Positions 1 to 64,000 of a DNA stretch of 64,000 nucleotides are shown here, one piece after another (positions within the stretch are counted from its first letter, which is position 1; each line of letters starts with the position of its first letter). Source of the stretch: an uncultured Acidobacteriota bacterium (lineage in GTDB: Bacteria > Acidobacteriota > UBA6911 > RPQK01 > JAPXNP01). Below the pieces are notes generated by a model. That model was not told the origin of the DNA, searched no databases, and worked only from the letters and a program-made list of their open reading frames with translations. Where the stretch lies: assembly GCA_963777605.1 (NCBI GenBank), contig CAVZRV010000031.1, positions 32,001-96,000 on the forward strand, read 5' to 3'. A program made the position numbers and the translations under genes.

Positions 1-138
1 TCTGAAGGACCTTTGTGTTACAGATCACCAGGCTCGGGCCGTCCAGCGTGTCGAGACCAGTTGGAGCAAACCAGGGTGGCCTTCTCGGCGCGCCGAGAGG
101 TAAGGCCCCCCTTTTGAGCCGGACAGAGGGAGTCCTCC

Positions 139-981
139 ATGCGGACCGCAACACGTCTTTGCCTTCTGATGTCACTCGCGCTTCCGGTCGCCAACTGTTC
201 CCTGGTTCAAGAGGCCGCCCGGCCGGTCGCCCCGGGTCAATTCCGACTGATTCGCCTGCCGGTACTCATTCTTGGGCAGGAGGCGCCCGGGCCGGCTGAG
301 GCGAGGCTCACCCTGTCCATCGGGACCGATGATGAACTGCCTCAAGGCCCTCAGGGCTTTGAAGTCCTTCCTGACGAGAGCATTGTTGTCACCGACCCCC
401 TGGCGCATCGCCTAGCGATTTTCGACGGCCAGGGAGATTTTTTGCGGGCCTTCGACATCGGCTTTGCCGCTGACAGCGTTCGCTTCGAAGACAGCCTGCT
501 CCTGATCCGGCGCGCGTTCACGGGAGAGGAGTACTCACTCGATCTCACGGGAAATCTCCCGCCTCAGCTCCGTGGCCGTGCCCGCGACCTGGCGGGTGGT
601 GACCGGGCACTGATGGTGGAGCCGGGAGTTGGAGAGATCACCCCCAGTTCAGCTCGCGGGCTGGAGCAAGCCTCTTTCCCGGTGCGGATGAATGGGGATG
701 AGAATCCCCTGATCTCACTTCGTTATCTGGGCAGCGATAAAAACGGTTTTCATTATGTTGCCCTGGAGACCGCAGAGGTCGGAGACGCAGTTGAAGTCGC
801 CAAGCGTCTGCGAAAATACGGGCCGAACGGCGAACTGATCGCCGAGGCTCCAGACATTCCCAACGACTACTTTGTGAGTCCGGTTGACGAGTTTCGCCTT
901 CACGGCCAGTCAGTTTTCCACCTGGTCCCACTTCGCAACGAGGTGCGGATCGAAATCTGGGAGACCGGCGATGAGCGCTGA
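139..981 (+). CDS. Exported (probable lipo)protein with NHL-like beta-propeller blades
   Basis: 280 aa; signal peptide ending in lipobox-like PVANC; GPQGFEVLPDESIVVTDPLAHRLAIFD resembles an NHL repeat; GAGGGAG RBS upstream. Confidence 0.65.
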   Translation: MRTATRLCLLMSLALPVANCSLVQEAARPVAPGQFRLIRLPVLILGQEAPGPAEARLTLSIGTDDELPQGPQGFEVLPDESIVVTDPLAHRLAIFDGQGDFLRAFDIGFAADSVRFEDSLLLIRRAFTGEEYSLDLTGNLPPQLRGRARDLAGGDRALMVEPGVGEITPSSARGLEQASFPVRMNGDENPLISLRYLGSDKNGFHYVALETAEVGDAVEVAKRLRKYGPNGELIAEAPDIPNDYFVSPVDEFRLHGQSVFHLVPLRNEVRIEIWETGDER

Positions 982-1025
982 GGCCTCGGACGGACAGACC
1001 CGGCAGGATAAACGGTGAAACCTCG

Positions 1026-1670
1026 ATGAAAGCCATCTCCCGAATCTCGATTATTGCGCTCGCATCCGGGATGCTTTTCACCCTCCGGGGCCAGCCGGTT
1101 CGTGAATTGCCTCCCCTGACACGTGACCAGATCATCAGCACTGCACGCCAGTTCGCGGAACACCGGTGGACCTGCAAAGAGAGAAACCGCCACGCTCCGT
1201 GCGTCCCCAGCGGTTACTCCAGTGACTGGAAGGCCCAAGAGACCGTAACCGGGGTTCCCTACGATTGGGGCGGCATGGACTCGCCCGAAGTCTTCGACAG
1301 AAAGCTGGCTTCGGGTCAGGCGGCCGGCTCTCATTCCAGGCACGGAATTACCGACTGCACTGCGGGCATCGATTGCTCGGGTTTCGTCTGCTTTTGCTGG
1401 GGCCAGCCGGCTGTACACGAGTTTTCGACCCAGACCATTCGGTCCATCTCGGGGCGGCCCCGATACAACTGGTACACGGACATGAAGCCCGGAGATGCCC
1501 TCAATAAGCCCGGCAGCCACGTGGTGTTGTTCGCCGGGTACCGGCCGGATGGGAATCCCATAGTCTTCGAGGCTTCCGGCAGTGCAGGCAGGGTAATTCT
1601 AAACGACTGGAGTACTTGGTCCCGATTCAAGGGCTACTACCCTCTCCAATACAGCAGGGTCGTGCAATGA
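1026..1670 (+). CDS. Secreted NlpC/P60-like cysteine peptidase (putative peptidoglycan hydrolase)
   Basis: GVPYDWGG, GIDCSGFV (catalytic Cys), PGDAL..GSHVVLF (catalytic His), FEASG; N-terminal signal peptide. Confidence 0.8.
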   Translation: MKAISRISIIALASGMLFTLRGQPVRELPPLTRDQIISTARQFAEHRWTCKERNRHAPCVPSGYSSDWKAQETVTGVPYDWGGMDSPEVFDRKLASGQAAGSHSRHGITDCTAGIDCSGFVCFCWGQPAVHEFSTQTIRSISGRPRYNWYTDMKPGDALNKPGSHVVLFAGYRPDGNPIVFEASGSAGRVILNDWSTWSRFKGYYPLQYSRVVQ

Positions 1671-1692
1671 GACTCCCTCCTGGAGGATTAAG

Positions 1693-3738
1693 ATGAGAGC
1701 ATCCTGGCCTACCATCATTCTTTGCCTCACTTGCCTGCTTGTCGGCTGTTCGGACACTACCGGCGTGCCAGATTCTTCGAGTCCTTCGGGCCGCCGGCAG
1801 GAGTTTGGGCAACCGCCAGCCGGCAGCGAAGTCGAGTACGCTGACCCGACCCGACCGGCAACCAAGTGGGCACTGCTAGTGGGGATTAACGAATATCGTT
1901 ATCCTTCCCGGGTGTCTTCCCTGGCCGGCTGCGTCAACGACGTTGAGCTGATGAAGAGCGTGTTGATCGGGAAGTACGAGTACCCTGAAAGCCAAGTCCT
2001 GGTACTAACCAATGAGGCCGCTACCCACCAGGGGATTCTCCATGCATTCAGGGACCACCTGATTCGCAACGCCCAGCGCGATGACGTAGTCATTTTTCAT
2101 TACAGCGGTCACGGTTCGCAAATGCGAGACACTTCCGGGGACGAACTGGACGGCTGGGACGAGACGCTGGTCCCCCATGACAGCCGGGATCCGGAAGGTA
2201 AGGTTTTCGATATCAGCGACGACGAACTCAACACGCTTTTCCTCGAGCTCCAGCAGCGCACGCGAAATATCACGTTCATACTCGACAGCTGCAACTCGGG
2301 TACGGCTCTTCGAGCCGCAGGAAACGTCCGGAGGATCGCCCCTGACGAACGCACGCCGCCGGCTGAGCCTGGCGATTCCGGAACGCGGGGCGTCAGTGAA
2401 GGGTCCAACGATTGGAGGCCGGACAATCTCAACTACACTCTGATTTCGGGATGCCTTGCCGGAGAAAGTTCCTTTGAGCACTGGGCTGACAACCGGGAGC
2501 ACGGTGCCCTAACCTACTTCCTGGCCAGCCAGTTACGACAGGCAAGTCCCCAAAGTACCTACCGCGATGTCATGGATGCGGTCAGTGGAAAGGTCAACGC
2601 CCGCTATCCCGCTCAGCACCCTCAATTGGAGGGCGCGGGCTCGGACAAGGTCATTTTCGGGGACACTACCGTCCTGGCGAGACCCTTTGTCCTCTGCTCT
2701 CCACGGAGCCAGGGCACGGTTGAACTTCAGGCCGGCCAGGCATACGGAGCGACCATTGGCTCGGTTTTTGAGATCTTTGCCCCCGGCACGAAAGACTTCG
2801 GCAACACGGATAATCCCCTTGGCAGGTGCCAGGTGACACAGGTCGGGAATTTTAGTTCCGTCGCGAAACTGTCTACTCCGGTCACCATCCCGAACTTCTC
2901 CCGGGCGGTTGAATGGGATCACAGCTACCCGGAGTTTCGCCTGCGGGTCCATCTCCAGGGACTGGGGAACTCGCCGGCGCTGCGGGGAGTCCGGGAGGAA
3001 CTGGAGCAGTATCACCACCTCGAGTTCCAGCTGCAGCCCCGTGACTACCACGTACTGTTGCGCCAGGCCGGTGCTGAAATTGTCATGGAAGGGGGAGACC
3101 AGACGGAAATTGCACCCCGTACTCCCATCGACGACGCCGATGCTGTGGGGCTCGTGGTCCGCCGAACCCTGGATTGGGCCAAGTGGTTCAATATTCTATC
3201 GATTGCAAACCCGTCTCCGGGTCTCGATGTTCGATTGTCGGTTTCGGAGGCGGAGGGGGACGGAGGACGGGGGACCCCACTCCGCCGGATCGGGGCTCCG
3301 ACGCTCGTGCTGCAAGACGGTCAAGCGTTCGAGTGCAAGGTCGAAAACCGGTCGGACAAGGGCGTCTATCTTTCGATCCTGGATCTGTCCACGGACGGCA
3401 GCGTATCGATGGTGTATCCCCAATCGGGCACCGCCGACTTGCTGGTCCCAAACGGTGTCTGGCAGCGGCGCCTGAACACCTTTGTGCCAGATGGTCGGAG
3501 CTCCGTCAGGGATGTACTGAAAGTGTTCGCGACAACGAGCCCGGTGGACTTCCGATTCCTGCAACGGGACCCAGTGCGAGGGGGAGTCGCGCCGGAGGAG
3601 TTGAGCCGAAGCCTCGGGACGCCCTTGCGACAGCTGATTTCGTCGGTCGCCCTCGGCACGACCCGGAACGTGTCTTCCCCGGTTCCCTTGGGGGACTGGA
3701 GCACTTCCGAGCAGGTGATTGAAGTCAGGCGCGAGTAA
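1693..3738 (+). CDS. Lipoprotein caspase (Peptidase C14 family) with C-terminal DUF4384-like domain
   Basis: Lipobox LLVGC; WALLVGINEY, LAGCVND, HYSGHGSQ (His), LDSCNSG (Cys), GALTYFL, QHPQLEG; C-terminal VYLSILDLSTDGSVSMVYP...LKVFAT; GGAGG RBS. Confidence 0.88.
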   Translation: MRASWPTIILCLTCLLVGCSDTTGVPDSSSPSGRRQEFGQPPAGSEVEYADPTRPATKWALLVGINEYRYPSRVSSLAGCVNDVELMKSVLIGKYEYPESQVLVLTNEAATHQGILHAFRDHLIRNAQRDDVVIFHYSGHGSQMRDTSGDELDGWDETLVPHDSRDPEGKVFDISDDELNTLFLELQQRTRNITFILDSCNSGTALRAAGNVRRIAPDERTPPAEPGDSGTRGVSEGSNDWRPDNLNYTLISGCLAGESSFEHWADNREHGALTYFLASQLRQASPQSTYRDVMDAVSGKVNARYPAQHPQLEGAGSDKVIFGDTTVLARPFVLCSPRSQGTVELQAGQAYGATIGSVFEIFAPGTKDFGNTDNPLGRCQVTQVGNFSSVAKLSTPVTIPNFSRAVEWDHSYPEFRLRVHLQGLGNSPALRGVREELEQYHHLEFQLQPRDYHVLLRQAGAEIVMEGGDQTEIAPRTPIDDADAVGLVVRRTLDWAKWFNILSIANPSPGLDVRLSVSEAEGDGGRGTPLRRIGAPTLVLQDGQAFECKVENRSDKGVYLSILDLSTDGSVSMVYPQSGTADLLVPNGVWQRRLNTFVPDGRSSVRDVLKVFATTSPVDFRFLQRDPVRGGVAPEELSRSLGTPLRQLISSVALGTTRNVSSPVPLGDWSTSEQVIEVRRE

Positions 3739-3885
3739 GCTGATCCCGATGGTGGCCAGGTATGAGATTTTGACGCAGTCGAAAATCGACCCTCTGGGAG
3801 TCTATTTCAAGCGAAAGGCCAAGATGAATTCTGTCATTTCTGGCGTATCCGGGAATTCGCCGACTAAATCGAGGGAGGGCCCAGC

Positions 3886-5931
3886 ATGTCGCTGATCCGA
3901 CTCACAGCCGCATTCACTCTAGTCGCTCTACTGGTCAGCTGCCAGACCACCGACGTTCGGGATCGCGGAGTCGTGCTCAAGCCCGAACCACTTGAGATCA
4001 GCGATTTCGGCACCTTCCGCGCCCTAATCATCGGCATCAACGGTTACAAGCATTGGCCGGTCCTCCAGTTTGCGGAATCGGACGCGCGAGACATCCGGGA
4101 GATATTGATCTCCAGCTACGGTTTCCAGCCTGAGAACGTACTGTCTCTCATCGGGTCGGAGGCGACGGAGAGCCGCATCCTGAACTCACTGAAAAGCCTG
4201 CTGAACCAGGCCACCGGGCAGGACAACATCCTCGTGTATTACGCAGGACACGGTCAACTGGATCCGCTGACTGACACGGGCAACTGGATACCGGTCGACG
4301 GAGAGCTTTACGACGAGTCCTCCTGGATTCCATTTTCCGTCGTTCGAACTCTCGTCACGGCCGAAAAGGTGAAGGCGGGAAGGATCCTGATCATTACCGA
4401 TTCCTGTTACGGTGGAGCGCTGGCTCGCTCCGGGCCGACTCCGGGAAAGCTCAATCCCGAGGACTCCGGTTATATCGAGTCATTGAAGAAAGTGCTTGGC
4501 AAGAAGAGCCGCCAGACCATAGCGTCCGGCGGGTTCGAGCAGGTTCCAGACCGAAGCCATTTTGCTGAGCTGCTGAAGGGCGCCCTCCGAATGAACCCGT
4601 ATCCGGTGATTGACATGGAGTTCATCTTCTACACCGAAGTGTTTCCCCATCTCAGGCTCATCGGGACTCAGTACCCGACTATGGTTCGCATGGTGAACGG
4701 GCCGGAGGAGAACGGACAATTCATTCTCGTCAAGGACGGCGCGACCCTGGATGCGCTGAACAGCGAAGAGGGGGAAACGGACGACAGACCCGATCAGACC
4801 CCGAAAGAGCCGGACGCCAAGACCCAGGCGGACATGGAGTTCTGGAATGAGATCAAGGACTCTTCGGACCCTGAGTTTCTGCAGGAGTACCTCCGTCAGT
4901 TCCCGGACGGGATCTTTGCCCTGATTGCCCAGAAACGCCTGGACGACTTGATTTCACCCGATCAGCCGAGCTTGAGGGTTCCCAAGCTTGTGGGGATGAA
5001 CGTCAAAAGCGCGCTGGACATCCTGGTTGGACTGGGGTTCAAAGAAGGCCGCATCACCACCGAGAACAGCGGAGCGAGCGACGGCACGGTACTTACGCAG
5101 GACCCGGCTCCCGAGTCCCCTGCTGCCGATGGCGCATTGATCAATCTGGTCGTGGCCAAAGCGTCGGAAAAACTCAGAATGCCCCAACTCATCGGCTCCA
5201 GCCGCGCCAAAGTGGCAGACGCACTCGCCAAGTACGGACTGCTCATTGGAAAAGTAGCGTACGTCAGTCCGAAGGAGGCCGGAGTAAAGGAAGCGGGCAT
5301 CGTGGTGAAGCAGTCTCCTGAGCAGGGAATACCGGTCGAACCGAAGACGTCGGTCGACCTCGTTTTCACTCAGTGGGAGTTGACTGTGCCGGACCTGGCC
5401 GATATGCCTGAAGAGCGGGCGGTCGCGCTGATCCAGAAATCCGGCCTGACGGTCGGCGAGATCAAGCGGGTCCAGAAAGGCGAGGTCGGCAAAGTCATCG
5501 GCCAGTCACCCAGGGCCGGAACTCCGGTTGAGCCCGGCGCTGAAATCCTGCTCTATATAGCTTCGGCGTCCCCAGGCAAGTCTCTCGAAGCCATTGCGAA
5601 GTCGAGAAATATCGTCGCCCGGACTCTGAACCCCAGCTTGGCTGCCCCTGGCCTCAACAGCCCATCCAATGGGCAAGTGTTCGGTCACTATCCCCGCAAG
5701 ACTGAATTGAGCTGGAACCCGGTTGGAGGGGCGGTGAGCTATGTTGTTGAAGCCGAGTTTCAATCGGGCTCGGTCTGGCAGCCTCTCTTCACACAGGACG
5801 GCGTCGGGTCTACTCGATACACCTTCAACTTCATCGGAGCCCAGCCAGGTCGATGGAGGGTTTGGGCGATCGACTCGCATGGAAAAGCAGGACAAAGATC
5901 CGGTTGGTGGAGTTTCCGATACACCCGTTAG
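3886..5931 (+). CDS. Lipoprotein caspase with three PASTA domains and C-terminal FN3-like domain
   Basis: Lipobox LLVSC; ALIIGINGY, YYAGHG (His), TDSCYGG (Cys); helical FWNEIK..YLRQFPDG motif; PASTA repeats VPKLVGM..QDPAP, MPQLIG..QSPEQG, VPDLAD..QSPRAG; LSWNPV..SY..RWRVWA. Confidence 0.88.
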   Translation: MSLIRLTAAFTLVALLVSCQTTDVRDRGVVLKPEPLEISDFGTFRALIIGINGYKHWPVLQFAESDARDIREILISSYGFQPENVLSLIGSEATESRILNSLKSLLNQATGQDNILVYYAGHGQLDPLTDTGNWIPVDGELYDESSWIPFSVVRTLVTAEKVKAGRILIITDSCYGGALARSGPTPGKLNPEDSGYIESLKKVLGKKSRQTIASGGFEQVPDRSHFAELLKGALRMNPYPVIDMEFIFYTEVFPHLRLIGTQYPTMVRMVNGPEENGQFILVKDGATLDALNSEEGETDDRPDQTPKEPDAKTQADMEFWNEIKDSSDPEFLQEYLRQFPDGIFALIAQKRLDDLISPDQPSLRVPKLVGMNVKSALDILVGLGFKEGRITTENSGASDGTVLTQDPAPESPAADGALINLVVAKASEKLRMPQLIGSSRAKVADALAKYGLLIGKVAYVSPKEAGVKEAGIVVKQSPEQGIPVEPKTSVDLVFTQWELTVPDLADMPEERAVALIQKSGLTVGEIKRVQKGEVGKVIGQSPRAGTPVEPGAEILLYIASASPGKSLEAIAKSRNIVARTLNPSLAAPGLNSPSNGQVFGHYPRKTELSWNPVGGAVSYVVEAEFQSGSVWQPLFTQDGVGSTRYTFNFIGAQPGRWRVWAIDSHGKAGQRSGWWSFRYTR

Positions 5932-5981
5932 CGGAGAGGAACCACAAGTGAGTCCCCCCAATTTCTAAGGAGATTCAATTC

Positions 5982-6338
5982 ATGAAAAAGAAGCTATCAA
6001 TGGCCGATCACAAGACCCTGTCACTGGTGTCAAGTGTCCTGCTGCTGTGGTCCTTTTCCCAGACCATGGCTGTCCCTCCGCTCTTCTTCCGGCCCGAGCT
6101 GGTCCAACCAGCGGCAACCGTTTGCCCGGGGCCCGCGGAGGGGTTTGAGCTGCTCGTTCAAGACGCAGACGCTGACCGAGGTTGCTGCCAGTGGAAAGAC
6201 TCCAAGGGAAACAAGTGCTCCTATACGAACCGGGGTTACTGCCGCAAGAAGGCTGAAGAACTTCAGGTCCAGTTCGAGTTTCACAAAGACAAGACCTGCC
6301 AGACGGTTGGCGGCTGCCCGGCGGTGACACCCCCTTGA
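5982..6338 (+). CDS. Small secreted cysteine-rich protein
   Basis: AAGGAG RBS; hydrophobic signal; 7 Cys including GCC...C...C...C...C. Confidence 0.65.
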   Translation: MKKKLSMADHKTLSLVSSVLLLWSFSQTMAVPPLFFRPELVQPAATVCPGPAEGFELLVQDADADRGCCQWKDSKGNKCSYTNRGYCRKKAEELQVQFEFHKDKTCQTVGGCPAVTPP

Positions 6339-6570
6339 AGCTCGCTGAACCATCGCGTGAAGTTCTTGTGAGTGAAATTCACGAAATCACGGGACTCTTG
6401 GCTCTGCTGAGGATATAATCGCTCTCAAATATCCAATCCATTCCATCATCAAGTACGGGTTCCAGATAACTTGAAGCCTTCCTGAAGAAAACCCGGGCTG
6501 GTGTCCAGGTTAGATGGTCGGTTTCTGCTGGCCCGACGCACTGCACCATCACGGTGCGAAAGGGGGGACT

Positions 6571-6891
6571 ATGGATTTGGCGAAACTGCTTTCCTGGATC
6601 CCAGGCTGGCTCGGATTCCTCCTGCTCATTCTGGTCGGCCTGGCCATGACGCTCAACGGTGCGGCCAATTCGAACCTCGATTCGGTGAATCGACTCGGCT
6701 TCCTCGTCTTCGGAATCTGCGCGATCTTGATCGGCGTGTTTTCCTGGATTGCCGGGGGCACTTCGAAGGTGAAGGGACGGGAGGGAACGGTCGGAGTCAA
6801 GGTTGCCGCCTCGGATATGCCCTGGTGGGCGTGGCTCGTTGATGTGGGAGTGCTGGTGATTTCCATCCTGATCTTTGTGATCGGACGATGA
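6571..6891 (+). CDS. Small membrane protein (~3 TM)
   Basis: ATG at 6571 after AGGGGGG RBS; three hydrophobic segments. Confidence 0.7.
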   Translation: MDLAKLLSWIPGWLGFLLLILVGLAMTLNGAANSNLDSVNRLGFLVFGICAILIGVFSWIAGGTSKVKGREGTVGVKVAASDMPWWAWLVDVGVLVISILIFVIGR

Positions 6892-6916
6892 TCCCACAGA
6901 TTCCACTGGAGGAGTC

Positions 6917-7738
6917 ATGAAAGAGTTGGTCGTTTTTCTCGTGGTCACGCTCGGCGTACTGATCCCATTCTCTTGCTTCGTTGCCCTTGGCTGGCCTGGA
7001 TCTCCAGATCCGTGTGTGACTGATTCCTCTCCCGAACGATCCAACACCTGCTACTGCGAGGCGTTCAATCCCGACGAGATCGGCGAACCCGGAATTCGAC
7101 AACCATTCAGCACCCTTTCAAACCTCTACTCGATCGTTACCGGGGGAATCCTTGCCGGATTTATCTTCTTCTACCGTTCGCGCGGGTTCCCCCCGGGCTC
7201 CAATCGCATGCGGAGCACTCATTTCTACCCCTTGCTGTACCTCGCTGTCGTGATTTTCCTGGGGCTGGGGAGCATGTGGTTTCACGCCTCACTCGTGCAG
7301 TGGGGAGGGGTTTTCGACAACCTGTCCATGTATGCGTTCGCCAATTTCCTGTGGTTCTACACCCTGGTCAGAATGACCGACAACGACCTGGTTTTCTACA
7401 TCGGATACCCAACGAGTGTTGTTGCCTTTACGATTCTTAACGCCCTCGGAGTCCCCGGTTTCGTGATCGTCGCCGTGGTGGCTGCGGTCTACATTATCCT
7501 CGAACTCTGTATCGCGATCTGGATGCCAATGGTGAGAGCCTCGTGGGACACGGCCCTGGCGATATATCTTCCGGCCTGTCTGTCGTTCCTGACTGCCACG
7601 ATCATTTGGCAGTTAGCTCAGACAGGGGGGCCACTCTGTCGGGAGAAATGGGTGTTCCAGTGGCACGGAGTCTGGCATTGGGGTGCAGGCGCGACAGCGA
7701 TGTTGCTGTACTTCTACTGGCGGAAAGCTCCGCGATAG
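6917..7738 (+). CDS. CREST-superfamily alkaline-ceramidase-like membrane hydrolase
   Basis: YCE..QPFSTLSNL, GSMWFH (SxxxH), DNLSM and WHGVWH (HxxxH) motifs; ~7 TM; GGAGGAG RBS. Confidence 0.8.
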   Translation: MKELVVFLVVTLGVLIPFSCFVALGWPGSPDPCVTDSSPERSNTCYCEAFNPDEIGEPGIRQPFSTLSNLYSIVTGGILAGFIFFYRSRGFPPGSNRMRSTHFYPLLYLAVVIFLGLGSMWFHASLVQWGGVFDNLSMYAFANFLWFYTLVRMTDNDLVFYIGYPTSVVAFTILNALGVPGFVIVAVVAAVYIILELCIAIWMPMVRASWDTALAIYLPACLSFLTATIIWQLAQTGGPLCREKWVFQWHGVWHWGAGATAMLLYFYWRKAPR

Positions 7739-7748
7739 AAAGGCTGGA

Positions 7749-8453
7749 ATGCTGGAGCGACTCCGCCGACCCTTCTTCATCGCCTCCCTCGTCTGCCTGG
7801 TTCTGACGCTCCTGGTGGAACTTGGTTCCTCTGCCCTGCTCGGCCAGGGTGGCTTCGCCGAGCAACTCGATCTGCCGACGCCCGGATATGGAGTCCCCTA
7901 CCTGGCGTTACTTGACGGGCTCCTGCTTCTGACCGTTTCCCTGATCGCACTTGCCCTCTTGCTGCCCGAGCGGGTTCACGGCCGAACCCAGGGAATCGTG
8001 ACTCTTGTTGCCTCTATTCTGATTCTATTCGGTGGGATCAAGGCTGCCATCTCGGCCTTAATCGGCCTGATCCTGATGGTGAGTCTGTTCCTGGCTCCGA
8101 TCTTCGGAACCATCGCCTACATGGCCATGTATTCCCATTTTGACCGTTCGGGAGCGGCCATTGCGTTGAGCATGGCCATGTTCCTGAAGATCCTCTTCGC
8201 CATCCTCCTCGTACTCGGACACCAGCGGTTCCTGGAAAACAAGAGCTTGGTCCTGGTCACGTTGACATCACTCATCGCGACCTGGCTGACTGGTTTTCTT
8301 CACGCCTTCCCGCCAGGAATCCTCGTCAGCATCACCGACGCCCTCGCAGGGCTGATCGTTGCAATCCTCGCGATTATCTGGGCGATTCTCTATCTTCTGT
8401 TCTCGATCTTCTCGGTCATCCGCGTGCTTCGAGTGGATCGAGCGACGGGCTGA
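7749..8453 (+). CDS. Polytopic membrane protein of unknown function
   Basis: ATG at 7749 (MLERLRRPFF), 10 nt after the upstream stop; ~6-7 hydrophobic helices. Confidence 0.75.
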   Translation: MLERLRRPFFIASLVCLVLTLLVELGSSALLGQGGFAEQLDLPTPGYGVPYLALLDGLLLLTVSLIALALLLPERVHGRTQGIVTLVASILILFGGIKAAISALIGLILMVSLFLAPIFGTIAYMAMYSHFDRSGAAIALSMAMFLKILFAILLVLGHQRFLENKSLVLVTLTSLIATWLTGFLHAFPPGILVSITDALAGLIVAILAIIWAILYLLFSIFSVIRVLRVDRATG

Positions 8454-8507
8454 CGAAAACAGTCCAGCGCCCTGCTCAGCAGCAGCGGCGCCATTCCACG
8501 CCGCTGT

Positions 8508-9010
8508 CTACTTGAATCGGATCCGACAGGGATTTGAACCGACACAGTCCAGCATCAGTTGCCCGCCGCCTGAAACCACAATGAAGGAACCGCAACGAGG
8601 ATTGTCGAAAGGGCCCTGGCTCTCTCCCCGGGGCAGTTCCATTTTGCACTTGCCGTCCTCGCATCCGTCGTCCCGGGACATCATCTCCATCAATTGCTGG
8701 TCGCCCGTTCCCTGGACCGTGGCCTCATAGACCGCCTCGACCCGGGAATTCGACTCGAGGCAGAACTTCAGAATCCGCACGGAGCTCTTGCTCGGGGAAC
8801 AATCTTCTCCCAGCCGGCGCCTGCAGAGAGGTCCAGGGGAGCAGCCTGCAGCTGGATCGATGGGCTCAGGGAACTGAACGCATCCCGGACACTGTAGGCC
8901 CATCCCGGAGGAGACACCTTCTCGCCCCTGCCTCCATCCATGAACAGAACGAGCACAAATAGCAGCCCAAGGAGAATCAGCACCAGGCAGACGAGCCGAA
9001 AAGAAGTCAT
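8508..9010 (-). pseudogene. Membrane-anchored Cys-rich protein split by a 1-nt frameshift (or sequencing error)
   Basis: ORF 9010..8768 (N-terminal TM) joins the frame of ORF 8903..8508 if one base is added at the GGGG run 8794-8797 (IVPP-SKSSVRILKFC), giving ~167 aa; last gene of the CIS operon. Confidence 0.55.
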
Positions 9011-9019
9011 TGCAGTGCC

Positions 9020-10021
9020 CTATTGATTTGGCGGCAGCGGGGTGATGTGTTGAAGCAGTTCATTATCTCGAACGAGGTTCCGGTGATTCTCAAGGATCGC
9101 GATATCAGCCCGGGAGAAGACCGCATTCCACCGACGGTCCCGTTTGTTGCACAGCCAAACGGCGACTTCGGAACCCTCCAGCACTCGAGAATCGGGGGCC
9201 GGATCCTGCTTTCCAACCTTTCCGACGAGGGCATTATCGGTCGTCGATACCTTGTCCACGCCGCCGAGCTTCAATCCCCTGCTCTGCAGCGCTGCCACAG
9301 CCTGCTCCAGACTCGACCGCGCCAGATCTGGCACGAGTTTCGCGTCCGCCTCGAGAACCAGCTCCACTCTCGACTGCTTTTCTACTTCAGTACCGGCCTG
9401 GGGCTCCATGCGAAGCACTGTTCCTGGAGCCGGAGGGAAGCTCTCCACTCCCTGGGGCAATTGGTCTGCCGAGGCCGTGAGCTCGCGTCCTGACTCAGAT
9501 GGGCTCAGATCTACGTCCGTCAGTGCTTGCATAGCCTGGTCGACGGGCAGACCGACCACATTCGGGATCTCCACTGCGGAGCCGCTCAGAATGAGCCACA
9601 ATGTTACTCCGCCTCCCACCAGGAGGATCGCCGCAGCGACAGCGATCAATGGCCACCACTTGAAGCCCTCGGGGGCGGGCGCCTTTGGAACTTGAAAGGC
9701 GATCATTTGCCCTTCGTCAAACTCATCGTTGGGCCGTTGAAAGGAGGCTACCACAGGTCGCAGGGTGTAGGTCCCTTCCACGGTACCGGAAGGAACCTGA
9801 ATCTGAACGGTAAAGGAATGGGTCTCGTCAACCCCAAAGTCCTTTTCCGTTTCACCGATAACGGTCAGCCAGTCTTTATGGGTCTCCCCAAGAGCATTGA
9901 GCCAGACCTGCCCACGGATCGGGCGGCCACTCACGTTGGTTACGGTCAACGTGACCTCGCCGTGTCCGCCCAGCAGGACCCCCGGATCCTTGGCCGTAAT
10001 ACTGAAAAATCTTGCAGCCAT
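9020..10021 (-). CDS. Bitopic protein: N-terminal Ig-like domain, single TM, two PASTA domains
   Basis: No signal peptide; beta-rich LTVTNVSGRP..GTYTLRP domain; TM WWPLIAVAAAILLVGGGVTLWLIL; PASTA repeats IPNVVGL..MEPQAG and VPDLARS..QDPAP. Confidence 0.82.
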   Translation of the reverse strand: MAARFFSITAKDPGVLLGGHGEVTLTVTNVSGRPIRGQVWLNALGETHKDWLTVIGETEKDFGVDETHSFTVQIQVPSGTVEGTYTLRPVVASFQRPNDEFDEGQMIAFQVPKAPAPEGFKWWPLIAVAAAILLVGGGVTLWLILSGSAVEIPNVVGLPVDQAMQALTDVDLSPSESGRELTASADQLPQGVESFPPAPGTVLRMEPQAGTEVEKQSRVELVLEADAKLVPDLARSSLEQAVAALQSRGLKLGGVDKVSTTDNALVGKVGKQDPAPDSRVLEGSEVAVWLCNKRDRRWNAVFSRADIAILENHRNLVRDNELLQHITPLPPNQ

Positions 10022-10213
10022 GTGTCACTTCCTCTCGTTCAACTGGTGCCCTTGCTCCCGAGTTCCCGGCCGGGGCACTCAGTTCGATGTCGTAATGTTC
10101 GAAGTCTGGGCGATCCCAGACCCACTGCTCACTTGTTTCGCTCGTTCCGTCATGGACGCCGGCTTTCCAGGCGAACTGGACCGGGATCCTTAATCTTCGT
10201 CAACCCGGAATCC

Positions 10214-10759
10214 TCAAGCGAAGTTCAGATCGTAGGTAACATGAGCGGGCTTCTCCATCTCGATGATGCGCTGGATAAGCCTGCGATGAGTTTCAGCTTC
10301 AGCCGGGGCCTCGATCCGAACATGAAATGGAATGACCCATCCCTGCGCATCACAGATCGTTTCATCGATCCGGAAGCCCTTTATTCCGGTCGCAATCTCC
10401 AGGAATCGAACGATGCCGTCTCGAGTCCCCTGCTCACGGGCGAGGCTCGCCGACGCCGCCACGAGTTCCCTCAGTCGTCCGATCCCCGAAGAAATCGGTT
10501 CCGACGAATTCCCCCAGTCTGACCGGTCTTGAGACGCTTGATCCAGGACCCAACTGAGATCGACCCACTGAGCCAGGTATTCCACCATCCGGTCCGAGGT
10601 GGTCACAGGATTGAAGTGGGCCGCAAGATCGCTCAGAATCGCTTCCGAGGGAGCATGCAATGCCTCCATGATGTCCAACACTCCGGCGAGTGGGGATCCC
10701 TCTCGCAACGTCCGGCGAATGATCTCGGGCAGCAGGGCTGCAATCTCATTCCGGTTCAT
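10214..10759 (-). CDS. CIS baseplate wedge protein (P2 gpI-like)
   Basis: LLPEIIR, YLAQWV, GTRDGI and EKPAHV motifs; follows baseplate J; alternative GTG start at 10765. Confidence 0.85.
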   Translation of the reverse strand: MNRNEIAALLPEIIRRTLREGSPLAGVLDIMEALHAPSEAILSDLAAHFNPVTTSDRMVEYLAQWVDLSWVLDQASQDRSDWGNSSEPISSGIGRLRELVAASASLAREQGTRDGIVRFLEIATGIKGFRIDETICDAQGWVIPFHVRIEAPAEAETHRRLIQRIIEMEKPAHVTYDLNFA

Positions 10760-13322
10760 GTTCACTCACCGTCTCGATTTCGTGCTCTCCTGAGCAAAAG
10801 AGCCAGGTTTCGGGCAGCGTTACCGTTTCCAGAAACTCGCGCCTGGAGGAAGATTCGTAGCTGAGGCCTCCATTGTCAGATCGATGAACACCCTCGCTCG
10901 TACCGGTCATCAAGAACCGATGGTCAACATCGGAGGCCAGTGATCTGATCGAATGGTACTTCCCCACCTCACGCATCGGGAGACCGCAGCCGACTTTCGG
11001 CGGCTGCCACTTGGGCTCGTGAGAGGCCGGCTCGATCTTGAAGACTCCGGCCTGGTCCGTCGCCGCGAACAACACCTCGCCTTGAAAAGCCAGTGCCCAG
11101 CAGGTTCCTCCCTGCCATCCCTCACTGAAGAACTGCCCTTCCAACTGAATCTGGGAGCCCCGGAGCTCCCACCGGTAGCAGCCCTTTCCCTCCGCTTTCC
11201 CGGGAACTGCAATGCCGGCCCACAAATAGCGAAGGGGACCAACTTCCTGAACCTCGAGCACCCTGACATCTTCTCCTTCCAGGCCAATCCGCGTGAAACT
11301 GCCGGCCTTCGCTCCTTGAGTGGAGAGAAAGACACCAACAACGCCTCGCCCCGCGACCGCAACCGACACCTCCCCCTGGGCATCTGACGACGACGCCACT
11401 GCGTAGAATCCCAGATCCTGGTTGCCAGGCTCGACCAGAATCTGGAGGGGGACTGCCTCCGGCTTCATCGCAAGTTCATAAAGCCCGACGTCCGTGGCCA
11501 GGATCAGGATCGGCTCTCCTTCCCTATTGATCCAGTCCATGTCAAAGACGGTGAAACCCGTTTGAGCGGCCCTGCGCCACGTCTCACCACAGTCAGATGA
11601 GACGTGGACCCGTGAAGCCCCCGGCTCTGACTCCACTGCCGAGGTCACGGCCAGCAACCCGGGCCGGGACCGATGGACCTTAACCTGACGCAAATCCTCT
11701 CCGGGGAACCTGCCTGCCGTTTCCCACCCGTTACCGTCGTCCAGCGACCGGAATAGAACAGAGCCGGCAGCCGCATACCAGGCACCCCTCTGGAAGGTAT
11801 CCGCGGCGATCGAGGTCACGTCCCTTTCGGGCACCTCGTCGACGAGAAGTCGAACCTGATCGGCGTAGCTCACGCCCGAGTCGGAAAGCAGGAGGTCATA
11901 AACGTGGGATGCCCGCAAGGGATAACCGAACCTCCAGCCAGCAGATCGCTCCGAGGGGAGTGGATTGATGGCCGAATGGAGCCGGTCCAGGACCCGGGTC
12001 CTCACCGCCTCAGGCGATTCCCCCATGTGAACAACAACCCGCGCTTTGATGCGAACCTGCTTGTAGCGAACCCAGTTCACCAGGCAGGTGGTTCCCAGGG
12101 GTCGCCTGCGATCCAACTCTCCCTGAATTCTCTCCCTTTCGGTTTCCGTCTGGTGCTCGGACAACGTATCCAGCGACACCCGTTCCCCGCTCCGGGCCGC
12201 CTCAAGAACATTCGGAACCAGCAAAACCTCCACAGTCCCCGGCGCCGCGTGGACCCAGAGAGCAGCCTTTGTAAACGCCTTGGCGCGGGCTACGGCCCCG
12301 GAAGCCCGCAGGGCAGCCAACTCATAGTCTCGACCGGTCACTGCCCGGCTGAGTGACCTCAACTCCTGGGGCCCTCTGATTAGGGCGTTCTCCAGGCTTT
12401 CTGTGTTCCTTCCGCCGGTGGCCGGAGTAGGATTGACCACACTGATACCGGGAAGGGGATCGCGAAGGACTGTGAGGAGCCCGGCGCTTACATTACCCTC
12501 GGCTCCGCCTCCATGACGATACCACAATCTGATTTCCCGTTCCGCCGGAGGAACCTCGGCCAGGAGACTCGACGAATCGGCCAGCATCTGACCGGAGGCG
12601 GACATCCGGGCAGATGGTGCGAAGACGATGCTTCCAGTGAAGCGGTCGGCCAAATAGACAAAGCGCTCCCGTTCAATGTCGGTAAAACTGCCGACCTCTC
12701 GCCAGATCCGGAAGGCCTTTCCCTGGAATTCGACGGCCCTGGCCCGGCCGTCCAAGGCTGTGCGATCCGTTTCGACGCCGACCATGAGGTCCAAATCATC
12801 TCCCGTTGGAGAGATCAACGGAGAATGGGAGGTGTACACCCTTTGGCCGGCCAGCCCAGTTCCTCGACCCGCGAGTTCTCCTTCGACCAGTTCGCAGTGA
12901 CAGGCGAGGACATCTACTCCCGAGGCTTCGGGAGTAAGGGTTGCGGACGCGGTCGTCGCAAAGGAGACAATCTTCTGGGCACTGCCTCCCCTGGCCATGG
13001 TTACCCGGGTTCCCCGGGGGACCTCGAGGGATGCCGTCCCGGGGCGACTGCGACTGAATCGGAGCATAACCTGGGCGGCCGAAGGCGGCATCAATTGAAC
13101 TCCCATCAAGCGCAGAAATTCGATGAATGCCTTCTCTGGAAGCCGGTTCAGGCGGTAGATCATCGCTTCAGTGAGATAGGCGAAGAGCTCGAGCAGGACC
13201 ATGCCGGGATCGCTGGGAGAGAAGTCGGTCCATTCCGAGGTCTGTTGTGGAATCCGACTGCGTGCCTCCTCCAGGAGTTGCCGAAAATCACGATCATCGA
13301 GGTTTGGCGGAGTCAGAGACAT
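10746..13322 (-). CDS. CIS baseplate J/gp6-like protein with inserted Asp-box beta-propeller
   Basis: PNLDDRDF..WTDFSPSDPGMVLLELFA..RLNRLPEK; GGGAEGNV, ATGGRNTES, RAVTGRDYE; Asp-box-like SLDDGNGW, SSDCGETW, SDNGGLSY; terminal LFCSGEH. Confidence 0.9.
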   Translation of the reverse strand: MSLTPPNLDDRDFRQLLEEARSRIPQQTSEWTDFSPSDPGMVLLELFAYLTEAMIYRLNRLPEKAFIEFLRLMGVQLMPPSAAQVMLRFSRSRPGTASLEVPRGTRVTMARGGSAQKIVSFATTASATLTPEASGVDVLACHCELVEGELAGRGTGLAGQRVYTSHSPLISPTGDDLDLMVGVETDRTALDGRARAVEFQGKAFRIWREVGSFTDIERERFVYLADRFTGSIVFAPSARMSASGQMLADSSSLLAEVPPAEREIRLWYRHGGGAEGNVSAGLLTVLRDPLPGISVVNPTPATGGRNTESLENALIRGPQELRSLSRAVTGRDYELAALRASGAVARAKAFTKAALWVHAAPGTVEVLLVPNVLEAARSGERVSLDTLSEHQTETERERIQGELDRRRPLGTTCLVNWVRYKQVRIKARVVVHMGESPEAVRTRVLDRLHSAINPLPSERSAGWRFGYPLRASHVYDLLLSDSGVSYADQVRLLVDEVPERDVTSIAADTFQRGAWYAAAGSVLFRSLDDGNGWETAGRFPGEDLRQVKVHRSRPGLLAVTSAVESEPGASRVHVSSDCGETWRRAAQTGFTVFDMDWINREGEPILILATDVGLYELAMKPEAVPLQILVEPGNQDLGFYAVASSSDAQGEVSVAVAGRGVVGVFLSTQGAKAGSFTRIGLEGEDVRVLEVQEVGPLRYLWAGIAVPGKAEGKGCYRWELRGSQIQLEGQFFSEGWQGGTCWALAFQGEVLFAATDQAGVFKIEPASHEPKWQPPKVGCGLPMREVGKYHSIRSLASDVDHRFLMTGTSEGVHRSDNGGLSYESSSRREFLETVTLPETWLFCSGEHEIETVSEHEPE

Positions 13323-13753
13323 CAGGAGGCCTCTCCGGACAGGTTGAAGGGAAATGAAAGTCGGGCCCTCTCCAGCGTTTTACGCACCCGGTACTCCAGA
13401 AGAATGTCGAGTCTGCCCGGGTCCGACTTGTTCGGTTCAGCATCCAGAAAGAGGATCTCGATCCGGGGTTCCCACCGGACCAGGCACTGTCGGACATAAT
13501 GAATCGCAAGACCGGCAGTCGTTTGATCGTTAGGCGAAAACTGGAGCCGGGCCAGTTCGCACCCGTACTGGGGGCGCATCACCCGCTCACCGGGGCGCGT
13601 GGAGAGCAGGAGGAAAATGGCCTGTCGCACTGAGGCCTGATCCTCAACCATCCCGATTCCTCCCGTTGGGGAGATGCGAATACCTGCATCGCTTTCCGGA
13701 ACATCGAGGTCAGGGAGATCGAATCGCCACGCCCGATATCTTGGAACCGTCAT
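13322..13753 (-). CDS. gp25/GpW baseplate-sheath initiator
   Basis: VRQAIFLLLSTRPGERVMRPQYGC...RWEPRI. Confidence 0.93.
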   Translation of the reverse strand: MTVPRYRAWRFDLPDLDVPESDAGIRISPTGGIGMVEDQASVRQAIFLLLSTRPGERVMRPQYGCELARLQFSPNDQTTAGLAIHYVRQCLVRWEPRIEILFLDAEPNKSDPGRLDILLEYRVRKTLERARLSFPFNLSGEAS

Positions 13754-14094
13754 TCCGTCCCCTCCCCCACAAGGTCCTGTCCCGGGTTTCTCACTTTGTA
13801 ATCAACCGTTCCCGGCGGAGTCCCGTCGGTCAGCCCGCGCACGCTCTCCAGGCAAACCTTGCGGCTGTCAATCCGAAGGAGATCCGAGTAGCCCACTCGG
13901 ACCTTCAGGGTCACCTGGCATGGCTTGATTCCGATCCCGACGTTTGGACAGCCCTTGATCTCTTTCCTTTCGGGATCGGCTTCGACCAGCACTCTGCGGT
14001 CCTCGACCGTAACCAGGTCCTGCGTGGGCGGCACCTCAATGTTGCCCAATTCGTGCAGGCAGACGAGAATTGCGTCTTCGGTCAGCCAGTTCAA
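13750..14094 (-). CDS. PAAR-like (DUF4280-type) spike tip protein
   Basis: CLH..GCP..KPC metal-ligand pattern; lies between VgrG-like gene and gp25; TTG start abuts the upstream stop. Confidence 0.7.
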   Translation of the reverse strand: MNWLTEDAILVCLHELGNIEVPPTQDLVTVEDRRVLVEADPERKEIKGCPNVGIGIKPCQVTLKVRVGYSDLLRIDSRKVCLESVRGLTDGTPPGTVDYKVRNPGQDLVGEGTE

Positions 14095-15615
14095 TCATGC
14101 CCTCCGAAAATCAATGTTGCTCCCTCGAATCACAATCGGGTTTCCAGGTGCCCGGATCTCGAGACCGGTCATGGCGTGCAAAAGCACCTTCTCGGGGGTC
14201 AGTTCCACAAAGCTGCCCTGGCTATTCTCGAGGCGAATGCGGGACCCGGAGTCGTCCAGGGTAATCTTCTGACCAGCTGGCGTCTGCAAGGTATACCTGC
14301 GGACTCGGCCGTCCTCGAGGCCCCAGTCGGGAACGGACTTGACTCCGAACAGGCCTCCAAGGACAACCCCCTGGCTGAGATCCTCACGGGCAAACAGCAC
14401 CAGCACCTGATCGTCCAGGTCGGGCAATGCCACCAGCCCTTTGCCAGCTCCGGCCCCGACTGTGACCACCCCCAGCCAGTTCGTCTCGATTCCCCCGAGC
14501 GATGGCAGGACCGCCTGGATCCGTCCCAGACCTTCGGGATCATCAACACTCGTCACAACCCCAACGGTTACGATGGGGCCTCGAGCGCGTTGCGAGAACG
14601 GTGCAACCGCGGTCGACAACTCCGACAGGTGACCTCGGGCGGCGTCAACTGTGTGGGTCACCTCGGTCACGACATAGTCTCCATCCAGAGAAGCGCCCAG
14701 CCCATCGACCTCGGCAACCACCCCGGGCTCCAGATCGGAATTGCCCGCAGCTATTCCCCAGAGCACAACTTCGTTGGCGATGCGGATGTCGAGTTCGGCC
14801 TGAGCCGTCGCATCGGCCAGGGCGTCATCGGTCCAGACATCGTTCAAAATCAGGCGCTCTCCGGTTCCCCCGAGCCGGCCAGGCGAGACTTCGCGCGAGA
14901 TCCGGCGACCGTTACGACCCGCCTCCGCCTCGCCGCGACGTTCTTCAACCCGACCCAGATCCCAACCGAGTGATGCGACACTTCTGCATGAAGGATCACC
15001 GTTGATCTCTACTCGCGCTTCAAGGAGCGTGGTTCCGACCGAGAGCGGCACCCGCTGATCACGTCCGGCGAGACTGAAGAGCTGCACTGAAGGCCCATCG
15101 AGGAAGAAGAACAAACCGGCACGCTCACAGGATTCTCGCAACAACTCCAAATCCGTCTGTCCCCACTGCGCCAGGCGATTCCAGACCGGCCCGGTTTCCC
15201 CGGCCTCGATGGAAAGACCCAGGTCCCCGACCAGTTCGCGGGCCAGCCCCTCACAATTCAGCGAAGTGAAAACTCGGGTCGGCTGGCGCTTCTGGAGCCG
15301 ATGGAGCAGGTCATAAGCTCGAATCGTCATCAGATGTCCGCCCGCACTTTCAAAAACGTGTTCAACCGCGGTGATCTCGCCTTCAAAAATGGAGCCGGAA
15401 AGACCTTCGGCCTCAACCCGCAATTTGGATCCTGGTTCCACCGGACTCGCCGGTTCTCCTCGATTGGGTGGATCCAGAAAGGTCAGTATGCAAAGTGCAG
15501 GCATCGAAAGGCGCTGCTGAACCCGGACCGCACCGAGATTGCCGTGCCGCACTGGATCGGTCGCAGTGCCATCGATTTCGACAATGATCGAGGGCACGGA
15601 TGCCGAATGCGCCAT
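14095..15615 (-). CDS. VgrG-like hub-spike (gp27-gp5 / baseplate V)
   Basis: IFEGEITAVE, QWGQTDLELL, VTEVTH, GVVTSVDDPEGLGRI, LPDLDDQVLV (OB fold), short beta-repeat tail. Confidence 0.9.
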   Translation of the reverse strand: MAHSASVPSIIVEIDGTATDPVRHGNLGAVRVQQRLSMPALCILTFLDPPNRGEPASPVEPGSKLRVEAEGLSGSIFEGEITAVEHVFESAGGHLMTIRAYDLLHRLQKRQPTRVFTSLNCEGLARELVGDLGLSIEAGETGPVWNRLAQWGQTDLELLRESCERAGLFFFLDGPSVQLFSLAGRDQRVPLSVGTTLLEARVEINGDPSCRSVASLGWDLGRVEERRGEAEAGRNGRRISREVSPGRLGGTGERLILNDVWTDDALADATAQAELDIRIANEVVLWGIAAGNSDLEPGVVAEVDGLGASLDGDYVVTEVTHTVDAARGHLSELSTAVAPFSQRARGPIVTVGVVTSVDDPEGLGRIQAVLPSLGGIETNWLGVVTVGAGAGKGLVALPDLDDQVLVLFAREDLSQGVVLGGLFGVKSVPDWGLEDGRVRRYTLQTPAGQKITLDDSGSRIRLENSQGSFVELTPEKVLLHAMTGLEIRAPGNPIVIRGSNIDFRRA

Positions 15616-15618
15616 TCG

Positions 15619-16359
15619 CTAGCTCCTTTCCCCGTGGATCGATGGGATTCTGAGCAGAGCGCCCGACGCGATTCGGAGCGGATCCTCCACGTTATTGGCC
15701 CACGCGATCAGCCTCCAGAACACCGGACTTCCATAGCGGCGAAACGCGATGTCCGACAGACTCTCGCTGGCTCTTCCTCCATCCGGATCCGTGCCCCCGA
15801 TCACCTCGAAAACCCCGTCCGTGTCCTGCGGTTCGCCCGAAACGGACTCAGTTGATAAAGCAGCAGGCAGGCTTTCGGGAGCGTTCTGCGCCTCTTTGAA
15901 CATCTCCGGAACGCGGACGAGTCTCATCCGCAGCCAGGATCTTCTGGGCGATCCGACCGAATCGAACTGCTCGAACCGCTCCGAGACTGCGGTAATAACG
16001 CCGGGAATGTTCCAGATTTTGCCCCAGACGAACCGAACGACTGGAGGCCTGGCTGAAGATCCGTCGGAGGCGCTGTTTTCGGCCAGCTGCCAAAGGGGGG
16101 CCGTCAGATTCCGAACGTTTTCGGTCTGAATGGATGAACCGGACAGCGTCGTGTCGAAGAGCAGGTCCAACGTCAACTCCGTGGTTCCTCCTCCGGTGAA
16201 CACCAGGGGATCGTCGGATAGTCCTCCGCCGGACACCCGGCCATTCAGCGATTTTCGGGCCTGAACACCGGCCAGTCGCCGCACCACGAGCGAGTCCGGG
16301 TTGAGGAGACACCGGATGCGTTCCCCGGTTTCCTCGACGAGAAGGGCTACCCGTTCCAT
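15619..16359 (-). CDS. CIS tube initiator (Afp7-like) with C-terminal LysM-like domain
   Basis: LNPDSL, LTLDLLFDT, PPVVRFVWG, FDSVGSPRR; SLSDIAFRRYGSPVFWRLIAWAN..DP..G..LRIP. Confidence 0.87.
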   Translation of the reverse strand: MERVALLVEETGERIRCLLNPDSLVVRRLAGVQARKSLNGRVSGGGLSDDPLVFTGGGTTELTLDLLFDTTLSGSSIQTENVRNLTAPLWQLAENSASDGSSARPPVVRFVWGKIWNIPGVITAVSERFEQFDSVGSPRRSWLRMRLVRVPEMFKEAQNAPESLPAALSTESVSGEPQDTDGVFEVIGGTDPDGGRASESLSDIAFRRYGSPVFWRLIAWANNVEDPLRIASGALLRIPSIHGERS

Positions 16360-17390
16360 CGTCTACCTTCCTGTTCCCGACTGAGCCGCCTCTTTCGCTT
16401 TTCGTCCTGCTCCCCCGATTGGATCTCAGCGTACCAGTCCCCGCCCGGGTCAAGGAGGGACGGCCACGGATCATCCGGTGGCAGTGGGAACTGACCCGGC
16501 CGGACATCCGCAATCGGCTGACTGAGGTTCAGCTGACTTGCTCCATCTGGTGAAAGCACAAACGCGGCAGTGCTCAGCGGCTCGAACGGCGCTGGAAACA
16601 CGCCGGCTCCCGGTAAGGTTGCGACGGCCTGCTCCGTAACGTTCCGGCCGGGCACCGTCGCGCCCGGGTCCCGGCGGTCACCTCCCCCATGCGGAGGAAG
16701 AACCCTGGCGCGGTTCCCGTTGAGTCGGTTTTCCGCGATCGCTGCTTTCTGGTTCTGGGGGCAGGTAAAGGGTAGCTCCCGTGAAACTGGTTTGGCAATC
16801 GAATGGCGTACTCCTCCGGGACCCGCAACGGAAGCAGGTTCGGAAGCGGAACTCTCCTCAGACAATCGACCCTCGACCAGACGATTCCGGGTTACAGATA
16901 CGCCTTCTTTTCTCCGCTGGAAAGCCGTTTCCTTCCGATCTGTCGACCCGTCCGAATCTGACGGTTCAACCGGAGGAACGAACGCTGAGCCGGAGTCCCG
17001 CGATTCAAGCGCCCGGTGGCTCACAACCGCGGGTTGGAAAACGGGCTGAGGTCGGCCTTCCCGATCAGTCCGAATCCCTTTGACGCGGCGAGACCTTACC
17101 CCAGGCTTTCTTCCCTGACCCCAGTGGACCCACTTCAGCTCCCCGGCCTTTATGGATTTGCCGGCACCGTACTCGGAACGTTCCCGGATGTGCTCCAGCC
17201 AGTGCGGCGGGGGCTCGGGATAGCTCGCCAGAAAAGCCCGTTCGAGCCAATCCGGCGCCACAGACGGGCGGTGAGGAGACATTGGCGGTCTGCGGTCGAA
17301 CCCGAGTTTTCCTGCCAGCACGTTGCTCCAGGCGATGACTATGCGAAGCAATCTGAGAAAGAGTCTTCTTGCCAGATCGAGCAGCATCAT
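16347..17390 (-). CDS. Low-complexity hypothetical protein inside the CIS operon
   Basis: 347 aa ORF fills the gap between tube and initiator with coupled junctions; amphipathic N-terminus, Pro/Ser/Arg-rich middle. Confidence 0.6.
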   Translation of the reverse strand: MMLLDLARRLFLRLLRIVIAWSNVLAGKLGFDRRPPMSPHRPSVAPDWLERAFLASYPEPPPHWLEHIRERSEYGAGKSIKAGELKWVHWGQGRKPGVRSRRVKGIRTDREGRPQPVFQPAVVSHRALESRDSGSAFVPPVEPSDSDGSTDRKETAFQRRKEGVSVTRNRLVEGRLSEESSASEPASVAGPGGVRHSIAKPVSRELPFTCPQNQKAAIAENRLNGNRARVLPPHGGGDRRDPGATVPGRNVTEQAVATLPGAGVFPAPFEPLSTAAFVLSPDGASQLNLSQPIADVRPGQFPLPPDDPWPSLLDPGGDWYAEIQSGEQDEKRKRRLSREQEGRRWNG

Positions 17391-17393
17391 CCG

Positions 17394-17876
17394 TTAGCCT
17401 CGATCCAGAGATTCGAATACCAACGTGATTGACTCAATGGCGGCTTCATTCGTCAAGGCATCCAGCGGAGCTCCACACCATTCGGCAGGCCAGGCATTAA
17501 TCAAGTTCCAACGGAGCATCTCGGTCACCCCATCAGCATCGAGCATCACAATCGAGACATTCCGGCGTTCGACCCGACCCTGAACGGCGGTCAAAAACCA
17601 CTCCCACAGGTCGGTTGATGTCGTCAGACCGTATCGCAGGGTGATGTCCCCATAATCAACCTGGCCCGGCAGCCTGCGGACCACCTGGCTGGTCCCACCC
17701 TCACGATAACGAATGGCATCGACACTGATACGCATACCGCTGCAGGCAGTGAAATGACCCTCGGTCACACCCTGGACTTCGAGTTTGAAATTGTAAGCGC
17801 GGAAGGGATCCACCCAACCACCTGTCTGAGCGCCTGTTTCTGTCTCCTGAGGCGGGGTTTCGGCAGGTTCCGGCAT
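17394..17876 (-). CDS. CIS inner tube protein (T4 gp19-like)
   Basis: DPFRAYNFKLE, YREGG, LPG..DITLRYG, WNLINAWP, IESITL. Confidence 0.95.
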   Translation of the reverse strand: MPEPAETPPQETETGAQTGGWVDPFRAYNFKLEVQGVTEGHFTACSGMRISVDAIRYREGGTSQVVRRLPGQVDYGDITLRYGLTTSTDLWEWFLTAVQGRVERRNVSIVMLDADGVTEMLRWNLINAWPAEWCGAPLDALTNEAAIESITLVFESLDRG

Positions 17877-17888
17877 GGTTCATCTCCT

Positions 17889-19082
17889 TTATTCGGTTTC
17901 GATTTCGGCACCGGAGGCACTCTGGCCAATCCGGAAAACGATAAATTCAGCAGGTTTTACGGGGGCCATTCCGATCAGAATGACGACGCGGCCAGCGTCG
18001 ATCGATTCCGGGGGATTGGTCTCTTCGTCGCATTTGACGAAAAATGCCTCTTCTGGAGTGCGCCCCATCAAGGCACCGTCCCTCCAGATATTGGTGAGAA
18101 AGGCGCTCACATCACGCCGGATCTTCTTCCACAGGGTCTGATCGTTCGGCTCGAAAACGATCCACCGGGTACTGTTCGCGATTGACTCCTCGACCATGCT
18201 GAACAGTCGGCGGACGTTTAGATACGTCCACTCGCTCCCCTGCTCGGCCAGAGTCCGGGCTCCCCAAACCAGGATCCCGTCACGGGGAAACAGGCGGATA
18301 CAGTTGACTCCGTGCTGGTTCAGTTCTCCCTGTTCCTCTCGGGTCAACCGGTACGTCACGTTCAGGGCGCCACGAATTCTCTCGTTCGCGGGAGCCTTGT
18401 GAACGCCGCGAGTGGCGTCCGACCGAGCATAGATCCCGGCCAGGTGGCCCGATGGGGCTATATCCACAAAGTCATTCGGCGGCAGCGGATCCCTCACGGT
18501 AATTCTCGGAAAGTAGACCGCCCCCCAGGGGGATGCGGGAGGCCTCAGTCCACCAGCGGGCTCTCCCTCTGACTCATCCTCGCCTGGTTTCTTCTTCTTG
18601 GTCGAGACGACGGCAACCTGCGTCAGGAGGTCCAATCTGGGGATTGCTTCCGGGCAGTCAAGGATCGCAAAGCGGTCCTTCATCCCCTCGCAGTGATCGA
18701 GCAATGCGGCGTACGAGGCCGCGTCTGCATAACCTGGTGCCGCCACGATCGCGACCTCATCGATTTCCCTGAGAACGTCGAGCCCGGATCGTTTCGTTCC
18801 CCCTCCGGAAATATCTGTGCAGTTGACCACGAAGCACCGACGTCCGCCATTGGCAAAGAAGCCATAGACCGCCTGGGACAGAGGAGTGCTGGGGCTGCCG
18901 TTCGGCACGTACTCGCCCACGAACTGGGTCCAATTGTTGATCGCAATGGCCTGGTTCACGTGCGCGCCCGCATCCGGGGCTTTTCCTACGAACCCGGCTG
19001 TACTCGTGCCGGTTGGCTGGATCGGACGAGGTCCCATCGAAACTTCTTCAACATAGATGCCCGGTGCAAGGTAGGTCGGCAT
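17889..19082 (-). CDS. CIS contractile sheath protein
   Basis: PTYLAPGIYVEE, FFANGG, PSGHLAGIYARSD..GVHKAPAN, VWGARTL, YLNVRRL, FEPND, PVKPAEF. Confidence 0.96.
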   Translation of the reverse strand: MPTYLAPGIYVEEVSMGPRPIQPTGTSTAGFVGKAPDAGAHVNQAIAINNWTQFVGEYVPNGSPSTPLSQAVYGFFANGGRRCFVVNCTDISGGGTKRSGLDVLREIDEVAIVAAPGYADAASYAALLDHCEGMKDRFAILDCPEAIPRLDLLTQVAVVSTKKKKPGEDESEGEPAGGLRPPASPWGAVYFPRITVRDPLPPNDFVDIAPSGHLAGIYARSDATRGVHKAPANERIRGALNVTYRLTREEQGELNQHGVNCIRLFPRDGILVWGARTLAEQGSEWTYLNVRRLFSMVEESIANSTRWIVFEPNDQTLWKKIRRDVSAFLTNIWRDGALMGRTPEEAFFVKCDEETNPPESIDAGRVVILIGMAPVKPAEFIVFRIGQSASGAEIETE

Positions 19083-19083
19083 G

Positions 19084-19773
19084 TCAATCCTCCATCAATT
19101 GGAATCGAATCAAGAGTGGCCCTTCATCTTTCGTCCAGCCTGGTGACGGATCCACCCGGACCTCTCGCCCCCTGGCCTTGACCTCGATCATTGCCGGAGG
19201 AGGATCCGTTGGAACTTGGGCGAAATGAAATCTGCCCTGTGCGTCGGTCGTCGTGTATTGCCCGGTTCCCGGAATCTCGATCCGAGCCCCCATCACAGGG
19301 ACATCTCCCGGGCCGAGAACTCTTCCAGCCAAAGGCCTGACCGGTGACTGCCTGACTACCAAAGGCTGCAGTACAGGTCTTGACTTCGGCTGACGGCGGA
19401 CCTGCCTGCACGGCACTCCGAGTTTGAAACTCGGCCGGGGAGAGACCCCGAAGCCCGCCCAGACAGCAGGGGAAACCCGGTTCAGGTCAAGCTGGAACTC
19501 GGCCTGCTCCATGGCGGCAAACAGCAACTGTCCCAGCCACTTATGCGCCTCCTCCGGGTCAGTCGACCAGGTGGTGACCAGGTACTGAAGGGAAACCTGG
19601 AGAGGCGGCCGAAGGTTCGTGCGAAGAGGAGGGCTGTCCGACAGTTCGAGCAAGTAAAGACTGACACCCCTGAACTCGCTGCCGGAAGGCCCCGGCTCTG
19701 TCAGAATGACATCCACTCGATCTAAAACAGCCAGGATCCAGTCACGGACCCGCCGATCGATTTCATCGATCAT
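19084..19773 (-). CDS. Pvc16/DUF4255-like terminator cap with C-terminal carboxypeptidase-regulatory-like domain
   Basis: MIDEID..VSLYLLEL..LQYLVTTW..LGQLL; C-terminal GRVLGP..PVMGARIE..TTDAQGRF. Confidence 0.8.
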   Translation of the reverse strand: MIDEIDRRVRDWILAVLDRVDVILTEPGPSGSEFRGVSLYLLELSDSPPLRTNLRPPLQVSLQYLVTTWSTDPEEAHKWLGQLLFAAMEQAEFQLDLNRVSPAVWAGFGVSPRPSFKLGVPCRQVRRQPKSRPVLQPLVVRQSPVRPLAGRVLGPGDVPVMGARIEIPGTGQYTTTDAQGRFHFAQVPTDPPPAMIEVKARGREVRVDPSPGWTKDEGPLLIRFQLMED

Positions 19774-19836
19774 GGGCAGACTTCCCTAGTGTTCGAGGTC
19801 TAATAATGTTCTAAAGAGATGAAAGAGTTGAGAAGT

Positions 19837-19865
19837 ATACTACTGCGAAAGAAATCCGGAGGCAA
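19837..19865 (-). promoter_or_regulatory. Putative sigma70 promoter of the CIS operon
   Basis: Minus strand TTGCCT-17 nt-TAGTAT, ~64 nt upstream of the 19773 ATG in an AT-rich spacer. Confidence 0.4.
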
Positions 19866-20015
19866 ACAGATTCGAGAAGAAGACACAACATTTGGCCGGT
19901 TCCAATGCGTGAAACGCCGGCAACTCTTTGCGGAAGGCGAAAGGTCAATGGCGGTCTCGCCACTGAAATATTGTGGCAATTCACAACCTCGATAATGCAG
20001 TGCTATTCGTGATCC

Positions 20016-20188
20016 AGTTCAGAATCTGTTCCGGGTCGGTCGCCACCACCTGAGAGCGGTTCATCAACGACTACTCCGCGACAGAGCTTTCTCCCATTGG
20101 AGAGAGGTGACCTGCGCCCGCTGAGCAGCACTCTGCCGGGGCGTTTTCTGTCTTCAATTCTCTTCGCCACCATTAACTTGACAGAGCC
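20016..20188 (+). mobile_element. IS6-family 3' remnant including right inverted repeat
   Basis: 173-bp direct copy of 23236-23408 with 3 mismatches; ends CCATTAACTTGACAGAGCC. Confidence 0.9.
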
Positions 20189-20251
20189 CTCTGGGGAGTT
20201 CTGGTGCCTTCTTGAAATCGGAGAACAGCGGCTTTGCATTTCTATATTCTT

Positions 20252-20270
20252 ATTAACCTATTCGGTTAAT
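20252..20270. promoter_or_regulatory. Inverted repeat, probable HigA operator
   Basis: ATTAACC-TATTC-GGTTAAT just upstream of the higB RBS; TTAAC/GTTAA half-sites resemble described HigA operators. Confidence 0.55.
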
Positions 20271-20291
20271 GATTATTGACGGAGGACGGTT

Positions 20292-20639
20292 TTGCACGTA
20301 TGCTTCAAGAGTAAGAAGCTGAAGAAGGAGTTTGCTGAAGGGGCGCAGCTCGACCGGGTGCATGGGGCCAGGCGGGCCAAGAAGATTCGCATGCGCATGG
20401 CTGAGTTTCGGGCCGCCCGGAGCCTGATGGACTTCTGGCCACCGAAGAGCGGCCCGGGCCGATGTCACGAGCTGACGCAAGGCAAGCGGAAGGGGCAACT
20501 CTCCGTGGACCTGGATCACCCTTATCGTCTGATTTTCACCCCGGCTCATGACCCGGTCCCTACGCGGGAGGATGGAGGGCTGGATTGGGCAGAAGTAACC
20601 GCAATCGAAATCCTGGGGATAGAGGATACGCATGAGTAA
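20292..20639 (+). CDS. higB: HigB (RelE-like) toxin
   Basis: GGAGG RBS plus TTG; FKSKKLKK, RCHELTQGKRKGQLSVDLDHPYRLIF, IEDTH; overlaps the antitoxin start. Confidence 0.85.
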   Translation: MHVCFKSKKLKKEFAEGAQLDRVHGARRAKKIRMRMAEFRAARSLMDFWPPKSGPGRCHELTQGKRKGQLSVDLDHPYRLIFTPAHDPVPTREDGGLDWAEVTAIEILGIEDTHE

Positions 20640-21729
20640 CCTGCAATCAGACCGGTTTCTTCCCGACTATCTGGTCACGCCCGGTGAGATTCTCGAGGAG
20701 TACCTTGACGCACTCGGCATGACTCAGGCCGAACTCGCCGAGAGAACAGGGCTGGCTAGGAAGACCATCAACGAGATCATCAAAGCCAAGTCGCCGATTA
20801 CGCCTGAGACAGCCTTGAAGTTCGAGCGGACTCTCGGTCGCCCGGCACATTTCTGGAGCAACCTGGAGCGACAGTACCAGGACGATCGGACGAGACTCGC
20901 CGAAAAGGACCGCATGGAGGCCTATCTTCAGTGGCTGGCCCGAGTGCCGGTTAAAGAAATGGCCAAGCGGGGTTGGATTCCCAAGCTCAAAGACAAGTTT
21001 CAACAGCTGGAGGTTGTGCTGCGCTACTTCGGAGTCGCCTCACCCGCGCAGTGGGAAACCGTTTGGGGCCAAGAACTTAAGGTCGCCTTCCGTCAAAGCA
21101 TTCGAACAGAGAAGTGCGCCGAGGCGGTTTCCGCATGGTTGCGACAAGGGGAAATCGAGGCACATAAGATCAAGTGCGCGCAATACGATCGAAAGATCTT
21201 TCAAGCCGTCCTTGACGAGATTCGTGACCTCACCAGAGAAGTTCCGGAAGTCTTCGCTCCGAGGCTGACGGAGCTGTGCGCCTCGGCCGGGGTTGCGGTG
21301 GTGTTCGTTCCGGAGTTGCCCAAGATCGGCATTTACGGCGCAACGCGCTGGATGGGAGGTAAACCGGTCATGCAGCTCAGTCTCTACCGGAAGAGCAACG
21401 ACCATCTCTGGTTCACCGTCTTTCATGAAGCCGGGCACATTCTGAAGCATGGTCGCAAGGAAGTGTTTATTGAAGGTAAAGGCCTGGCTGGTGAAAAGGA
21501 GGAGGAGGCTAACGCGTTCGCCCGCGATCGGCTCATACCCCCGGCGCAACTGCGTCGGTTCCTGAACGAGTGCAGACCCACACTGGCAAAAATCGAGCGT
21601 TTTGCCGATCAGGTCGGCATCGCCCCCGGAATCGTTGTAGGCAGACTGCAGTGGGACAAGGTGCTCCCGATGAATACGGGCAATAAACTCAAGGTCTTCT
21701 ACCGGTGGACCGACCAAGACACGAACTAA
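20632..21729 (+). CDS. higA: HigA antitoxin (XRE HTH) fused to ImmA/IrrE metallopeptidase
   Basis: PGEILEEYL..MTQAELAERTG..ITPETA..FW; WFTVFHEAGH (HExxH) and EEEANAFA. Confidence 0.88.
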   Translation: MSNLQSDRFLPDYLVTPGEILEEYLDALGMTQAELAERTGLARKTINEIIKAKSPITPETALKFERTLGRPAHFWSNLERQYQDDRTRLAEKDRMEAYLQWLARVPVKEMAKRGWIPKLKDKFQQLEVVLRYFGVASPAQWETVWGQELKVAFRQSIRTEKCAEAVSAWLRQGEIEAHKIKCAQYDRKIFQAVLDEIRDLTREVPEVFAPRLTELCASAGVAVVFVPELPKIGIYGATRWMGGKPVMQLSLYRKSNDHLWFTVFHEAGHILKHGRKEVFIEGKGLAGEKEEEANAFARDRLIPPAQLRRFLNECRPTLAKIERFADQVGIAPGIVVGRLQWDKVLPMNTGNKLKVFYRWTDQDTN

Positions 21730-21820
21730 GAGGGAGTGGCTTACTTTCTGGAAGACGGCAGAAACACTGAGTGTTCTATCCGATTGGTTTAAGCTGTATT
21801 TCCTGGGTGCCGAATCGAAT

Positions 21821-22486
21821 TCAAGTAGGGCCCAAGACAACACCTACTACTTCAACCGGATTCCCAGCTCGGTCAAAGGCCATCCTTGGTCCACAGTAGT
21901 CAGCGAAGAGTTTCGCGTATCCGCCCTTATCTAAGAGTGAAATTATGACTGTTTCGCCTTCGTTTCCCTCGGCCAGGCCGGCACCGAAATCCACGCCTCC
22001 GCAGTCTGTCAAGATAAATCGATCATGCAGTTTCTCGCCGCCTGATTTCTGAGTCAATCGCTGAATTAGAAGTCGTGCGCCAGCTGGAATTTCTTGGCTC
22101 AAGTGAGCCTTACACTCCTGGGCAAAATGCGAATTTGACGGTGCACGTTCTATGTCGGCCGAGCAGAACAGGACAACTCTGCCCGGGACGGTGCGCACAT
22201 TCTCACGGATGCAGCGCAGAAACTCGTCAATGGGGCGGCGCCAGTTCGGGCGGTGGGCACGGAAATAAGGGTCAACGAAGTAGATCAGCGTTGCGCTGGC
22301 AAGCAAACCCTGGACGGCCGCGGCCATATCCTCGGCTCGGCGACTCGGGAAAACGGTCCTCGCCAAGTTCCAGAGGGGACTGGATTCCAAAAGATCCGAC
22401 ACAATTACGCATGGATCCTTGCGGGGATTCGATCGTGCGACGATCGCATGAAATCCCGTCCGGTGATGCTCGGCTTCCATCCTCCG
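21821..22486 (-). pseudogene. 5'-truncated protein with PLD-like (MIT_C-type) motifs
   Basis: FVDPYF and KLHDRFILTD motifs; the upstream part of ORF 21821..22543 is antisense integrase sequence. Confidence 0.5.
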
Positions 22487-22610
22487 TCCTTCTTCGTATC
22501 TGACTACGGCGGCCGTCCCACCGACTGCAGCATTCGCTATCACTTCGCCCGCGTGTGCCAGAAGATCGGGTTACGCCCTCCTCAGAAGTTCCATAAACAT
22601 GGACGAGGCC
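22487..22610 (+). pseudogene. Tyrosine recombinase fragment (RIT-like)
   Basis: SFFVSDYGGRPTDCSIRYHFARVCQKIGLR...HGRG, cut by the IS6 left end just before the expected HxLRH box. Confidence 0.6.
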
Positions 22611-23408
22611 GGCACTGTCAAGTTGATGGGCTCGGTGAGAGAATACAGGAATGAACTCGCTCTACAAAGGTCATCGTTTTCCTGCTGAGATCATTGGTTA
22701 TAGTGTCTGGCTCTAGCATCGATTCACACTCAGCTTTCGGGATGTCGAGGATCTGCTCGCCGAGCGCGGAATCATTGTCTCCTACGAGACAATCCGATTC
22801 TGGTGTCTCAAGTTCGGGCCAGAATTCGCCCGGAAGATTCGAATGAGACATGGGCGAGGCGGTGATATCTGGCACGTAGACGAAATCTTCGTGAAGATTC
22901 AGGGCCAACAGTTCTCTCTTTGGAGAGCAGTCGATCAGGATGGCGATGTTCTCGACATCCTGGTAACCAGGAGGCGAAACACGAAAGCAGCTAAGCGGTT
23001 CTTCCGTAAGGTGTTGAAAGGACAAGGGGAACCGCCGTGGAAACGGATCACCGACAAGCTTAGAAGCTACTCCGCCGCTCATCGAGAGATCTTTCCATCG
23101 GTTGCGCATCGAACGTCTCCAATACGAGAACAACCGGGCTGAGGTCTCACACCAACATACGCGGGAGAAGGAACGGCAGGTTCGTCGATTCAAATCGATT
23201 GCCCAGGCTCAACGATTGCTGGCTGTCCATGGTCAAGTTCAGAATCTGTTCCGGGTCGGTCGCCACCACCTGAGAGCGGTTCATCAACGACTACTCCGCG
23301 ACAGAGCTTTCTCCCATTGGAGAGAGGTGACCTGCGCCCGCTGAGCAGCACTCTGCCGGGGCGTTTTCTGTCTTCAATTCTCATGGCCACCATTAACTTG
23401 ACAGCGCC
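22611..23408 (+). mobile_element. IS6-family insertion sequence (798 bp)
   Basis: Terminal IRs GGCACTGTCAAGTTGATGG / GGCGCTGTCAAGTTAATGG (17/19); internal DDE transposase. Confidence 0.93.
22651..23344 (+). pseudogene. IS6 transposase, disrupted
   Basis: YKGHRFPAEII, WHVDE, LWRAVD, ITDKL, NNRAE; in-frame TAG at 22714-22716 and a frameshift near 23115. Confidence 0.9.
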
Positions 23409-23529
23409 TGATGGCATTGGGGCCCCGGAACGGTCGCGACCGAGTTTTCGGATAGGACGGCGTTGTTGTTTCCCGTTGTGGGCTTTGCAATAATTCGGGA
23501 AACGAATTTCTTCGAAAGGATCCGTTGGA

Positions 23530-24363
23530 TTGAACTACATTGATTCGCACATGCATGTCTGGACGGACGAAGAAGCCTACCCAATGGACCCCAACGTGAT
23601 CCAGAATGGCCTGGAAATGCGCAAATTCCTTCCCAGTCAGGCCCTCGCCCACGCAAATCCCAGCGGCGTATCGAGAATCGTGCTCGTTCAAATGAGTTAT
23701 TACGGCATTGATAACTCCTACCTACTCGACGTCATTGCGGAGGATCCGTCCACATTCAGGGGAATTGCAGTGATCGATCCTCTGTCTCCGAATCTGGCCT
23801 CGCAGATGCGCACTCTGAGAGCCGCGGGGATCAGAGGATTCCGTCTCGTGATAACCGATGAGTCCTCGGCGGCTTCCATGACAGGTGGTGCCTGGAATGA
23901 GATGTTCGAGTGTGCAGCCAGGGAAGGCATGGCGATTTGCCTGCTGATCAATCCAGAGTACCTCTCACTGCTGCCTGATGTGTGCGCAAGTTTTCCGGAT
24001 ACCGGGATCGTCATTGATCATCTTGCGCGGATCGGGATGTCCACCCCTGTTCGTGAAGAAGAAGTCAGGATGCTGTCTGCCCTGGCGAAATCCCCGGGAG
24101 TCGCAGTCAAGATTTCGGCTTTCTACGCCCTTGGCTCCAGGAGAGCGCCCCATCTCGATCTGGTCGAACTGATTCACCAGGTTCTCGATGCCTACGGAGC
24201 GGAACGACTGATGTGGGGCTCGGATTGCCCTTTTCAGATTATGGAAGAGCCTTATGAGTCGAGCCTGGCTCTGATCCGGGATCACCTCGAATTGCCGGGT
24301 GCAGACCGCGACATGATTTTGAGAGGAACGGCCGAACGGCTTTTCTTTTCACCAAACGAGTGA
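23530..24363 (+). CDS. Amidohydrolase_2 family protein (sugar-lactonase-like)
   Basis: IDSHMHVW, DNSYL, GFRL, IDHLA, VKIS, RLMWGSDCP. Confidence 0.88.
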   Translation: MNYIDSHMHVWTDEEAYPMDPNVIQNGLEMRKFLPSQALAHANPSGVSRIVLVQMSYYGIDNSYLLDVIAEDPSTFRGIAVIDPLSPNLASQMRTLRAAGIRGFRLVITDESSAASMTGGAWNEMFECAAREGMAICLLINPEYLSLLPDVCASFPDTGIVIDHLARIGMSTPVREEEVRMLSALAKSPGVAVKISAFYALGSRRAPHLDLVELIHQVLDAYGAERLMWGSDCPFQIMEEPYESSLALIRDHLELPGADRDMILRGTAERLFFSPNE

Positions 24364-24416
24364 CTCGTGCTCGAGCGGCATCTTTGCCTGCAAGGCTTTT
24401 AGCCTGGCGTGACCTG

Positions 24417-25559
24417 TTATCCCGGTTTCTTTTGCAAAATCCTTCTCAGGCTCCCGATGAATTGTTCGGCGTCGGTAAGATCGTTGTAGAGATGGACCGA
24501 GATTCGAACGCGGCCATCTCCGCCCCAAACATGGACGCGCTCCGCGGCGAGGCGACGCGCGATTTCTTCGCAGTTGGCATTCTCAAAGGAAATCAGGCCG
24601 GCCCGTCGTTCGGGCTGACGAGGAGTCATGAGCGAGACGGGAAGCCGGGAGAGTTCCTCAATCAGAAAATCGCAAACCGGCTCGAGGTCTCCAGCAATCT
24701 TCGCGACTCCAACTTCCTGGAGATAGGCGGCGGAGTCGTTCAAGCCATACAGCGTTAGAAAATTGGGCATCCCCAACTCAAACCGGGCCGAAGTCGGCTT
24801 GAAATCCACGGTTCGAAACCGCTCCTCACTGAACAGGTCGCGAACGGACCACCAACCCGCGGCCGCCGGTTGGAGCTTCGGCAGAAGGGTCGGGGAGCAA
24901 TAGAGGACTCCTCCTCCGTGCGGGGCCAGGAGCCATTTGTAAGTGCTGGCAACCAGATAGTCGACCCCTTCCAGGGGGACGGGGATCCGGCCGAGCGACT
25001 GGGTGGCGTCCACGCAGAAGACCGCACCGCGAGAGTGAGCGATTTTCGCGATTTCGGCAATGTCGAGACGGGCGCCGCTGGAATAGCTGACGTGGCTGAC
25101 CGACACCAGCCTTGTCCTTGAGCTGATAGCCGCCGAGAAGTCTTCGGGCGTAAGGAACCAGCTCCGGCTTTTCAGCACTTTGACCTCGACTCCCTTTCGC
25201 TTCAGGTTGAGCCACGGCAGGACATTGGAGGGGAACTCCAGGTCGTCGATGATGACCTCGTCGTGACCCGGCTTCCAGTCGATCGCGTTACAGAGCCGGT
25301 TGATGCACTCCGAAGCATTGCCAAGAAAGGCGATCGATTCAGCCGACGTGCTGAGGAGTTGACCGATTCTCTGCTTGCAGGCCGTCTCGAGCGCGTAGAG
25401 GTCAGGACGGCCTTCCGCCCCCCTGCTCTTGGCGGAAAGGTATTGCTCAAGAGCTGCGTGACACCTTTTCGGAGGGATCCCCTCGGCCCCGGTGTTGAGA
25501 TAGGCCCGGTTTTCAAGGCCTGGAAAATCTGGTTTGTAAGGAGACCTTCGAGTATTCAC
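24417..25559 (-). CDS. Class V PLP-dependent aminotransferase
   Basis: YLNTG, EFPSN, VSVSHVSYSSG, VDATQS, STYKWL, RISVHLYN. Confidence 0.92.
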   Translation of the reverse strand: MNTRRSPYKPDFPGLENRAYLNTGAEGIPPKRCHAALEQYLSAKSRGAEGRPDLYALETACKQRIGQLLSTSAESIAFLGNASECINRLCNAIDWKPGHDEVIIDDLEFPSNVLPWLNLKRKGVEVKVLKSRSWFLTPEDFSAAISSRTRLVSVSHVSYSSGARLDIAEIAKIAHSRGAVFCVDATQSLGRIPVPLEGVDYLVASTYKWLLAPHGGGVLYCSPTLLPKLQPAAAGWWSVRDLFSEERFRTVDFKPTSARFELGMPNFLTLYGLNDSAAYLQEVGVAKIAGDLEPVCDFLIEELSRLPVSLMTPRQPERRAGLISFENANCEEIARRLAAERVHVWGGDGRVRISVHLYNDLTDAEQFIGSLRRILQKKPG

Positions 25560-25573
25560 TTCGATTCCTCTTC

Positions 25574-26699
25574 TCAGAAACTGACCATCATTAACCGGTA
25601 GAGTTCTGCTGCCTGCCTGACCTGCTCCAGGTTGACATATTCGACCGTGTTGTGAGCCTGATCGATGCTGCCCGGGCCAACGACGATACTCGGTATCCCG
25701 GCTCGACTCAGTTTGCTCGCATCGGTCCCAAACGGAACACCGACGATTTCACAATGTCCAAACACTTTCTCGAACGCTGCACTCGCCGTGGACACAATCC
25801 TTTCGTGCTCTCCCGTTTCAAGAGCCTGGTCTTCAAGCATCGGATCCTCCATCTCAACCTGAAGCGAAGGATCTTCACGCCTCAACCCAGCCAGAACCTC
25901 TTCGAACTCATTCCACACCGAATCCCGGTCTTCCCCCGGAAGAAGTCGCCGATCGATTTCAATTTCACAGTGATCCGGAACGTTGTTCACCTGAGTTCCA
26001 CCCCTGATCAATCCGATGTTGAGCGTGGCACAGGAAAGAAGCGGATGCCGGTTCTGCTCCAGCTTTGGGATGATCCTGTTCTCGATGGCGACCGCAATCT
26101 TGGCCATCGCCGTTATCGCATTGACGCCAAGGTGGGTCTTCGAGCTGTGAGCGACCTTACCCCGGGTGTGAACCTTCCACCGGAGACAACCCTTGTGAGC
26201 AGTCACCAACTGGAGATCTGTGGGCTCTGCGACGACTGCCCCATCGGCGGTAAACCCCGCTTCAACAAGCGCGCGCACTCCCATAAAAGAATGCTCTTCG
26301 TCTACCGTAGCGGCCATCGTAATCGTGGCAGGCGGCGGCTGTCCCGATTCACTCACCAGCCTGAGGGCGTGAAGCATCGCAGCGAGACCTCCCTTGGTGT
26401 CGCAAGAACCGCGGCCATACAACAACCCCGCCTCGATCCGGGGATCGAAGGGCTCAATCTCCATCCCCTCTACGGAGGCCGTATCCATGTGAGCCTCAAA
26501 CAGCAGGTGCCTCTTTCCCCGATCCCTCAATTCTTCCAATGACGTTCCAACGCCCGGACATCACTTCCTGTCTCTCGAAAGGAACTCCGATTCCGGACAG
26601 GTAGTCTCCGATGCGCCCGGCAATTTCGCCTTCGTTTGACGGGGGATCGTAGGCTGGATTAACGCTGTTAATGGCCACCAGTTCCTGAAGCAGCGTCAC
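25574..26699 (-). pseudogene. M20 ArgE/DapE-like deacylase with frameshift
   Basis: LQELVAINSVNP..NVIGRI in one frame; HMDT, GRGSCDTKGG, DEE, AEPT, GTDA, GPG..AH in another; shift at the TTTCCCC run 26514-26520; start approximate. Confidence 0.8.
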
Positions 26700-26718
26700 C
26701 AGCGGTTCAGAGGTCTGC

Positions 26719-27717
26719 CTACAGTTCAATTTCCCGATCCTCTTCCGAAGACTTGACAAGCGCAAGTGCAACACGCAGTGCTTCGACGGCTTCCCAGGGT
26801 CTAATCACTTCCGGCTGCCTGCTCTCCCTCACGCACTGGACAAAATAGGCAATCTCGTCCCTCAATGGACCTCTTATTTCTCCGTGGAACCAGGCGTCAT
26901 AGGAAACATTCATGGTCTCCGACCCGCTCTCGTTCCAAAGAGTCAACCCTGAAGGAACCAGGGCAAGATTCGCGACCCCGTTGGTACCGATCACCTGCAT
27001 CGAGTCCTCTGTCACGACACCGGCGCGATCCGGAAGCAGCCAGTGAGTTTCGAGACAGGCTACCCCGCCCCCCTTGAACTCGAGAAAACCCCAGTTGACA
27101 TCCGGATAGGTCTTGCCCTGGATATTGCGCGTGACGCCCCGTACTCTTGCCACGGAATCTCCCGTATACCAGAGACAGAGGTCGATGTCGTGAATGGCGT
27201 TGACAAGCAGGCCGTGAACCCGGTCTCCGTAGGTCTGATAAAGCCGTTTTGCACGATTTCGCCTTGCATGAATGGAGACAATTCGACCGAAAGTCCCTTC
27301 GTTGCAGAGTCGCTTGACGGTCGCGTACCGGCTCTCGAAGCGGAGGATATGGCCCACCATCAGGTACACTCCTGCTTGAGTCACCGAATCGACGATTCGC
27401 CGGGCGTCGTCGAGCGTGGTCGCAATCGGCTTCTCGAGGAAGACATGTTTTCCACACCGCGCGGCCTGTTCAACCGGTCCCGCGTGATCGGACTCCGGCG
27501 TTGCCACAAACACAATCTCTATGTCGTCTCGCTCACAGAGCTGCCGGTAGTCCGTGCAGAGGACTTTGACACCATACTTCGCGCCAATTTCCTCAAGACG
27601 GCTCTGGTTCGAATCACAAACAGCGACGACTTCGACGTCGTTCAGGACCTTACACACCTGTAAATGCAGTTCCCCGAAAGATCCTGCCCCAACCAGCCCT
27701 ACCCCAATCTTCGGCAT
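26719..27717 (-). CDS. Gfo/Idh/MocA oxidoreductase
   Basis: VGAGSFG, HVFLEKP, GHILRF, IHDID. Confidence 0.92.
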   Translation of the reverse strand: MPKIGVGLVGAGSFGELHLQVCKVLNDVEVVAVCDSNQSRLEEIGAKYGVKVLCTDYRQLCERDDIEIVFVATPESDHAGPVEQAARCGKHVFLEKPIATTLDDARRIVDSVTQAGVYLMVGHILRFESRYATVKRLCNEGTFGRIVSIHARRNRAKRLYQTYGDRVHGLLVNAIHDIDLCLWYTGDSVARVRGVTRNIQGKTYPDVNWGFLEFKGGGVACLETHWLLPDRAGVVTEDSMQVIGTNGVANLALVPSGLTLWNESGSETMNVSYDAWFHGEIRGPLRDEIAYFVQCVRESRQPEVIRPWEAVEALRVALALVKSSEEDREIEL

Positions 27718-27800
27718 CCTCAGCTTCCTTTCGATTGATCTGATATCTTTCACGCGCCGCCACAAAATCGCATCCCGATCGAGAGCGTTGAGGGAATCAC

Positions 27801-28550
27801 TCAGTATGTAGCCCTGCCCCCGCTCACGTCGTAGACCTGTCCAGTTACAAAGCTCGATTCATCACTGGCGAGGAAATGAATCACGGCGGCGACTTCGGAA
27901 GGCTCACCAATCCGGCCGAGAGGTATCTTGGCCGTCATGTATTCGATTTGCTCGGCGGTCAACTGGTCGAGTATTGGAGTCCTGATGACAGCCGGCGTCA
28001 CCGCATTGACCAGGATGTTGTACTTTGTGACTTCCTTCGCAAGCGCCTTTGTAAACCCAATGAGGCCTGCCTTTGACGTCGAATAGGGAACCATATTCGG
28101 GTTACCCTCCTTTCCTGCGATCGAGGCCACATTTACTATTCTGCCGCTCCGTTGCTGCATCATCGCCGGCAGGCACGCGCGACAGCAGAAGTAAGGTCCG
28201 TCCAGGTTCACTGCCAGAACCCTTCTCCACTCCTCTACCCTCTGCTCGCATAACGGAGATGCCGTCCCCGCAATTCCTGCATTGTTGACCAGGATGTCTA
28301 TCCGACCAAAAGACTTCAGAACTTCCCGGATCATCTCTTCCACGGAACCCTCGTCGGAAACGTCTACGTTGCACGCCGTCGCAGAGCCACCTCCTTCTCT
28401 AATTCGGCTCTCGCCCTTTCGGGCAGCTTTCTCATCCCGGTCAGCGACCACAACTCTTGCACCTGCTTGACTTAGCCGCTCAGCGGTCGCAAGTCCGATG
28501 CCCACCCCTGCGCCGGTAACGATCGCTACTTTGTCATCAAGATTGAACAT
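27801..28550 (-). CDS. SDR oxidoreductase (2-keto-3-deoxy-L-rhamnonate dehydrogenase-like)
   Basis: TGAGVGIG, NNAG, ASIAGKEGNP, YSTSK; subfamily assignment tentative. Confidence 0.88.
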   Translation of the reverse strand: MFNLDDKVAIVTGAGVGIGLATAERLSQAGARVVVADRDEKAARKGESRIREGGGSATACNVDVSDEGSVEEMIREVLKSFGRIDILVNNAGIAGTASPLCEQRVEEWRRVLAVNLDGPYFCCRACLPAMMQQRSGRIVNVASIAGKEGNPNMVPYSTSKAGLIGFTKALAKEVTKYNILVNAVTPAVIRTPILDQLTAEQIEYMTAKIPLGRIGEPSEVAAVIHFLASDESSFVTGQVYDVSGGRATY

Positions 28551-28832
28551 TACACGGTCTCCCTGGAAGCCGGATGGTCGGCCGGCTTCGAAATACTTGG
28601 TCCACTCCAGGCAACCGCCGGTTCCAAGCGTTCACGAGTGTTCAAACCGGACAGTGCCATTGCAAACGAATCACCTGTTCTCACACGTACTCCATTCTCA
28701 CCGGAAACCAGGGACGAGGCCAGAACCCTGCCCTGCTGGTCACCGACCCCAAACGACGGTTGACGCCGTCTCCTGTCAGGAACTTGACCGCAAGAATACC
28801 AGAAAAAGATAGATTAGATGCAATCATTCTAT

Positions 28833-28861
28833 TTGACATATCGTCGATTGTCCCGTATCAA
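28833..28861 (+). promoter_or_regulatory. Possible sigma70 promoter
   Basis: TTGACA-17 nt-TATCAA in the divergent intergenic region; weak -10. Confidence 0.3.
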
Positions 28862-29147
28862 CACTACGCGGGAACACACATAAGTGGGCTGGCGAGCTCA
28901 GTCTGAGACTTCGATTCTGGTCGATTCCGAAATCTCGATACTGTGTAAACTGGGGATTCTATTGGGTTCGAGGAAAGCTAAGATTGCGCGCCAAACGGAC
29001 ACCCGGATGGTGGCGGATCGCTTTCCTCAAAGTCATGTGCGTGTTCATAAAGATGCGCTGGAGATCATTGACAAATCTCGGTCGGGTACAGGCGCTGTCC
29101 GGCCGGCGTCCAAATGCGTGGATTCCGTCATCCGCTTGTGAGGTCTT

Positions 29148-30341
29148 ATGCAGATTGTCGACGTAAAGACGTACATCGTAAGCCTTGGGTTCCGGAATGC
29201 GATTTTTGTGGAAGTGGAAACAGATGAGGGGATTACCGGAGTTGCAGAGACGGTCATGAAGAGGAAAACTCGGACGATCGACCAATCGATCCGAGAGTTA
29301 AAGTCCTACTTGGTTGGCAAGGATCCCACCGACATCGAGATGCACTGGGAAAGCATGTACCGCGACTCGTTCTGGGTTGGAGGCCCGATGCACGCAACTC
29401 CGATAAGCGTTATCGACTGCGCTCTGTGGGATATCCTGGCGAAGAAATGTGGCCTGCCCGTGTACAAGATTTTGGGTGGCCCTACACGCAAATTGATTCC
29501 CAGTTACTGTCACTGTCCGGCAGGCTCGTCCCCCGAAGAGTTCGCGGCCGGCATCCGGGCATGTTCCAATCGCGGGTTCCGGGCCGCCAAGACAACTCTA
29601 CCGCTGTACTACGGGGGCAAGGACACAAATTCCACGATCGAGAATGGGAGTTCATACTCCGGTTTTCCCGGACAGCGCAGAAAGTGCCGCGAGACCGAAC
29701 TTTTTGACCCGCAGGTTTTCTCCAGGATTCGAGAGTTCTTCGTGGCAGCTCGGGAAGCCGGAGGGGGAGACTTCGGACTGGCTCTGGATTGCCACGGGAG
29801 GCTCAACGCCAAGTCAGCGATTCACCTATGCCGAGAACTCGAGGGATTAAACCTGCTCTTTGTCGAGGAACCGGTTCCACCGGAGAATCCGCAGGCCCTC
29901 AGGATCGTCAGGGAAAATACCACCATACCGATAGCGGCAGGAGAACGGTGGGCTACGATCCACGGTGTGCGCGAGTTCGTCGAGATGCAGGCTGTGGATA
30001 TTCTGCAGTGTGACATTGTCAACTGTGGCGGCATCACGGGCATGAAGAAGATCGCAGCCCTCGCCGAAGCCCACTACATCAGCCTCGCGCCGCACAATCC
30101 AAATGGTCCAGTGGCCACAACCATCGCGGTACATTTCGCGGCGGCTATCCCGAATTTCCTGATTCTCGAAACGATCGGCTCCGTCGAGGACAAGACGCTC
30201 TTTGAAATTCTCACAAAACACCATGCAACCGCCGAAGAAGGTTACTTCGAGCTCCCTGAAGACCGCCCTGGTTTCGGAGTTGAGCTCATGAAAGCCTCAT
30301 TCGCAGACTATCCTTATTTCCCCCACACCGGCCTGCGCTAG
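29148..30341 (+). CDS. Mandelate racemase-family acid-sugar dehydratase (DgoD-like)
   Basis: TDEGITG, IDCALWDI, DCHGR, FVEEP, AGER, GGITG, PHNP. Confidence 0.9.
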   Translation: MQIVDVKTYIVSLGFRNAIFVEVETDEGITGVAETVMKRKTRTIDQSIRELKSYLVGKDPTDIEMHWESMYRDSFWVGGPMHATPISVIDCALWDILAKKCGLPVYKILGGPTRKLIPSYCHCPAGSSPEEFAAGIRACSNRGFRAAKTTLPLYYGGKDTNSTIENGSSYSGFPGQRRKCRETELFDPQVFSRIREFFVAAREAGGGDFGLALDCHGRLNAKSAIHLCRELEGLNLLFVEEPVPPENPQALRIVRENTTIPIAAGERWATIHGVREFVEMQAVDILQCDIVNCGGITGMKKIAALAEAHYISLAPHNPNGPVATTIAVHFAAAIPNFLILETIGSVEDKTLFEILTKHHATAEEGYFELPEDRPGFGVELMKASFADYPYFPHTGLR

Positions 30342-30380
30342 CCTGGTCCCCGCGATGTCAAGACTGACTGGAGGCACCCT

Positions 30381-31337
30381 ATGAGGAAGAACCTGGAACG
30401 ATTCAAAGGGATCTTTCCTGCTGCGCTCACAATGTTTGACAAGAACGAGGACTTGGACTTAGAACTCACCGCCCGTCACTGGGAGTGGCTGATTCGGCAG
30501 GGTGTGGATGGGCTGGTCATCGCCGGCACGAGCGGCGAGTTCATCGCGATGGAGAAATCCGAGCGCGTGCGCCTCTTCGGCCTCGCCAGATCGGTCGCGG
30601 GGAGCCGTTTGCCGGTCGTCGTCGGCGCCGGACACTACTCGACCAAGCTGACGATTGAAATGTGCCATTCAGCCGAAGAAGCAGGAGCCGATGCGGTCAT
30701 TATCATTCTCCCGTACTATCAACGGCCCTTCAAGTCGGCGGTATTCGAACATTTTCGGATGGTTCGCAGGGAAACCGCCTTGCCGATCATGCTGTACAAT
30801 AACCCGGCAAACTCGGCCTGCGTGGATTTCACTCCACTGGAAATCGCTGAACTCGCAGGAGAGGACGTTGTCCAGATGGTCAAGTCTACGTACGAATCGG
30901 TCGTTCCGATCCATGAACTGCGGTTTCTCCTCGACGACCGGCTCGCCATCTTTTACGGCTCCTTTCTCGCAGCATTCGAAGGCCTGGTAGCAGGAGCACA
31001 CGGATGGATCAGCGGGATACTCAATGTCGTTCCACGTGCGGCAAGAATTCTCTACGAAAGCTGCCGAGAGAACAATGACGCCGACTTCGGTGCACGGGTC
31101 TGGAAGGAGATTCTGGAGATCGTCCACTTGTACACTCACCACCAGGTGGGTCCGGTGAGTGATCTCGCAATCTACAGGGGAATCCTCAAGCATTGGGGTC
31201 ACGATGCCGGCTTCAGCAGGAATCCGACCGCAAATCTCTCTTCCGAGCAGGAGCAGACTCTGTTGAGTCGGCTCAGGGACAATGGATGGATTGACGCCGA
31301 CCGGAAATTGGATCGAATGGTGGCTCGATGCGAGTAG
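30381..31337 (+). CDS. DHDPS/NAL-family aldolase or dehydratase
   Basis: GTSGEF, GAD, PYY, LYNNP, Schiff-base Lys in MVKST. Confidence 0.9.
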   Translation: MRKNLERFKGIFPAALTMFDKNEDLDLELTARHWEWLIRQGVDGLVIAGTSGEFIAMEKSERVRLFGLARSVAGSRLPVVVGAGHYSTKLTIEMCHSAEEAGADAVIIILPYYQRPFKSAVFEHFRMVRRETALPIMLYNNPANSACVDFTPLEIAELAGEDVVQMVKSTYESVVPIHELRFLLDDRLAIFYGSFLAAFEGLVAGAHGWISGILNVVPRAARILYESCRENNDADFGARVWKEILEIVHLYTHHQVGPVSDLAIYRGILKHWGHDAGFSRNPTANLSSEQEQTLLSRLRDNGWIDADRKLDRMVARCE

Positions 31338-32236
31338 GGATCTTCGGTTACGGTTACGTGGCGGCGGCGCACGCCCGGCAATTGGGCAGACTCACCGAAG
31401 TCGAATTGACCGCCGTTTACGGACCGAGTCTCGAAAAGGCCAGGCAATTCGCTTCCAGGTACTCGATCAGGACCGCATCCGACAACGTAGAGGAGGCTCT
31501 ATCCTCCGTTGATGCGGCGATTGTCTGCTCTCCGTCTCATGCCCATTATGACCAGACGCGCATTTTACTCGACGCCGGCGTGCACACGCTCGTCGAATTG
31601 CCGCCCTGTAGCGATTCCCAGAGCGCACGGGAACTCCAGGAAACCGCCTCCCGACATGGCATCGTACTGCAATGCGCTCACACGAGCCGATTCCTCCGCG
31701 CCTATCAAATCGTCCGAAAGGCCGTTCAGGAAGGACTCCTCGGCGAAATCAGCCAGATCGTATATACGCGCCATCTGCTCCCCCCGCCGCGCAGCTGGAA
31801 GGACGACGCTCTGCACCACCACTCGATGCACGCCCTGGACCTCTTGCTGGACTGGTTCGGCGAGGTTGAACCTGTAAGTTGCATGACCTTCCAGGCGGAA
31901 GGCGTCGTGACGAGCGCCACTCTTCTCCTCAGCCTGCCAAACGGCGCAAGCGCCTCAGTCTCCATAAGCCACACGGCCAGGCTACCGAGAAATCTTCTGG
32001 TGGTCGTCGGCACCGGACACACCCTTGAAACGGACGGATTCACCCTCCTTCGATCAGATCTTGGCTCGCTTAAGTACGCGAACGACCACACGCGCTCGTA
32101 CTTCGAAGCCATCCGGGCTCAGGACCTTGGTTTCGTCCAGCAATGCGGCGGTGAAGTGGGCGGCACGGACTGGTCCGAAACCGTCCGCCTGATGGCGAAT
32201 CTTGATGCCACGAGGGCCTGCCAGGGACGTCAGTGA
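31328..32236 (+). CDS. Gfo/Idh/MocA oxidoreductase
   Basis: GIFGYGYVA, CSPSHAH, LVELP, AHTSRF; overlaps the upstream stop. Confidence 0.82.
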   Translation: MRVGIFGYGYVAAAHARQLGRLTEVELTAVYGPSLEKARQFASRYSIRTASDNVEEALSSVDAAIVCSPSHAHYDQTRILLDAGVHTLVELPPCSDSQSARELQETASRHGIVLQCAHTSRFLRAYQIVRKAVQEGLLGEISQIVYTRHLLPPPRSWKDDALHHHSMHALDLLLDWFGEVEPVSCMTFQAEGVVTSATLLLSLPNGASASVSISHTARLPRNLLVVVGTGHTLETDGFTLLRSDLGSLKYANDHTRSYFEAIRAQDLGFVQQCGGEVGGTDWSETVRLMANLDATRACQGRQ

Positions 32237-32292
32237 AGGGAACCGTCAGGAAAACCGTTCGTCGCGGGTGCGGTCGAGCCCTCGCAGAGCGA

Positions 32293-33276
32293 TCATAGCG
32301 CCGCCTTTCTGGCTCGCTTCAGCGGACGGTTCCTCGCCCCAGGAGGGTTGCCGTTCGTGGAATCGCTCTTTGAGGGAGTCTCCGTCTTGGTCTCCTCCAG
32401 CACGTCGAAGAATCGGATCAGTTCGGAAAGAATCTTCGGCTGTGCAGCCGATTTCTGGAAAACCAGCCCTTGCGCGCGTTTCAGCTTGAAGTCGGATATC
32501 CTCAGCAGGTGCAACTCCTTGCGTTCGATCTCTTCCTGGACGGACCGCGCCGGCAGGATGCTGATTCCCAAGTCGATCTTGACAAGGGGCTTCATCGTCG
32601 CCACATTTTCGGCAGCCATCGAGATTTTCGGGACGATTCCGACATCGGAAAAGAAATCATCAAGAAGCTTCCGCGTATAGGTGCCCTCCTGAAAGAGAAT
32701 CAAAGGATAATCCGCGAGTTCACGGGCGCGCAGCCTCTTTCTTTTCGCGAGAGTGGGGTGCTTTGGACTACTGACCACGACCATCTCTTCAGTGAAGAGA
32801 GGGATCACCTTCAGGTCAGGGAAATCTACGGGTAGGGTGAAAAGGCCGAGGTCGATTTCATTCTCCCGCAGCCGGTCGATCAATTGGGTCGTCGGCCCCG
32901 TGATGACCTCGATTTCCACGTCCGGATACTCTTCCTTGAACCGTTCAAGGATGGCTGGAAGAATGTAGATACAGGCGATCATACCCGCCCCGACTTTGAG
33001 CCGACCTCTCTGAAGCCTTCCCATTTCGGAGACTTCCATCGCGGCGTTTTCGAGGTCGCGAAAGATCCGCCGGGTATATCGCAGGAGGGTCTCGCCGGAA
33101 GGAGTCAAGTAGATTCGGCGATTCACCCGCTTAAACAGCAGAGTACCCAGTTCCTCCTCCAGCATCCCGATTTTCCTGCTGATGGCCGACTGAGCAACGC
33201 GCAGTTCCTGGCTGGCCTTGGTGAAACTGTTGTTTTCGGCTACGGCTCTGAACATCTCCAACTGTCGAAGGTCCAT
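32293..33276 (-). CDS. LysR-family transcriptional regulator
   Basis: MDLRQLEMF..SFTKAS..QSAISRKI..LEEELG..LF..LTPSG. Confidence 0.95.
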   Translation of the reverse strand: MDLRQLEMFRAVAENNSFTKASQELRVAQSAISRKIGMLEEELGTLLFKRVNRRIYLTPSGETLLRYTRRIFRDLENAAMEVSEMGRLQRGRLKVGAGMIACIYILPAILERFKEEYPDVEIEVITGPTTQLIDRLRENEIDLGLFTLPVDFPDLKVIPLFTEEMVVVSSPKHPTLAKRKRLRARELADYPLILFQEGTYTRKLLDDFFSDVGIVPKISMAAENVATMKPLVKIDLGISILPARSVQEEIERKELHLLRISDFKLKRAQGLVFQKSAAQPKILSELIRFFDVLEETKTETPSKSDSTNGNPPGARNRPLKRARKAAL

Positions 33277-33622
33277 AGAGGAACACCATTTCGTTCAGGC
33301 AGCCCTGCAACTGCATGGGAAAGCAATTCCGCTCAACGCTTTACAGGGAGGCGAGAGCGCAATGGGTCTGGTCATAATGCATATAGATTCTAGATCATTT
33401 CGATCCAGTCATTCTACTGGACAGGATCGAAACAATTCTCTAAGCTTCCAACCAGCTGTTTACTAACGGTTTACATCACCGAAATCCAGACGAATCGGAG
33501 CTTAACTCGTTTCGGAGATTCCCGGTTGGCGTGTGTTCGCATTCGGTCTCGATCTCGGCATGGGTTCCTTGGCCGGCAAGACAGATTGCAAAACTGGCTA
33601 CGAGAGGAGAGCAGTTCGGAAC

Positions 33623-34846
33623 GTGAACGAACCAGCCCCGCCCTACAAAACTCCGACGAGGACGTGGTGGCTTTGCGGCTTCCTTTTCATGGCAACGGTC
33701 CTGAACTACCTCGATCGTCAGGTTCTGGCCTTGACCGCCGAACGGATCATCGGGGAGTTCCATATCAGCCAGGAAGGGTTCGGCGAGATCATCGCCGCAT
33801 TCCGATATGCCTATGCGATTTTTCAAATTGGCGGAGGCTGGATGGTGGATCTTTGGGGCCCCAGAACGGTCTACCCTGTGGCCGTCGGAATCTGGTCGCT
33901 CGCCGGCATTTTGACCGGCCTCTCAGTGTCGGTCAGATCACTCGCGGGATTCAGGTTCATGCTTGGGTCCGGCGAGGCATTCAATTGGCCCTCCGCGCTC
34001 AAGATCACGAAACGGCTGATTCCCCCAAAGGACCGCGCGCTGGCTAACGGCATCTTCAACAGCGGCGCCGCAGCTGGGGCCATGGTCGCACCCGTAATCG
34101 TCACGCTGGTAACGCTCTACTTCGGATGGAGAGCGGCCTTCGTCGTTACCGGTCTTCTGGGTGCCATTTGGCTCATCGGATGGCTGAGATTCAGTCGGCC
34201 GGTATCCCATCAACTGGGCGGGTCTCCCCGTTCGGCTCTTGACATTCTGCGGGTGATGAGACGAATTCTGCTGCTGCGCGGGTTTTGGCTGCTTGCGGTC
34301 TCCGCGATCATCATCAACAGTGTGAATTACTTTCTGGCGGATTGGATCCCGCTCTACCTGAAAACCGAGCGCGGTTTCAGCTTTTCCGTCGGGAACGCTC
34401 TATCTATCGTCGTCTACGCCAGTCTCGAGGCGGGAAATATCCTCGTCGGTTTATTCATCAAGAGACTGGCCGAGCGCGGTTTTGGAATCGCGGCGGCCCG
34501 GAAATTCGCGCTGTTCGGCAGTTGCCTGATGATGTCCTCGGCTGCCTTTGTGGGAGTGACGCCCTATCGCTATCTTGCGGTCGCTCTGCTCATGCTGACC
34601 GCCTGCGGCGTCGCCAGTTTCCTCGTGATTTACCTGACGCTGGTACAGGACCTCGACCCGGTCAATGTCGGTGCCAGTGCCGGGTTGCTTGGGGGGTTAG
34701 GCAATCTCGCCTATGGTTATGCCAGTCCCTATATTGGAAGGCTCGCCGACCTGAATGAGTCGGCCTTGACCTTTGCCGCGATCGGGTTGCTTCCCTGGTT
34801 TGCCTTTGCCGCGATCTTTTGGGGGGTTGACCTCGAGGAGCGTTGA
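33623..34846 (+). CDS. MFS transporter (ExuT/ACS-like)
   Basis: LNYLDRQ, GWMVDLWGPR, RFMLGSGEA, GWRAAF; start uncertain (33533 or 33623). Confidence 0.88.
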   Translation: MNEPAPPYKTPTRTWWLCGFLFMATVLNYLDRQVLALTAERIIGEFHISQEGFGEIIAAFRYAYAIFQIGGGWMVDLWGPRTVYPVAVGIWSLAGILTGLSVSVRSLAGFRFMLGSGEAFNWPSALKITKRLIPPKDRALANGIFNSGAAAGAMVAPVIVTLVTLYFGWRAAFVVTGLLGAIWLIGWLRFSRPVSHQLGGSPRSALDILRVMRRILLLRGFWLLAVSAIIINSVNYFLADWIPLYLKTERGFSFSVGNALSIVVYASLEAGNILVGLFIKRLAERGFGIAAARKFALFGSCLMMSSAAFVGVTPYRYLAVALLMLTACGVASFLVIYLTLVQDLDPVNVGASAGLLGGLGNLAYGYASPYIGRLADLNESALTFAAIGLLPWFAFAAIFWGVDLEER

Positions 34847-34885
34847 GGTTCCCGCGAAACAAGCGAAGCTTCAGCACAATCCGAC

Positions 34886-37597
34886 ATGAAGAATAAGGAG
34901 TTGAAAAAGATGAAAGGCCAGAACGAAAACAATCCGCTGTGCAACCTTCCAGACCGGCGTGAGTTCCTCGGTCGGACGTCCAAACTCACGGGAGCAGTGC
35001 TCTTCTCCGGAATCGGAATTGCTCCCCTTGCCGCGGCTGCACAGGAGAGCGGCTCGATGCCGATTCCCGAGCCTCACTTCCCTTCCCAGATGCACCTGTT
35101 CGTCTGGCGTAACTGGAGTTTGGCCAACCTTGATCGTATTGCAGATGTCTTGGGCACGACTCCGGATCGCGTCCTCGAAACCGGGCGCCGGTTGGGGCTT
35201 CCTCCCAAGCCGCAACTGACAACCGATCAACTCCGCCGCATCTACATCACCGTCATTCGGCAGAACTGGCACGTTCTGCCCGAAGTGCAGCTGATACAGC
35301 TGTTGGGCTGGGACCGGGAGCACTTCGAGTTCACGCTTCGAGAAGACGACTTTCTCTCCCACAAGCTGGGCCCCAAGCCCCACTGCGAAGCGGTGCGCTA
35401 CAGCCCGGAAACTCCGGCGGTCGAAGAACGTCTCCGGGAAGTCCGAGAGACGCTCACCACGACCTTCGGTCCCGGCCTTTCGAGCCCCGGAGAACCACCC
35501 TTCCAGTTCGTCCAGGACCTCAGCAGCCGAGACTTCACTGACCTGCTCGACACGAATCGTGCGCTCCACGACAATGAGATTGATCTCACCGGCTGGACCC
35601 TTGAGCTTCCAGGCTCCTCCGAGCCCCAAAACAGGAAACTCCTGGAACAATTCCAGGATTACCTGCAGAAGACCTTCCGCTGTCGAGTTGCGACTTCTGC
35701 CCGGGCCTCCGGCCCCGCCGTCCGACTGCTGGCAAGCCCTGAACTCGCCAGGGAACGTGACAGCTTCGAAATTACCGTTGAACACGCCGCGGTTGTCGTT
35801 CGCGCCGTCGATTTTCTCGGCCTGCGGCAGGGGATTTCTCACCTCGAGAAGTTGATGGAAAGAAGAGGCGGTCCCTTTCTGCCAGTCGGTACAGTGCGGA
35901 AGGCACGCCGGATGACTCCGGCGTACCTTTACTCGTACTTTGCGCTCTACGGTGACCCCCTGATGGAAGCCGACATCGACCCCTTTCCTGACGGCTACCT
36001 CGAAAAACTCGGCCGGCTCGGCATCAACGGCGTTTGGCTGCAGGCGGTGCTGCGCAACCTTTCTCCGTCCCAAATCTTCCCGGACTTCGGCCAAGGGTGG
36101 CAGACTCGGCTGACTACCCTGAACCGGCTCGTCGAACGTGCCAAACGGCACGGGATCAACGTCTTCCTGTATCTCAACGAACCCCGCGCCATGCCCGCCG
36201 AGTTCTTCGAGAAATGGCCACAGTTGAAGGGAGTCCAGGACACCTCGGACTCCCGATACTTTGCCATGTGTACGAGCACCGTCCCTGTGCGTCAGTGGCT
36301 CGAGGAAAGCCTCTCCCATGTATTTAGGGAGGTCCCTGACCTGGGCGGAGTCTTCTCCATCACCATGTCGGAGAACCTGACCAACTGTTTCTCCAAGGGA
36401 AGGGCAAATCTCTGCCCTCGCTGTTCCAAGCGGGCCGGCGCCGAAGTCGTGGCTGAAGTACTCCAGGTCTTCAGGGACGGAGTCCGTCGCAGCAGTCAGG
36501 ACGCCGAAGTCATCGCCTGGGACTGGGGATGGGGACTCGTCAAGAACGGGGCCGATCCCTTCGAAATCATTCGGCGCATGCCGACCGACGTCAAGCTGCA
36601 AAGCGTCAGCGAATGGAGCAAGGAGATTACCCGAGGCGGCTTTGACAGTCGGGTCGGAGAGTATTCGATCTCCGTCGTGGGACCGGGCCCCAGGGCACTG
36701 AACCACTGGACGGCTGCGCGTCGGCAACACGTTAAAGCATTGGCAAAGCTCCAGGTTAACAACACATGGGAAATTTCGGCAGTGCCCTATATCCCAGTCC
36801 TCAATCTCATCAGGCAACACCTGGAAAACATGACCAGGGAGGGAATCAACGGCCTCATGCTTTCGTGGACCGTCGGTGGGTATCCGTCCCCAAATCTGGA
36901 AGTAGCCGGAGAGTATTGCCATTGGCCCACCCCGGAAAAGGAGACTGTCCTCCGCGACATCTCTGTGCGCAGATACGGGAAGGAAGCCACCGACTCGGTG
37001 CTCAAAGCCTGGGAACTCTTCAGCGAGGCGTTTCAGGAGTTTCCCTACGGAATCGCCATTTACATAATTCCGACGCAGCATGGGCCGGCGAATCCGTTGC
37101 GCCTCGAAAAGTCGGGCCATCAGGCTCGGATGATCCTGTTCCCTTACGACGACTTCAAACGCTGGTGCGGCCCGTACCCCGTGGAAATCGTCCAGCAACA
37201 GTTCGCGGTCATGTCGGCAAAGTGGGAAGAGGGATTGCAGGAATTTCGCCGGGCCGAGAACCAGGCGCGACCGCAACACAGGGCCCAGGTCAGCTCCGAA
37301 CTTGGAATCGCGGAAACCTGTTATCTCCACTTCCGGAGCGTGGCCAACCAGATCCGCTTTTACATGCTGCGCGACGAACTCGATGCCGGACAGGGAGTCC
37401 GTTCGGAGATAACGCTCGAAATGGAGCGGATTGCAGAGGACGAGATGAACCTCGCAAGGCAGCTCTTCGCGATCGCCCGGGACGACTCTCGCATCGGGTT
37501 TGAGGCTTCCAACCACTATTACTATCGACCGCTCGATCTGGCAGAGAAAGTACTCAACTGTGCTGACGTCATCCGAAGGCTCAAGCTGCTCCGCTGA
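34886..37597 (+). CDS. Tat-exported large protein, glycoside-hydrolase-like
   Basis: DRREFL twin-arginine signal; GH20/GH67-like N-domain (DSFEITV..GLRQGI); GINGVWL and YLNEP catalytic-like region. Confidence 0.6.
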   Translation: MKNKELKKMKGQNENNPLCNLPDRREFLGRTSKLTGAVLFSGIGIAPLAAAAQESGSMPIPEPHFPSQMHLFVWRNWSLANLDRIADVLGTTPDRVLETGRRLGLPPKPQLTTDQLRRIYITVIRQNWHVLPEVQLIQLLGWDREHFEFTLREDDFLSHKLGPKPHCEAVRYSPETPAVEERLREVRETLTTTFGPGLSSPGEPPFQFVQDLSSRDFTDLLDTNRALHDNEIDLTGWTLELPGSSEPQNRKLLEQFQDYLQKTFRCRVATSARASGPAVRLLASPELARERDSFEITVEHAAVVVRAVDFLGLRQGISHLEKLMERRGGPFLPVGTVRKARRMTPAYLYSYFALYGDPLMEADIDPFPDGYLEKLGRLGINGVWLQAVLRNLSPSQIFPDFGQGWQTRLTTLNRLVERAKRHGINVFLYLNEPRAMPAEFFEKWPQLKGVQDTSDSRYFAMCTSTVPVRQWLEESLSHVFREVPDLGGVFSITMSENLTNCFSKGRANLCPRCSKRAGAEVVAEVLQVFRDGVRRSSQDAEVIAWDWGWGLVKNGADPFEIIRRMPTDVKLQSVSEWSKEITRGGFDSRVGEYSISVVGPGPRALNHWTAARRQHVKALAKLQVNNTWEISAVPYIPVLNLIRQHLENMTREGINGLMLSWTVGGYPSPNLEVAGEYCHWPTPEKETVLRDISVRRYGKEATDSVLKAWELFSEAFQEFPYGIAIYIIPTQHGPANPLRLEKSGHQARMILFPYDDFKRWCGPYPVEIVQQQFAVMSAKWEEGLQEFRRAENQARPQHRAQVSSELGIAETCYLHFRSVANQIRFYMLRDELDAGQGVRSEITLEMERIAEDEMNLARQLFAIARDDSRIGFEASNHYYYRPLDLAEKVLNCADVIRRLKLLR

Positions 37598-37641
37598 GGG
37601 TCCCGGAACCAAACATTCAACCCAGGAGGCAAGGGAAGCAG

Positions 37642-38670
37642 ATGGTTGCTGAAAACCTGACAGGTGGTTTGATCCTCGTTCTACTGGCTGGGCTCTGCCA
37701 GGGGAGTTTCATGCTCCCGATGAAATTCACGAAGGACTGGGCGTGGGAAAACGTCTGGCTGATCTTCGCCGCGACCGCATACCTGGTTTTGCCGTGGCTG
37801 ATTGTGCTGTTGACCGTTCCGCAATTCCGGCAAGTCCTGTCTGATACCAGTGGAGCCACGATACTGCGGACCCTCGGTTTTGGTCTCGGCTGGGGACTCG
37901 GGGCGTTGACCTTCGGACTCGGAGTCGATTATCTCGGGCTGGCGCTCGGGTTCGCCGTTATCCTTGGGCTGACGTCAGCGATCGGCACGCTGGTCCCGCT
38001 CGCTGTCCTGTCGCCTGAAACCCTCTACTCCTGGAACGGCGCGGGCATTCTTCTCGGAATGCTGATCGTACTCGGAGGCCTTGCAGTCTGCGCAAGTGCC
38101 GGAAAACTCAAAGAGGAGTCGCTGTCCGGCGGCGGACGCTCGGTGACCGGGAAGCAGCCGCGTTCATTCTTCCTGGGCCTCGTATTCTGTATCGTCTCCG
38201 GTGTCCTCTCGCCGTTTGGCAACCTGGGCTTCGCCTTTGGCTCCGAGATCACCGAGGCAGCCCTTCGACACGGAACTCCCGAGAGCTATGCATCGAACCC
38301 GCTCTGGGCGATCATCACCATCCCTCTTTTCATATGTAACGTTGGCTACAGCATCTACCTGTTTACAAATCACGGGACCTTCTCGAATTACCGCACCGGG
38401 CCGGGAAGAAACTATCTCCTGGCTGTCGGTATGGGCGCCCTTTGGATTGCAGGGATGACACTTTACGGGTCGGGAGCGAACCGGCTTGGAGAACTTGGGT
38501 CCTCCGTGGGATGGGCCATTCTGGTCTCTTCGATGGTCATTGTCGCCAATATCCTGGGAGTGGTCACGGGTGAGTGGAAAGACAGCGGATCGAAGCCCCT
38601 CGGGAGGATGGGTGTCGGCCTCGTGCTGCTGATTCTGGCAATCTTTGTGATTGGCTTCAGCAAACCGTGA
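37642..38670 (+). CDS. L-rhamnose/proton symporter RhaT-family protein
   Basis: GSFMLPMK..WAWENVW, WGLGALTFG..YLGLALG, GEWK. Confidence 0.85.
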   Translation: MVAENLTGGLILVLLAGLCQGSFMLPMKFTKDWAWENVWLIFAATAYLVLPWLIVLLTVPQFRQVLSDTSGATILRTLGFGLGWGLGALTFGLGVDYLGLALGFAVILGLTSAIGTLVPLAVLSPETLYSWNGAGILLGMLIVLGGLAVCASAGKLKEESLSGGGRSVTGKQPRSFFLGLVFCIVSGVLSPFGNLGFAFGSEITEAALRHGTPESYASNPLWAIITIPLFICNVGYSIYLFTNHGTFSNYRTGPGRNYLLAVGMGALWIAGMTLYGSGANRLGELGSSVGWAILVSSMVIVANILGVVTGEWKDSGSKPLGRMGVGLVLLILAIFVIGFSKP

Positions 38671-38728
38671 CACCGATAAATTGTGCGAACCCGAAGAGTC
38701 GGGAGCGCGCCCAAACAGGACATCTATT

Positions 38729-40285
38729 ATGAACCGCCGAGAATTTATCAAGAACAATGCACTGGTCGCCGCGACCCTCCCGGGGTTTCCCCGGAATTCC
38801 GGAGCGGCTGCGTCCTCCGCATCGCCGTTTCGAGCCGGCTTCGCCGAACGGGATATCACACCGGAAATTGGAATGGAGATGCCCGGCGGTTACGGCAAGG
38901 CGTATCTCAAAAGCTTCCACGATCCCTGCAAGATCAGGGCAGCCGTGTTCGATGACGGAACGTCTCGCGTTGCCCTGGTCGGAGTCGATGCCCTGATCGT
39001 GCCCCGGCAACTCGTGGTGGAAGCCAGGGCGGCCATTCAAAATCAGTGCGGCATCGCACCTGCGGCCATCCTGATCGGCGCTTCCCACTCCCACTCATCC
39101 GGGCCGGTCGGAATGGTGCAGCCCGGCGAATTTGATCATGCTTCAGACCTGGTGAAACAGCTCGCCTACGAAGAGAGTTCTTGTGCCAATGCAGCGTACC
39201 TCCAGAAGGTGCTGCGGGCGGTCGTGGCAGGAGTAGCGGAGGCCGACCGAGAACGGGTTGCGGCGAGGTGTGGCGTCGGATTCGGATTCGAAGACGGGGT
39301 TAGTTTCAATCGTCGTTTCAGGATGTCGAACGGGTTGACCTACACCCACCCTGGTCAAGGGAATCCCGACATCGTGGAACCCGCCGGCCCGATTGATCCT
39401 CAAGTCGGGGTCCTTGGAGCCTGGGACGCAAACGACTCCCTGATCGGATGCATTGTCAACTTCGCGTGTCATGCCACGACCAACCCGGGCGGTATCTCTG
39501 CGAACTGGATCTACTACATGGAGAAGACGCTCCAGGCCGTTTTCGGTACGGGTGTTCCAGTTGTGTTCCTCCAGGGTGCCTGCGCAGACGTGACCCAGGT
39601 AGACAACCTGAGCCCTTATAAACGTCGAACCGGACTCGAGGAGGCGAAACGTGTAGGCGGAAGGGTCGGAGCCGAAGCGGTCAAGGCATTACTGACCGTT
39701 GACAAGGGGGCCCTCACGCCGGTCGGCGCAGCGTCAACACTGCTCACTTTTCAGCGACGAATACCCCGCGAGGACCGGGTCAGAGACTGTCTTTCTGCAG
39801 TGCGAAGGAACCCGGATGAAATTGGAAAAACTGAATGGACTTTCGCGAAGGAGATCGTCCTGCTCCAGGCTCTGATCGATCAAATGCCGGAAGTGCAGGC
39901 CGAAGTACAGGCGGTGCAGGTTGGACCGGCCGTCTTCGTTTCCAACCCGGCAGAGTTGTTCTGTCAGCTCGGGCTCGATCTGAAGGCCAAGAGCCGATTC
40001 CCGTTCACATTTCCAGTGGAACTCGGTAATGGATCGGTTGGTTACGTCCCGACCCGAGAAGCGCTCGGGGAGCACGGGGGAGGTTACGAAACGCGCTTGA
40101 CCAGCTACAGCAATCTGGAGGCCGGTGCAGGCGACCGGCTCGTTAAGGCTGGTCTTGAATTGACCGAACGATTTCAACCGGGGGACACTCCGAGGCGAGA
40201 AGCCGCCCCGCCGTTCGCAGGGCAACCAGGTGCGATCGGAGGTTCCGCCTGGTCCTACGGCAATGTGCCTCCGGAATTGGACTGA
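38729..40285 (+). CDS. Tat-exported neutral/alkaline ceramidase-like hydrolase
   Basis: MNRREF signal; GFAERDITP, HDP, ASHSHSSGP, FNRR, NFACH, GYVPT..GGYE. Confidence 0.78.
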   Translation: MNRREFIKNNALVAATLPGFPRNSGAAASSASPFRAGFAERDITPEIGMEMPGGYGKAYLKSFHDPCKIRAAVFDDGTSRVALVGVDALIVPRQLVVEARAAIQNQCGIAPAAILIGASHSHSSGPVGMVQPGEFDHASDLVKQLAYEESSCANAAYLQKVLRAVVAGVAEADRERVAARCGVGFGFEDGVSFNRRFRMSNGLTYTHPGQGNPDIVEPAGPIDPQVGVLGAWDANDSLIGCIVNFACHATTNPGGISANWIYYMEKTLQAVFGTGVPVVFLQGACADVTQVDNLSPYKRRTGLEEAKRVGGRVGAEAVKALLTVDKGALTPVGAASTLLTFQRRIPREDRVRDCLSAVRRNPDEIGKTEWTFAKEIVLLQALIDQMPEVQAEVQAVQVGPAVFVSNPAELFCQLGLDLKAKSRFPFTFPVELGNGSVGYVPTREALGEHGGGYETRLTSYSNLEAGAGDRLVKAGLELTERFQPGDTPRREAAPPFAGQPGAIGGSAWSYGNVPPELD

Positions 40286-40329
40286 TCAGCAGAGTCAATC
40301 GCGACTGCCACTCCATCGACCTCTGCGTC

Positions 40330-41517
40330 CTAGTGGGGTTGCGGGCGCCACGTTTGAGAGTCGAGCTTCACGACACCACCACGCTCGATTGACAGCCTTC
40401 CGGCTCGAGCACAGGCCACGGCACGTGCGCCATCGGCCGCATCCGCATTTTCCGGCACCCGGCCTTCTGACACCGCCTGGCAAAACTCTTCAAGCGCTTC
40501 CCCCCACCCCTTGTTCGGAGCATAGTTGATCTGGGGGGGTGGCGGGTCACCGAGCAGCGTTCGAAACCTGTCCCAGGCTGCCGTATCTGACGAATCCCGC
40601 AGGACACCGGCGTCTAACGCAGCGCGCTGATACCAGCGTCTCAATTCCAGGAGGGCAGTCCTGCCCCGTTCGGAGAAATCGTTGACGTGGCGATTGTCAC
40701 ACCCATCGTACGGCCGGCCTGAAAAGCGGGTCACTTCAGGCAATCCCCTGACTCCAAAGCTCCGCACTTCCACAAAGTCTTCCATTTCAACGGCCGCACG
40801 GTCTGTGATCGCTTCCAGGCGTTCCTTGGGCTGTTCCATGGTTCCCCATGAAGACGAAAGAATTGTGGCCTGGCTGCCATTCTCGAATCCCACAATAAGG
40901 CTTGCATCGTTGAACCGGGCCTCGCGCGCGTAGACCGATTCAGGTTCGGACCGAAAGAGGTATGCAAGATAGTCGAAAATGTGAACGATTTCTACCAATA
41001 GACGGCAACTCCGTTTCCAACTTTGTTCCGGAGGCCGGATTCGGTCATCGTCACTGATCCGGTAAGAGACCGACACCGGCGGACCTGCAGCGTCGAATGC
41101 CTGGCGGACCAGCCTCGTAGCTGGGGCGAAGCGCCGGTTAAACCCCACCGCGACCGGAATCCCTCGCCTTGCCGCCTCTCGCTGCACCGCAAGGCAATCT
41201 TCGACCGATTCAGCCAGAGGCTTCTCGACATACACCGGTTTTCCGTTCCGCAGTGCGGCCCGGGCCATCGACGCGTGCAAATGCGGCACGACACCGACTA
41301 CGACTACGTCAACCTCCGGGTCCTCAACCAGATGCTGCCAGTCAACACTGGTGCGGACGGCCTCGTACCTCGCCGCCACCCGGCCCAGCCGCTCACTGTC
41401 ACGGTCGGCGAGGTGCTGCAGACGTAGCCCAGGGCTTCGTCCGATTGTCTGGATATGCTGTCGACTCATGAACTGCCCGCAGCCGATGACACCAACTCGA
41501 ATTACCTGATCCGTCAT
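40330..41517 (-). CDS. Gfo/Idh/MocA oxidoreductase
   Basis: GVIGCG, VYVEKP, VGFNRRFAP, VHIFD. Confidence 0.9.
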   Translation of the reverse strand: MTDQVIRVGVIGCGQFMSRQHIQTIGRSPGLRLQHLADRDSERLGRVAARYEAVRTSVDWQHLVEDPEVDVVVVGVVPHLHASMARAALRNGKPVYVEKPLAESVEDCLAVQREAARRGIPVAVGFNRRFAPATRLVRQAFDAAGPPVSVSYRISDDDRIRPPEQSWKRSCRLLVEIVHIFDYLAYLFRSEPESVYAREARFNDASLIVGFENGSQATILSSSWGTMEQPKERLEAITDRAAVEMEDFVEVRSFGVRGLPEVTRFSGRPYDGCDNRHVNDFSERGRTALLELRRWYQRAALDAGVLRDSSDTAAWDRFRTLLGDPPPPQINYAPNKGWGEALEEFCQAVSEGRVPENADAADGARAVACARAGRLSIERGGVVKLDSQTWRPQPH

Positions 41518-41574
41518 CCAGTCCTCTCCGTAGAAAGCTGAAGCAACCGCATGGTCTCCCGGGAGTGAATCATC

Positions 41575-42639
41575 CTAGCCCGGCTCCCTGAGTTCGTTTC
41601 CCGAGAACGAATTCCGGACCTCTTCACGCAAACTGTGGAAAAATTCCGGCGACCGCTCGTCGAGCCAGCGGTTGACGATTGGAAACGGTCCAAGAACGAA
41701 ATCAACCCTCTCGGAAGGCTGAACTTTTCTGCTTCCCCTCAGGCGCATCTGAATCCATCGCGATCGAATCAGCAATGGGAGTGCTTCCCACTCAACGCCA
41801 TCCAGTGGGACAAGAGTCTCGTACCCCCTCAGGAGGAGAACAGCCCGACGCAACTCCAGTTCGAAGGGCTGGGTGAGACTCCAGATTTCGTCAGGATTGA
41901 ACGGAGACTGGTGCTTCGCAGCAAAAAACATGAGCCCGTCGGACAGGTCACGCACCCGGCTCTGTCGGCTGACGTAATCGAAATCATAGACGGCGGAGAC
42001 CTTGGAATTGTGAAATCGGACATTCCCCGGGTGGACATCTCCGTGAATGATCGACTTGGGAAGGTGATCGTACAAGAAGGTGTCAAGTCGCTCACGGCTC
42101 CTTTCCAGCTCTTCCTCGAAAGCCGCAAGTCCCCGCCTCCTGGCCGGATCATCACAAAGTTCTCGAAGTGATGAAACGTAGGGCTGGAGAAGGTCCGGAT
42201 GATCTTCTCTGAGCATGCCATTCTTGCCCGGCGGTGATACCGTGGACAGTACTCGGTGAAATCTCGCCAGAAACCTTCCCAGTTCGAAAACTGAGTCCGA
42301 GTCATTCGGATCGAAGGCTGAACCTGTCAACCAGCTCAGAGCTTCGTAAAGATGTTCGCCGTGGCACAACCAGGTCATCCCGTCCAACGCCGGACGCGGC
42401 AACGGAACCGGCAAGCCTGCCCCATGGCAAAGCCGAAGAATGGCATGGTCAAACGCGACAGCCAACTCTCCCGGCTCGTCAGCCGGCCGCATGCGCAGCA
42501 CAAATCTTCCCTCAGGACCGTCCACCACCCACTTGGGGGAGGCGGTACCGCCAGCCTTCTCAAGGGACCGGTAGCGAGCCAAACCGAAACGGCCAAGAAT
42601 GTTGAACAACTCCGCCGATGAAGGAATGTCCCGCGTCAT
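41575..42639 (-). CDS. APH/homoserine kinase type II-like phosphotransferase
   Basis: LARFH, IHGDVHPGN, YDFD; ATGA overlap with the upstream gene. Confidence 0.85.
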   Translation of the reverse strand: MTRDIPSSAELFNILGRFGLARYRSLEKAGGTASPKWVVDGPEGRFVLRMRPADEPGELAVAFDHAILRLCHGAGLPVPLPRPALDGMTWLCHGEHLYEALSWLTGSAFDPNDSDSVFELGRFLARFHRVLSTVSPPGKNGMLREDHPDLLQPYVSSLRELCDDPARRRGLAAFEEELERSRERLDTFLYDHLPKSIIHGDVHPGNVRFHNSKVSAVYDFDYVSRQSRVRDLSDGLMFFAAKHQSPFNPDEIWSLTQPFELELRRAVLLLRGYETLVPLDGVEWEALPLLIRSRWIQMRLRGSRKVQPSERVDFVLGPFPIVNRWLDERSPEFFHSLREEVRNSFSGNELREPG

Positions 42640-45011
42640 CTTCCGGGCCAATCGAGAAAGCGATGAAGAAACTCGAAGGTCCCTACTCCATGGATCTCGT
42701 GAACTCCGTTGAAGAACTCGATGCGGGTCCGATCGCCGTGACCCAACTCATCATACAGCCTCCGCACTTTTGCATACTCGTGGGTCACCCATTCATCGAG
42801 TCCCACACCGTCCCGGTGGCCACGTTCGACCATAAACGGACGCGGGAACATCAGATAAGCCATTTCCGCATAGTTGTAGGTCATGCCGAGGTCGAACTCA
42901 TACATCTCGTATTCCCGCGTATACATGTAACTATTCTGCCAGTCAACAGTCACGTTCTTCCAAATCCATTCGTTGAAATCGCCCGAACAGATGGACAAAT
43001 TGTAATCCTCGAGAATTGCAGGTACGCGCATGGCCGTCTTGCCACCGTAACTCAGCCCGTAGAAGCCGATGTGATCCGGGTCGACATAAGGCAGGCTTTT
43101 CAGCCACCGAAGCAGCTGTTGATGCTGTCCGACAATGAACGAGAACAACGAGAGTTTGAGCGGATTGGCCATGAACTGGAGCTTGCGGAACTTCTCCTGT
43201 CCCCGATACGGATTGTGAGGAGCGAACACGATGAAACCTTCATCCGCAAGCCGCGCGGCAAATGCCTGGTAGGCTCCGAAGCTGTCGACTCCGTTTTCGA
43301 TGACATCGCGGGGCAGGCCTTCGAGACCGTGCTGTGCGACCACAACCGGGCGCCTTTCGCCTGGTTTCAGGTCCTTGGGTAACAGCAACACTCCCCAGGA
43401 GAATACGTCGGGCCAAACATCGAGGACTACGTCGTATCCGGTCCAACCCGGTCGGTCATAGACCCTGCGACTCCTGGCGGCCGGGGGAAGGAGCGGATCA
43501 TCCACCTTCCCAATGACCTCCTCCCAGAATTGCTGCCGATATTTCCTGGCGGCGTCCTCGAAATCGCGGGCCGAACTCATCGGCATCCTGTCCAGGAAGC
43601 GCTGATCTCGAACTCGGTGCGAAACCTTGAGCAGATGCTGAACGTGATCCTGGATTTGACTCACGAGCCGGCGCTGGCGTTCCCTCGGGTCGAAGCCGGC
43701 TCTGAGGTCTCGCAGGGACTGTGACTGGATCGAAATCTGAGGAGTCGCGCCGGGCACAAGCGCGCCAAGAAATGCCTGCAACGCATCTTCCGATCCGAAT
43801 TCGCCCCGGTCCAAGGGGCCCTTCGCAGGAATCAACTGGATAGTACCCCGGGCGGTTTCCGGCAGTTTGGCTGAAAGAGTCCGGGCCCTTTCAAATTCGG
43901 AGAAAATCCGTTCGGCCGGTGGAGTCTCTATCCTGCCCGGGGCAGCGGCATTTCTTCTCCCTTCCTCCGCAGGCCGCGGTCCCTCGACTCGTGGCATCTG
44001 GCTGTTTTCGATCACGAGGCCTCTGGGAATGATCAAACCGGCAATCTCGGCATCCCCGAATTCCTGCAGGAGCGACCAGACGTTCCGGTAGATCGGCTCC
44101 TCCCAGACCGACTCTCTGGGTTGGAAGTACCCGCTCACAAGACATGCGCTGATCCTCTGATCGGCCGCGGCGGCGTAAAAGGCGATCAGACCTCCCTCTC
44201 CATAACCGACGAGACCGATCGGAGTCGACGGGTCCTGCTCCTTAAACCAGTCGACCGCAGCGAGTACCTTTTGAACTTCGTAACCGATCAAGTGGCGCCC
44301 CATCTCGTAAGCCATGCGGTACAACCACTCACGGTGAGGCATGTTCGTCATTCCCTGGGTCTCACCGAGTTCAGGGTTTCCGGAGAACTCACTCGAACGA
44401 TCAATCAGTGTCGGCACCAGAACCAGGAATCCGTTCGCGGCTAACGTCCGGGCAAACTGCGAAGCGGGCTTGATGCCGGGCGCCAACCCCGACAACTGCT
44501 CCGGAGTCTGGTCGGCGTCCGGAATGGCGACAATCCTGGCCAAGGGTTTTCCCTTCGGCTGCAGGAGCAGTCCTTCACTCCAGACTCCTGCAACCGACTC
44601 CCACCGGACTTGAGAAATGGTGAAAACCCCGGCTTCCGCGACCGTAGAGACTCCGGGGTAATCTCCAAAAATCTCCAGGTTTGCCGAGACCCGCTTGTCG
44701 ACAAGTCCGATGATCCTCCTGAAATCCTCCCGGTTGCCTTCAACTGACGCAGAGTACGCCTCGGCAGAAGCGAAGTCCCTTTGCCAGAACTTCTCACGCT
44801 TTCCGACCGACTCTGCGAGGGCACGGCTGAGATACCGGTCAATCCCCGCGACCATCATTTCAGAGAGGTCGCCCTGCCAGGTCAGAGGTTCAGTCCCGAC
44901 AACTGTGCCGGCATCCTGAGCATGAGCGAACACCTGAATCAGCAAGCAGATAAAGCCGCAACAGAAACAGAATCGACGCTTATTCAAGGGAAATTTCCTT
45001 CCTCGAAACAT
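42636..45011 (-). CDS. Exported tandem alpha/beta hydrolase (dienelactone hydrolase/esterase-like)
   Basis: Signal peptide; GYGEGG in domain 1, GLSYGG in domain 2; QHGLEG; C-terminal Asp/His (RDG..GVHE). Confidence 0.82.
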   Translation of the reverse strand: MFRGRKFPLNKRRFCFCCGFICLLIQVFAHAQDAGTVVGTEPLTWQGDLSEMMVAGIDRYLSRALAESVGKREKFWQRDFASAEAYSASVEGNREDFRRIIGLVDKRVSANLEIFGDYPGVSTVAEAGVFTISQVRWESVAGVWSEGLLLQPKGKPLARIVAIPDADQTPEQLSGLAPGIKPASQFARTLAANGFLVLVPTLIDRSSEFSGNPELGETQGMTNMPHREWLYRMAYEMGRHLIGYEVQKVLAAVDWFKEQDPSTPIGLVGYGEGGLIAFYAAAADQRISACLVSGYFQPRESVWEEPIYRNVWSLLQEFGDAEIAGLIIPRGLVIENSQMPRVEGPRPAEEGRRNAAAPGRIETPPAERIFSEFERARTLSAKLPETARGTIQLIPAKGPLDRGEFGSEDALQAFLGALVPGATPQISIQSQSLRDLRAGFDPRERQRRLVSQIQDHVQHLLKVSHRVRDQRFLDRMPMSSARDFEDAARKYRQQFWEEVIGKVDDPLLPPAARSRRVYDRPGWTGYDVVLDVWPDVFSWGVLLLPKDLKPGERRPVVVAQHGLEGLPRDVIENGVDSFGAYQAFAARLADEGFIVFAPHNPYRGQEKFRKLQFMANPLKLSLFSFIVGQHQQLLRWLKSLPYVDPDHIGFYGLSYGGKTAMRVPAILEDYNLSICSGDFNEWIWKNVTVDWQNSYMYTREYEMYEFDLGMTYNYAEMAYLMFPRPFMVERGHRDGVGLDEWVTHEYAKVRRLYDELGHGDRTRIEFFNGVHEIHGVGTFEFLHRFLDWPGR

Positions 45012-45027
45012 GAATCAGATGATATGG

Positions 45028-45056
45028 ACTATGAAGTTTCCATCTCAAATTGTCAA
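45028..45056 (-). promoter_or_regulatory. Putative sigma70 promoter
   Basis: Minus strand TTGACA-17 nt-CATAGT immediately upstream of the 45011 ATG. Confidence 0.55.
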
Positions 45057-45443
45057 TAATTCTAATTGCAGGAGTCAGGACGGGCAAGAGAGAACCGCCG
45101 GGGGTTTGATCGTCCTATCCAGAACACCAAAAACCACCAACGAGACGTGAAAAGCAGACTTCCGAAGCGAGGTTCAAACGTCTCCCGAAGATTCCGCCGC
45201 GGGGACGGGAGCGATCAACTTCCTCCATGCGTGAGTCGAAACCCGCTCCGCTAATGGTAGACCAGTCAACACATCCGTCGCGGCGTCAATACTGCCCGGG
45301 TGCGTTTCCGCCTCAAACTTCAGCGGAACCCGATTCGCCGGGATTAGCAGGTAAAATTCGGCTCCAATCGATGAGACATCCGTCGGCTTATTCATCGATT
45401 CATCGATCTCTCACGACGAACCGGACACCAGCCAATCACGGCT

Positions 45444-46505
45444 TCATCGATTCGCCTGGGCCCGGCCCGGGTCGGGCTCGGATCCTGACCCTGAGGATTT
45501 ATCGCCTTCGCGATCGGAACTCTCTTTTTCCGGCAGGGTTTCCGGATAATTCATCGCCAGGCGATGAATTTCGAAGTTGAACTCGTGAAATCGGTGCTTC
45601 CAGAGCAGGGACTCCTCGGGAGTGTACTCGTAAAATCCTCGGCCGTTGGAAATCCCCCGCCCCCCCGAGTCGACCACCTCCCTGATCAACCGGGGCACCT
45701 CCGGACTGGAGCAGAGCTCGGGCAGGAGTTCACTCATCACCTTTTCATAGGCCTCCACTCCCATCAGATCCATGTAGCGAAGGGGCCCGGCGAAAGTGAT
45801 CCAGTAACCAACGTCGTTTCGCAAAGACCGGTCGACATCCTCCACACTCGCGACCCCGGACTCCACCAGGTGCAATGCTTCCCGGAACATGGCATACGAA
45901 ACCCGGTTGGTAATGAACCCCCGAATGTCCTGCTTGAGCACGGTCGGCTCTTTCCCCCAGAGCCTTGCCAGGGCGGTCACGGTTACAACATGTTTCTCCC
46001 GGGTCTCCTCCCCTTTGATGATCTCCATGAATCGCGTAACGTGCGCCGGTTCGGACCAGTGGATGCCAAGAACGCGTTCGGGGTGGGTCAGACCCCGCTG
46101 CAAAATGGTCGGGGGAATGGCCGACGTATTACTGCCGATAATTGCAGTCGGCTCAATCTCCTGTTCGACTCTTCTCAGGGTCTCTTTCTTCGATGCCAGG
46201 TCTTCGGTGACGCACTCGACCACCAGGTGACTGTCACCCAGTCCCCCGGGGTCCTCCACCAGGTGGAAGCGACTCATCAACTCCTGAAGATCGCCCACCA
46301 GGAACTCCTCGTCGAGGAGTTCCTGCAGTTGCCGCCTGACCTCGACCGGAGCCAGGAGTCGATGTTGCAGATCCTTCTCATAGCCTTTGACACGATGGCC
46401 TGAGGCCAGCAGGCAGGAAGCAATGCTGGTCCCCATGAGACCGACTCCAACGATTCCAACAGGAATCTCGGCAGGATTGAGCTCCGGCAATGCATTCCCG
46501 CTCAT
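45444..46505 (-). CDS. 3-hydroxyacyl-CoA dehydrogenase family protein
   Basis: GVGLMG, VECVTE..K, SNTS, GIHW, GFITNR, GRGFYEY. Confidence 0.92.
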   Translation of the reverse strand: MSGNALPELNPAEIPVGIVGVGLMGTSIASCLLASGHRVKGYEKDLQHRLLAPVEVRRQLQELLDEEFLVGDLQELMSRFHLVEDPGGLGDSHLVVECVTEDLASKKETLRRVEQEIEPTAIIGSNTSAIPPTILQRGLTHPERVLGIHWSEPAHVTRFMEIIKGEETREKHVVTVTALARLWGKEPTVLKQDIRGFITNRVSYAMFREALHLVESGVASVEDVDRSLRNDVGYWITFAGPLRYMDLMGVEAYEKVMSELLPELCSSPEVPRLIREVVDSGGRGISNGRGFYEYTPEESLLWKHRFHEFNFEIHRLAMNYPETLPEKESSDREGDKSSGSGSEPDPGRAQANR

Positions 46506-46894
46506 TGGATCTCCCCGTTCGTTCTGGCAACGGCGTCAATCTCGACCCGAATCCCTCCCCAGAGTTTTGCCTGGACGGTGGTTCTCGCAGGGGGGACATT
46601 CGGAAAGAACTCTCGATACGTGGCATTGAACCGGTCGAAATCTTCGATGTCACTGAGATAGCATGTGCACTTAACCACGTCTTCGAAGTCGCAACCGGCA
46701 GCCGCCAGGATCTTTCCGACGTGGGACAACGTCAGTCTTGTCTGCTCTTCGATGGTTCCAGGTACGACGTTCCCGGTTGAAAGATCGAGCGGTCCCTGAC
46801 CGCTCACATACAGCCAGCCATCTAAGACCACTCCGTCTGAGTAAGCCCCGGTTACTACCTTCTTATCAGGATGTCTAATGGATTGTCGCGGCAT
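46502..46894 (-). CDS. RidA/YjgF family protein
   Basis: YS, YVSGQ, VVK, FN..Y..FF, PARTT, VEID. Confidence 0.95.
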   Translation of the reverse strand: MPRQSIRHPDKKVVTGAYSDGVVLDGWLYVSGQGPLDLSTGNVVPGTIEEQTRLTLSHVGKILAAAGCDFEDVVKCTCYLSDIEDFDRFNATYREFFPNVPPARTTVQAKLWGGIRVEIDAVARTNGEIQ

Positions 46895-46982
46895 TGCATT
46901 CTCCTCTCATCACACCGTCGGGCGATATGAGATCAGTTAATCAGCGGCGATCCCGATATGGGGTCCCGTTCAAGTCCTGCAA

Positions 46983-48626
46983 TCAGGCCATTCGATCAAG
47001 AATCGAGGACAGATCTTCCTCGACGCGGACCGGCGTTCGCCCGTAAGGTGCCCGAAGCGCACGACCCGGAGTCAGACCGGTCGGGGAACCTCGTTCGAGA
47101 ACGATCTTCCCGTTGACAACAACCCAATCAACTCCCCGGGCAAGGCTGATTGGATTTTCGTAGGTGGCCGTGTCGTTCAGTTGGTCGGGGGCGAATACAG
47201 TCAGGTCCGCAGAGAACCCGGGCCGAAGGATTCCCCGATCCAACGCTCCCACCCTTCTTGCCGCACCGGATGTGATCTTGCGGATTCCTTCCTCCCAGGT
47301 CAGAAGTCCCAAGTCACGCACGTAATGTCCCAAAAACCGCGCATGGGAGCCCCAGCCTCTGGGGTGGGGACGGGAACCGATTAGAATTGCGTCACTGCCC
47401 ACCATGTGAGCCGGATGGCACATGATCTCCCGGACATTGCCTTCTTCCCCGATGTGCACGAGACAGGAGACCCGAAATCTGGATTGGATCACCAGGTCCA
47501 GAAACAGGTCGAACGGCGTCTTTCCGGACAGCGCAGCTGCCTTGAGGAGAGACTGTCCGGCAAGGCCGGGATCACCCTCTCCAAGAATGCTGCCAATCTG
47601 GATCATCTCCCAATCAACCGGCATTCCAAAGAACCCGTCGGATCCGGTTACCTCGACCTCATGACGAACCCGAGATCGAATTTCCGGAATTCGCAGCCGA
47701 TCGAGAACTTCATTGGTTTCCCCTTTCTGGACCCAACTCGGCAACAGAGAGTGGAGGTATGTGTTCCCGGCCAGGTACGGATAGCTGTCCAGGGTGACTT
47801 CGACGCCATCTCGTCTCGCCTGATCAACGGCAGCCAGCAGTTCTCCGGCTCTCCCTCGGTTGGACGGGGTGCTGACGTGACAATGGGTCAGGTGAAGCGG
47901 CACGCGGGCTCGACGCGATGTTTCAATGCAGTCGTAGCAGGCCTGGAGCACTTCGATGCCATAGTTCCTGTGGTGAGGGCAGTAAAAGCCGTGGTAGGGC
48001 CGGAGAGCTTTGCAGAGATCAACGACTTCTGCATCATCGGCATACATTGCCGGGACGTAGGTAAGCCCGGTGGAGAGGCCAACCGCCCCTTCTTTCATTC
48101 CCAAATCAACGAGGCGTTTCATCCGTGTCAACTGGTCGGGCGTGGGCCTGCCGTCAGCCATCCCCATGACCGCCATCCGGACCGTCCCGTGCGGAACGAG
48201 CATCGCGACATTTACAGCAGTTGTCTCCTCGAAACGGTCGAGGTAAGTGGTGATGGAACTCCAATTCCAGTCGATGTCGGGTTCACCATTCCAACTCGCC
48301 AGCCGCTCACGGAGGACGGCGGCCGTGCGAGAGGTCACGGGAGCCAAACCAAGACCATCGTGTCCCAGAACTTCGGTCGTGATGCCCTGTCGCAGCTTGC
48401 ATTCATGCAGCGGGTCGGCGAACAAATCCAGATCGGAATGGGTGTGCAGATCGAAAAAACCGGGACACACGATACAGCCGTCCGCATTGACCGTGTGGCG
48501 GGCTGAACGGCCTCGGAGTTGTCCGATTTCCGCGATCCGGCCTCCAAGGACGCCCACATCTCCCAAAAACCAGGGTGTGCCCGTGCCATCGATCACACGC
48601 CCACCCTGGATCAGCAGGTCAAACAT
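46983..48626 (-). CDS. N-acyl-D-amino-acid deacylase
   Basis: VIDGTG, PGFFDLHTHSD, QGITT, GLSTGL, YPY, GSD..HPRGWG. Confidence 0.92.
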   Translation of the reverse strand: MFDLLIQGGRVIDGTGTPWFLGDVGVLGGRIAEIGQLRGRSARHTVNADGCIVCPGFFDLHTHSDLDLFADPLHECKLRQGITTEVLGHDGLGLAPVTSRTAAVLRERLASWNGEPDIDWNWSSITTYLDRFEETTAVNVAMLVPHGTVRMAVMGMADGRPTPDQLTRMKRLVDLGMKEGAVGLSTGLTYVPAMYADDAEVVDLCKALRPYHGFYCPHHRNYGIEVLQACYDCIETSRRARVPLHLTHCHVSTPSNRGRAGELLAAVDQARRDGVEVTLDSYPYLAGNTYLHSLLPSWVQKGETNEVLDRLRIPEIRSRVRHEVEVTGSDGFFGMPVDWEMIQIGSILGEGDPGLAGQSLLKAAALSGKTPFDLFLDLVIQSRFRVSCLVHIGEEGNVREIMCHPAHMVGSDAILIGSRPHPRGWGSHARFLGHYVRDLGLLTWEEGIRKITSGAARRVGALDRGILRPGFSADLTVFAPDQLNDTATYENPISLARGVDWVVVNGKIVLERGSPTGLTPGRALRAPYGRTPVRVEEDLSSILDRMA

Positions 48627-48747
48627 TCCTCGTGTCTCCTCCGGCACAGTTCAATCCGGGCAACGACTGTCTCCACCGCCGCGTCGATCCCCGTGTGTGC
48701 CCAGGCCAGTCGGCCGGACGCTCCTGTAGATTCCCGCGGCCGCCTTT

Positions 48748-50046
48748 TCAAGCGGCAAGAACTTCCTCTGCCGCTTTGAGAGTTTCACTAACGTCCGCTT
48801 CCGTGTGGGACGCTGAGACGTACCAGATCCCTCGTTCCAACAGTCGGACCCCTTTCCTGAGCATCGCGACGACAAATTCCGCGTACCTCTGCTGGTCGCG
48901 ACTCTGAACCAGTTCCCGATAGTCACGTACCGGTCCGCCTTCTCCAAAGGAGACGTGGAAAGCCATCGGAAGACCCTGAATACGCAAAGGAACACTCCAC
49001 TTTCGGGCAATCTCCCCGAGGCCCTCCATCAGCGCGGTGCCGACTTCCTGCAGGCGCCGATAGACAATTCCGTCCTCGGCCTCCAACTGCCGGAGCGCCG
49101 CCGCAGTCGCGGCCATCGAGATCACGTTGCTGTTGAACGTTCCGGAATGGTTGACTCCACGACCGAACAATTCCATGTATTGCCGCTTTCCCACCAGGGC
49201 CGAGTTGGGAAAGCCCCCCGCCATCGCCTTGCCGAAAGTCGCAAGATCAGGAGTGACACCGTAATATCCCTGCGCTCCGCTGAGGCCCAGTCGGAAACCG
49301 GTGATGACTTCGTCCAGCACGAGGAGGGCCCCATACCTGTCACAGACGTCACGCAGCCCCGACAGAAAGCCTGAAACCGGTTCGATCGCTCCCGTATTGC
49401 ACATCATCGGCTCGCTGATCACAGCCGCTATCTGTTCTCCACGCTTCTGGAACAGCTCTTCGACCAGTGGAAGGTCGTTCCATGGGAGCACCAGACACTC
49501 CCGGGCCGCACTCTCCGACTGCCCGGCTGTTGCGAGGACGGCGGCGGGAGAAGTTCGAGGGCCCGCCCGCTCCAGGTCGGGAGAAACACTGACCAGGACA
49601 TTGTCAAACCAGCCGTGATAGTGGCCTTCAAAGCGCAGGATCAGCGGGCGCCCCGTCGCCGCCCTCGCCAGTCGAATCGCAGCCTGAACCGCCTCCGAAC
49701 CACTCAAGCTGAAGCGGCAAAGCTCAGCGCAAGGGACCAGGCGAACCAGCGCTTCCGAAACATCGATCTCGAGTTGGTGCTGACCCGCAAAAAGCTGGCC
49801 GGACTTCATCGCCTTCTCAACAGCCTTGAGCACTTCCGGGTGTGAGTGCCCCAGCAACAACGGCCCCTGGCCAAGGACGAAATCGACGTAGCGATTCCCG
49901 TCGACATCATAGATCTTCGACCCCTCTGCCCTCTCGAAGAAAAGCGGCAGGGGTTTCGAACCGAGACGCACATTGCTGCTGACGCCTCCCGCAAGTGAAC
50001 GACTGGAACGTTCCAACAGAAGTTTTGAATTGGCCCATTGATTCAT
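48748..50046 (-). CDS. Class III aminotransferase (GSA-aminomutase-like)
   Basis: GGVSS, DVDGNRYVD, SGSEA, FEGHYHG, DEVITGFR, TFGKAMAGG, SGTF. Confidence 0.92.
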   Translation of the reverse strand: MNQWANSKLLLERSSRSLAGGVSSNVRLGSKPLPLFFERAEGSKIYDVDGNRYVDFVLGQGPLLLGHSHPEVLKAVEKAMKSGQLFAGQHQLEIDVSEALVRLVPCAELCRFSLSGSEAVQAAIRLARAATGRPLILRFEGHYHGWFDNVLVSVSPDLERAGPRTSPAAVLATAGQSESAARECLVLPWNDLPLVEELFQKRGEQIAAVISEPMMCNTGAIEPVSGFLSGLRDVCDRYGALLVLDEVITGFRLGLSGAQGYYGVTPDLATFGKAMAGGFPNSALVGKRQYMELFGRGVNHSGTFNSNVISMAATAAALRQLEAEDGIVYRRLQEVGTALMEGLGEIARKWSVPLRIQGLPMAFHVSFGEGGPVRDYRELVQSRDQQRYAEFVVAMLRKGVRLLERGIWYVSASHTEADVSETLKAAEEVLAA

Positions 50047-50107
50047 AGTTGCGCACCATCTCGATTCAGATTACCCATGCGGGCTTGACCTCAGCTCTTC
50101 CTTAGAG

Positions 50108-51502
50108 TCAGTCATCTGTCCGGAGACGAAACACCAACGCCAGTGGCGGGGACGACGATCTATTTCCGCCTTCGGGGAGGAACAGTCGGGTTCCGTCTTC
50201 GGTACTTTCCCAGCGCAGCGCCTCAGGGTAGCCAAGGAGTTCGACTTTGGACCCGGGAACGGGCCGGAACCCGTCAATCGAGACATCGCCCGGCACGCGT
50301 TCACCCTCCTCAAAAAGGCGAATCGCGAAAAGTGTGTTGCCCTTACGCGTAAAGGCAATCGCCCCCTGCTTGTAAGGCGGAATGGGCCGCGTCCCGTAGA
50401 TCGCGGCTCCGTTGACTTTCATCCACGCTCCGATCTCTCGCATCCGTTGAACGGCCTTCTCCGGCAAACGGCCATCCGGCTGAGGCCCGACGTTGAGCAA
50501 AAAGTTGCCCCCCTTGGCAACGATATCTACCAGCAGATGGACCAGTTCACGGGTGGACTTGTAATTGTCGCCCGGCTTGAAAGACCACTGGTCTCCCATG
50601 GTCATGCAGGTCTCCCAGACAAACGAAGGCGGCGTCTCGGGAACCTTCTGTTCCGGGGTGCGGTAGTTTTCGTGTCGGCCTCCGACGGTTCTGTCCACAA
50701 CCAGAAGACGCGGCTGGTGGCTTCGCGCCATCGCCACCAGGTCATCCATTCGAATGTCCTGGCTGGGCGGACGAACCTGGCCGGCATCCAGCCACAGGAT
50801 GTCAATCGGACCATAGCCTGTGACCAGTTCCTCAATCTGTCTGTGAACGAAATTCACAAATCGGCTCCACTTTTCGGGCTCGGCCGCCGTATCGTAATTT
50901 GGATTCCGGGTCGGAGCAGGCCGCGATGGATCCCAATAGTCCGGGTGGTGCCAGTCCGCTTTCGAATAGTAGGCGCCGATCGCAAACCCGGCTTCGCGAA
51001 AGGCGTTGAAAGCCTCAAGGGCGATGTTTGCCCGTGGATCCCTGCTGAACGGACAATCCCGATTCGTAACCCGGTAATCCGAGGCCCGGGTATCGAACAT
51101 CGAGAAACCGTCATGGTGCTTGGTCGTGAACACGAAGTACTTCATCCCGGCATCACGAGCGATCTCAGCCCATTCTGTCGGATTGAAGCGTTGCGGATTG
51201 AAAGTCCGGTTCAAATTCCAGTAGTCGGTCCTGAAGCGATCCAGATTCCTGTCCCGCTCGATCCAGGCCTTCAGGCTGTCGGGCCGCGCCCACTTGTCCG
51301 CCTCGACCAGTGGCCACGACTCGATACAGCCCCACTGACTGTAAATTCCGAAATGGACGAAGAATCCGAACTTAAGATCCTGAAACCAGTCCAGCCTCGC
51401 GTTCAGGCTGGAGCCGTCGCCCAGTTTCTGGTCCTCCAGACCGGACTGATACCCAAATACACTACCAATTCCAAGCCAGACAAACAGCAGGCCCAGCCAC
51501 AT
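50108..51502 (-). CDS. Alpha-L-fucosidase (GH29)
   Basis: WFQDLKFGFFVHFG, AGMKY..TTKHHDGF, ILWLD, WETC, GGNFLLNVGP; start uncertain. Confidence 0.92.
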   Translation of the reverse strand: MWLGLLFVWLGIGSVFGYQSGLEDQKLGDGSSLNARLDWFQDLKFGFFVHFGIYSQWGCIESWPLVEADKWARPDSLKAWIERDRNLDRFRTDYWNLNRTFNPQRFNPTEWAEIARDAGMKYFVFTTKHHDGFSMFDTRASDYRVTNRDCPFSRDPRANIALEAFNAFREAGFAIGAYYSKADWHHPDYWDPSRPAPTRNPNYDTAAEPEKWSRFVNFVHRQIEELVTGYGPIDILWLDAGQVRPPSQDIRMDDLVAMARSHQPRLLVVDRTVGGRHENYRTPEQKVPETPPSFVWETCMTMGDQWSFKPGDNYKSTRELVHLLVDIVAKGGNFLLNVGPQPDGRLPEKAVQRMREIGAWMKVNGAAIYGTRPIPPYKQGAIAFTRKGNTLFAIRLFEEGERVPGDVSIDGFRPVPGSKVELLGYPEALRWESTEDGTRLFLPEGGNRSSSPPLALVFRLRTDD

Positions 51503-51588
51503 GAATTGCGGCGCGAATCTCCGACGTGGACACGGTCCGCTCCCAGGTGATCCGACCCTCCCGAAGTCATTAACCCCCGTAGTCTTCC

Positions 51589-53919
51589 TCAAGTCAGTTG
51601 TCCTTCCCGAAACGCAGTCTCCACCTGCTCCCGGGACAATCCCGGGCACTCGAGGTAGAGGCGTCCGGCTACCGGGAGGACGAGCCGACCCGCAGTGGTC
51701 TGGAAACCGACCGGTCGGACGGACGGTTCCTGCCAGAGTTTCGGGCGACTCCCGGGCAACTCCAGTTCAACCCGGCCGTCTCCGGATGTGTGCCAATAAA
51801 CCACCCATGGCGTCTCGTGATAATCGAAAATGAACGCTCGCAGGTGGTCATCGCCTCTGCCGGCTCCTTCAATTTTCCAGTAAGGCTGCAAGTCGAATTC
51901 GCCGGCCGGGTTGATAAGTAAAACATGCTCCTGCGCCAGGTCTTTGAGCGCCTCCCGATGAGCCGGCGTCAACCAGCGTTGAACCCTGACCTCCTCCCAT
52001 CTTCGGAGTACTTCCAGGTTGTCCGGCGTCCGGGGATGGTTTTCGAACGCCTCCAGCATCCCCCGAAATGAGATCGGACAGTTCCACGCCGCTGCTCGAC
52101 TGGTCACGAACTCCAGCATATCCGGCTGGGTTCCGATAGTGTCCGGTCCCGGATCCCAGTACCCGATCCAGCCAAAGTTCAGGCCGGTAAAATCCTTCCC
52201 GATCCGGGGGGCTTCCTCCCCCGGATGCGCGCGCGTTGCCTCCTTCAGCACTTCAGGGCGAAAAATGTCGAATGCGTTGCCCCGAGTCAGGATATGCCAA
52301 CTGAAATGCGACTTGCAGGCACCCTCGGAGAAAAGGGGGCGGGGATTCATCGCTTCCCAGGTGAGCCACTGCGCACGTGAAACAGTGAACCAGTATGGCG
52401 GCGGTACGTCCTCGGCACCGTCAAAATAGGCAAACTGGAATCCCGCATCGGCATAGAGCTTTCCGAGGCGCCGTGCGACCTCCTCCTGGATGCTGGTTTT
52501 CTGGTCGTACACGCCGATCACGCCTGAGACTTCACCCAGCAGCCCGAACTTCCGCCCCGACTCGTGAACTGCGGCCGTCGTGTTGAAGATTCCGCGCTTG
52601 CAGCCCAGAAACCGGTAGGGTCGCTCGGTCGTGTAAGAGCCGTACTCAATCAGTTCATCATCCAACTTGAGAAATTTCTCCGGCGAGTCGAGATCACACC
52701 CCCGCGGATCTTCTTCGATTTCAACCTCGGTCTCGTCAACGGCGACATTGCGAGCGAGGGTAAAGATACGTCGCAAGTTCAATCTCGGATCGGGCACCGG
52801 AGTAATGTACGGGTCCATTCCGAACGCCTTGTTGTAGTGGTGATGCAGACCGGGGATCAGGCCCGCATTCTTGATCTTGCGAACGACCTCCTGGAGATCC
52901 TCAAGGCCTCGCGGATAGCGGTCTTTCCGAAACAGATAATGCCCGGGTGCCTGTGCGAAGGCCGTGTAATAGATCATGAAGGTCCGGAAGCCTCCGCGTT
53001 TCGCGTAGACGAGGTGATTATCAATATTGTTCGGGCTGACGTCGCTCACCCAGTAATAGGAATACGGGTACTCCCTTCGTCGTCGACTCTCGACTCCATC
53101 CGGCAACCCAAAATCCTTTTCAACCGCTGCGACACCGTCGAGGACGCGGTCCCCAGCCGTCACAACAACGGCAGCCCCTACTCCCTCGAGTTTGACTTCC
53201 CGCACGGCGGCAGCCTGCATCAGGTGGAAACCTTCCCGAGCGTACGCATCGATCCTCGGGTACGGATTGGTCCCCATTACGCAGACAGCGACGGATTCAT
53301 CCCACTGAACATTGAGCCACTCACCGAAATTCTTCCGGTCTCGGATCGGCAACTGAATCAGGCAAATTTCATCGAGTGGGGTCGGCCGCTTTTCCCGGAA
53401 ACCCGGCTTGGCCGCAGCAACGATTTTCTCGACGGAAAAGCTGAAGTAGGAATCAGTTACGCCGGTCTTGATAGTTACTTCATGATCCACCAGTTCGAAG
53501 TCAACAATCAGGCGGTCTCCGGACCTCCGCACTGAGCGAGCCGGAAAGGTCCTGCTCTTGGCCGGGTAACGCAGCTGCAGCTCATTTTCATACGGCCGAT
53601 ACTGGGTGACAGAGAAGATCTTGACCCCGGGATTCGGAATCAGACATTCCTCTCCGGTCTTCTTGTGCAAAAGGCTGCGGGCCGATCCATCCGAGCCAAT
53701 CACGAGGCGCGCTTCCCGATTCTCCAGAACAATGTCTCCCGGCTGAGGAACGAGAGGTTCCTCAGCTCCCTCGGCACTCCGATTCGCTGCCCCGGAGACG
53801 GCACCCGTCCTGGCAATTCCGGCGGCCCCTGCGAGTGTTCCGGTTTTCAGGAAATCGCGCCGGCTCGGTCCGCCTCCTGCCCGGCCCCTGCCTCCGGATC
53901 CCGGTCCTGACTTTTCCAT
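51589..53919 (-). CDS. Tat-exported hypothetical protein, possible glycoside hydrolase
   Basis: SRRDFLK signal; YPRGLEDL..V..I..AGLIPGLH and YFDG resemble GH27/GH36-type barrels. Confidence 0.55.
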   Translation of the reverse strand: MEKSGPGSGGRGRAGGGPSRRDFLKTGTLAGAAGIARTGAVSGAANRSAEGAEEPLVPQPGDIVLENREARLVIGSDGSARSLLHKKTGEECLIPNPGVKIFSVTQYRPYENELQLRYPAKSRTFPARSVRRSGDRLIVDFELVDHEVTIKTGVTDSYFSFSVEKIVAAAKPGFREKRPTPLDEICLIQLPIRDRKNFGEWLNVQWDESVAVCVMGTNPYPRIDAYAREGFHLMQAAAVREVKLEGVGAAVVVTAGDRVLDGVAAVEKDFGLPDGVESRRRREYPYSYYWVSDVSPNNIDNHLVYAKRGGFRTFMIYYTAFAQAPGHYLFRKDRYPRGLEDLQEVVRKIKNAGLIPGLHHHYNKAFGMDPYITPVPDPRLNLRRIFTLARNVAVDETEVEIEEDPRGCDLDSPEKFLKLDDELIEYGSYTTERPYRFLGCKRGIFNTTAAVHESGRKFGLLGEVSGVIGVYDQKTSIQEEVARRLGKLYADAGFQFAYFDGAEDVPPPYWFTVSRAQWLTWEAMNPRPLFSEGACKSHFSWHILTRGNAFDIFRPEVLKEATRAHPGEEAPRIGKDFTGLNFGWIGYWDPGPDTIGTQPDMLEFVTSRAAAWNCPISFRGMLEAFENHPRTPDNLEVLRRWEEVRVQRWLTPAHREALKDLAQEHVLLINPAGEFDLQPYWKIEGAGRGDDHLRAFIFDYHETPWVVYWHTSGDGRVELELPGSRPKLWQEPSVRPVGFQTTAGRLVLPVAGRLYLECPGLSREQVETAFREGQLT

Positions 53920-54163
53920 GAAGATCTCCTCATCGCGCTTGCTGTTCAAAACGGATCACACCCCCGGCCCCTCTTCGAAATAAGAGGATGCTCCTCGCAT
54001 GCGGGATCAGCCCTTGAACAACGGGTCCCGTTTTGAGATAAGTTGAATGAATTAGATCTCAATTTTATACGGGTTTAGTTTGCGTTCTGCAAGACCTAAA
54101 ATGCGGATCCAGACGCGAAGCCGGGATTTTCCGCCCGACTGCCCGGGAAGTGAGGATCAGGCC

Positions 54164-56152
54164 ATGAAGACGGTTTCGTTAATTTCCATTGTTCTTTTTT
54201 CGATGATTGCTCCGTTTGCCGCCAACTGGGCGGGGCAGTCAATCGCCGAGGCGAGTCCATCCGGGTTCCAGGATCTTGCGCCATTGGGTCTTCCAGACGT
54301 CTTCCTCTGGACCGATACCTGCAATGTTTATGTCGTTCGTCAGGGTGACCGGGCCATCCTTGTCGATCTCGGCGACGGAACCGTCCTCGAGCACCTTCAG
54401 GAAATCGGCATCCGCAAAGTGGACTGGGTTCTTTTCACTCATCACCACCGCGAACAAAACCAGGGCTACCCTTCCCTCAAGCGGTGGCAGCCTCGAATAG
54501 GTGGTCCCGAAGCGGAGAGAGCCCTTTTCGAGCAACCCCTTGAGTTTCGCAAGATGAATCCAAGCCTTCGGGATGCCTTCACGATACATGGTTCGAGCTA
54601 TGTCCGGCCTCCACTGCAGCCCATCCGACTGGATCGCGCCTTCGCGAAGATGGATACATTTGACTGGCAAGGCCGCGAGTTTTGGTGCCTTGATACCCGC
54701 GGCAACAGCCCCGGAAGCATGTCCTATCTTCTTCATGACGACGGCGGACGCCTGGTCGCATTTTCGGGTGACGTGATGCTCGATGGGGCGCGAATGCACA
54801 ACTGGTTTGACACCGAGTGGGACTACGGCTTCGCCGCCGGGATTTACGCGCTCCATGGATCGGCGGCGCTGCTGGCGGACCACGGACTATCCCTGTTGCT
54901 CCCTTCACATGGACCGGTCATTCAAGAACCGACAGCTCAATTGCGGATATTCCAGGAGAAACTTCGGGCGCTGGCCCAGACTCTGATCAGAGGCTATCCA
55001 GCCGGTACCTTCTCGAGCGCCGATCAGGACCGGGTCTCTCGCCCGACGAAGGTTCCCAATGTGTGGCAAGTCTCGGAACACGTCTTCAAGCTCAAAGGTC
55101 CGAACTACTCACCCAACTTTACGCTCATCCTCGCTGACAGCGGTCACGGGTTGATGGTCGACTGCGGACTCATCGACCCGGCTTTTCTGGATCGGACGAT
55201 CGAATTGATGAAGCAGAGACTCGGCCTTAAACAGATTGACGCGGTCCTCTTCAGTCACATGCATGGAGACCACATGCTGCAGGCACCTCACCTGCGGGAG
55301 AAATGGGGCACGAAGATCTGGGTCCTGGATCGGATGGCGGCCCAGGTCGAACATCCGGAGTGGTTCGATTACGCAGCGCCCGTCGAAGCTTACGGCCAGG
55401 GAATCGACGGCATCAAACCGGATCGAATCCTGAGGTCCGGCGAGACTTTCGACTGGGAGGGATATCACCTCACGTCCGACTGGATGCCCGGGCAAACCGA
55501 GTTCGCGATGGGCCTGCACGGGTTGATCGACGGCAGAACGGTTGTGTTTACCGGCGACAACCTCTTTGCCAATCCCGAAGACCCCAGTCAGGACGGGCAC
55601 GAAGCGGTGGTGGCCCACAACAGTTCGATCCTCGAGGAGGGCTACATTTACGGAGCCCAGTTCCTGGCTCGCATTCAGCCGGATCTTCTGATCGGCGGAC
55701 ATTCCTGGGTCATGGATAACCCCGCTCAACTCATCGGGAGGTACCAGGATTGGGCTTTCCGGATGCGCACGGCCTTTCAGGCTCTCGCCAACGACGAGGA
55801 CTATCGTTACTGGTATGATCCGTTCTGGGTCCGTGCCGAACCGTACCGGGTCCGGTTGGCGCCTGCCAAAGGCCTCCAGGTCAGCCTGCACGTGAGGAAT
55901 TTCAGGGATCGCCCTCAGCGCCATCACATTGAAATCCACACAGCCGGGGGGCTGTCGGTCGATCCACGAATCATCGAAGGTTCCGTTGCAGCAAAGTCCA
56001 GCATAATCCTCCCACTCCGGCTCCAGGCATCGCCCGGTGCTGAGGGCAAGACTATGGTCGCCTTCGACGTGACTCTGGACGGTCGCCGCTACGGAGAATG
56101 GTTCGACATGATCGTCGAGGTCCGGGGCGACTCGCCGGCCGTGCCGAAATGA
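54164..56152 (+). CDS. Exported tandem metallo-beta-lactamase-fold hydrolase
   Basis: THHHREQ / FSGD / PSHG in domain 1; SHMHGDH / FTGD / GGH in domain 2. Confidence 0.85.
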   Translation: MKTVSLISIVLFSMIAPFAANWAGQSIAEASPSGFQDLAPLGLPDVFLWTDTCNVYVVRQGDRAILVDLGDGTVLEHLQEIGIRKVDWVLFTHHHREQNQGYPSLKRWQPRIGGPEAERALFEQPLEFRKMNPSLRDAFTIHGSSYVRPPLQPIRLDRAFAKMDTFDWQGREFWCLDTRGNSPGSMSYLLHDDGGRLVAFSGDVMLDGARMHNWFDTEWDYGFAAGIYALHGSAALLADHGLSLLLPSHGPVIQEPTAQLRIFQEKLRALAQTLIRGYPAGTFSSADQDRVSRPTKVPNVWQVSEHVFKLKGPNYSPNFTLILADSGHGLMVDCGLIDPAFLDRTIELMKQRLGLKQIDAVLFSHMHGDHMLQAPHLREKWGTKIWVLDRMAAQVEHPEWFDYAAPVEAYGQGIDGIKPDRILRSGETFDWEGYHLTSDWMPGQTEFAMGLHGLIDGRTVVFTGDNLFANPEDPSQDGHEAVVAHNSSILEEGYIYGAQFLARIQPDLLIGGHSWVMDNPAQLIGRYQDWAFRMRTAFQALANDEDYRYWYDPFWVRAEPYRVRLAPAKGLQVSLHVRNFRDRPQRHHIEIHTAGGLSVDPRIIEGSVAAKSSIILPLRLQASPGAEGKTMVAFDVTLDGRRYGEWFDMIVEVRGDSPAVPK

Positions 56153-56239
56153 CCCGATATGCGCCCGACCCACTAGCGCTGTTTCGGAGCGCCGGGGCAG
56201 TCGAGCCCAACGATCACACCCCTGAAGAGCGCTGCCTGC

Positions 56240-59014
56240 TCAGTCGCTCGGTTTGGTGAGGGTCCGAAACGATATCGGGAAATGTGGCTCAATGGGTTTG
56301 CCTCCGAGGGGTGCCGGGCCGTAGGCGACGTAGTAGTCGCCCTGATCCTTCCATCCCCATTCGACGGAAACCTCAAAATGATAGAGCTTCCTCGGATTGA
56401 GACGAACCGGGACGATTCGGGCGTCAACCCAGCTACCCCCCGCTTCCGGTACGAGTGCCGCGTTGACCCGTGCGGTTCCAACGTCGGCAGTTTCCTCTTC
56501 GGACCCGTATCGAACGAGAACATCCCCAGGGTTGGCCGCTCTTGTGAGACGAAAGGAGATCCCCGAAAAGACCGGTGCAGACTCGGAAACATAAAACTCT
56601 CCCCGGATGATACTCGCTCCGCCGCTGTCGATCTGATCGGTAATTAAACCGGGTTGGGCCTTCTCTCCCGGCCCCCATCCCGCCTTCGAATCTGGCGTTC
56701 CGGGATACCTCGAAGAATCACGCCACGCCGCTTTCTCCGGATGCAGCCAACGGTTCAGAAAATCGAGTGCCCCGATGAAATAGATCTCGTGATTTCCCTG
56801 AAAGTAATCTCTGCCGATCCGGTCCTCCATTTCCCAGGCCCGAGCCAGATCCTGCAACCTCCTCCAGGCTCTCCGATGCCAGCCGGGCGGGGTAACAGCG
56901 TCGTGCTCCCCATACTCGATCAAGACGGCTCTAGGCCACATCGCCGCAATAAGCTCACGATGCGTGAAGCGATGGAGTACGTCCCAGTTCGAAAAGTCTT
57001 CATCGGGGTGCCGCAGATAACTGGTCGCAATCCTGTCGCTCGTGATTTTAGGTCTCCAGTCATTGAAGTGTCCGGAGATCACGCTCGCCGTTATACGAGG
57101 TTCCAGAGCGGTCATCCAGGTTACGGAATAACCGCCATAGGAAAGCCCGTAATAACCGATCTCTTTGCCGTTAACAAAAGGAAGCGTCTGAAGAAAGTCG
57201 ATCACGCGGCGAAGCTTGGCCTGCTCGATGCTAGTCCGCATCATGCCCAGCGCTGCCGCCATCTGCACCTTGGAGTTGATCGCCCTATCAATCCCGAGAT
57301 AGACCTCTTCTTGACGGTCCCGGGCCTCGGGATAAGGCCGGTTGCCCACCGCCACGAGTGGTGCAAACACCACGAAACCCTGCTCCGCAAGGTGAGCTGC
57401 AAACAAGTGGTAGGGTCCCGGATCCTCCTTGCCAACGCCCGTCAACATTCCGGGAAGACCTCCACCGCCATGCTGAGCGACGACAGCCGGAGCAAGCCCT
57501 TCGATCCCTCGAGGTATCAACAGATGCCCCCAGGCTTCTACCCCCGGAACGACATCCAGAAGAACATCATATGCAGCAAACCTGTCATTCGCCTCGATCA
57601 GGTGGGTGCGGGCGTTGAGCGGTACGCCCTCAGTAGAGACCTCTCCCATGAGCTTTTTCAGCTCACTGTGGAGCGCTTCCACCCGCTGGGGGCGATCTGC
57701 TTCGGACGCGGAGTCCAGTTGCCAGAATCTCTCTCTGATAGCGTCGCTCTCCTCACACTGCCGACGAAGGTAATGATAGAGAGAATGAAAATGCTCGTTT
57801 CTCGCATCTTCGACTTGATCTTGCGAGACTCGAAAGCTGAAGGCACCAGTGCCGGAATTCTGGGTGGAGCCTAAAAGCGAACTGAGTTGCCGGGCGCCTG
57901 AATTCAGGGGATCGGCACCCTGCGCGACCTGCAGATTTCCGGAAAGGCCGAGACCATCGTAAAAGCGATGAGCCCTTCCGGCTTCGTTCTCAACCGAGGA
58001 AACGGAGATCGGCCCGGAGGAGTGACTGAGAACGATCAAAGGTCGAGGGGCCACCAGGGCTGCCGCTTCCGCATCCCCAAATTCGTTAAGCTGACCGTAC
58101 AGCATGCGGTCAACAGGTTCTTTCCAGCAGCTTTCGCGAGCCTGAAAATAATCGATCGCGGCGGCGGCGGCGAATCTCTCGTCTACTGCGGCTGCATAGA
58201 GCGCGGTCATGCCTCCCTGGCCGATCCCCATAACCCCAATTCGATCCGGGTCGATGTCCTTAAACAGCGAAAGCGCCCTCCCGAGCGCGACGACCTGCTG
58301 CACCTCGAGTCCGACCAGCGGCCTTCCGATAACAAACCCGACCCTGTGCAGAAGTTGGCGCCGGTTCATCTTGGCACGCCACGATAGGGAAGCGAGCTCA
58401 TGGTCGAAACTTCGCTCCACCATCAGCGGAATCGCGACAACTGTCCCGCTACTGAGGAGTTGAGTGACCCACCCGGCGGGCGTCTGACCCTTGACGATCC
58501 CGGCGAACCCTTCCCGCGTTTCCTGTTCCGAAGGGACGGCGATGATTGCGGGCTTCCTCACGGAAGAGTTGGGCGAAAAGATCAAAGCTCGCGCCTCAAA
58601 ACCGGAATCGATTGAGACTCGAACCTCCTCAACGCGCACGGACTCATCAGAGATTACCAGACGACCGGTCTCCAGCGTCTGGGGTAAATCCTCCATCAGT
58701 CCGAGCATCTCCCGAAGATTCGAGCGATGCTTTTGCAGCGATTCCCGGTAGGCTTCCTGGGACGAGAAAACCGGATCCCAGAGCCGGTCCCTGAGGGCCG
58801 GCGTCTGCTGAATCCGATTCAAGAAATAGTTGTCAATCTGCTCGTGCTGCCGAACGAGGATGTCTCCCGGAAGCTCGAAAGACCTGGTGTTGGCGAGGTA
58901 GAGAGGCCAGTCTTCCGTGCCCTCATTGTTCGCCGCGCCAGCCTCCAAGTGAAGAGAGACAGCTAACGCAAAACAGAAAGCCAATGCCAGCCCATTACGA
59001 AACGTCGTATTCAT
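56240..59014 (-). CDS. Exported tandem alpha/beta hydrolase with extra C-terminal domain
   Basis: Signal peptide; GIGQGG and GLSYGG motifs; homologous to 42636..45011. Confidence 0.8.
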   Translation of the reverse strand: MNTTFRNGLALAFCFALAVSLHLEAGAANNEGTEDWPLYLANTRSFELPGDILVRQHEQIDNYFLNRIQQTPALRDRLWDPVFSSQEAYRESLQKHRSNLREMLGLMEDLPQTLETGRLVISDESVRVEEVRVSIDSGFEARALIFSPNSSVRKPAIIAVPSEQETREGFAGIVKGQTPAGWVTQLLSSGTVVAIPLMVERSFDHELASLSWRAKMNRRQLLHRVGFVIGRPLVGLEVQQVVALGRALSLFKDIDPDRIGVMGIGQGGMTALYAAAVDERFAAAAAIDYFQARESCWKEPVDRMLYGQLNEFGDAEAAALVAPRPLIVLSHSSGPISVSSVENEAGRAHRFYDGLGLSGNLQVAQGADPLNSGARQLSSLLGSTQNSGTGAFSFRVSQDQVEDARNEHFHSLYHYLRRQCEESDAIRERFWQLDSASEADRPQRVEALHSELKKLMGEVSTEGVPLNARTHLIEANDRFAAYDVLLDVVPGVEAWGHLLIPRGIEGLAPAVVAQHGGGGLPGMLTGVGKEDPGPYHLFAAHLAEQGFVVFAPLVAVGNRPYPEARDRQEEVYLGIDRAINSKVQMAAALGMMRTSIEQAKLRRVIDFLQTLPFVNGKEIGYYGLSYGGYSVTWMTALEPRITASVISGHFNDWRPKITSDRIATSYLRHPDEDFSNWDVLHRFTHRELIAAMWPRAVLIEYGEHDAVTPPGWHRRAWRRLQDLARAWEMEDRIGRDYFQGNHEIYFIGALDFLNRWLHPEKAAWRDSSRYPGTPDSKAGWGPGEKAQPGLITDQIDSGGASIIRGEFYVSESAPVFSGISFRLTRAANPGDVLVRYGSEEETADVGTARVNAALVPEAGGSWVDARIVPVRLNPRKLYHFEVSVEWGWKDQGDYYVAYGPAPLGGKPIEPHFPISFRTLTKPSD

Positions 59015-59174
59015 CGTAAGTTATCCCCCGAACCCGCTTGATCTCAAGTCAGCTCTGTTGACAACTGCGAGCGACCCATTATCTAATTGAATCAATTAAG
59101 ATGAATCTATGCCTGAGTTGGATGGTAGCCCTTGGAGAGGCACCCGTCAATCGAATTGGGAGGCAGCTTTACAA

Positions 59175-60815
59175 ATGAAGCGTCCTTGGTATCCGGTTCT
59201 CATCGTCGCCATTCTCTCTTCGCTCTTAGGCCCGGTTGCGAGGGCCCAGAATGACCATGAACTGCGGGCCGAGGAGCGGGAGGACTACTTCAGGAAGTGG
59301 GTCGATGAAGACGTCGTTTACATTATTCTTCCGGAAGAGCGGGAGATCTTCCAGAAGTTGACGACCGATGACGAAAAAGACAGATTCATCGAACAGTTCT
59401 GGCTGCGCCGTGACCCGGATCCGAGAACTGCGGTGAATGAATTCAAGGAGGAGCATTACCGCCGGATCGCTTACGCAAACGAGAACTTCAAGAGCGGGTT
59501 TGCCGGTTGGAAAACCGATCGTGGCCGAATCTACATCATCCACGGTCCACCCGACGAAAAGGAGTCGTATCCCACGGGCGGCAACTACGAGCGGAGGGAC
59601 TACGAAGGGGGTGGTTTCACCAACGTGTATCCCTTCGAGCGCTGGTGGTATCGCCACCTTCCGGGAGTTGGCTCCGACGTAGAGATGGAATTCGTCGATC
59701 CCCGGATGAGTAACGAGTATTACCTGGCCGTCAATCCTGAGGAAAAGGACGCTCTTCTGAACGTGCCGGGTGGCGGACCCACGATGGCTGAAGACATCGG
59801 TCTTCGGGCTAAGAAGGATCGGCCATATTTCGTGTCGAACTACGGCGACTGGTATCCCGGAATCAACTCCAGGGCCAGGGACGACCCGATGCGCCGATAT
59901 GACAACTACTTCCAGGTCCAGAAGCCGCAACCGCTCAAATATCCAGACCTGAAGCGGATCGTCAACGTCGACATTTCTTACAGCGATCTCCCCTTCGATG
60001 TTCGCGAAGACTACTTCAAAGTTTCCGGAAATGAGGTGCTTGCTCCTATTACCATCCAATTCCAGAACAAGTTTCTGTCACCCAAAGAAAAGGATGGAAG
60101 ATTCTCCATCGATCTGGCGGTATACGGGGCTGTCACCAGCCTGGCAAACAAGGTCGTCTTCGAATTTGAAGATGAGGTGAGCGCTACCTATCGTCCGGAG
60201 GAGCTTCAGCAGGGACTCCTGGAACGGTCGATGTATCAGAAGATCATCCCGATTCGCTCCAACCTTCGATATAAGGTTGACCTGGTTGTAAAGGACCTCA
60301 ACGGCAACAAAGTCGGGGTTCGCCAGAAAGCGCTGATTCCGCCGCCATTCACAAGCGAATTGCTGCAGTCCAGCTCTCTGGTCCTTTCCGGGTTCATCCA
60401 AAGTGTCGACCAGGCAGCGGCCAATGACCCGGATCAGATGTTCGTACTCGGTGACGTCCGCATGCGTCCCAGCGTTGACAGGGATTTCCTGTCGATCGAT
60501 CCCTTGGGTGTTTACCTTCAACTCTACAACGTCGGACTTGATCAAAGCCGAAATGTTCCTGATTTGCGAATCGAATACAAGGTCACTTCCGGGGAACAGG
60601 CCGTGAGGGAGGTCGTTGAGACGAAGGGTGAGTCGATTCACTTTGCTTCACCGGACCGCGTCGTTTTAATCAAAGGCGTTTCGCTTGCCGGCCTGCAGCC
60701 AGGTCGCTACTCACTCGAAGTGAGAGTGGACGATCTCGTTACTCATCAGCAAGTCTCGCGCTCAGCGGATTTTCAAATCGGTGAAGCAGCCCCGCCCGGG
60801 TCCTCCAGTCAGTAG
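59175..60815 (+). CDS. GWxTD domain protein
   Basis: KWVDEDVVYII, FIEQFWLRRDP, EEHYRRIAYAN, GWKTDRGRIYIIHGPPD; signal peptide; C-terminal Ig-like domains. Confidence 0.92.
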   Translation: MKRPWYPVLIVAILSSLLGPVARAQNDHELRAEEREDYFRKWVDEDVVYIILPEEREIFQKLTTDDEKDRFIEQFWLRRDPDPRTAVNEFKEEHYRRIAYANENFKSGFAGWKTDRGRIYIIHGPPDEKESYPTGGNYERRDYEGGGFTNVYPFERWWYRHLPGVGSDVEMEFVDPRMSNEYYLAVNPEEKDALLNVPGGGPTMAEDIGLRAKKDRPYFVSNYGDWYPGINSRARDDPMRRYDNYFQVQKPQPLKYPDLKRIVNVDISYSDLPFDVREDYFKVSGNEVLAPITIQFQNKFLSPKEKDGRFSIDLAVYGAVTSLANKVVFEFEDEVSATYRPEELQQGLLERSMYQKIIPIRSNLRYKVDLVVKDLNGNKVGVRQKALIPPPFTSELLQSSSLVLSGFIQSVDQAAANDPDQMFVLGDVRMRPSVDRDFLSIDPLGVYLQLYNVGLDQSRNVPDLRIEYKVTSGEQAVREVVETKGESIHFASPDRVVLIKGVSLAGLQPGRYSLEVRVDDLVTHQQVSRSADFQIGEAAPPGSSSQ

Positions 60816-61285
60816 ACGGTTGTTCCGGCGACCCAACTTCAAGCTGGCCACGTCCCTGAAACTTCGGTTGAAACACCAAGGCGCCAAGGCCGCGCAGTTG
60901 ACTCTTGTTTCGGATCTAACGAGCACCAAGAGTTGCCCCCGCCCCCCCCTCAACCCGATCCGGCTCTGACGGGCCATCAAATCTCCGGACGGATTCGCCT
61001 GCGAGCGACCTCGACCTCAGTCCCAGGGTACTGGGCTGCAACCAAAGGCGCTTGCAGCGCCATATCCCGTCTCCGGCTTCTCTTTCTGAATGTTACGGCG
61101 TGGATGGTCACGAGGATGGGACACCTCAGTTCTTGGAGGACCAGCCGCCCATTCATGGCATTTCCGGCAGAAGGAGCAATGTAGACGGGATTAGTCGAGT
61201 GACCGACTCGGTGAGGCGGGGCGGACTGGAGGGATAATCCGCCCCGGTGCGGAAGCGTTCTGATCTTGGGGGTGAAGACAAGCAC

Positions 61286-61321
61286 ATTCGGGGCCGACTG
61301 GTTAACCAGTCGGCCCCGAAT
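61286..61321. terminator. Perfect 36-bp palindrome downstream of the TonB-dependent receptor gene
   Basis: ATTCGGGGCCGACTGGTT|AACCAGTCGGCCCCGAAT, 12 nt after the stop codon. Confidence 0.65.
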
Positions 61322-61333
61322 CGGAGAAGCCGA

Positions 61334-64000
61334 TCAGAACGTGTAGTACAAGGAGAGCTGGACCTGCCGAGCCGGCCGGGTACTGCCGATGCGGCCGTAG
61401 TTCGAACTGTTCAGAGCGGTCGTCGCGGTTCCCCACTGCGTGTGGTTGAAAATGTTGAACAGCTCACCCCGGAACTCGACCCTCTGGTCTTCGGTAATTG
61501 GAAAGAACTTCTTAAGCGTAATATTCCAATTGTTGATGCCTGGATCGTTGATCAGACCCTGCGCGGCAGTCCCCCAGCGTCCGAAATCAGGGACCGTGAA
61601 GCAGGCCGTGTTGAACCACTGGAAGCGGTCGCCCGTCCCAGCGCCGATGTCACAGCCGTTGACCCGATCGGCGTTCTGGCTGCCGACTCCGGTCCCGGTG
61701 TTATCCGTGTAACTGGCGGTCTTGGGTGCACCTGTGGAAAATTCCGTAATGCCGCTCATGACCCATCCCCCGGCTAAAACATTCGCCACACCACTTAAGT
61801 CAAACCTCCGTCCTTGCCCAAAGGGAAACTCGTACGACCAGGCACTGACGTTGCGGACGGTCGGAATGAACTCCGAACGGCCTCTCCAGATGTCGTAGTA
61901 CTTGTAGTGCGGATTTCCCCGATCGCTGCCGATCAGGCTCTGACTGGTCGTGAGGTTCTTCGCCCAGGTGAAGTTCGACATGAACGAGAACCCCTTCCAG
62001 TCGCGGTTTCTGACTCCGGCGGTCATCGACTCGTACTTGGCGGACCCCCAAGGGACCCAACTGTCGATGTTTCCCCAGCCCACCAGTCTGCGTCGATCCT
62101 GGAGCGGAACATCTGCCAGATCGCCCTGCGGCAGGTCCCCGGGGTTCAACTGAACCCACTGTGAATTGTGAATCGTGTGAGATCCCATGTAGTCAAAACT
62201 CAACGCCCAACTCGCATTCAGGCGGTGCTGGACACTCAGGGACCACTGGTACACCGCCGGTGTCGGATACTCTCTCTGCCCCAAGATTCGCGCGGCTTGC
62301 GGGGGATCGTTATAGGCCTGCGGGATCTCCGTGGCTACCGGCGCCGGGTACATATCCTGCACCACCAGCGGTGGGAGTTGCTCGGCCCGGCTCGTCAACT
62401 GGCCGCCCTGAAGTGTGAAGGGAGGTCCCCCGGATTGGTTGTCCGACATCTGGTTGGTGTTGATATTCCCGGCGTAGAAGATTCCTCCTGCGGCCCGAAC
62501 GACGGTCTCCGGGGTCAGGGTGTAAGCAAACCCGATCCGCGGTGCAAGATTCAGGTTGCTGGTCACATAGCCCTGCCTCGGCACGTCCGAATTGAGAGGA
62601 GCATTTCTGCCATATTCCTTTGACGGATCAAAGACATCAAAGGGATTCTCGAGTGCGTAAACCAGTTGACCATCACCACTGAAGTCGAACGTGGTAGCGC
62701 TGTTGCGCGGAAGCGTCCAGGGTCGCCAGTACTCGTAGCGAAGCCCCATGTTGAGGGTAAGCCTCCGGCTGACCTGCCAGGTATCCTGGAAATAGGTCCC
62801 GAAGTACTTTTGTTGTCCGTTCCAGTCGACGGCCCTCAATTGCAGGTCCACCAGGTTCGTCGCGCCCAGCATCATGTCGCCCAGGGCCAGACCTCCCAGA
62901 TTCTGCCCCGGCGCCATCGCGCTTTCACAGACAGAGTTTCCAAGCGGGCAGGCGGCGGTGTAGGTGTTGAGAAACGCGAAGCGCCCCTTGTCGACCGACT
63001 GGATCAAATAATAGAGCCGTCGGTCGGTCATATGGGCCCCAAATTTGAAGGAGTGCGTTCCCCGGGTGAAGCTGATATCGTCCTTCGCCTGGTAGGTGTT
63101 TTGCGTTGGATCCCAGACGAACAGGCCCGAGTCTCCAACGGTGAAGTCCGTCACGCTGATGTTGGGAGACCCTCCGAGGCTGGACATATTCTTGAGTCCC
63201 ATTTCGGCTGCAACGTCCGGAACGTCTGTGATCGGGCGTCCGATACCCCATTTCGGCCGGGAATACGAAACCGAGAGGGCATTGATCATGGTCGGGCTGA
63301 TCACCTGATTCCAGTTCACAACGACGCTGTGCGAAGAGGCGGGCGTACTCTCCCCATCCAGGGGCGGAAGCAAACCCTGGTTCTGGGCCTTCCTCTCTCC
63401 GAAGGTATAGCGACCATAGATCAGCGTATTTTCACTCTTCTGCCAGTCGATCCGGCCCGTGTACTGCTTTTCATCCATCTCGGTTCGCGTCAGACCCGAG
63501 TATTGCGGGATCCCGTCAATAATTGTGTTGGGTAACTGGGTGTATTTCAACAGGCTGACCATCGCCGGGTCCAGCAGATCGGTTGGAATCTTGTTATTGG
63601 GAAACGGCCTGCGCAATCCCGTATCCGGATCGAAGTCATAAGGATTGTAAACCGTGGGCGGGTCTCCCAACTGACCCGGTGCAGTGAAAAGCTGAGTCTC
63701 CGAGAAGTCTCCATTGCGCTCCAGTTGCGTCGGGGTCCTGGTGTTTCCCTGGACGGCCTGGCGCAGGCGAGAGCCTTCATAATTAGCGAAAAACAGGAGC
63801 TTGTCCTTGATAATCGGGCCACCCACGGTGGCGCCAAACTTGTTGCGCTTGTATTCAGGAAGGGCATTCCCCGCCAGATTGGTGAAGAAGCCATTCGCAT
63901 CCAGGGCGTCATTACGGTGTTCCCAAAACGCTTCTCCGTGAAACTGATTGGTTCCGCTCTTGGTAATGACATTGACCCCGTTCGATCCGTAGCCGAATTC
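61334..64000 (-). CDS. Oar-like TonB-dependent receptor (5' end outside window)
   Basis: Frame open to the window edge; VITKSGTNQFHG, GGPIIKDKLLFF, QDTW..LTLNMGLRYE, APRIGFAY, FRGELFNIFNH, C-terminal Phe. Confidence 0.93.
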   Translation of the reverse strand, partial: EFGYGSNGVNVITKSGTNQFHGEAFWEHRNDALDANGFFTNLAGNALPEYKRNKFGATVGGPIIKDKLLFFANYEGSRLRQAVQGNTRTPTQLERNGDFSETQLFTAPGQLGDPPTVYNPYDFDPDTGLRRPFPNNKIPTDLLDPAMVSLLKYTQLPNTIIDGIPQYSGLTRTEMDEKQYTGRIDWQKSENTLIYGRYTFGERKAQNQGLLPPLDGESTPASSHSVVVNWNQVISPTMINALSVSYSRPKWGIGRPITDVPDVAAEMGLKNMSSLGGSPNISVTDFTVGDSGLFVWDPTQNTYQAKDDISFTRGTHSFKFGAHMTDRRLYYLIQSVDKGRFAFLNTYTAACPLGNSVCESAMAPGQNLGGLALGDMMLGATNLVDLQLRAVDWNGQQKYFGTYFQDTWQVSRRLTLNMGLRYEYWRPWTLPRNSATTFDFSGDGQLVYALENPFDVFDPSKEYGRNAPLNSDVPRQGYVTSNLNLAPRIGFAYTLTPETVVRAAGGIFYAGNINTNQMSDNQSGGPPFTLQGGQLTSRAEQLPPLVVQDMYPAPVATEIPQAYNDPPQAARILGQREYPTPAVYQWSLSVQHRLNASWALSFDYMGSHTIHNSQWVQLNPGDLPQGDLADVPLQDRRRLVGWGNIDSWVPWGSAKYESMTAGVRNRDWKGFSFMSNFTWAKNLTTSQSLIGSDRGNPHYKYYDIWRGRSEFIPTVRNVSAWSYEFPFGQGRRFDLSGVANVLAGGWVMSGITEFSTGAPKTASYTDNTGTGVGSQNADRVNGCDIGAGTGDRFQWFNTACFTVPDFGRWGTAAQGLINDPGINNWNITLKKFFPITEDQRVEFRGELFNIFNHTQWGTATTALNSSNYGRIGSTRPARQVQLSLYYTF

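Follow-up and report, generated by a model that had tools for sequence, protein, structure and literature searches.

A contractile injection system linked to a conserved inner-membrane module with a putative peptidoglycan-sensing anchor

Several contractile injection systems (CISs) have been described that act from within the cell that makes them. In the cytoplasmic CISs of Streptomyces (class IId; CIS-Sc and CIS-Sv), the bitopic protein CisA (Sco4242), encoded after the baseplate genes, is described in the accessible text of its report as an adaptor required for firing, with an outer domain proposed to be a sensor (PMC12237407). Class IId loci further encode Sco4256, Sco4257 and Sco4258, each with a similar N-terminus, a single transmembrane (TM) helix and a lectin-like C-terminus that varies (PMC10066040, PMC10020575). 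The available portions of these papers present them as 'CIS-associated effectors' or putative toxin (PMC10020575, PMC10066040), read as cargo or effectors in line with the empty tube lumen of the triple mutant (PMC10066040), and describe the Sco4256-type family as largely confined to CIS loci of Actinobacteria, Cyanobacteria and Chloroflexi (PMC10020575, PMC10066040). In Anabaena, the excerpted reports describe a thylakoid CIS, linked to cell death, that baseplate-associated proteins fix to this internal membrane through their TM segments (PMC10020575, PMC12998442).

The CIS locus described here comes from a soil bacterium and lies in a 64,000-nucleotide stretch of DNA, hereafter the window. 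It was compared with 80 related loci anchored on baseplate J, drawn from at least seven phyla, and separately with the genomes of 61 relatives. From 19773 to 10214, the minus strand of the window carries a complete CIS operon of closely packed genes, identified mainly by Pfam matches:

19084 to 19773, minus strand: cap/terminator-like protein with a CarboxypepD_reg-like domain (Pvc16_N E 2.5e-5, CarboxypepD_reg E 3.3e-7, both below the Pfam cut-offs)
17889 to 19082, minus strand: contractile sheath, 397 aa (Phage_sheath_1C E 4.6e-22)
17394 to 17876, minus strand: tail tube protein (Phage_T4_gp19 E 2.6e-38)
16347 to 17390, minus strand: variable 347-aa protein at the tape-measure or cargo position (no match in Pfam or other family searches)
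15619 to 16359, minus strand: tube initiator (CIS_tube E 1.1e-14)
14095 to 15615, minus strand: VgrG-like spike and hub (Phage_base_V E 5e-19, Phage_GPD E 7e-10)
13750 to 14094, minus strand: conserved 114-aa protein between spike and gp25 (77/80 loci; no Pfam, NCBIfam or PADLOC match)
13322 to 13753, minus strand: gp25-like baseplate wedge protein (GPW_gp25 E 1.5e-24; 80/80 loci)
10746 to 13322, minus strand: baseplate J, 858 aa (Baseplate_J E 1.8e-17)
10214 to 10765, minus strand: P2 gpI-like baseplate wedge protein, P2_I (Tail_P2_I E 1.5e-5; 78/80 loci)

Intergenic distances from cap to P2_I range from -20 to +12 nt, so that an earlier, sequence-only reading of the window was correct in calling the operon 'tightly coupled'. 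The cap gene is present in 65 of the related loci and comes first in the operon in every one, while the 347-aa protein conserves its N-terminus alone in the sister genome G014 (34%), a gap of about 1.1-1.3 kb being kept at its place in other loci. Among solved structures, the sheath is closest to that of the S. coelicolor CIS (8bky/9gtp, E 2.9e-100), with Anabaena All3325, PVC, Afp and 7adz ranking behind, and the best match of J is Cis11 of S. coelicolor (9gtp_1K, E 6.8e-56), limited to residues 121-492. J further continues at its C-terminus into an extension of about 360 aa that is specific to the lineage and for which a PDB search returned no relative. The CIS belongs to a cross-phylum lineage whose nearest neighbours among solved structures are the cytoplasmic CISs of Streptomyces, and the comparison with these and their membrane adaptor, drawn before any search had been made, was apt. 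No tail-fibre gene occupies the fibre position in this lineage, and no AAA domain was matched within the window.

The operon is closed by a gene for a PASTA-bearing membrane protein, here called the anchor, and a plus-strand cluster converges on it. Four genes at this junction encode membrane proteins, their TM helices and signal peptides, as elsewhere in the window, having been assigned by eye and with a hydropathy script rather than a dedicated predictor:

9020 to 10021, minus strand: bitopic anchor, 333 aa, with two PASTA domains (Pfam PASTA E 2.6e-24)
8508 to 9010, minus strand: small bitopic protein with an N-terminal TM helix and a Cys-containing outer domain (frameshifted in the window)
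7749 to 8453, plus strand: orphan 6-TM protein that characteristically accompanies this CIS lineage (profile matches in related loci)
6514 to 6891, plus strand: small protein with three TM helices, beside the 6-TM gene (hydropathy script)

The Pfam match bears out the description of the operon's last product as a bitopic 2xPASTA protein. An Ig-like N-domain (residues ~1-115) precedes a TM helix (~122-144) that has KK just ahead of it and is followed by the PASTA domains; the N-domain is predicted to be cytoplasmic and the PASTA domains periplasmic. Across the family, the outer domains are typical extracytoplasmic folds, namely PASTA, lectins, PD40 and thioredoxin. Anchors were found in 74 of the 80 loci, at the tail-fibre position: they directly follow P2_I in 68 of the 71 loci with at least 1.5 kb beyond that gene, and in 56 of those 68 the distance is no more than 300 nt. 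Up to five copies occur in tandem in a locus, with the N-domain conserved and the outer domains swapped. PASTA is present in 42 of 100 anchor copies, spread over 30 of the 80 loci, and in 61 of 130 family members scanned from among the best 150 matches of a global profile search that retrieved 3617 cluster representatives. The NCBIfam PknB_PASTA_kin model covers anchor residues 113-293 only. In the whole genome, Pfam detects PASTA in four proteins, and the two on the window's contig are the anchor and a caspase described below; the claim that PASTA occurs nowhere else in the window therefore holds. This CIS lineage genuinely includes the PASTA membrane protein as a conserved component.

The 6-TM protein matches nothing in Pfam, NCBIfam, PDB or PADLOC, and its profile finds it in 61 of the 80 loci and in 48 of the 49 with full flanks, its gene being convergent, on the same strand or upstream, in either orientation. 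Co-occurrence with the CIS, suspected from the window alone for this protein as for the PASTA protein, was thus observed for both. The small bitopic family is present in 63 of the loci. The window copy had been taken to span 8903-8508; it extends from 9010 to 8508 and is split by a frameshift into frames 9010-8768 and 8903-8508, whereas the G014 protein is intact (174 aa). Thus, the system may be impaired in the window, or the assembly may be in error. G014 (73%) and a Pseudomonadota MAG (L049, 64%) likewise have the three-TM gene next to the 6-TM gene. A conserved inner-membrane module is formed by the orphan 6-TM protein, the small bitopic protein and at least one bitopic anchor; its hosts among the 80 loci include many diderm phyla and also the monoderm Micromonospora.

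The remainder of the plus-strand cluster encodes the following:

139 to 981, plus strand: 280-aa protein, probably exported, with an N-terminal signal-like segment (no family match)
1026 to 1670, plus strand: exported NlpC/P60-like enzyme (weak match, NLPC_P60 E 0.0039)
1693 to 3738, plus strand: lipoprotein C14 caspase, 681 aa, with a C-terminal domain of no assigned family (Peptidase_C14 E 2.3e-27)
3886 to 5931, plus strand: lipoprotein C14 caspase with three PASTA domains and a C-terminal domain, the caspase-PASTA (Peptidase_C14 E 4.3e-14, PASTA E 2.1e-32)
5982 to 6338, plus strand: small Cys-rich secreted protein, 118 aa (no family match)
6917 to 7738, plus strand: ceramidase-like multi-TM hydrolase (Pfam Ceramidase E 2.3e-10, 40.8 bits, cut-off 32.5)

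The whole locus, about 20 kb long, is inherited as a single block. It starts some 345 nt ahead of window position 1, and the part common to G000 and G014 runs from -345 to 19783 only; G014 keeps the two clusters as one 20-kb block between unrelated flanks. In G020 the locus is rearranged, yet both caspases are still linked to the CIS, and the two clusters, whose separation in sister genomes would have spoken against a joint system, stay together in both sisters that carry this CIS. Conservation within the block is uneven. The 280-aa gene falls inside it, and among the 80 loci its only ortholog is that of L018 (= G014; 58% identity). The NlpC/P60 assignment draws on a DCSGF motif seen by eye, the Pfam score of 17.6 bits lying below the cut-off of 23; the gene is found in 2 of the 61 relatives (G000 and G014, the nearest relative) and in 1 of the 80 loci. 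The ceramidase-like gene is absent from G014, G020 and all 80 loci and is a local insertion outside the conserved system. None of these three genes is conserved with the CIS beyond G014, contrary to the co-occurrence envisaged for the NlpC/P60 and ceramidase-like (CREST) genes. The Cys-rich gene comes after the caspase-PASTA gene in both sisters (74% in G014, 52% in G020); in G020 caspase-PASTA, Cys-rich gene and cap stand in this order on one strand.

That two lipoprotein caspases are present, one with three PASTA domains, was confirmed by the Peptidase_C14 matches and by lipoboxes (LLVGC in 1693-3738, LLVSC in 3886-5931); the former also shows SGHG and DSCNSG motifs by eye. It has an ortholog in G014 (68%), and related caspases adjoin the 6-TM gene in G020, divergently, and in L094 (30% over residues 55-600). 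Full-length caspase-PASTA orthologs and full-length J are found in the same 3 of the 61 relatives, those with this CIS. An alternative is that the caspase, NlpC/P60 and Cys-rich genes are mere island neighbours, conflict or envelope genes that gather in the same variable regions and have no mechanistic tie to the CIS, and that the anchor, the small bitopic and the 6-TM protein alone belong to the CIS. Caspases occur in only 6 of the 80 loci, their partner domains differ (PASTA, TPR, Sel1, FGE-sulfatase, DUF4384), caspases like 1693-3738 are also present in G040 and G041, relatives without this CIS, no CIS gene was found in any of 18 caspase-anchored metagenome loci, and the NlpC/P60 gene is as restricted as stated above. 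However, in L032 and L025 the operon itself contains caspase genes, placed between gp25 and the small gene on the spike side; in L056 one stops 4 nt ahead of cap; 3 of the 3 Pfam C14 matches of G063 and 5 of the 10 of G065 are no more than about 20 kb from the CIS; and in the window the caspases form a tight same-strand cluster with the 6-TM core gene (gaps 10-175 nt). Because some are inside the operon, all three in G063 are by the CIS and the linkage survives rearrangement in two sister genomes, the caspases are non-randomly linked to the CIS, though a minority accessory; on the J tree the linkage needs at least six changes. All but one of the linked caspases whose N-terminus is on the contig begin, by eye, with a signal peptide or lipobox. 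In several diderm branches the locus is linked to exported C14 caspases that carry various binding domains. We regard the island-neighbour explanation as somewhat doubtful.

PASTA and PG_binding_1 are wall-binding domains. The conserved partners of this CIS are inner-membrane proteins, one of them with PASTA, joined in some lineages by exported caspase-like proteases, and they point to a CIS coupled to the state of the envelope. We therefore favor, with a probability of roughly one half, a CisA/Sco4256-like envelope-coupled CIS with a putative peptidoglycan-sensing anchor, whose mechanism we infer as follows. The particle would assemble in the cytoplasm and be docked at the inner face of the cytoplasmic membrane by the anchor N-domain, possibly through the lineage-specific extension of J, while the periplasmic PASTA domains would tie docking or firing to peptidoglycan state (uncross-linked strands, lipid II or muropeptides). 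Firing would breach the producer's own membrane and lead to regulated death under wall stress, an outcome that has been shown for Streptomyces. Periplasmic caspases may respond to the same wall signal as the anchor, either as a trigger, through clipping of the module's outer domains, or as an executioner of the envelope. The 'periplasmic protease cascade' of the sequence-only reading and any role in lysis, defence or contact killing are conjectural; what that reading observed stands, and its interpretation is partly supported.

It is unlikely, in our view, that the Ig-TM-PASTA proteins are CIS cargo or effectors, i.e., membrane-inserting toxins, carried on or in the particle, whose PASTA or lectin domain aims at the target wall, of self or neighbour. 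Their architecture and tandem paralogues do fit what is given of Sco4256-58 in the accessible text (PMC10020575, PMC10066040), the Ig-TM proteins of Streptomyces-type loci match the same Pfam Ig-like families, one of them with PG_binding_1, and the swapping of outer domains resembles the diversification of effectors or receptor-binding proteins. On the other hand, the genes hold the tail-fibre position in nearly all informative loci, this lineage has no CisA-like gene separate from the anchor (the zinc-ribbon protein was seen only in L128, a Streptomyces-type locus), and a C-terminal domain destined for the outside of the membrane would be awkward cargo for a tube lumen. Sequence homology is not established either: the anchor N-domain meets the Streptomyces-type proteins at HMM E 0.028 and hhalign probability 18.6%. 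Three Streptomyces-type loci gave no significant match to the anchor or 6-TM profile, and at E 1e-5 the anchor profile found nothing in 150 sampled Actinomycetes, 19 of them with a CIS sheath.

In a type VI-like alternative, the three membrane proteins would form a PASTA-held envelope complex that fixes the baseplate so that the tube fires outward into neighbours, with the exported caspases and NlpC/P60 enzyme remodelling the wall or serving as secreted weapons. The replacement of tail fibres by a conserved module of several membrane proteins, the many diderm hosts and the wall-binding domains agree with it, but no outer-membrane component or recycling ATPase is linked, the monoderm Micromonospora has the same module, and the nearest studied relatives, as far as the consulted portions of their reports describe them, act within the producer (PMC10066040, PMC12237407, PMC12998442); we consider it quite improbable. 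An ordinary extracellular CIS freed by producer lysis, with the wall hydrolase and proteases serving release and the membrane proteins unrelated to targeting, is very improbable: the Afp/PVC-like structural core and the adjoining NlpC/P60-like enzyme speak for it, but against it are a fibre position without a fibre gene, the rarity of that enzyme, a nearly universal membrane module and cytoplasmic Streptomyces CISs as nearest solved relatives.

The envelope-coupled CIS favored here compares as follows with known systems. The Streptomyces CISs are the best solved matches for sheath and J, neither type has tail fibres, and both have the gene for a bitopic membrane protein immediately behind those of the baseplate wedge. 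However, the sheath has 397 aa here versus 520-620 aa in Streptomyces-type loci, whose J lacks the C-terminal extension and aligns to residues 1-493 only; no AAA ATPase is linked here, unlike in Streptomyces; the outer domain is PASTA, two more membrane proteins are conserved and the hosts are mostly diderm. The N-domain of the window's post-baseplate protein is a folded Ig-like one and its TM helix lies around residue 125, whereas the CisA-like protein of L128 combines a zinc ribbon with a long disordered region and places its TM helix around residue 291. With Sco4256-58, as far as described, the anchors share a layout of Ig-like first domain, single TM helix and variable carbohydrate-binding or toxin-like C-terminus, as well as tandem paralogues. 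Because the anchor architecture matches this family, the combination seen in the window, which had been taken as uncharacterised, is not wholly so; the literature yielded no PASTA as outer domain of Sco4256-type proteins. The Streptomyces-type Ig-TM proteins have two Ig-like domains and are encoded near the sheath, versus one domain and the tail-fibre position here, and the papers' cargo is here read as anchors. The Anabaena CIS belongs to another clade with other anchoring proteins, All3325 being a weaker match to the window sheath (E 1.4e-56), and the available text on it mentions neither a PASTA domain nor a caspase link (PMC10020575, PMC12998442). Lastly, as in the PASTA sensors (PknB/Stk1 kinases and PBP2x), the PASTA repeats of the anchor come after the TM helix; unlike them, it has no kinase or transpeptidase domain and carries a cytoplasmic Ig-like domain tied to a CIS.

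The contractile injection system (CIS) of the window is encoded by a tight minus-strand operon, in which neighbouring genes are separated by gaps or overlaps of -20 to +12 nt; it holds eleven genes, ten of which are listed below. A PASTA-bearing membrane protein, here termed the anchor, follows on the same strand, its gene beginning 192 nt past that of the gpI-like wedge (P2_I), and this arrangement converges on a plus-strand cluster that is also compact, with gaps of 10-175 nt. The features concerned are as follows.

19773-10214, minus: CIS operon, in the order cap-like protein, sheath, gp19-type tube, 347-aa protein (tape-measure position, without Pfam assignment), CIS_tube initiator, VgrG-like spike, 114-aa protein (between spike and gp25, without Pfam assignment), gp25, baseplate J (858 aa), Tail_P2_I (Pfam assignments)
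10021-9020, minus: anchor, 333 aa, without signal peptide, two PASTA domains (E 2.6e-24)
8508-9010, minus: small bitopic gene after the anchor, split into frames 9010-8768 and 8903-8508
139-8453, plus: convergent cluster, in the order 280-aa probably exported protein, NlpC/P60-like protein, C14 lipoprotein (first caspase, 1693-3738), C14 lipoprotein with three PASTA domains (caspase-PASTA, 3886-5931), Cys-rich secreted protein, small three-TM protein, ceramidase-like protein (6917-7738), 6-TM protein
7749-8453, plus: the 6-TM protein that closes this cluster

Sheath, tube, tube initiator, spike, gp25, J and gpI-like wedge, all seven encoded in the one operon, score above their Pfam cut-offs. 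The cap candidate stays below threshold (Pvc16_N, 24.5 bits vs a cut-off of 27), and a cap gene heads the operon in 65 of 80 related loci. The window holds no linked AAA+ ATPase (Afp15/Cis15; PF00004), the nearest match on the contig lying ~170 kb away. When compared with all PDB sequences, the sheath finds its top matches in 8bky/9gtp (E 2.9e-100) and 8bl4/9gts (E 1.6e-97), with Anabaena All3325, PVC, Afp and 7adz far behind; 9GTP and 9GTS are described as Streptomyces coelicolor CIS models in the CisA paper (PMC12237407). J likewise matches 9gtp_1K best (E 6.8e-56), with an alignment confined to residues 121-492. Beyond it lies a C-terminal extension of ~360 aa (residues 500-858; window 10749-11825, minus) for which a PDB profile search was empty, and in which motifs resembling S-x-D-x-G-x-x-W were seen by eye.

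On the plus strand, the C14 domains of the two caspases are clear (96.6 and 53.2 bits, Pfam cut-off 21.4), and the motif pairs SGHG/DSCNSG and AGHG/DSCYGG, read by eye, presumably represent the His/Cys dyads. The NlpC/P60 candidate is a weak Pfam match (NLPC_P60, 17.6 bits, cut-off 23) with a DCSGF sequence, also read by eye, which we take to be the family motif. Across the 6.7-Mb genome there are four PASTA proteins, and the two on this contig are the anchor and caspase-PASTA; Pfam C14 matches likewise number four, to which the second caspase of the window is to be added. The Pfam content of both strands and these genome-wide counts therefore confirm what had been noticed at the outset, namely a CIS operon ending in a PASTA membrane protein and converging on an exported caspase/PASTA cluster. 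PADLOC adds matches at the domain level only, to a generic caspase model and to PD-T4-6 through its PASTA part. A promoter and terminator scan of 5900-10300 gave nothing exceeding shuffled controls.

Several further features flank these clusters. An ORF for a small membrane protein (125 aa between stops, plus strand) runs from ~372 nt before the window to window position 2; it shows 78% identity in the relative genome G014 and marks the left edge of a shared 20-kb block. About 860 nt past the cap start, the strand opposite to cap encodes a regulator in which HTH_3 is fused to M78 (ImmA/IrrE-like) (20632-21729, plus) and which matches PADLOC PD-Lambda-2_B at E 4e-33; its three neighbours are without PADLOC match, and the G014 locus has no counterpart beside it. 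Upstream of the window, at a distance of 14-17 kb, three tyrosine recombinase genes stand in tandem (L001, contig positions 12001-32000, at 3204-6432 and 8182-11364); after them come genes for a patatin-DUF3376 protein, a PEP-CTERM protein and a GH10 enzyme.

Relatives of the system were collected by scanning a J alignment against one genome per species, which yielded 231 confirmed matches, the best 80 of which were kept with 10-kb flanks. Their hosts are Acidobacteriota, Verrucomicrobiota, Chloroflexota, Pseudomonadota (including the cultured Methylomonas aurea), Actinomycetota (about 35 Micromonospora or Verrucosispora and a few MAGs), one cyanobacterium and one Dormiibacterota. Loci L044 and L050, in which the J frame (gene ~10001-12600) is broken by stop codons or a frameshift, were left out of the J alignment. 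The J tree comprises 83 rows, i.e., the window, 79 loci and three Streptomyces-type outgroups fetched from Actinomycetes genomes for membership tests; L090, with a partial J, was omitted. A long, fully supported branch parts this lineage from the Streptomyces type, and inside the lineage rows cluster mostly by phylum, the window joining G014 (support 100) and next G020 (96). Two marks hold lineage-wide: the J extension is kept in all 44 aligned members, and it is missing from the J proteins of the three Streptomyces-type loci. Small families were first spotted by greedy ORF clustering, which in these high-GC loci brings in shadow ORFs, and this was then replaced by profile searches. Counts over 61 relatives include G018, an unpublished genome that gave only negatives for J, caspase-PASTA, NlpC/P60 and the first caspase, and one housekeeping PASTA match; none of the positive findings depends on it.

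A frequent companion of the baseplate is the anchor. In the window it consists of an N-domain of ~115 aa, one hydrophobic helix near residue 130 with preceding lysines and two PASTA domains, and the family, gathered by tblastn and then by profile searches, shares the conserved N-domain and a TM helix near residue 126. Members occur in 74 of the 80 loci, in one to five tandem copies each. Where at least 1.5 kb is available downstream of P2_I, 68 of 71 loci place an anchor there on the same strand, 56 of them within 300 nt; the three missing it are L029, L036 (anchor upstream instead) and L041 (contig end). The N-domains match NPCBM_assoc, CARDB, Cep192, ASH and HYDIN-type Ig families in Pfam, and a PDB profile search with them returned nothing significant (lowest E 0.039, with a fimbrial chaperone scoring E 0.97). 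Searched against 1.84 billion cluster representatives, the N-domain profile recovered 3617 sequences at E<=1e-3 and 1143 at E<=1e-30, and in all of the matches listed the domain sits at the N-terminus or within ~20 residues of it.

What varies is the outer domain, the commonest of which is PASTA. In a Pfam scan of 62 members, PASTA was found in 39, Kelch, discoidin, DUF346, chagasin and thioredoxin in one or two each, and weak NPCBM_assoc matches in seven; our own profiles assign PASTA to 42 of 100 anchor ORFs, spread over 30 of the 80 loci, and to none in Micromonospora-type loci, where the source annotation of anchor-type proteins is CBM6 or carbohydrate-binding. Similarly, among 130 of the best 150 global matches that were scanned with Pfam, 61 carry PASTA and the rest include lectins, PD40 propellers and thioredoxin. 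As individual cases, one anchor copy bears a chagasin-family (I42) cysteine-protease inhibitor, others elsewhere bear thioredoxin, tectonin, B-lectin or PD40 propellers, and the third copy of locus L023 is broken up, its N-domain and its PASTA part lying in different ORFs. A protein of ~250-300 aa with a TM helix and two or three PASTA domains (G000:C7:15026-15616, elsewhere in the source genome) is unlinked to any CIS and has matches in 33 of 60 relatives; being so widespread in these Acidobacteriota, it indicates that PASTA belongs to the ordinary envelope biology of this diderm group.

Two further families accompany the anchor. The 6-TM protein occurs in 61 of the 80 loci; among the 49 whose flanks are complete, 48 have it. 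Its gene may follow the anchors in convergent orientation, share their strand or precede cap, and searches of Pfam, NCBIfam, PDB and PADLOC returned no match for the protein. The small bitopic family, present in 63 of 80 loci, combines a TM helix at the N-terminus with an outer domain whose end carries the motif GG..L..C.G..C. Its G014 ortholog is an unbroken 174 aa, and the split gene of the window reflects either a true frameshift or a fault in the assembly. This CIS lineage carries a conserved three-protein membrane module that replaces tail fibres.

The exported caspases behave differently from this module, and the question is whether they, together with the NlpC/P60 and Cys-rich genes, are mere island neighbours of the CIS. 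Caspases identified with a C14 profile and confirmed by Pfam are found in six of the 80 loci (L018, which is the G014 locus, L025, L032, L038, L056 and L094), leaving 74 caspase-free; related caspases exist without this CIS in G040 and G041, and scanning metagenomes with the caspase-PASTA alignment brought up 18 distant caspase loci, none with CIS genes, and no close ortholog. In G040 (C260:1727-9330), several caspase genes stand in a row and J of this lineage is absent. On the other side, G000 and G014, which belong to different genera, have in common only the block from ~345 nt before the window to 19783, with unrelated flanks, and the block in G014 lacks the ceramidase-like gene only. Among the 61 relatives, full-length J is confined to G000, G014 and G020, and full-length caspase-PASTA to exactly the same three. 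G020, from another family, is rearranged: caspase-PASTA, the Cys-rich gene and cap share one strand, and the 6-TM gene, which faces the small bitopic gene, has a relative of the first caspase beside it in divergent orientation. The linkage of the two clusters in sister genomes is borne out, with the whole block kept in G014 and both caspase types still linked in G020.

Elsewhere in the lineage, the caspase gene of L032 and L025 lies within the operon, between the 114-aa gene and gp25, and that of L056 stops 4 nt ahead of cap. Genome-wide, Pfam C14 matches lie by the CIS in 3 of 3 cases in G063, 5 of 10 (within ~20 kb) in G065, 1 of 2 in G064 and 0 of 3 in the Micromonospora genome G061. Judged by eye, locus caspases start with a signal peptide or lipobox, except those of L038 and the cut-off L025, and their linkage takes at least six changes on the J tree. 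We regard mere neighbourhood as possible but doubtful; the exported caspases are an accessory that is linked to the CIS repeatedly but not obligatorily. Of the genes that the sequence-only reading had proposed to score for co-occurrence, the anchor and the 6-TM protein are widespread, the caspases are confined to a minority of loci, and the ceramidase-like gene was found in 0 of 80 loci. NlpC/P60, also among those genes, was found only in G000 and G014 among the 61 relatives.

Whether the anchors are instead CIS cargo or effectors is best judged against the Sco4256-58 proteins of Streptomyces, which are described as having a common N-terminus, one TM helix and a variable ricin-like C-terminus; an effector role was assigned to them since the triple mutant has an empty tube lumen (PMC10066040). 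In the account of Vladimirov et al., members of the Sco4256 family begin with a pilus-chaperone-like domain, continue with a TM helix and end in a toxin or lectin domain that varies, and the class IId loci in which they are reported belong to Actinobacteria, Cyanobacteria and Chloroflexi (PMC10020575). The anchors resemble them in their Ig-like N-domain, single TM helix, variable C-terminal domain, CIS linkage and frequent tandem arrangement. Ig-Ig-TM-variable proteins also occur near the sheath of the Streptomyces-type loci, one with PG_binding_1 (L127, 13791-15434, minus, in G130), so that wall-binding outer domains occur in that branch too. The anchor profile meets one such protein, whose identity as Sco4256 rests on the papers' description, at HMM E 0.028, and hhalign gives a probability of 18.6% (E 0.0013); thus, the architecture is common and the Pfam Ig families overlap, a likeness that may or may not extend to sequence homology. 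In the three Streptomyces-type loci neither the anchor profile nor the 6-TM profile matched significantly, the anchor profile found nothing at E 1e-5 among the candidates scored when Sco4256 was sought in 150 sampled Actinomycetes, and a word-based protein search with a Micromonospora anchor returned no Streptomyces protein among the 120 matches listed, nearly all of them Micromonospora-type. We consider a cargo or effector role for the anchors unlikely, and outward, type-VI-like firing less likely still.

Cytoplasmic CIS are a recent discovery, and to our knowledge CisA is the sole adaptor studied so far. PASTA is a well-understood sensor of peptidoglycan and lipid II, and as an outer domain it points to cell-wall state as a specific signal open to experiment. 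The cytoplasmic Ig-like domain of the anchor could hold the baseplate to the inner membrane, the J extension being a conceivable docking site, and PASTA would tie docking or firing to the peptidoglycan state; the outcome may be regulated death of the producer, as in Streptomyces, and the caspases might respond to the same wall signal as the PASTA anchor. In its broadest form, to which we give a probability of roughly one in five, this would be a cross-phylum class of envelope-coupled intracellular injection machines, in which a three-protein inner-membrane module reads peptidoglycan via PASTA or other wall-binding domains and gates firing of a cytoplasmic phage-tail particle, with periplasmic caspases as trigger or executioner in diderms. 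If true, this would amount to a wall-damage-induced, caspase-assisted bacterial suicide pathway, and would recast the Streptomyces 'effectors' Sco4256-58 as inverted tail fibres.

Independently of that proposal, the finding is real and well above chance. The locus and its 80 relatives reveal a large sister lineage whose hosts include Acidobacteriota, Verrucomicrobiota, Chloroflexota, Gammaproteobacteria and Actinomycetota among other phyla; the 6-TM and small bitopic families, both orphans, are tied to it. The recurrent caspase linkage joins two kinds of bacterial cell-death machinery, a link not found in print: full-text searches of the main texts found no paper joining PASTA with CIS terms and none pairing caspase terms with CIS loci, and supplementary tables may list PASTA or C14 near such loci. 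The PASTA anchors, their 6-TM and small bitopic partners and the caspase linkage appear to be new, and all are testable since cultured carriers exist (Methylomonas aurea, Ktedonobacter and many Micromonospora).

With respect to known systems, the locus is best placed as a variant of the cytoplasmic or membrane-adapted CIS rather than in a category of its own. By the PDB matches of sheath and J it stands nearest to the class IId or Streptomyces cytoplasmic CIS, and its particles may likewise stay in the cytoplasm and kill the producer. Its gene set differs from that of Streptomyces loci, with their long sheath, short J and CisA, in the sheath, in J and in the gene after the baseplate. CisA (Sco4242) is reported to be a bitopic protein whose gene comes right behind the baseplate genes, on which contraction and cell death depend, and for which binding to Cis11 is predicted (PMC12237407); the anchor of the window is also bitopic and encoded directly after the baseplate wedge genes. 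The Streptomyces-type loci carry, after P2_I, a CisA-like protein of 469 aa with zinc-ribbon Pfam matches and a TM helix near residue 291, and that of L128 meets the anchor profile only at the TM helix (E 2.9), CisA itself being compared by description. [quoted passage not shown] It also differs from PASTA sensor kinases and PBP2x, as it bears PASTA only, without a kinase or transpeptidase domain.

What the first reader, a model, noticed from the sequence alone, without database searches (positions are those of the whole stretch)
1693..5931. Tandem pair of lipoprotein caspases with intact catalytic dyads
Seen: two divergent C14 proteases in tandem, each with a lipobox (LLVGC, LLVSC) and His-Cys dyad (SGHG/DSCN; AGHG/DSCY), but different accessory domains (DUF4384-like versus PASTA+FN3-like). 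Inference: an extracytoplasmic initiator/executioner-like cascade. The best-studied bacterial caspase-like defence proteases (gasdermin- or CRISPR-associated) are cytoplasmic, and no gasdermin-like gene is evident here.
Basis: partly seen in the sequence, partly recalled or inferred. Interest (0 to 1): 0.7.

Follow-up and report, generated by a model that had tools for sequence, protein, structure and literature searches.

The report
Exported caspase pair beside injection system
Two neighbouring genes in a soil acidobacterium encode caspase-like proteases that are probably exported and lipid-anchored, and one of them, fused to a cell-wall-binding module, is found only in genomes carrying the phage-tail-like injection machine next door.

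Summary
ORFs 1693-3738 and 3886-5931 (681 aa each) are real Peptidase_C14 genes. Both have Shine-Dalgarno sites, lipoboxes (Cys19), intact His-Cys dyads and metacaspase-like predicted folds.

casp1 belongs to a very large family of ~670-aa exported proteins (C14 plus a DUF4384-like beta-sandwich) that also occurs in genomes without the neighbouring system. casp2 is rare: C14, a helical hairpin, three PASTA units and a beta-sandwich, resembling the PrkC ectodomain.

The 'initiator/executioner cascade' has no support. The genes converge on a compact contractile injection system (CIS) operon that ends in a bitopic PASTA membrane protein.

Within the order (76 genomes), casp2 orthologues, the 6-TM protein tm256 and the CIS occur in exactly the same 3 genomes. 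In the third, casp2 and a small 6-Cys secreted protein (sm118) lie directly upstream of the first CIS gene.

A more distant genome has the same CIS with no caspase, so the proteases are accessory, not core. Their function is inferred: periplasmic, cell-wall-docked, Arg/Lys-specific proteolysis linked to CIS action. This is a new variant of a known kind.

The parts
1693..3738 (+). casp1: lipoprotein-type leader (Cys19), disordered linker, metacaspase-type C14 domain (about 55-325; H140, C200; S1 residues C80, D83, S138, D198; acidic loop 146-157), small beta-barrel (330-410), alpha/beta domain, DUF4384/macroglobulin-like beta-sandwich (507-681)
3886..5931 (+). casp2: lipoprotein-type leader (Cys19), C14 domain (38-295; H122, C174; D66, D172), helical hairpin (311-356), three PASTA units (362-559), C-terminal beta-sandwich (585-681)
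5982..6338 (+). sm118: small secreted protein with a conserved ~55-aa domain holding six invariant Cys. Lies next to casp2-type genes in G000, G353, G433 and metagenome locus L026. Candidate partner, inhibitor or substrate of casp2
7749..8453 (+). tm256: 6-TM membrane protein (ORF listed from GTG 7683; the ATG at 7749 gives 234 aa). Found only in the CIS-bearing genomes of the order and next to the CIS in G305
6514..6891 (+). tm125: 3-TM small membrane protein, conserved in G353 (73% identity); role unknown
1026..1670 (+). NlpC/P60-like exported protein directly upstream of casp1 (22-bp gap). Below Pfam's cut-off. Conserved only in G353, so not part of the conserved CIS-linked set
139..981 (+). 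up280: first gene of the + strand block, no family match; conserved only in G353
9020..10021 (-). PASTA_TM: last gene of the CIS operon. No signal peptide, ~120-aa N-terminal domain, one TM helix (126-144), two PASTA units outside. Its PASTA region is 34% identical to that of casp2
10214..19773 (-). Compact contractile injection system operon: Pvc16_N-like, sheath, gp19-type tube, 347-aa unknown, CIS_tube, VgrG-like spike, 114-aa protein, gp25, baseplate J, Tail_P2_I

Best explanation
These are two different metacaspase-type (C14, 'orthocaspase') cysteine proteases that are probably exported and lipid-anchored. They are not a self-contained caspase cascade. casp1 belongs to a very large, widely scattered family of ~670-aa envelope proteases. 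casp2 is a rare fusion of a metacaspase domain to a PrkC/PknB-like PASTA ectodomain. casp2, the small six-cysteine secreted protein sm118 and the 6-TM protein tm256 belong to the accessory gene set of the compact contractile injection system (CIS) encoded next door. That operon ends in a bitopic PASTA membrane protein.

Steps shown here: gene integrity, catalytic residues, predicted fold, leader motifs, domain content, synteny and co-distribution.

Steps inferred: (1) Sec export and lipidation at Cys19, leaving both enzymes on a membrane facing the periplasm. (2) casp2 docks on peptidoglycan or muropeptides through its PASTA units. (3) Both cleave after Arg/Lys, because the two S1 aspartates of metacaspases are kept; casp1 also keeps the acidic loop that aligns with the loop of Ca-dependent metacaspases. 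(4) Their substrates are envelope proteins of this island. The candidates are sm118 and the periplasmic PASTA part of the CIS membrane protein. Cell-wall state would thereby be coupled to CIS action, or proteolysis would assist the envelope breach or cell death that accompanies CIS firing or release.
For: Gene and enzyme reality. VIA-align Z is 27.6 (rmsd 2.9, 245 aligned) to Arabidopsis metacaspase 4 and 25.4 to GSU0716 for casp1. Foldseek matches casp2 to metacaspases with TMt 0.6-0.66 and to the PrkC ectodomain 3py9 at E 1e-15 over 324 columns. Models have mean pLDDT 85.8 and 84.7.

S1 pocket: TbMCA2 uses Cys92, Asp95, Ser156 and Asp211 (passages in PMC4357240 and PMC6426788). The same spacing is seen in casp1 as GC80-V-N-D83, S138-G-H140 and D198-S-C200. 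N82, D83 and D198 are invariant in 73 sequences, and the region aligns to Yca1 and AtMC4. casp2 keeps D66 and D172.

Export: lipoboxes and leaders across both families.

CIS link: within the order's 76 genomes, the CIS baseplate orthologue, casp2 orthologues at E<1e-100 and tm256 each occur in exactly G000, G353 and G433, and in 0 of the other 73. In the class, casp2 is in 3 of 137 genomes. G353 is fully syntenic. In G433 the order is casp2 (C14 plus 3 PASTA, 42% identity over residues 40-681), then sm118, then the pvc16-like first CIS gene, all on one strand of one contig. A casp1-like gene sits next to tm256 on another contig.

sm118: the family has only 9 proteins in the 5.8-billion set and is adjacent to casp2-type genes in 4 contexts.

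Complex prediction of casp2(30-300) with sm118(30-118): verdict 'weak support'. Score 0.41 (runs 0.02, 0.45, 0.41); best of 3 controls 0.00. The mark was reached by 116 of 157 solved complexes and 2 of 215 mismatches, but at 0.60 or under by only 18 of those 157 and by both passing mismatches. Runs agree in at least 48% of contacts, and partner pLDDT is at least 58.

PASTA_TM topology. It is comparable in layout to the bitopic CIS adaptor CisA of Streptomyces (PMC12237407, abstract and section 7 read).
Against: The co-distribution rests on three genomes and only two independent lineages, since G000 and G353 are in one family. G305 (99% complete) has the orthologous CIS operon plus tm256 but no detectable C14 gene: the family search found 0, and BLASTP found none in 52 kb. 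So the CIS does not need these proteases.

casp1-type genes occur without the CIS (G423 at 45% identity over residues 56-680, and G446), and the family has more than 1,285 members. In G433 the casp1-like gene shares only the catalytic domain (34% identity over residues 8-323), and its contig is not physically joined to the CIS contigs.

None of 79 metagenome loci with casp2-type catalytic domains carries CIS genes. However, only 19 of the 79 have at least 3 kb on both flanks, and none has the PASTA architecture.

The genomic contexts of the other six caspase+PASTA proteins (P0003, P0004, P0006, P0014, P0015, P0018/19) could not be fetched. No signal-peptide predictor was available, so export rests on motifs. 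No expression data were found. Substrates, specificity and any CIS phenotype are untested. The complex result is weak.
Confidence: 0.5

Rival explanations
1. The two are ordinary periplasmic or envelope housekeeping proteases (protein turnover, maturation of exported proteins, nutrient peptide release). They sit beside the CIS only because both lie on one inherited or transferred island, with no functional link.
For: The casp1 family is huge and occurs without the CIS. Exported metacaspases with cell-wall-binding domains, and multi-metacaspase operons, have long been catalogued without any CIS link (PMC3501461 and PMC3355149, passages read). G305 runs the same CIS without any C14 gene. The window's genome has at least 5 C14 genes: 4 were listed, and casp2 was not among them. 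The window's arrangement is convergent, not co-transcribed.
Against: casp2, sm118 and tm256 are each rare and occur only in the three CIS-bearing genomes of 76. Adjacency survives a rearrangement that puts casp2 and sm118 directly upstream of, and co-directional with, the first CIS gene in G433. casp2 and the CIS membrane protein share related PASTA modules.
Confidence: 0.25
2. The + strand block is a release or lysis module for CIS particles. An exported NlpC/P60-like wall hydrolase, small multi-TM proteins (tm125, tm256) and lipoprotein proteases together breach the membrane, wall and outer membrane so that assembled particles escape, as lysis cassettes do for tailocins.
For: The block contains an NlpC/P60-like exported protein (E 0.0039, below cut-off), 3-TM and 6-TM proteins, and two lipoproteins, one with wall-binding PASTA units. 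It sits at the end of a CIS operon. That extracellular CIS and tailocins are released by lysis is recalled knowledge, not from a call.
Against: The NlpC/P60-like gene and up280 are absent from G433 and G305. No holin, endolysin or spanin family was matched. The CIS ends in a bitopic membrane protein and no tail-fibre or AAA+ ATPase family was matched among the ORFs scanned. That fits a membrane-anchored intracellular system better than a released particle.
Confidence: 0.1
3. One reading: casp2 and casp1 form an extracytoplasmic initiator/executioner cascade, one activating the other by cleavage.
For: Two active-looking C14 enzymes lie in tandem, conserved in G353. An analogous casp2-type plus casp1-type/DUF4384 pair occurs in metagenome locus L045. 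P0014 and P0139, both labelled Vicinamibacteria, share a longest-contig length of 14,882. In casp1, the linker after Cys200 is low-confidence (202-207, 232-236) and holds conserved arginines (R207, R213 and R232 at 90% or more, R220 invariant). These could be processing sites.
Against: The pairing is rare: 1 of 79 loci. The two genes have different phyletic patterns. Conserved linker arginines are equally explained by autoprocessing. The shared contig length is only circumstantial. No test of cross-cleavage was possible.
Confidence: 0.1
4. The caspases are cargo toxins delivered by the CIS.
For: Effector genes commonly flank CIS structural operons (recalled). The genes sit at the operon's end here and at its start in G433.
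Against: Both carry Sec/lipoprotein-type leaders and casp2 carries extracytoplasmic PASTA units. That sends them across the inner membrane, away from a cytoplasmically assembled tube. No AAA+ loader family was matched in the locus.
Confidence: 0.05

Closest known systems
Bacterial metacaspases / orthocaspases (Peptidase C14; e.g. GSU0716, PDB 3BIJ; cyanobacterial orthocaspases)
   Same: They share the His-Cys dyad, the acidic S1 aspartates, the caspase-haemoglobinase fold (Z 25-28) and a C-terminal DUF4384-type accessory domain, as listed for orthocaspases (PMC7475262 and PMC6426788, passages read).
   Different: The orthocaspases named in the papers read here are cyanobacterial, and none is described there with a lipoprotein leader. 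Here both proteins carry lipoprotein leaders. casp2's PASTA fusion was not found in print: the search 'metacaspase' + 'PASTA domain' returned 1 paper, which describes no such fusion.
PrkC/PknB-type PASTA ectodomains of Ser/Thr kinases (PDB 3PY9, 3M9G, 5E12)
   Same: The three PASTA units match by profile (E 2.5e-22) and by fold (E 1e-15 over 324 columns to the entire PrkC extracellular region). That PrkC's ectodomain ends in an Ig-like domain, as casp2 ends in a beta-sandwich, is recalled and not tested.
   Different: The output domain here is a periplasmic protease on a lipid anchor, not a cytoplasmic kinase behind a TM helix. The host is a diderm acidobacterium.
Streptomyces cytoplasmic CIS with the bitopic adaptor CisA (PMC12237407)
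   Same: [quoted passage not shown] Both also have further conserved membrane proteins.
   Different: No sequence relationship to CisA was tested. The outside domain here is PASTA. The paper sections read mention no protease accessory.
Gasdermin-associated and CRISPR-associated caspase-like proteases (e.g. TPR-CHAT/Csx29)
   Same: They are clan CD proteases in conflict-type loci.
   Different: Those are cytoplasmic and are paired with gasdermin or Cas7-11 (recalled, plus the abstract of 10.1101/2022.08.17.504292 seen in a search listing). Here the proteases are exported, no gasdermin or other PADLOC partner matched, and NCBIfam's EACC1-type caspase model scores far below its cut-off (47 and 56 against 140 bits).
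Secreted caspase with putative peptidoglycan-binding YARHG repeats (A5ECX2, Bradyrhizobium; PMC3355149)
   Same: It combines a signal peptide, a C14 domain and a C-terminal domain proposed to bind the cell wall.
   Different: The wall-binding module is different (YARHG, not PASTA), and the passages read mention no CIS context.

Membership tests
Peptidase C14 (caspase/metacaspase, clan CD) | Profile match above the curated cut-off | tested here: met
   PF00656: casp1 96.6 bits and casp2 53.2 bits, cut-off 21.4
Peptidase C14 (caspase/metacaspase, clan CD) | Catalytic His and Cys in the GHG and DxCxxG motifs | tested here: met
   H140/C200 and H122/C174; conserved in families; aligned to the catalytic motifs of Yca1 and AtMC4
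Peptidase C14 (caspase/metacaspase, clan CD) | Caspase-haemoglobinase fold | tested here: met
   Predicted models. casp1: Z 27.6, rmsd 2.9, 245 aligned to 6w8r. casp2: Foldseek E about 1e-10, TMt 0.6-0.66 to 7qp1 and 4f6o
Peptidase C14 (caspase/metacaspase, clan CD) | Proteolytic activity | not testable with these tools
   Needs enzyme assays
Metacaspase/orthocaspase subtype (basic P1) | Acidic S1 pocket (equivalents of TbMCA2 Cys92, Asp95, Ser156, Asp211) | tested here: met
   casp1 has C80, D83, S138 and D198, all four. casp2 has both Asp (D66, D172), but Ala replaces the Cys and Ser positions. The equivalence to TbMCA2 rests on motif spacing and on alignment to Yca1 and AtMC4, not on a printed TbMCA2 alignment
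Metacaspase/orthocaspase subtype (basic P1) | Cleavage after Arg/Lys; Ca dependence | not testable with these tools
   Only inferred. casp1's acidic loop DTSGDELDGWDE aligns with Yca1's DLDGDEEDGMDD
Bacterial lipoprotein (SPase II substrate) | Basic n-region, hydrophobic h-region, lipobox [LVI][ASTVI][GAS]C | tested here: met
   MRASW...LLVGC19 and MSLIR...LLVSC19. Strict-pattern script. No SignalP or LipoP was available
Bacterial lipoprotein (SPase II substrate) | Actual lipidation and localisation | not testable with these tools
   Needs labelling and fractionation. Outer-membrane sorting by the +2 rule (Ser, Gln) is recalled and unvalidated in Acidobacteriota
DUF4384 (PF14326) | Profile match above the cut-off in casp1's C-terminus | tested here: inconclusive
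   E 0.035, 14.6 bits against 27; orthologue E 0.0046; 8 of 120 listed homologues carry it; Atlas 0.95
PASTA (PF03793) | Profile match above the cut-off; repeated units | tested here: met
   111.3 bits, 3 stretches; PknB/PrkC matches
Fibronectin type III | Profile or fold match for casp2 residues 585-681 | tested here: inconclusive
   No Pfam hit even at E 10. An all-beta sandwich is predicted. The domain was not folded or searched alone
Gasdermin-type caspase defence system | Adjacent gasdermin-like pore-forming gene | tested here: not met
   None of the 8 proteins scanned matched a PADLOC model other than a partial 'caspase' model and PASTA-driven PD-T4-6 hits
Contractile injection system (for the neighbouring operon) | Sheath, tube, spike, gp25, baseplate J and P2_I-like genes in one operon | tested here: met
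Afp/PVC-type extracellular CIS | AAA+ ATPase and tail fibre genes in the locus | tested here: not met
   No such family was matched among the ORFs scanned between 9020 and 23193. Two ORFs (347 aa and 114 aa) remain unassigned
Initiator/executioner caspase cascade | One protease processes and activates the other | not testable with these tools
   Only the co-occurrence statistics are available

The most novel reading that the evidence does not exclude
casp2 is the periplasmic sensor-protease of a caspase-controlled phage-tail machine. Docked on peptidoglycan by its PrkC-like PASTA ectodomain, it responds to wall damage or muropeptides by cleaving sm118 and/or the periplasmic PASTA part of the bitopic CIS membrane protein. 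That would license firing of a membrane-anchored intracellular CIS, for regulated cell death or attack, in a diderm bacterium. It would be the first mechanistic role for an exported bacterial metacaspase and the first proteolytic trigger of a CIS.
Probability: 0.12. Interest if true: 0.85.

Novelty: new variant of a known kind. Interest (0 to 1): 0.55.

Why it matters
What bacterial metacaspases (orthocaspases) do is a long-standing open question. Most statements about them are inferred from domain catalogues. Here a rare caspase-PASTA lipoprotein and a tiny Cys-rich partner are tied, by co-distribution and rearranged adjacency, to a specific and experimentally tractable machine: a compact CIS with a CisA-like bitopic membrane protein. 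That turns 'function unknown' into concrete tests: does the protease cut sm118 or the CIS adaptor, and does it change firing? It also adds an acidobacterial, diderm example to the small set of probably membrane-anchored CISs. If the link is only island hitch-hiking, the finding reduces to two more exported metacaspase homologues, which is ordinary.

Tried and rejected
- Promoter and terminator scan of 1-9200: 1 promoter-like site (shuffles mean 2.0) and 5 terminator-like sites (mean 8.4), so no information on operon structure.
- Earlier-findings look-ups by place and by both sequences returned nothing.
- The genome-contig scan gave only the G353 contig.
- Viral-contig scans: none for the baseplate protein. 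For the casp2 alignment, only 10 loci with distant caspase relatives at 23-29% identity, not followed up.
- sm118 profile search over all fetched loci found only the known copies. L046, whose contig length equals P0225's longest contig, has none, so that coincidence is not evidence.
- NlpC/P60-like and up280 as conserved CIS partners: rejected, because they occur only in G353.
- Atlas search for tm256: best score 0.88, to unnamed actinobacterial membrane proteins; a lead only.
- NCBIfam EACC1-associated caspase type: far below cut-off.
- The Pfam family search over whole genomes missed casp2 in G000 and G353. Its zero in G305 was therefore cross-checked with the protein search and local BLASTP.
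- The VIA-align wide search of the whole casp1 model gives only middling Z (9-10) for the C-terminal sandwich (macroglobulin-, PKD- and FnIII-like) and for the 330-410 barrel. These are fold-class hints only.
- Literature searches for 'contractile injection system' + 'Peptidase_C14' and for 'contractile injection' + 'metacaspase' returned 0 papers. 'contractile injection' + caspase + effector + eCIS returned 4 unrelated reviews. Supplementary tables of PMC3501461 were not opened.

Full report
OBSERVATION. The window holds two co-directional ORFs of 681 aa each, at 1693-3738 (casp1) and 3886-5931 (casp2). Both have strong Shine-Dalgarno sequences 7-8 nt upstream of their ATGs. For casp2 the stop-to-stop frame extends only 6 codons further upstream (open frame 687 aa), so its start is well defined. 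Pfam's Peptidase_C14 matches both far above its cut-off. casp1 scores E 2.3e-27 over residues 58-314, and casp2 scores E 4.3e-14 over residues 45-192. casp2 also has three PASTA stretches (E 2.1e-32). Both proteins begin with a basic residue, a hydrophobic stretch and a lipobox ending at Cys19 (LLVGC, LLVSC). The dyad motifs are YSGHG/DSCNSG in casp1 and YAGHG/DSCYGG in casp2. The two proteins are only 26% identical over 166 residues of the p20 region (E 3e-10). The one caveat concerns the accessory domains: 'DUF4384-like' is sub-threshold in this protein (E 0.035), and 'FN3-like' has no profile support.

WHAT THE TWO PROTEINS ARE. casp1 belongs to a very large family. 1,285 proteins passed E 1e-3 among 7,999 scored candidates. 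The 120 listed are all 40-69% identical (apart from the query's own entry) over 89-100% of the query and are about 600-870 aa long. Those carrying a name are labelled Terriglobia or Vicinamibacteria MAGs. In an alignment of 73 members, N82, D83, G141 and D198 are invariant. H140 and C200 are at least 90% conserved, and conserved positions run to the C-terminus (W495, N552, G569, P576, R658, W669).

The AlphaFold model of casp1 (mean pLDDT 85.8, pTM 0.86) shows these parts:
- a leader and a disordered linker (20-50);
- a caspase domain (about 55-325);
- a small beta-barrel (330-410);
- an alpha/beta domain;
- a beta-sandwich (507-681).

The catalytic domain matches Arabidopsis metacaspases 4 and 9 and Geobacter GSU0716 at Z 27.6, 27.0 and 25.4 (Foldseek E 6.6e-14). 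By sequence profile it matches yeast Yca1 at E 3.8e-37. The C-terminal sandwich gives only middling matches to macroglobulin, PKD and FnIII-type domains (Z 9-10). Three further lines support a DUF4384-type assignment:
- its best Atlas neighbour is a DUF4384 cluster (0.95);
- 8 of the 120 listed homologues carry PF14326;
- a metagenome relative carries PF14326 at E 1.5e-11 (L045).
C14 plus DUF4384 is an architecture already listed for orthocaspases (PMC7475262 and PMC6426788, passages read).

casp2 is rarer. Of the 99 proteins passing E 1e-3, 9 including itself combine PF00656 with PF03793. Most of the rest share only the catalytic domain, fused to PEGA, Sel1, FGE-sulfatase or other modules. 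In the 9-sequence alignment, H122 and C174 are invariant, as is a helical motif after the protease domain. The model (mean pLDDT 84.7) gives a caspase domain at 38-295, a helical hairpin at 311-356, PASTA units at 362-426, 430-495 and 499-559, and an all-beta domain at 585-681. Foldseek's best hit is the entire extracellular region of S. aureus PrkC (3py9, E 1e-15, 324 columns). Other PASTA ectodomains follow, then metacaspases (TMt 0.6-0.66). The profile search agrees.

SPECIFICITY AND EXPORT (INFERRED). Published work names Cys92, Asp95, Ser156 and Asp211 as the S1 residues of T. brucei metacaspase 2. The two aspartates accommodate basic P1 residues (PMC4357240 and PMC6426788, passages read). 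casp1 has the same pattern and spacing: GC80-V-N-D83, S138-G-H140 and D198-S-C200. It aligns residue for residue with the equivalent motifs of Yca1 and AtMC4, including the acidic loop DTSGDELDGWDE against DLDGDEEDGMDD. casp2 keeps both aspartates (D66, D172) but has Ala at the Cys and Ser positions. I therefore infer Arg/Lys specificity for both, and possible Ca regulation for casp1. Neither is shown.

Export is supported by the lipoboxes and by leaders across the families. A hydrophobic 10-mer of 2.0 or more occurs in the first 60 residues in 114 of 120 casp1-family and 51 of 57 casp2-family proteins. A strict lipobox occurs in 8 and 12 of them, and a relaxed one in a further 20 and 12. Several relatives clearly have signal-peptidase-I-type leaders instead, so export is the conserved trait rather than lipidation. 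No dedicated predictor was available.

CONTEXT. Downstream of casp2 on the + strand lie three genes: sm118 (5982-6338), a 3-TM protein (6514-6891) and a 6-TM protein tm256 (7749-8453). A ceramidase-like gene (6917-7738) lies between the last two and is absent from the closest relative. Upstream lie up280 and an NlpC/P60-like exported protein, which is below Pfam's cut-off. Further upstream the genes are unrelated: a GH10 xylanase, a PEP-CTERM protein and a patatin-like protein.

Converging on this block from the other strand is a compact contractile injection system operon (19773 down to 9020). Its genes, in order, are Pvc16_N-like, sheath, gp19-type tube, a 347-aa unknown, CIS_tube, a VgrG-like spike, a 114-aa protein, gp25, baseplate J (TIGR02243, E 1.7e-75) and Tail_P2_I. 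The last gene encodes a 333-aa protein with no signal peptide, one TM helix (126-144) and two PASTA units outside. Its PASTA region is 34% identical to that of casp2 (E 8e-11). No AAA+ ATPase or tail-fibre family was matched among the ORFs scanned.

IS THE NEIGHBOURHOOD MEANINGFUL? The closest relative is G353, an Acidobacteriota MAG contig fetched as L001. It is syntenic for everything except the ceramidase-like gene, with casp1 and casp2 68-69% identical. Three separate searches of the order's 76 genomes returned exactly the same three genomes, G000, G353 and G433, and none of the other 73. The searches were for the baseplate-J orthologue, casp2 orthologues at E<1e-100 and tm256. In the class, casp2 is found in 3 of 137 genomes. 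In a 401-genome sample of the phylum, full-length casp2 is found only in G000 and G353.

G433 belongs to another family and is fragmented, but it is informative.
- One 3.7-kb contig carries, on one strand, a casp2 orthologue (748 aa, 42% identical over residues 40-681, C14 plus 3 PASTA), then an sm118 homologue (52%), then the Pvc16-like first CIS gene.
- A second contig carries VgrG through PASTA_TM.
- A third has a casp1-like gene, similar only in the catalytic domain (34% over residues 8-323), divergent from a tm256 homologue (59%).

Adjacency to the CIS thus survives a rearrangement. This is the main argument that casp2, sm118 and tm256 are functionally tied to the CIS.

Kinship limits this argument to two independent lineages, and there are further counter-observations.
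- G305 (another family, 99% complete) has the orthologous CIS operon (baseplate J 49% identical), two PASTA_TM-like genes and tm256 on the same strand. It has no C14 gene in 52 kb by BLASTP and none in the genome by family search.
- casp1-type genes occur in genomes without this CIS (G423 at 45% identity over residues 56-680, and G446).
- The NlpC/P60-like gene and up280 are confined to G353.
- None of 79 metagenome loci encoding casp2-type catalytic domains carries a CIS gene. These share only the protease domain, and just 19 of the 79 have at least 3 kb on both flanks.

SM118. This family has only 9 members in the 5.8-billion-protein collection. Each has a leader, in several cases with a lipobox-like Cys, followed by a ~55-residue domain with six invariant cysteines. 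It lies next to a casp2-type gene in G000, G353, G433 and metagenome locus L026, where it is convergent and 8 bp from the caspase stop.

A complex prediction of casp2(30-300) with sm118(30-118) returned 'weak support'.
- The score was 0.41 (runs 0.02, 0.45, 0.41), and the best of 3 controls was 0.00.
- The mark was reached by 116 of 157 solved complexes and by 2 of 215 mismatched pairs.
- At 0.60 or under, it was reached by only 18 of those 157 and by both mismatches that passed.
- The runs agree in at least 48% of contacts, and the partner's pLDDT is at least 58.
I treat sm118 as a candidate partner (inhibitor or substrate) of casp2, not as a shown one.

THE CASCADE IDEA. Tandem metacaspase genes are not unusual. 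20 of 217 metacaspase operons held more than one in the 2012 survey (PMC3501461, passages read). Here 8 of 79 loci have two or more caspase ORFs, and 2 of those 8 look like one split gene. The specific casp2-type plus casp1-type pairing recurs in G353 and in one metagenome locus (L045; convergent). It may also recur on a 14,882-bp Vicinamibacteria contig, inferred only from equal contig lengths of P0014 and P0139. casp1's post-Cys linker is poorly ordered and holds conserved arginines. This fits autoprocessing as well as trans-processing. Nothing available here can test cross-activation, and the differing distributions of the two genes argue against an obligate pair.

COMPARISON WITH WHAT IS KNOWN. 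Exported metacaspases, some with peptidoglycan-binding domains, have been catalogued since 2012 (PMC3501461; PMC3355149 for a secreted caspase-YARHG protein; passages read). A caspase-PASTA fusion and a metacaspase-CIS link were not found in the searched library. The bitopic PASTA protein at the end of the CIS operon has the same predicted layout as CisA, the membrane adaptor required for firing of the cytoplasmic Streptomyces CIS (PMC12237407, abstract and section 7 read). Homology to CisA was not tested. Gasdermin- or CRISPR-linked caspase-like proteases are a poor fit, because no partner gene matched and the EACC1-type model is far below its cut-off.

VERDICT. The two genes are real, intact metacaspase-type proteases that are probably exported. 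casp1 is a new member of a large known kind. casp2, with sm118, is a new variant: a PrkC-like wall-binding protease tied by distribution and position to a compact, probably membrane-anchored CIS. The mechanism (periplasmic Arg/Lys proteolysis of island-encoded envelope proteins, coupled to CIS function) is inferred, and I hold it at about 0.5.

Noticed in passing
window 9020-19773 (- strand): Compact CIS operon of 11 genes with no AAA+ ATPase or tail-fibre family matched. It ends in a bitopic PASTA membrane protein (N-in, PASTA out). The layout recalls the membrane-adaptor-dependent cytoplasmic CIS of Streptomyces. Orthologous operons occur in only 3 of 76 genomes of the order, plus G305 in the phylum sample.
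   Followed up: partly
window 8508-9010 (- strand): Two short ORFs (131 aa and 80 aa, the latter with a TM-like N-terminus) both match a single 174-aa ORF downstream of PASTA_TM in the relative (L001 14045-14569). This could be a frameshift or a split gene in the window, or a different start.
   Followed up: no
window 20632-21729 (+): An HTH_3 plus Peptidase_M78 (ImmA/IrrE-like) regulator gene lies about 0.9 kb upstream of the CIS operon's first gene, on the opposite strand. It may be the CIS switch.
   Followed up: no
window 6917-7738 (+): A ceramidase-like multi-TM gene (PF05875, E 2.3e-10) is inserted between tm125 and tm256 in the window but is absent from the otherwise syntenic relative G353.
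   Followed up: partly
L008, L009, L010 (G072, G008, G109): The C-terminal beta-sandwich of casp2 (residues about 585-681) occurs at 51-55% identity at the end of ~260-aa open frames in three small (1.9 Mb) genomes of another family of the phylum. It therefore looks like a mobile module.
   Followed up: no
L045 8031-11759: A metagenome contig has a casp2-type caspase (491 aa) convergent with a casp1-type caspase carrying a clear DUF4384 (728 aa, PF14326 E 1.5e-11). No CIS genes lie in the 18.9 kb held.
   Followed up: partly
window 34871-37612 (both strands): Two overlapping ORFs of about 900 aa on opposite strands (34886-37597 + and 34871-37612 -), neither with a Pfam match. Which one is the gene is unresolved.
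   Followed up: no
L036 3488-9501: A metagenome contig carries four consecutive co-directional casp2-type caspase ORFs (488, 491, 249 and 297 aa), a local expansion of the catalytic domain.
   Followed up: no

Follow-up and report, generated by a model that had tools for sequence, protein, structure and literature searches.

A candidate membrane adaptor with PASTA domains in the tail-fibre slot of an acidobacterial contractile injection system

In the window (the whole 64,000-nucleotide stretch of DNA from an uncultured Acidobacteriota bacterium analysed here), an operon of 11 genes for a contractile injection system (CIS) closes with a gene whose product is an inner-membrane protein and a constant companion of a single CIS lineage, marked by a baseplate propeller. 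How this protein is oriented, whether it docks the baseplate and binds peptidoglycan, and what part it may play in firing are inferred. At a probability of roughly 0.45, we favour the reading that it is a membrane-spanning adaptor in the fibre slot, with the baseplate docked inside and peptidoglycan bound outside. To our knowledge, CisA and Anabaena Cis13 are the only proteins so far that bear on the membrane targeting of cytoplasmic CIS and on the cue for firing.

Results

Related loci were gathered from the N-terminal domain (N-domain) of the protein, using a four-sequence N-domain alignment. In the resulting 49 genome loci, a whole CIS lay upstream on the same strand in 36 and was convergent in one. 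The initial annotation had made its adaptor idea depend on the gene being present at related loci; in loci gathered from the baseplate, the N-domain gene was indeed kept after gpI in 27 of 28 informative metagenome loci, with locus L143 as the single one lacking it. None of eight CIS loci of distant lineages carried an N-domain gene. Moreover, in two samples of 401 genomes each, the N-domain occurred exactly in those genomes that encode a full-length propeller baseplate J (three and two genomes; 5/5); the genomes with baseplate J of another type, 6 in one sample and 24 in the other, all lacked it (0/30). The N-domain gene is a hallmark of the CIS lineage with a BNR-like propeller at the C terminus of baseplate J, a compact system that further has cap, sheath, tube, spike, gp25 and gpI. 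Spacing to gpI is typically tight: of 34 genome loci in which gpI and complete N-domain open reading frames (ORFs) are both present, 23 have the first N-domain gene starting no more than 20 bp from the gpI stop codon or overlapping it, taking longest-ORF starts. An apparent 4-bp overlap of gpI with the G020 homologue was rejected, as the family alignment sets the start 36 nt later and leaves a 32-nt gap.

In the window, all CIS genes lie on the minus strand. The operon comprises a Pvc16_N-like cap (19084–19773), sheath (17889–19082), gp19-like tube (17394–17876), an unnamed 347-residue protein (16347–17390), a CIS_tube-type protein (15619–16359), a VgrG/gpD spike (14095–15615), a small unnamed protein (13750–14094) and gp25 (13322–13753), the named ones assigned by Pfam; this gene order (13322–19773) recurs in related loci. 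Two wedge genes follow, encoding an 858-residue Baseplate_J protein (Pfam; 10746–13322) with a lineage-specific C-terminal BNR-like propeller and a gpI-like, Cis12-like protein (10214–10765; Pfam Tail_P2_I), the latter matching chain E of the S. coelicolor CIS structure (9gtp_E) in a profile search at E 1.4e-9. The target gene comes next on the same strand, 192 bp past the Tail_P2_I gene, and the locus has no fibre gene; the target's placement directly after the wedge genes, in the slot of a tail fibre, was confirmed. The spacer (10022–10213, minus strand) contains a ribosome-binding site before the ATG; neither a sigma-70-like promoter nor a terminator was found in these 192 bp, and a gap of this length after gpI makes a promoter of the target's own possible.

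The target ORF (9020–10021, minus strand) is open and is the longest at that place, as judged from the ORF list and its translation. Two observations support its start codon: a GAGAGGAAG ribosome-binding site lies ahead of it, and the N terminus of the protein aligns with the family consensus. The 333-residue product consists of an Ig/PapD-like N-domain, one transmembrane (TM) helix, two PASTA domains and a C-terminal helical tail. The N-domain (residues 1–118; 9668–10021), the family-defining module, is predicted to be a cytoplasmic β-sandwich; residues 1 to about 118 have no Pfam match. The TM helix spans residues ~122–147 (9581–9658), with a best hydropathy window at 126–144 and a KWW motif just before it. 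The PASTA domains (residues 149–224 and 227–292; 9146–9577), predicted to be periplasmic, were recognised by Pfam, Foldseek and NCBIfam; the Pfam match (PF03793) covers two stretches at E 2.6e-24 and 85.4 bits against a cut-off of 23.2, and the best Foldseek matches of this part are the PASTA domains of PknB, PrkC and PBP2x. The tail (residues 293–333; 9023–9145) forms two short helices in the AlphaFold2 model and, from homologue sequences, is kept only in close homologues (sequences P0002, P0003 and P0005).

The AlphaFold2 model (mean pLDDT 90.7; 90.5 for the N-domain modelled alone) places the β-sandwich at residues 6–111, the membrane helix at 123–145, the PASTA folds at 149–224 and 227–292 and the C-terminal helices at 304–326. 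Pfam, hydropathy and this model thus bear out the architecture initially proposed, with a β-rich N-domain of about 115 residues, one TM segment and two PASTA domains, and the hydropathy scan, which detected no N-terminal hydrophobic segment, agrees with the proposed lack of a signal peptide. The target has no PHROGs match, and its PADLOC matches (PD-T4-6) are limited to the PASTA part.

The protein is predicted to insert with its N-domain inside and the PASTA domains outside, as had been proposed. Two lysines precede the TM helix, which is followed by two acidic residues and no Lys or Arg, and positions 325–497 of the NCBIfam model PknB_PASTA_kin align to target residues 113–293, covering the TM-PASTA module. 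The charge flanks of the target and this alignment both point to the predicted orientation, but the positive-inside bias across the family is mild: Lys plus Arg flanking the helix came to 2.09 versus 1.80, with more on the N-terminal side in 67 proteins, equal numbers in 45 and fewer in 37 (n = 149). No N-terminal hydrophobic segment was found in any of 153 family proteins, 149 of which have the TM segment at residues 100–190. The consensus motif before the helix, FPWW, is conserved in 132 of 153 aligned sequences and reads KWW in the target. With PASTA Ser/Thr kinases (PknB, PrkC, Stk1) the target shares the TM-plus-PASTA-repeats module and the predicted topology, but it bears an Ig-like domain where these have a cytoplasmic kinase, and no kinase motif or Pfam kinase match was found in it. 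Two 681-residue neighbours considered as PASTA kinases were ruled out, since Pfam shows caspase domains in them.

A phmmer search recovered 1291 cluster representatives of the N-domain at E≤1e-3. The domain is always N-terminal and is followed by a TM segment and then by a variable binding domain, with one to five tandem paralogues per locus. PASTA was detected by Pfam in 72 of 146 and 34 of 88 family proteins scanned, the 146-protein scan having left out three long proteins (P0116, P0129 and P0142). Other C-terminal domains are F5/8-C, PAN, Tectonin, PKD, Laminin_G, CBM96 and B_lectin; among the 146 plus 88 proteins, none has a recognisable toxin or nuclease domain. Coupling to peptidoglycan, as suggested in the initial annotation, therefore does not hold as a family trait, as about half of the members carry PASTA and paralogues have lectin-like, PKD, PAN or propeller domains instead. 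We found no paper that connects PASTA domains to contractile injection. Relatives commonly encode PASTA proteins that lack the N-domain, and orphan copies of N-domain genes occur elsewhere in genomes. The N-domain fold matches generic Ig/PapD-like domains (Foldseek, VIA; best Z 10.5, to 2r39), with no CIS or phage part among the best 50 Foldseek and best 50 VIA matches to its model, and the N-domain profile matched no PDB sequence below E 0.35.

The best solved relative of the baseplate-J protein in a profile search is Cis11 of 9gtp (E 5e-99), and its C-terminal part matches BNR-repeat and xyloglucanase chains. By such profile comparison, the baseplate is closest, among solved structures, to that of the Streptomyces cytoplasmic CIS. 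The initial annotation had envisaged an N-domain contacting gpI and the baseplate propeller. A complex prediction of gpI, baseplate-J residues 451–858 and the N-domain reached a score of 0.36, within a weak band where a prediction fails in the majority of cases unless the contact was already likely on other grounds; the best of three controls scored 0.01, as did the control in which the baseplate-J part was replaced. The runs share at least 80% of contacts, with partner pLDDT of at least 80. In calibration, 58 of 80 solved complexes passed the score mark, compared with 2 of 110 mismatched pairs; at scores of 0.60 or lower, only 7 of the 80 solved complexes reached it, plus both passing mismatches. 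The envisaged contact thus scores above its controls, yet in the weak band, and the model weakly suggests that the N-domain may dock on the baseplate periphery.

Two bitopic proteins whose genes occupy the same position as the target reportedly tether CIS to membranes or license them there. CisA (SCO4242) is a membrane adaptor required for firing of CIS-Sc, with an N-in/C-out topology that has been shown and a predicted contact with the baseplate-J homologue Cis11 (Casu et al. 2025, PMC12237407). As described there, CisA resembles the target in being bitopic and in having its gene immediately behind the wedge genes of a related fibreless CIS, but has a largely disordered 285-residue N terminus and a solute-binding-like C-domain in place of the Ig-like N-domain and PASTA C terminus. 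With a CisA-position protein of a type IId locus as a positional stand-in for CisA, comparison to the N-domain family profile gave a Prob of 0.5%, and the N-domain HMM matched that protein at the TM segment only (E 3.6). The proposed analogy to CisA therefore stands as regards gene position, predicted bitopic build and a CIS that is closest, among those solved, to the CisA-dependent Streptomyces system, but does not extend to homology.

In the thylakoid-anchored CIS of Anabaena, Cis13 (All3316) binds the baseplate via its N-terminal domain, and deletion of its TM helix (residues 122–154) frees the particles (Weiss et al. 2022, PMC8894136). On that description, Cis13 is likewise a fibre-slot protein with a TM helix at a similar place (122–154 versus ~122–147), but it ends soon after the helix, where the target continues with PASTA. 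The Anabaena CIS lineage is distant (baseplate-J profile versus All3317, E 2.9e-5), and no relation of Cis13 to the N-domain emerged from a PDB sequence search at E≤10 or from the best 50 Foldseek and VIA matches, which contain no CIS chain.

Convergent with the target lies a gene for a membrane protein of no named family (7746–8453, plus strand) with six hydrophobic segments by hydropathy. It is present in 25 of the 26 CIS-linked genome loci with at least 1500 bp after the last N-domain gene, and it is retained at L143, where the N-domain gene is missing. This six-TM protein has no Pfam, NCBIfam, PHROG or PADLOC match, and the ESM Atlas returned only unnamed integral-membrane clusters, all under 0.9. 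Its conservation suggests a membrane-based module.

Discussion

In the adaptor reading that we favour, the target would insert N-in/C-out, like PASTA kinases, and its cytoplasmic Ig-like N-domain would dock on the periphery of the baseplate wedge, at the baseplate-J propeller, at gpI or at the two together. The TM helix would keep the baseplate against the cytoplasmic membrane, and the two periplasmic PASTA domains would bind peptidoglycan or fragments thereof. As a membrane-spanning 'fibre', the target would set the docking site of the cytoplasmic particle and possibly the time of firing, with lectin-ended paralogues in other genomes providing other specificities. This reading is favoured by the fibre-slot position, the lineage-specific linkage, the conserved six-TM neighbour, the precedents of CisA and Cis13, the listing of SCO4256 as a membrane glycoprotein and, weakly, the complex prediction, as well as by the module logic of the family, in which a constant N-domain is combined with a C terminus swapped among binding domains. 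In addition, the lack of an N-terminal hydrophobic segment, the TM helix and the kinase-like TM-PASTA arrangement look, at the sequence level, like a receptor-type design. Against it stand the mild charge bias, the weak band of the complex score, the 192-bp gap, the existence of a locus without the gene (L143) and fold searches that matched the N-domain to generic Ig-like folds, with no CIS part among the best 50.

Also counting against the adaptor reading, the nearest described relatives are read as effectors. CisA had been put forward as a functional analogue; the closest described relatives fit Sco4256–4258 of the S. coelicolor CIS, which were termed 'CIS-associated effectors' (Casu et al. 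2023, PMC10066040) and a 'putative toxin' (Vladimirov et al. 2023, PMC10020575). Both papers list homologues from cyanobacteria and Chloroflexi, among which PASTA-bearing members may already figure. The N-domain is a remote homologue of type IId proteins that fit Sco4256–4258 by published description only: hhalign of 16 type IId N-termini against a 65-sequence N-domain alignment gave Prob 94.4% and E 8.5e-8 over 97 columns (Prob 87%, E 4e-6 with a single type IId sequence). Like the target family, Sco4256–4258 have a PapD/Ig-like N terminus, one TM segment and a variable C-terminal end, which in their case is carbohydrate-binding, and they form tandem paralogues encoded only with CIS. The target differs in having one Ig domain (~118 residues) before the TM segment, compared to ~215 residues in type IId proteins, in ending with PASTA rather than the ricin or ChW domains of Sco4256-like type IId proteins, in following gpI on the operon strand, whereas type IId genes lie on the opposite strand close to the sheath genes, and in its diderm host, unlike that of Sco4256–4258.

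These relatives underlie the main rival of the adaptor reading, which we consider unlikely: the target would be CIS cargo, with the N-domain as a loading handle, the TM helix entering the target or producer membrane after firing and PASTA aiming the protein at the wall. Apart from the remote homology, this would fit the phenotypes of Sco4256–4258 (empty lumens in 85% of tubes and loss of stress-induced death upon deletion, toxicity upon expression in E. coli; PMC10066040), as well as the detection of Sco4256 in purified particles. Operon ends also house cargo genes, and a constant N terminus, variable C termini and orphan copies are typical of polymorphic effectors. Yet the C-terminal ends of the scanned family proteins are binding domains, not recognised toxins or nucleases, no immunity-like small gene was noted, and resident membrane receptors have the same TM-PASTA module. 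Given its strong internal TM helix and the lack of a chaperone gene, the target would be expected to insert into the membrane of the producer; the S. coelicolor glycoproteome records SCO4256 as a membrane glycoprotein with one TM segment, and toxicity upon overexpression is probably common for membrane proteins.

Extending the adaptor reading to the whole family, we think it possible, though rather doubtful, that its members are membrane-spanning tail fibres that turn a cytoplasmic particle into a receptor-gated device at the inner membrane, with the propeller held by the Ig domain and firing across the producer's own envelope licensed by muropeptides (via PASTA) or glycans (via lectin-ended paralogues). 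Sco4256–4258 of Streptomyces, labelled 'effectors', would then be receptors or anchors of this type under a wrong name, and the conserved six-TM protein would supply the missing membrane core. The family gives a concrete reason to re-examine whether Sco4256–4258 are cargo or membrane receptors. Moreover, a cross-phylum family with a fixed baseplate-side module and swappable outer sensors offers a natural series for studying envelope-gated firing, and strict co-occurrence names two candidate partners, the baseplate-J propeller and the unnamed six-TM protein. The host makes LpxC and is therefore diderm; counting against the adaptor reading, lectin-like ends of paralogues would then sit in the periplasm, an odd place for glycan-binding domains.

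It seems quite improbable that the target acts as receptor-binding fibre on CIS particles released from the cell, with the N-domain on the baseplate, PASTA or lectin ends on the surface of other cells and the helix serving in oligomerisation or membrane contact. The fibre-slot position and the turnover of C-terminal glycan-binding domains in tandem arrays, as in receptor-binding proteins, would suit such a fibre, and PASTA might bind exposed peptidoglycan of Gram-positive targets. However, the helix is a typical TM segment of ~23 hydrophobic residues behind the conserved FPWW collar, no fibre-like repeats or knob were seen, Afp13/Pvc13-like features are missing from the target (no Pfam or PHROG fibre family, no shaft in the model), the Pfam scan of 50 window proteins revealed no lysis genes, and the nearest solved CIS works inside the cell.

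A further alternative, which we regard as very improbable, is that the target and the six-TM protein form a membrane module for a step other than docking, such as particle release, breaching of the envelope after firing, or assembly. Both the near-constant presence of the six-TM gene at loci with room for it and its persistence at L143 would be in line with this idea, but it leaves the conserved cytoplasmic Ig domain and the variable outer domains without a function, and the six-TM protein belongs to no known family. Finally, that the target is an independent peptidoglycan sensor neighbouring the CIS by chance, for which the gap ahead of the gene in the window and the many N-domain-less PASTA proteins of relatives might be cited, is close to refuted by the linkage counts, with the N-domain confined to the propeller CIS lineage in both genome samples and present at all but one of the baseplate-first loci.

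Architecture of the target protein

The minus strand at window positions 9020–10021 carries an open 333-aa reading frame, with a GAGAGGAAG site upstream of the ATG and an N-terminus that aligns with the family consensus from residue 1. Pfam detected two PASTA stretches (E 2.6e-24; 85.4 bits vs a cut-off of 23.2) and gave no match for residues 1 to about 118 (N-domain). A hydropathy scan revealed a single transmembrane (TM) segment (best window 126–144) and no N-terminal hydrophobic segment. An AlphaFold2 model built from 122 family sequences (mean pLDDT 90.7) comprises a β-sandwich (residues 6–111), a helix (123–145), two PASTA folds (149–224 and 227–292) and two short helices (304–326). The initial annotation was thus accurate in describing an ORF with an N-domain, a single TM segment, two PASTA domains and no signal peptide.

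Residues 113–293 resemble PASTA kinases, aligning to their juxtamembrane-TM-PASTA part in NCBIfam, and a structure search matched the PASTA pair to PknB, PrkC and PBP2x. The N-domain modelled alone (pLDDT 90.5) is a generic Ig-like sandwich by Foldseek and VIA. The matches listed by these programs include 2r39, a FixG-related protein (Z 10.5, rmsd 2.6, 103 aligned), macroglobulin domains, a sialidase linker domain (~20% identity), PapD-like pilus chaperones and the ASH domains of CEP192/HYDIN, and contain no CIS part; as they are nearly tied, they indicate only the fold class. Lack of a signal peptide together with the folded 118-aa N-domain leads us to expect N-in/C-out insertion. As predicted from sequence, the layout matches a resident receptor, with a cytoplasmic module, one TM helix and PASTA domains outside.

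The CIS operon and its host

Ten closely packed genes lie upstream of the target on the same strand. They encode, in order, a Pvc16_N-like cap, sheath, gp19-like tube, an unnamed 347-aa protein, a CIS_tube-type protein, a VgrG/gpD spike, a small unnamed protein, gp25, an 858-aa Baseplate_J protein and the Tail_P2_I wedge protein gpI, followed by the target. A spacer of 192 bp separates gpI from the target; neither a sigma-70-like promoter nor a terminator-like site was found in it. For a CIS, the operon (window 13322–19773, minus strand) is unusually compact. At the thresholds used, no fibre or AAA match was obtained for any of the 50 proteins scanned across the window, and an AAA+ ATPase, a second tube gene and a recognizable tape-measure family were likewise absent among the proteins scanned. 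The products of 13750–14094 and 16347–17390 had no family match in Pfam, NCBIfam or PHROGs.

Baseplate J (window 10746–13322, minus strand) resembles BNR-repeat and xyloglucanase chains in its C-terminal third, consistent with a predicted β-propeller at its end. This BNR-like propeller (about residues 500–858) is specific to the lineage: homologues of type IId or of more distant kinds end near residue 495. The host genome has a gene for LpxC and none for a PSII protein, indicating an LPS-making diderm that is not a cyanobacterium.

Linkage of the N-domain to propeller-type baseplates

An N-domain-first scan with one genome per species yielded 49 loci. By record title, they belong to Acidobacteriota (many of these Pyrinomonadaceae or Blastocatellia), Verrucomicrobiae, Thermoleophilia/Gaiellaceae/Solirubrobacterales, Sphaerotilus, Rhizobacter, Thiotrichaceae, Methylococcaceae, Anaeromyxobacter, a Xenococcaceae cyanobacterium and Chloroflexi. 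In 36 of them an identically ordered CIS (baseplate-J E-values 1e-200 to 0) lay upstream on the same strand, and in one (L058) it was convergent with the N-domain gene; four had less than 1.8 kb of upstream DNA, and in eight no CIS was present within 7.8–10 kb. When the genomes of five CIS-less loci were searched with baseplate J, a propeller-lineage homologue (49–50% identity) was found elsewhere in those of the orphan loci L038, L039 and L040, a fragment at a contig end in that of the short-upstream locus L057, and no match in that of the orphan L048. The orphan genes at loci L038, L039, L040, L044, L047, L049 and L053, with no CIS within 7.8–10 kb, mostly have PAN_4 or Tectonin ends. In genomes G423 and G424 the orphan gene shares its contig with the CIS baseplate gene at a distance of more than 200 kb, and in G425 the baseplate gene is elsewhere in the genome; the genome of L049 also contains the CIS-linked L033 on a different contig.

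Of 34 loci in which gpI is present and the ORFs are complete, 23 have a first N-domain gene that starts no more than 20 bp from the gpI stop or overlaps it, two a gap of 21–150 bp and nine a larger one; the use of longest-ORF starts biases these counts to short gaps. In L025, L028, L029, L033, L034, L042, L061 and L062, 0.6–2 kb separates gpI from the first recognized N-domain gene and may hold an extra gene or a divergent paralogue. Tandem paralogues are common, with one copy in 11 loci, two in 10, three in nine, four in two and five in two.

Of 401 genomes of the host's phylum, searched with baseplate J independently of the N-domain, only G000, G014 and G331 have the full-length propeller form. 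Exactly these three carry the N-domain, and none of the six with more distant baseplate-J types does. Likewise, in 401 Actinomycetota genomes the N-domain was confined to G428 and G673, the two with full-length propeller baseplate J; it was not found in the other 24 with a match, all of which, the unpublished G579 among them, have a type IId-like baseplate J lacking the propeller. A baseplate-first metagenome scan gave 79 loci, of which 42 with a match extending past residue ~780 were parsed; 28 of these were informative (complete baseplate-J C-terminus, at least 1100 bp downstream). An N-domain gene followed gpI on the same strand in 27 of the 28, clearly contrary to the absence from related loci that the initial annotation had set against its proposal of a CIS membrane adaptor. 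The single exception, L143, has a six-TM gene (4462–5358) directly after gpI (3505–4035). Eight loci of more distant lineages from the same metagenome scan lacked both the N-domain gene and the six-TM gene.

A constant N-domain and TM segment with variable C-termini

Close relatives of the full-length target are few, with three besides itself among 8000 scored candidates in a whole-protein search and full-length matches in only 2 of 41 related genomes (G014, 65% identity; G020, 39%). The unpublished genome G018 gave one weak TM-PASTA match; the N-domain and baseplate J were not found there. At E ≤ 1e-3 the N-domain query (residues 1–127) retrieved 1291 cluster representatives, of which 530 reached E ≤ 1e-10. 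The domain was N-terminal in all 150 matches listed (proteins of 119–988 aa). The TM segment begins at residues 100–190 in 149 of 153 proteins (median 126), is the only one in 140, and is preceded by an FPWW collar in 132; none of the 153 has an N-terminal hydrophobic segment.

A Pfam scan of 146 representatives, omitting three long proteins, placed PASTA after the TM segment in 72; other C-termini were Laminin_G_3, PKD, Tectonin, B_lectin, CBM96, FGE-sulfatase, PD40, META and thioredoxin. This variety implies that the N-domain and TM segment are constant and the outer part swappable, nearly always being a binding domain. Three representatives have unusual ends: P0010 a ribosomal L7/L12 C-terminal domain, and P0090 and P0120 an EF-Tu GTP-binding domain, in P0120 after two PASTA domains. 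These domains, normally cytoplasmic, fall on the predicted outer side and could be gene-call fusions. The genome loci gave 94 N-domain ORFs; dropping eight fragments and adding two ORFs from G331 left 88 (86 + 2). PASTA occurred in 34 of these, the others having F5/8 type C, PAN, Tectonin, PKD, PD40 or DUF346 domains by Pfam, and one or more PASTA paralogues are present in 21 of 35 CIS-linked loci. No toxin domain was detected in the 234 family proteins scanned.

A conserved six-TM neighbour

Convergent with the target, a gene on the plus strand (window 7746–8453) encodes a protein with six TM segments by hydropathy and no family match in Pfam, NCBIfam, PHROG or PADLOC. In 25 of the 26 CIS-linked genome loci whose sequence continues for at least 1500 bp past the last paralogue, homologues (E 1e-40 to 1e-67) adjoin the N-domain genes on one strand or the other; they also occur in most metagenome loci and are absent from the orphan loci, two type IId loci and distant CIS loci. 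The six-TM protein is a candidate membrane partner.

Relation to known systems and possible role

Among solved structures, the baseplate-J profile was by far closest to 9gtp (E 5e-99; AlgoCIS, 1e-13; Anabaena All3317, 2.9e-5), and gpI matched 9gtp chain E (E 1.4e-9). 9GTP is the baseplate of the S. coelicolor CIS, a cytoplasmic system that kills its own cell under stress (PMC10066040) and requires the bitopic CisA, encoded directly after the wedge genes (PMC12237407). The protein in the CisA position of a type IId locus, a Zn-ribbon protein, shares this position with the target family and is dissimilar to it in sequence (Prob 0.5%). Closest in design is Anabaena Cis13, whose N-domain binds the baseplate, whose TM segment spans 122–154 and whose TM loss frees the particles, according to PMC8894136; homology of the N-domain to Cis13 was not found in a PDB sequence search or among the Foldseek/VIA matches listed.

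Two type IId loci in large actinobacterial genomes encode, beyond the sheath genes and on the other strand, 448–470-aa proteins with a TM segment near residue 220, C-termini of ChW or Ricin_B_lectin (E 2e-29) type and weakly Cep192/PapD-like N-termini; a search of 23 type IId genomes found this family in 21. Sixteen of these N-termini aligned with the N-domain alignment of 65 sequences at an hhalign probability of 94.4% (E 8.5e-8, 97 columns; with a single type IId sequence, 87%, E 4e-6), which makes the N-domain a remote homologue of this family. By description, and not by comparison with the named sequences, the type IId proteins are of the Sco4256–4258 type. Vladimirov et al. liken the first domain of such proteins to pilus chaperones and report that actinomycetes, filamentous cyanobacteria and Chloroflexi have homologues in their type IId clusters, with rare cases elsewhere (PMC10020575). 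Sco4256–4258 were called effectors on two grounds: deleting all three emptied 85% of tubes and abolished stress death, and the proteins were toxic in E. coli (PMC10066040). SCO4256 also appears in the S. coelicolor glycoproteome as a one-TM membrane glycoprotein.

We predicted a three-chain complex in which the N-domain was the partner of gpI and baseplate J 451–858, with a separate alignment for each chain. The score was 0.36 (runs 0.46, 0.36 and 0.36) vs 0.01 for the best control; the runs share at least 80% of contacts, and the N-domain has pLDDT ≥ 80. With the baseplate-J part replaced, the score fell to 0.01, pointing to the propeller region rather than gpI alone. In the method's own benchmark, 58 of 80 solved complexes and 2 of 110 mismatched pairs reached the mark used; at scores of 0.60 or below, however, it was reached by only seven of those 80 and by both mismatches that passed. 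The pairing of the N-domain with gpI and the propeller, which the initial annotation proposed to model, thus gains weak support, from a score in the low range. Docking on the propeller, as modelled, would accord with the strict co-occurrence of the two domains.

Taken with the N-in/C-out expectation and the glycoproteome entry for SCO4256, the receptor-like design favours a membrane-spanning adaptor in the fibre slot, a reading to which we assign a probability of roughly 0.45. The Ig domain would sit on the baseplate periphery, the TM helix would lie in the inner membrane and the PASTA domains would rest on peptidoglycan. Such a protein may position the particle and perhaps also control firing. 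The main rival, that the target is CIS cargo as published for the Streptomyces relatives, accounts for the empty tube lumens of their deletion strain, but leaves the receptor-like module and the lack of toxin domains in the 234 family proteins scanned unexplained; we regard it as rather unlikely. A fibre of a released particle, occupying the same slot, seems improbable, and some other membrane function shared with the adjoining six-TM protein slightly more so; an unrelated sensor is very improbable.

Bitopic CIS accessories and a PapD-like/TM family are already in print. Literature searches with "PASTA domain" plus "contractile injection" and with "Sco4256" did not return the single-Ig variant with PASTA domains, its constant position behind gpI, the restriction to a propeller-baseplate lineage that spans many phyla, diderms among them, the lectin-type paralogues in tandem arrays or the conserved six-TM partner, although homologue lists in the supplements of PMC10020575 and PMC10066040 may overlap with these.

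Other genes beside the operon

Two plus-strand genes (window 1693–3738 and 3886–5931) encode 681-aa proteins with a caspase domain (Peptidase_C14, Pfam) and an N-terminal hydrophobic segment, the second also with three PASTA domains; both are syntenic in G014. A PASTA-plus-caspase ORF immediately follows the N-domain genes in locus L060, and L050 has a caspase-like ORF. Caspase-like peptidases merit attention beside a CIS of this kind, its nearest solved relative being a mediator of cell death. Just beyond the operon start, a small plus-strand ORF without family match (window 20292–20639) overlaps the start of an HTH_3 plus Peptidase_M78 (ImmA/IrrE-like) gene (20632–21729, plus strand), and the two look like a toxin–antitoxin-like or regulator pair.
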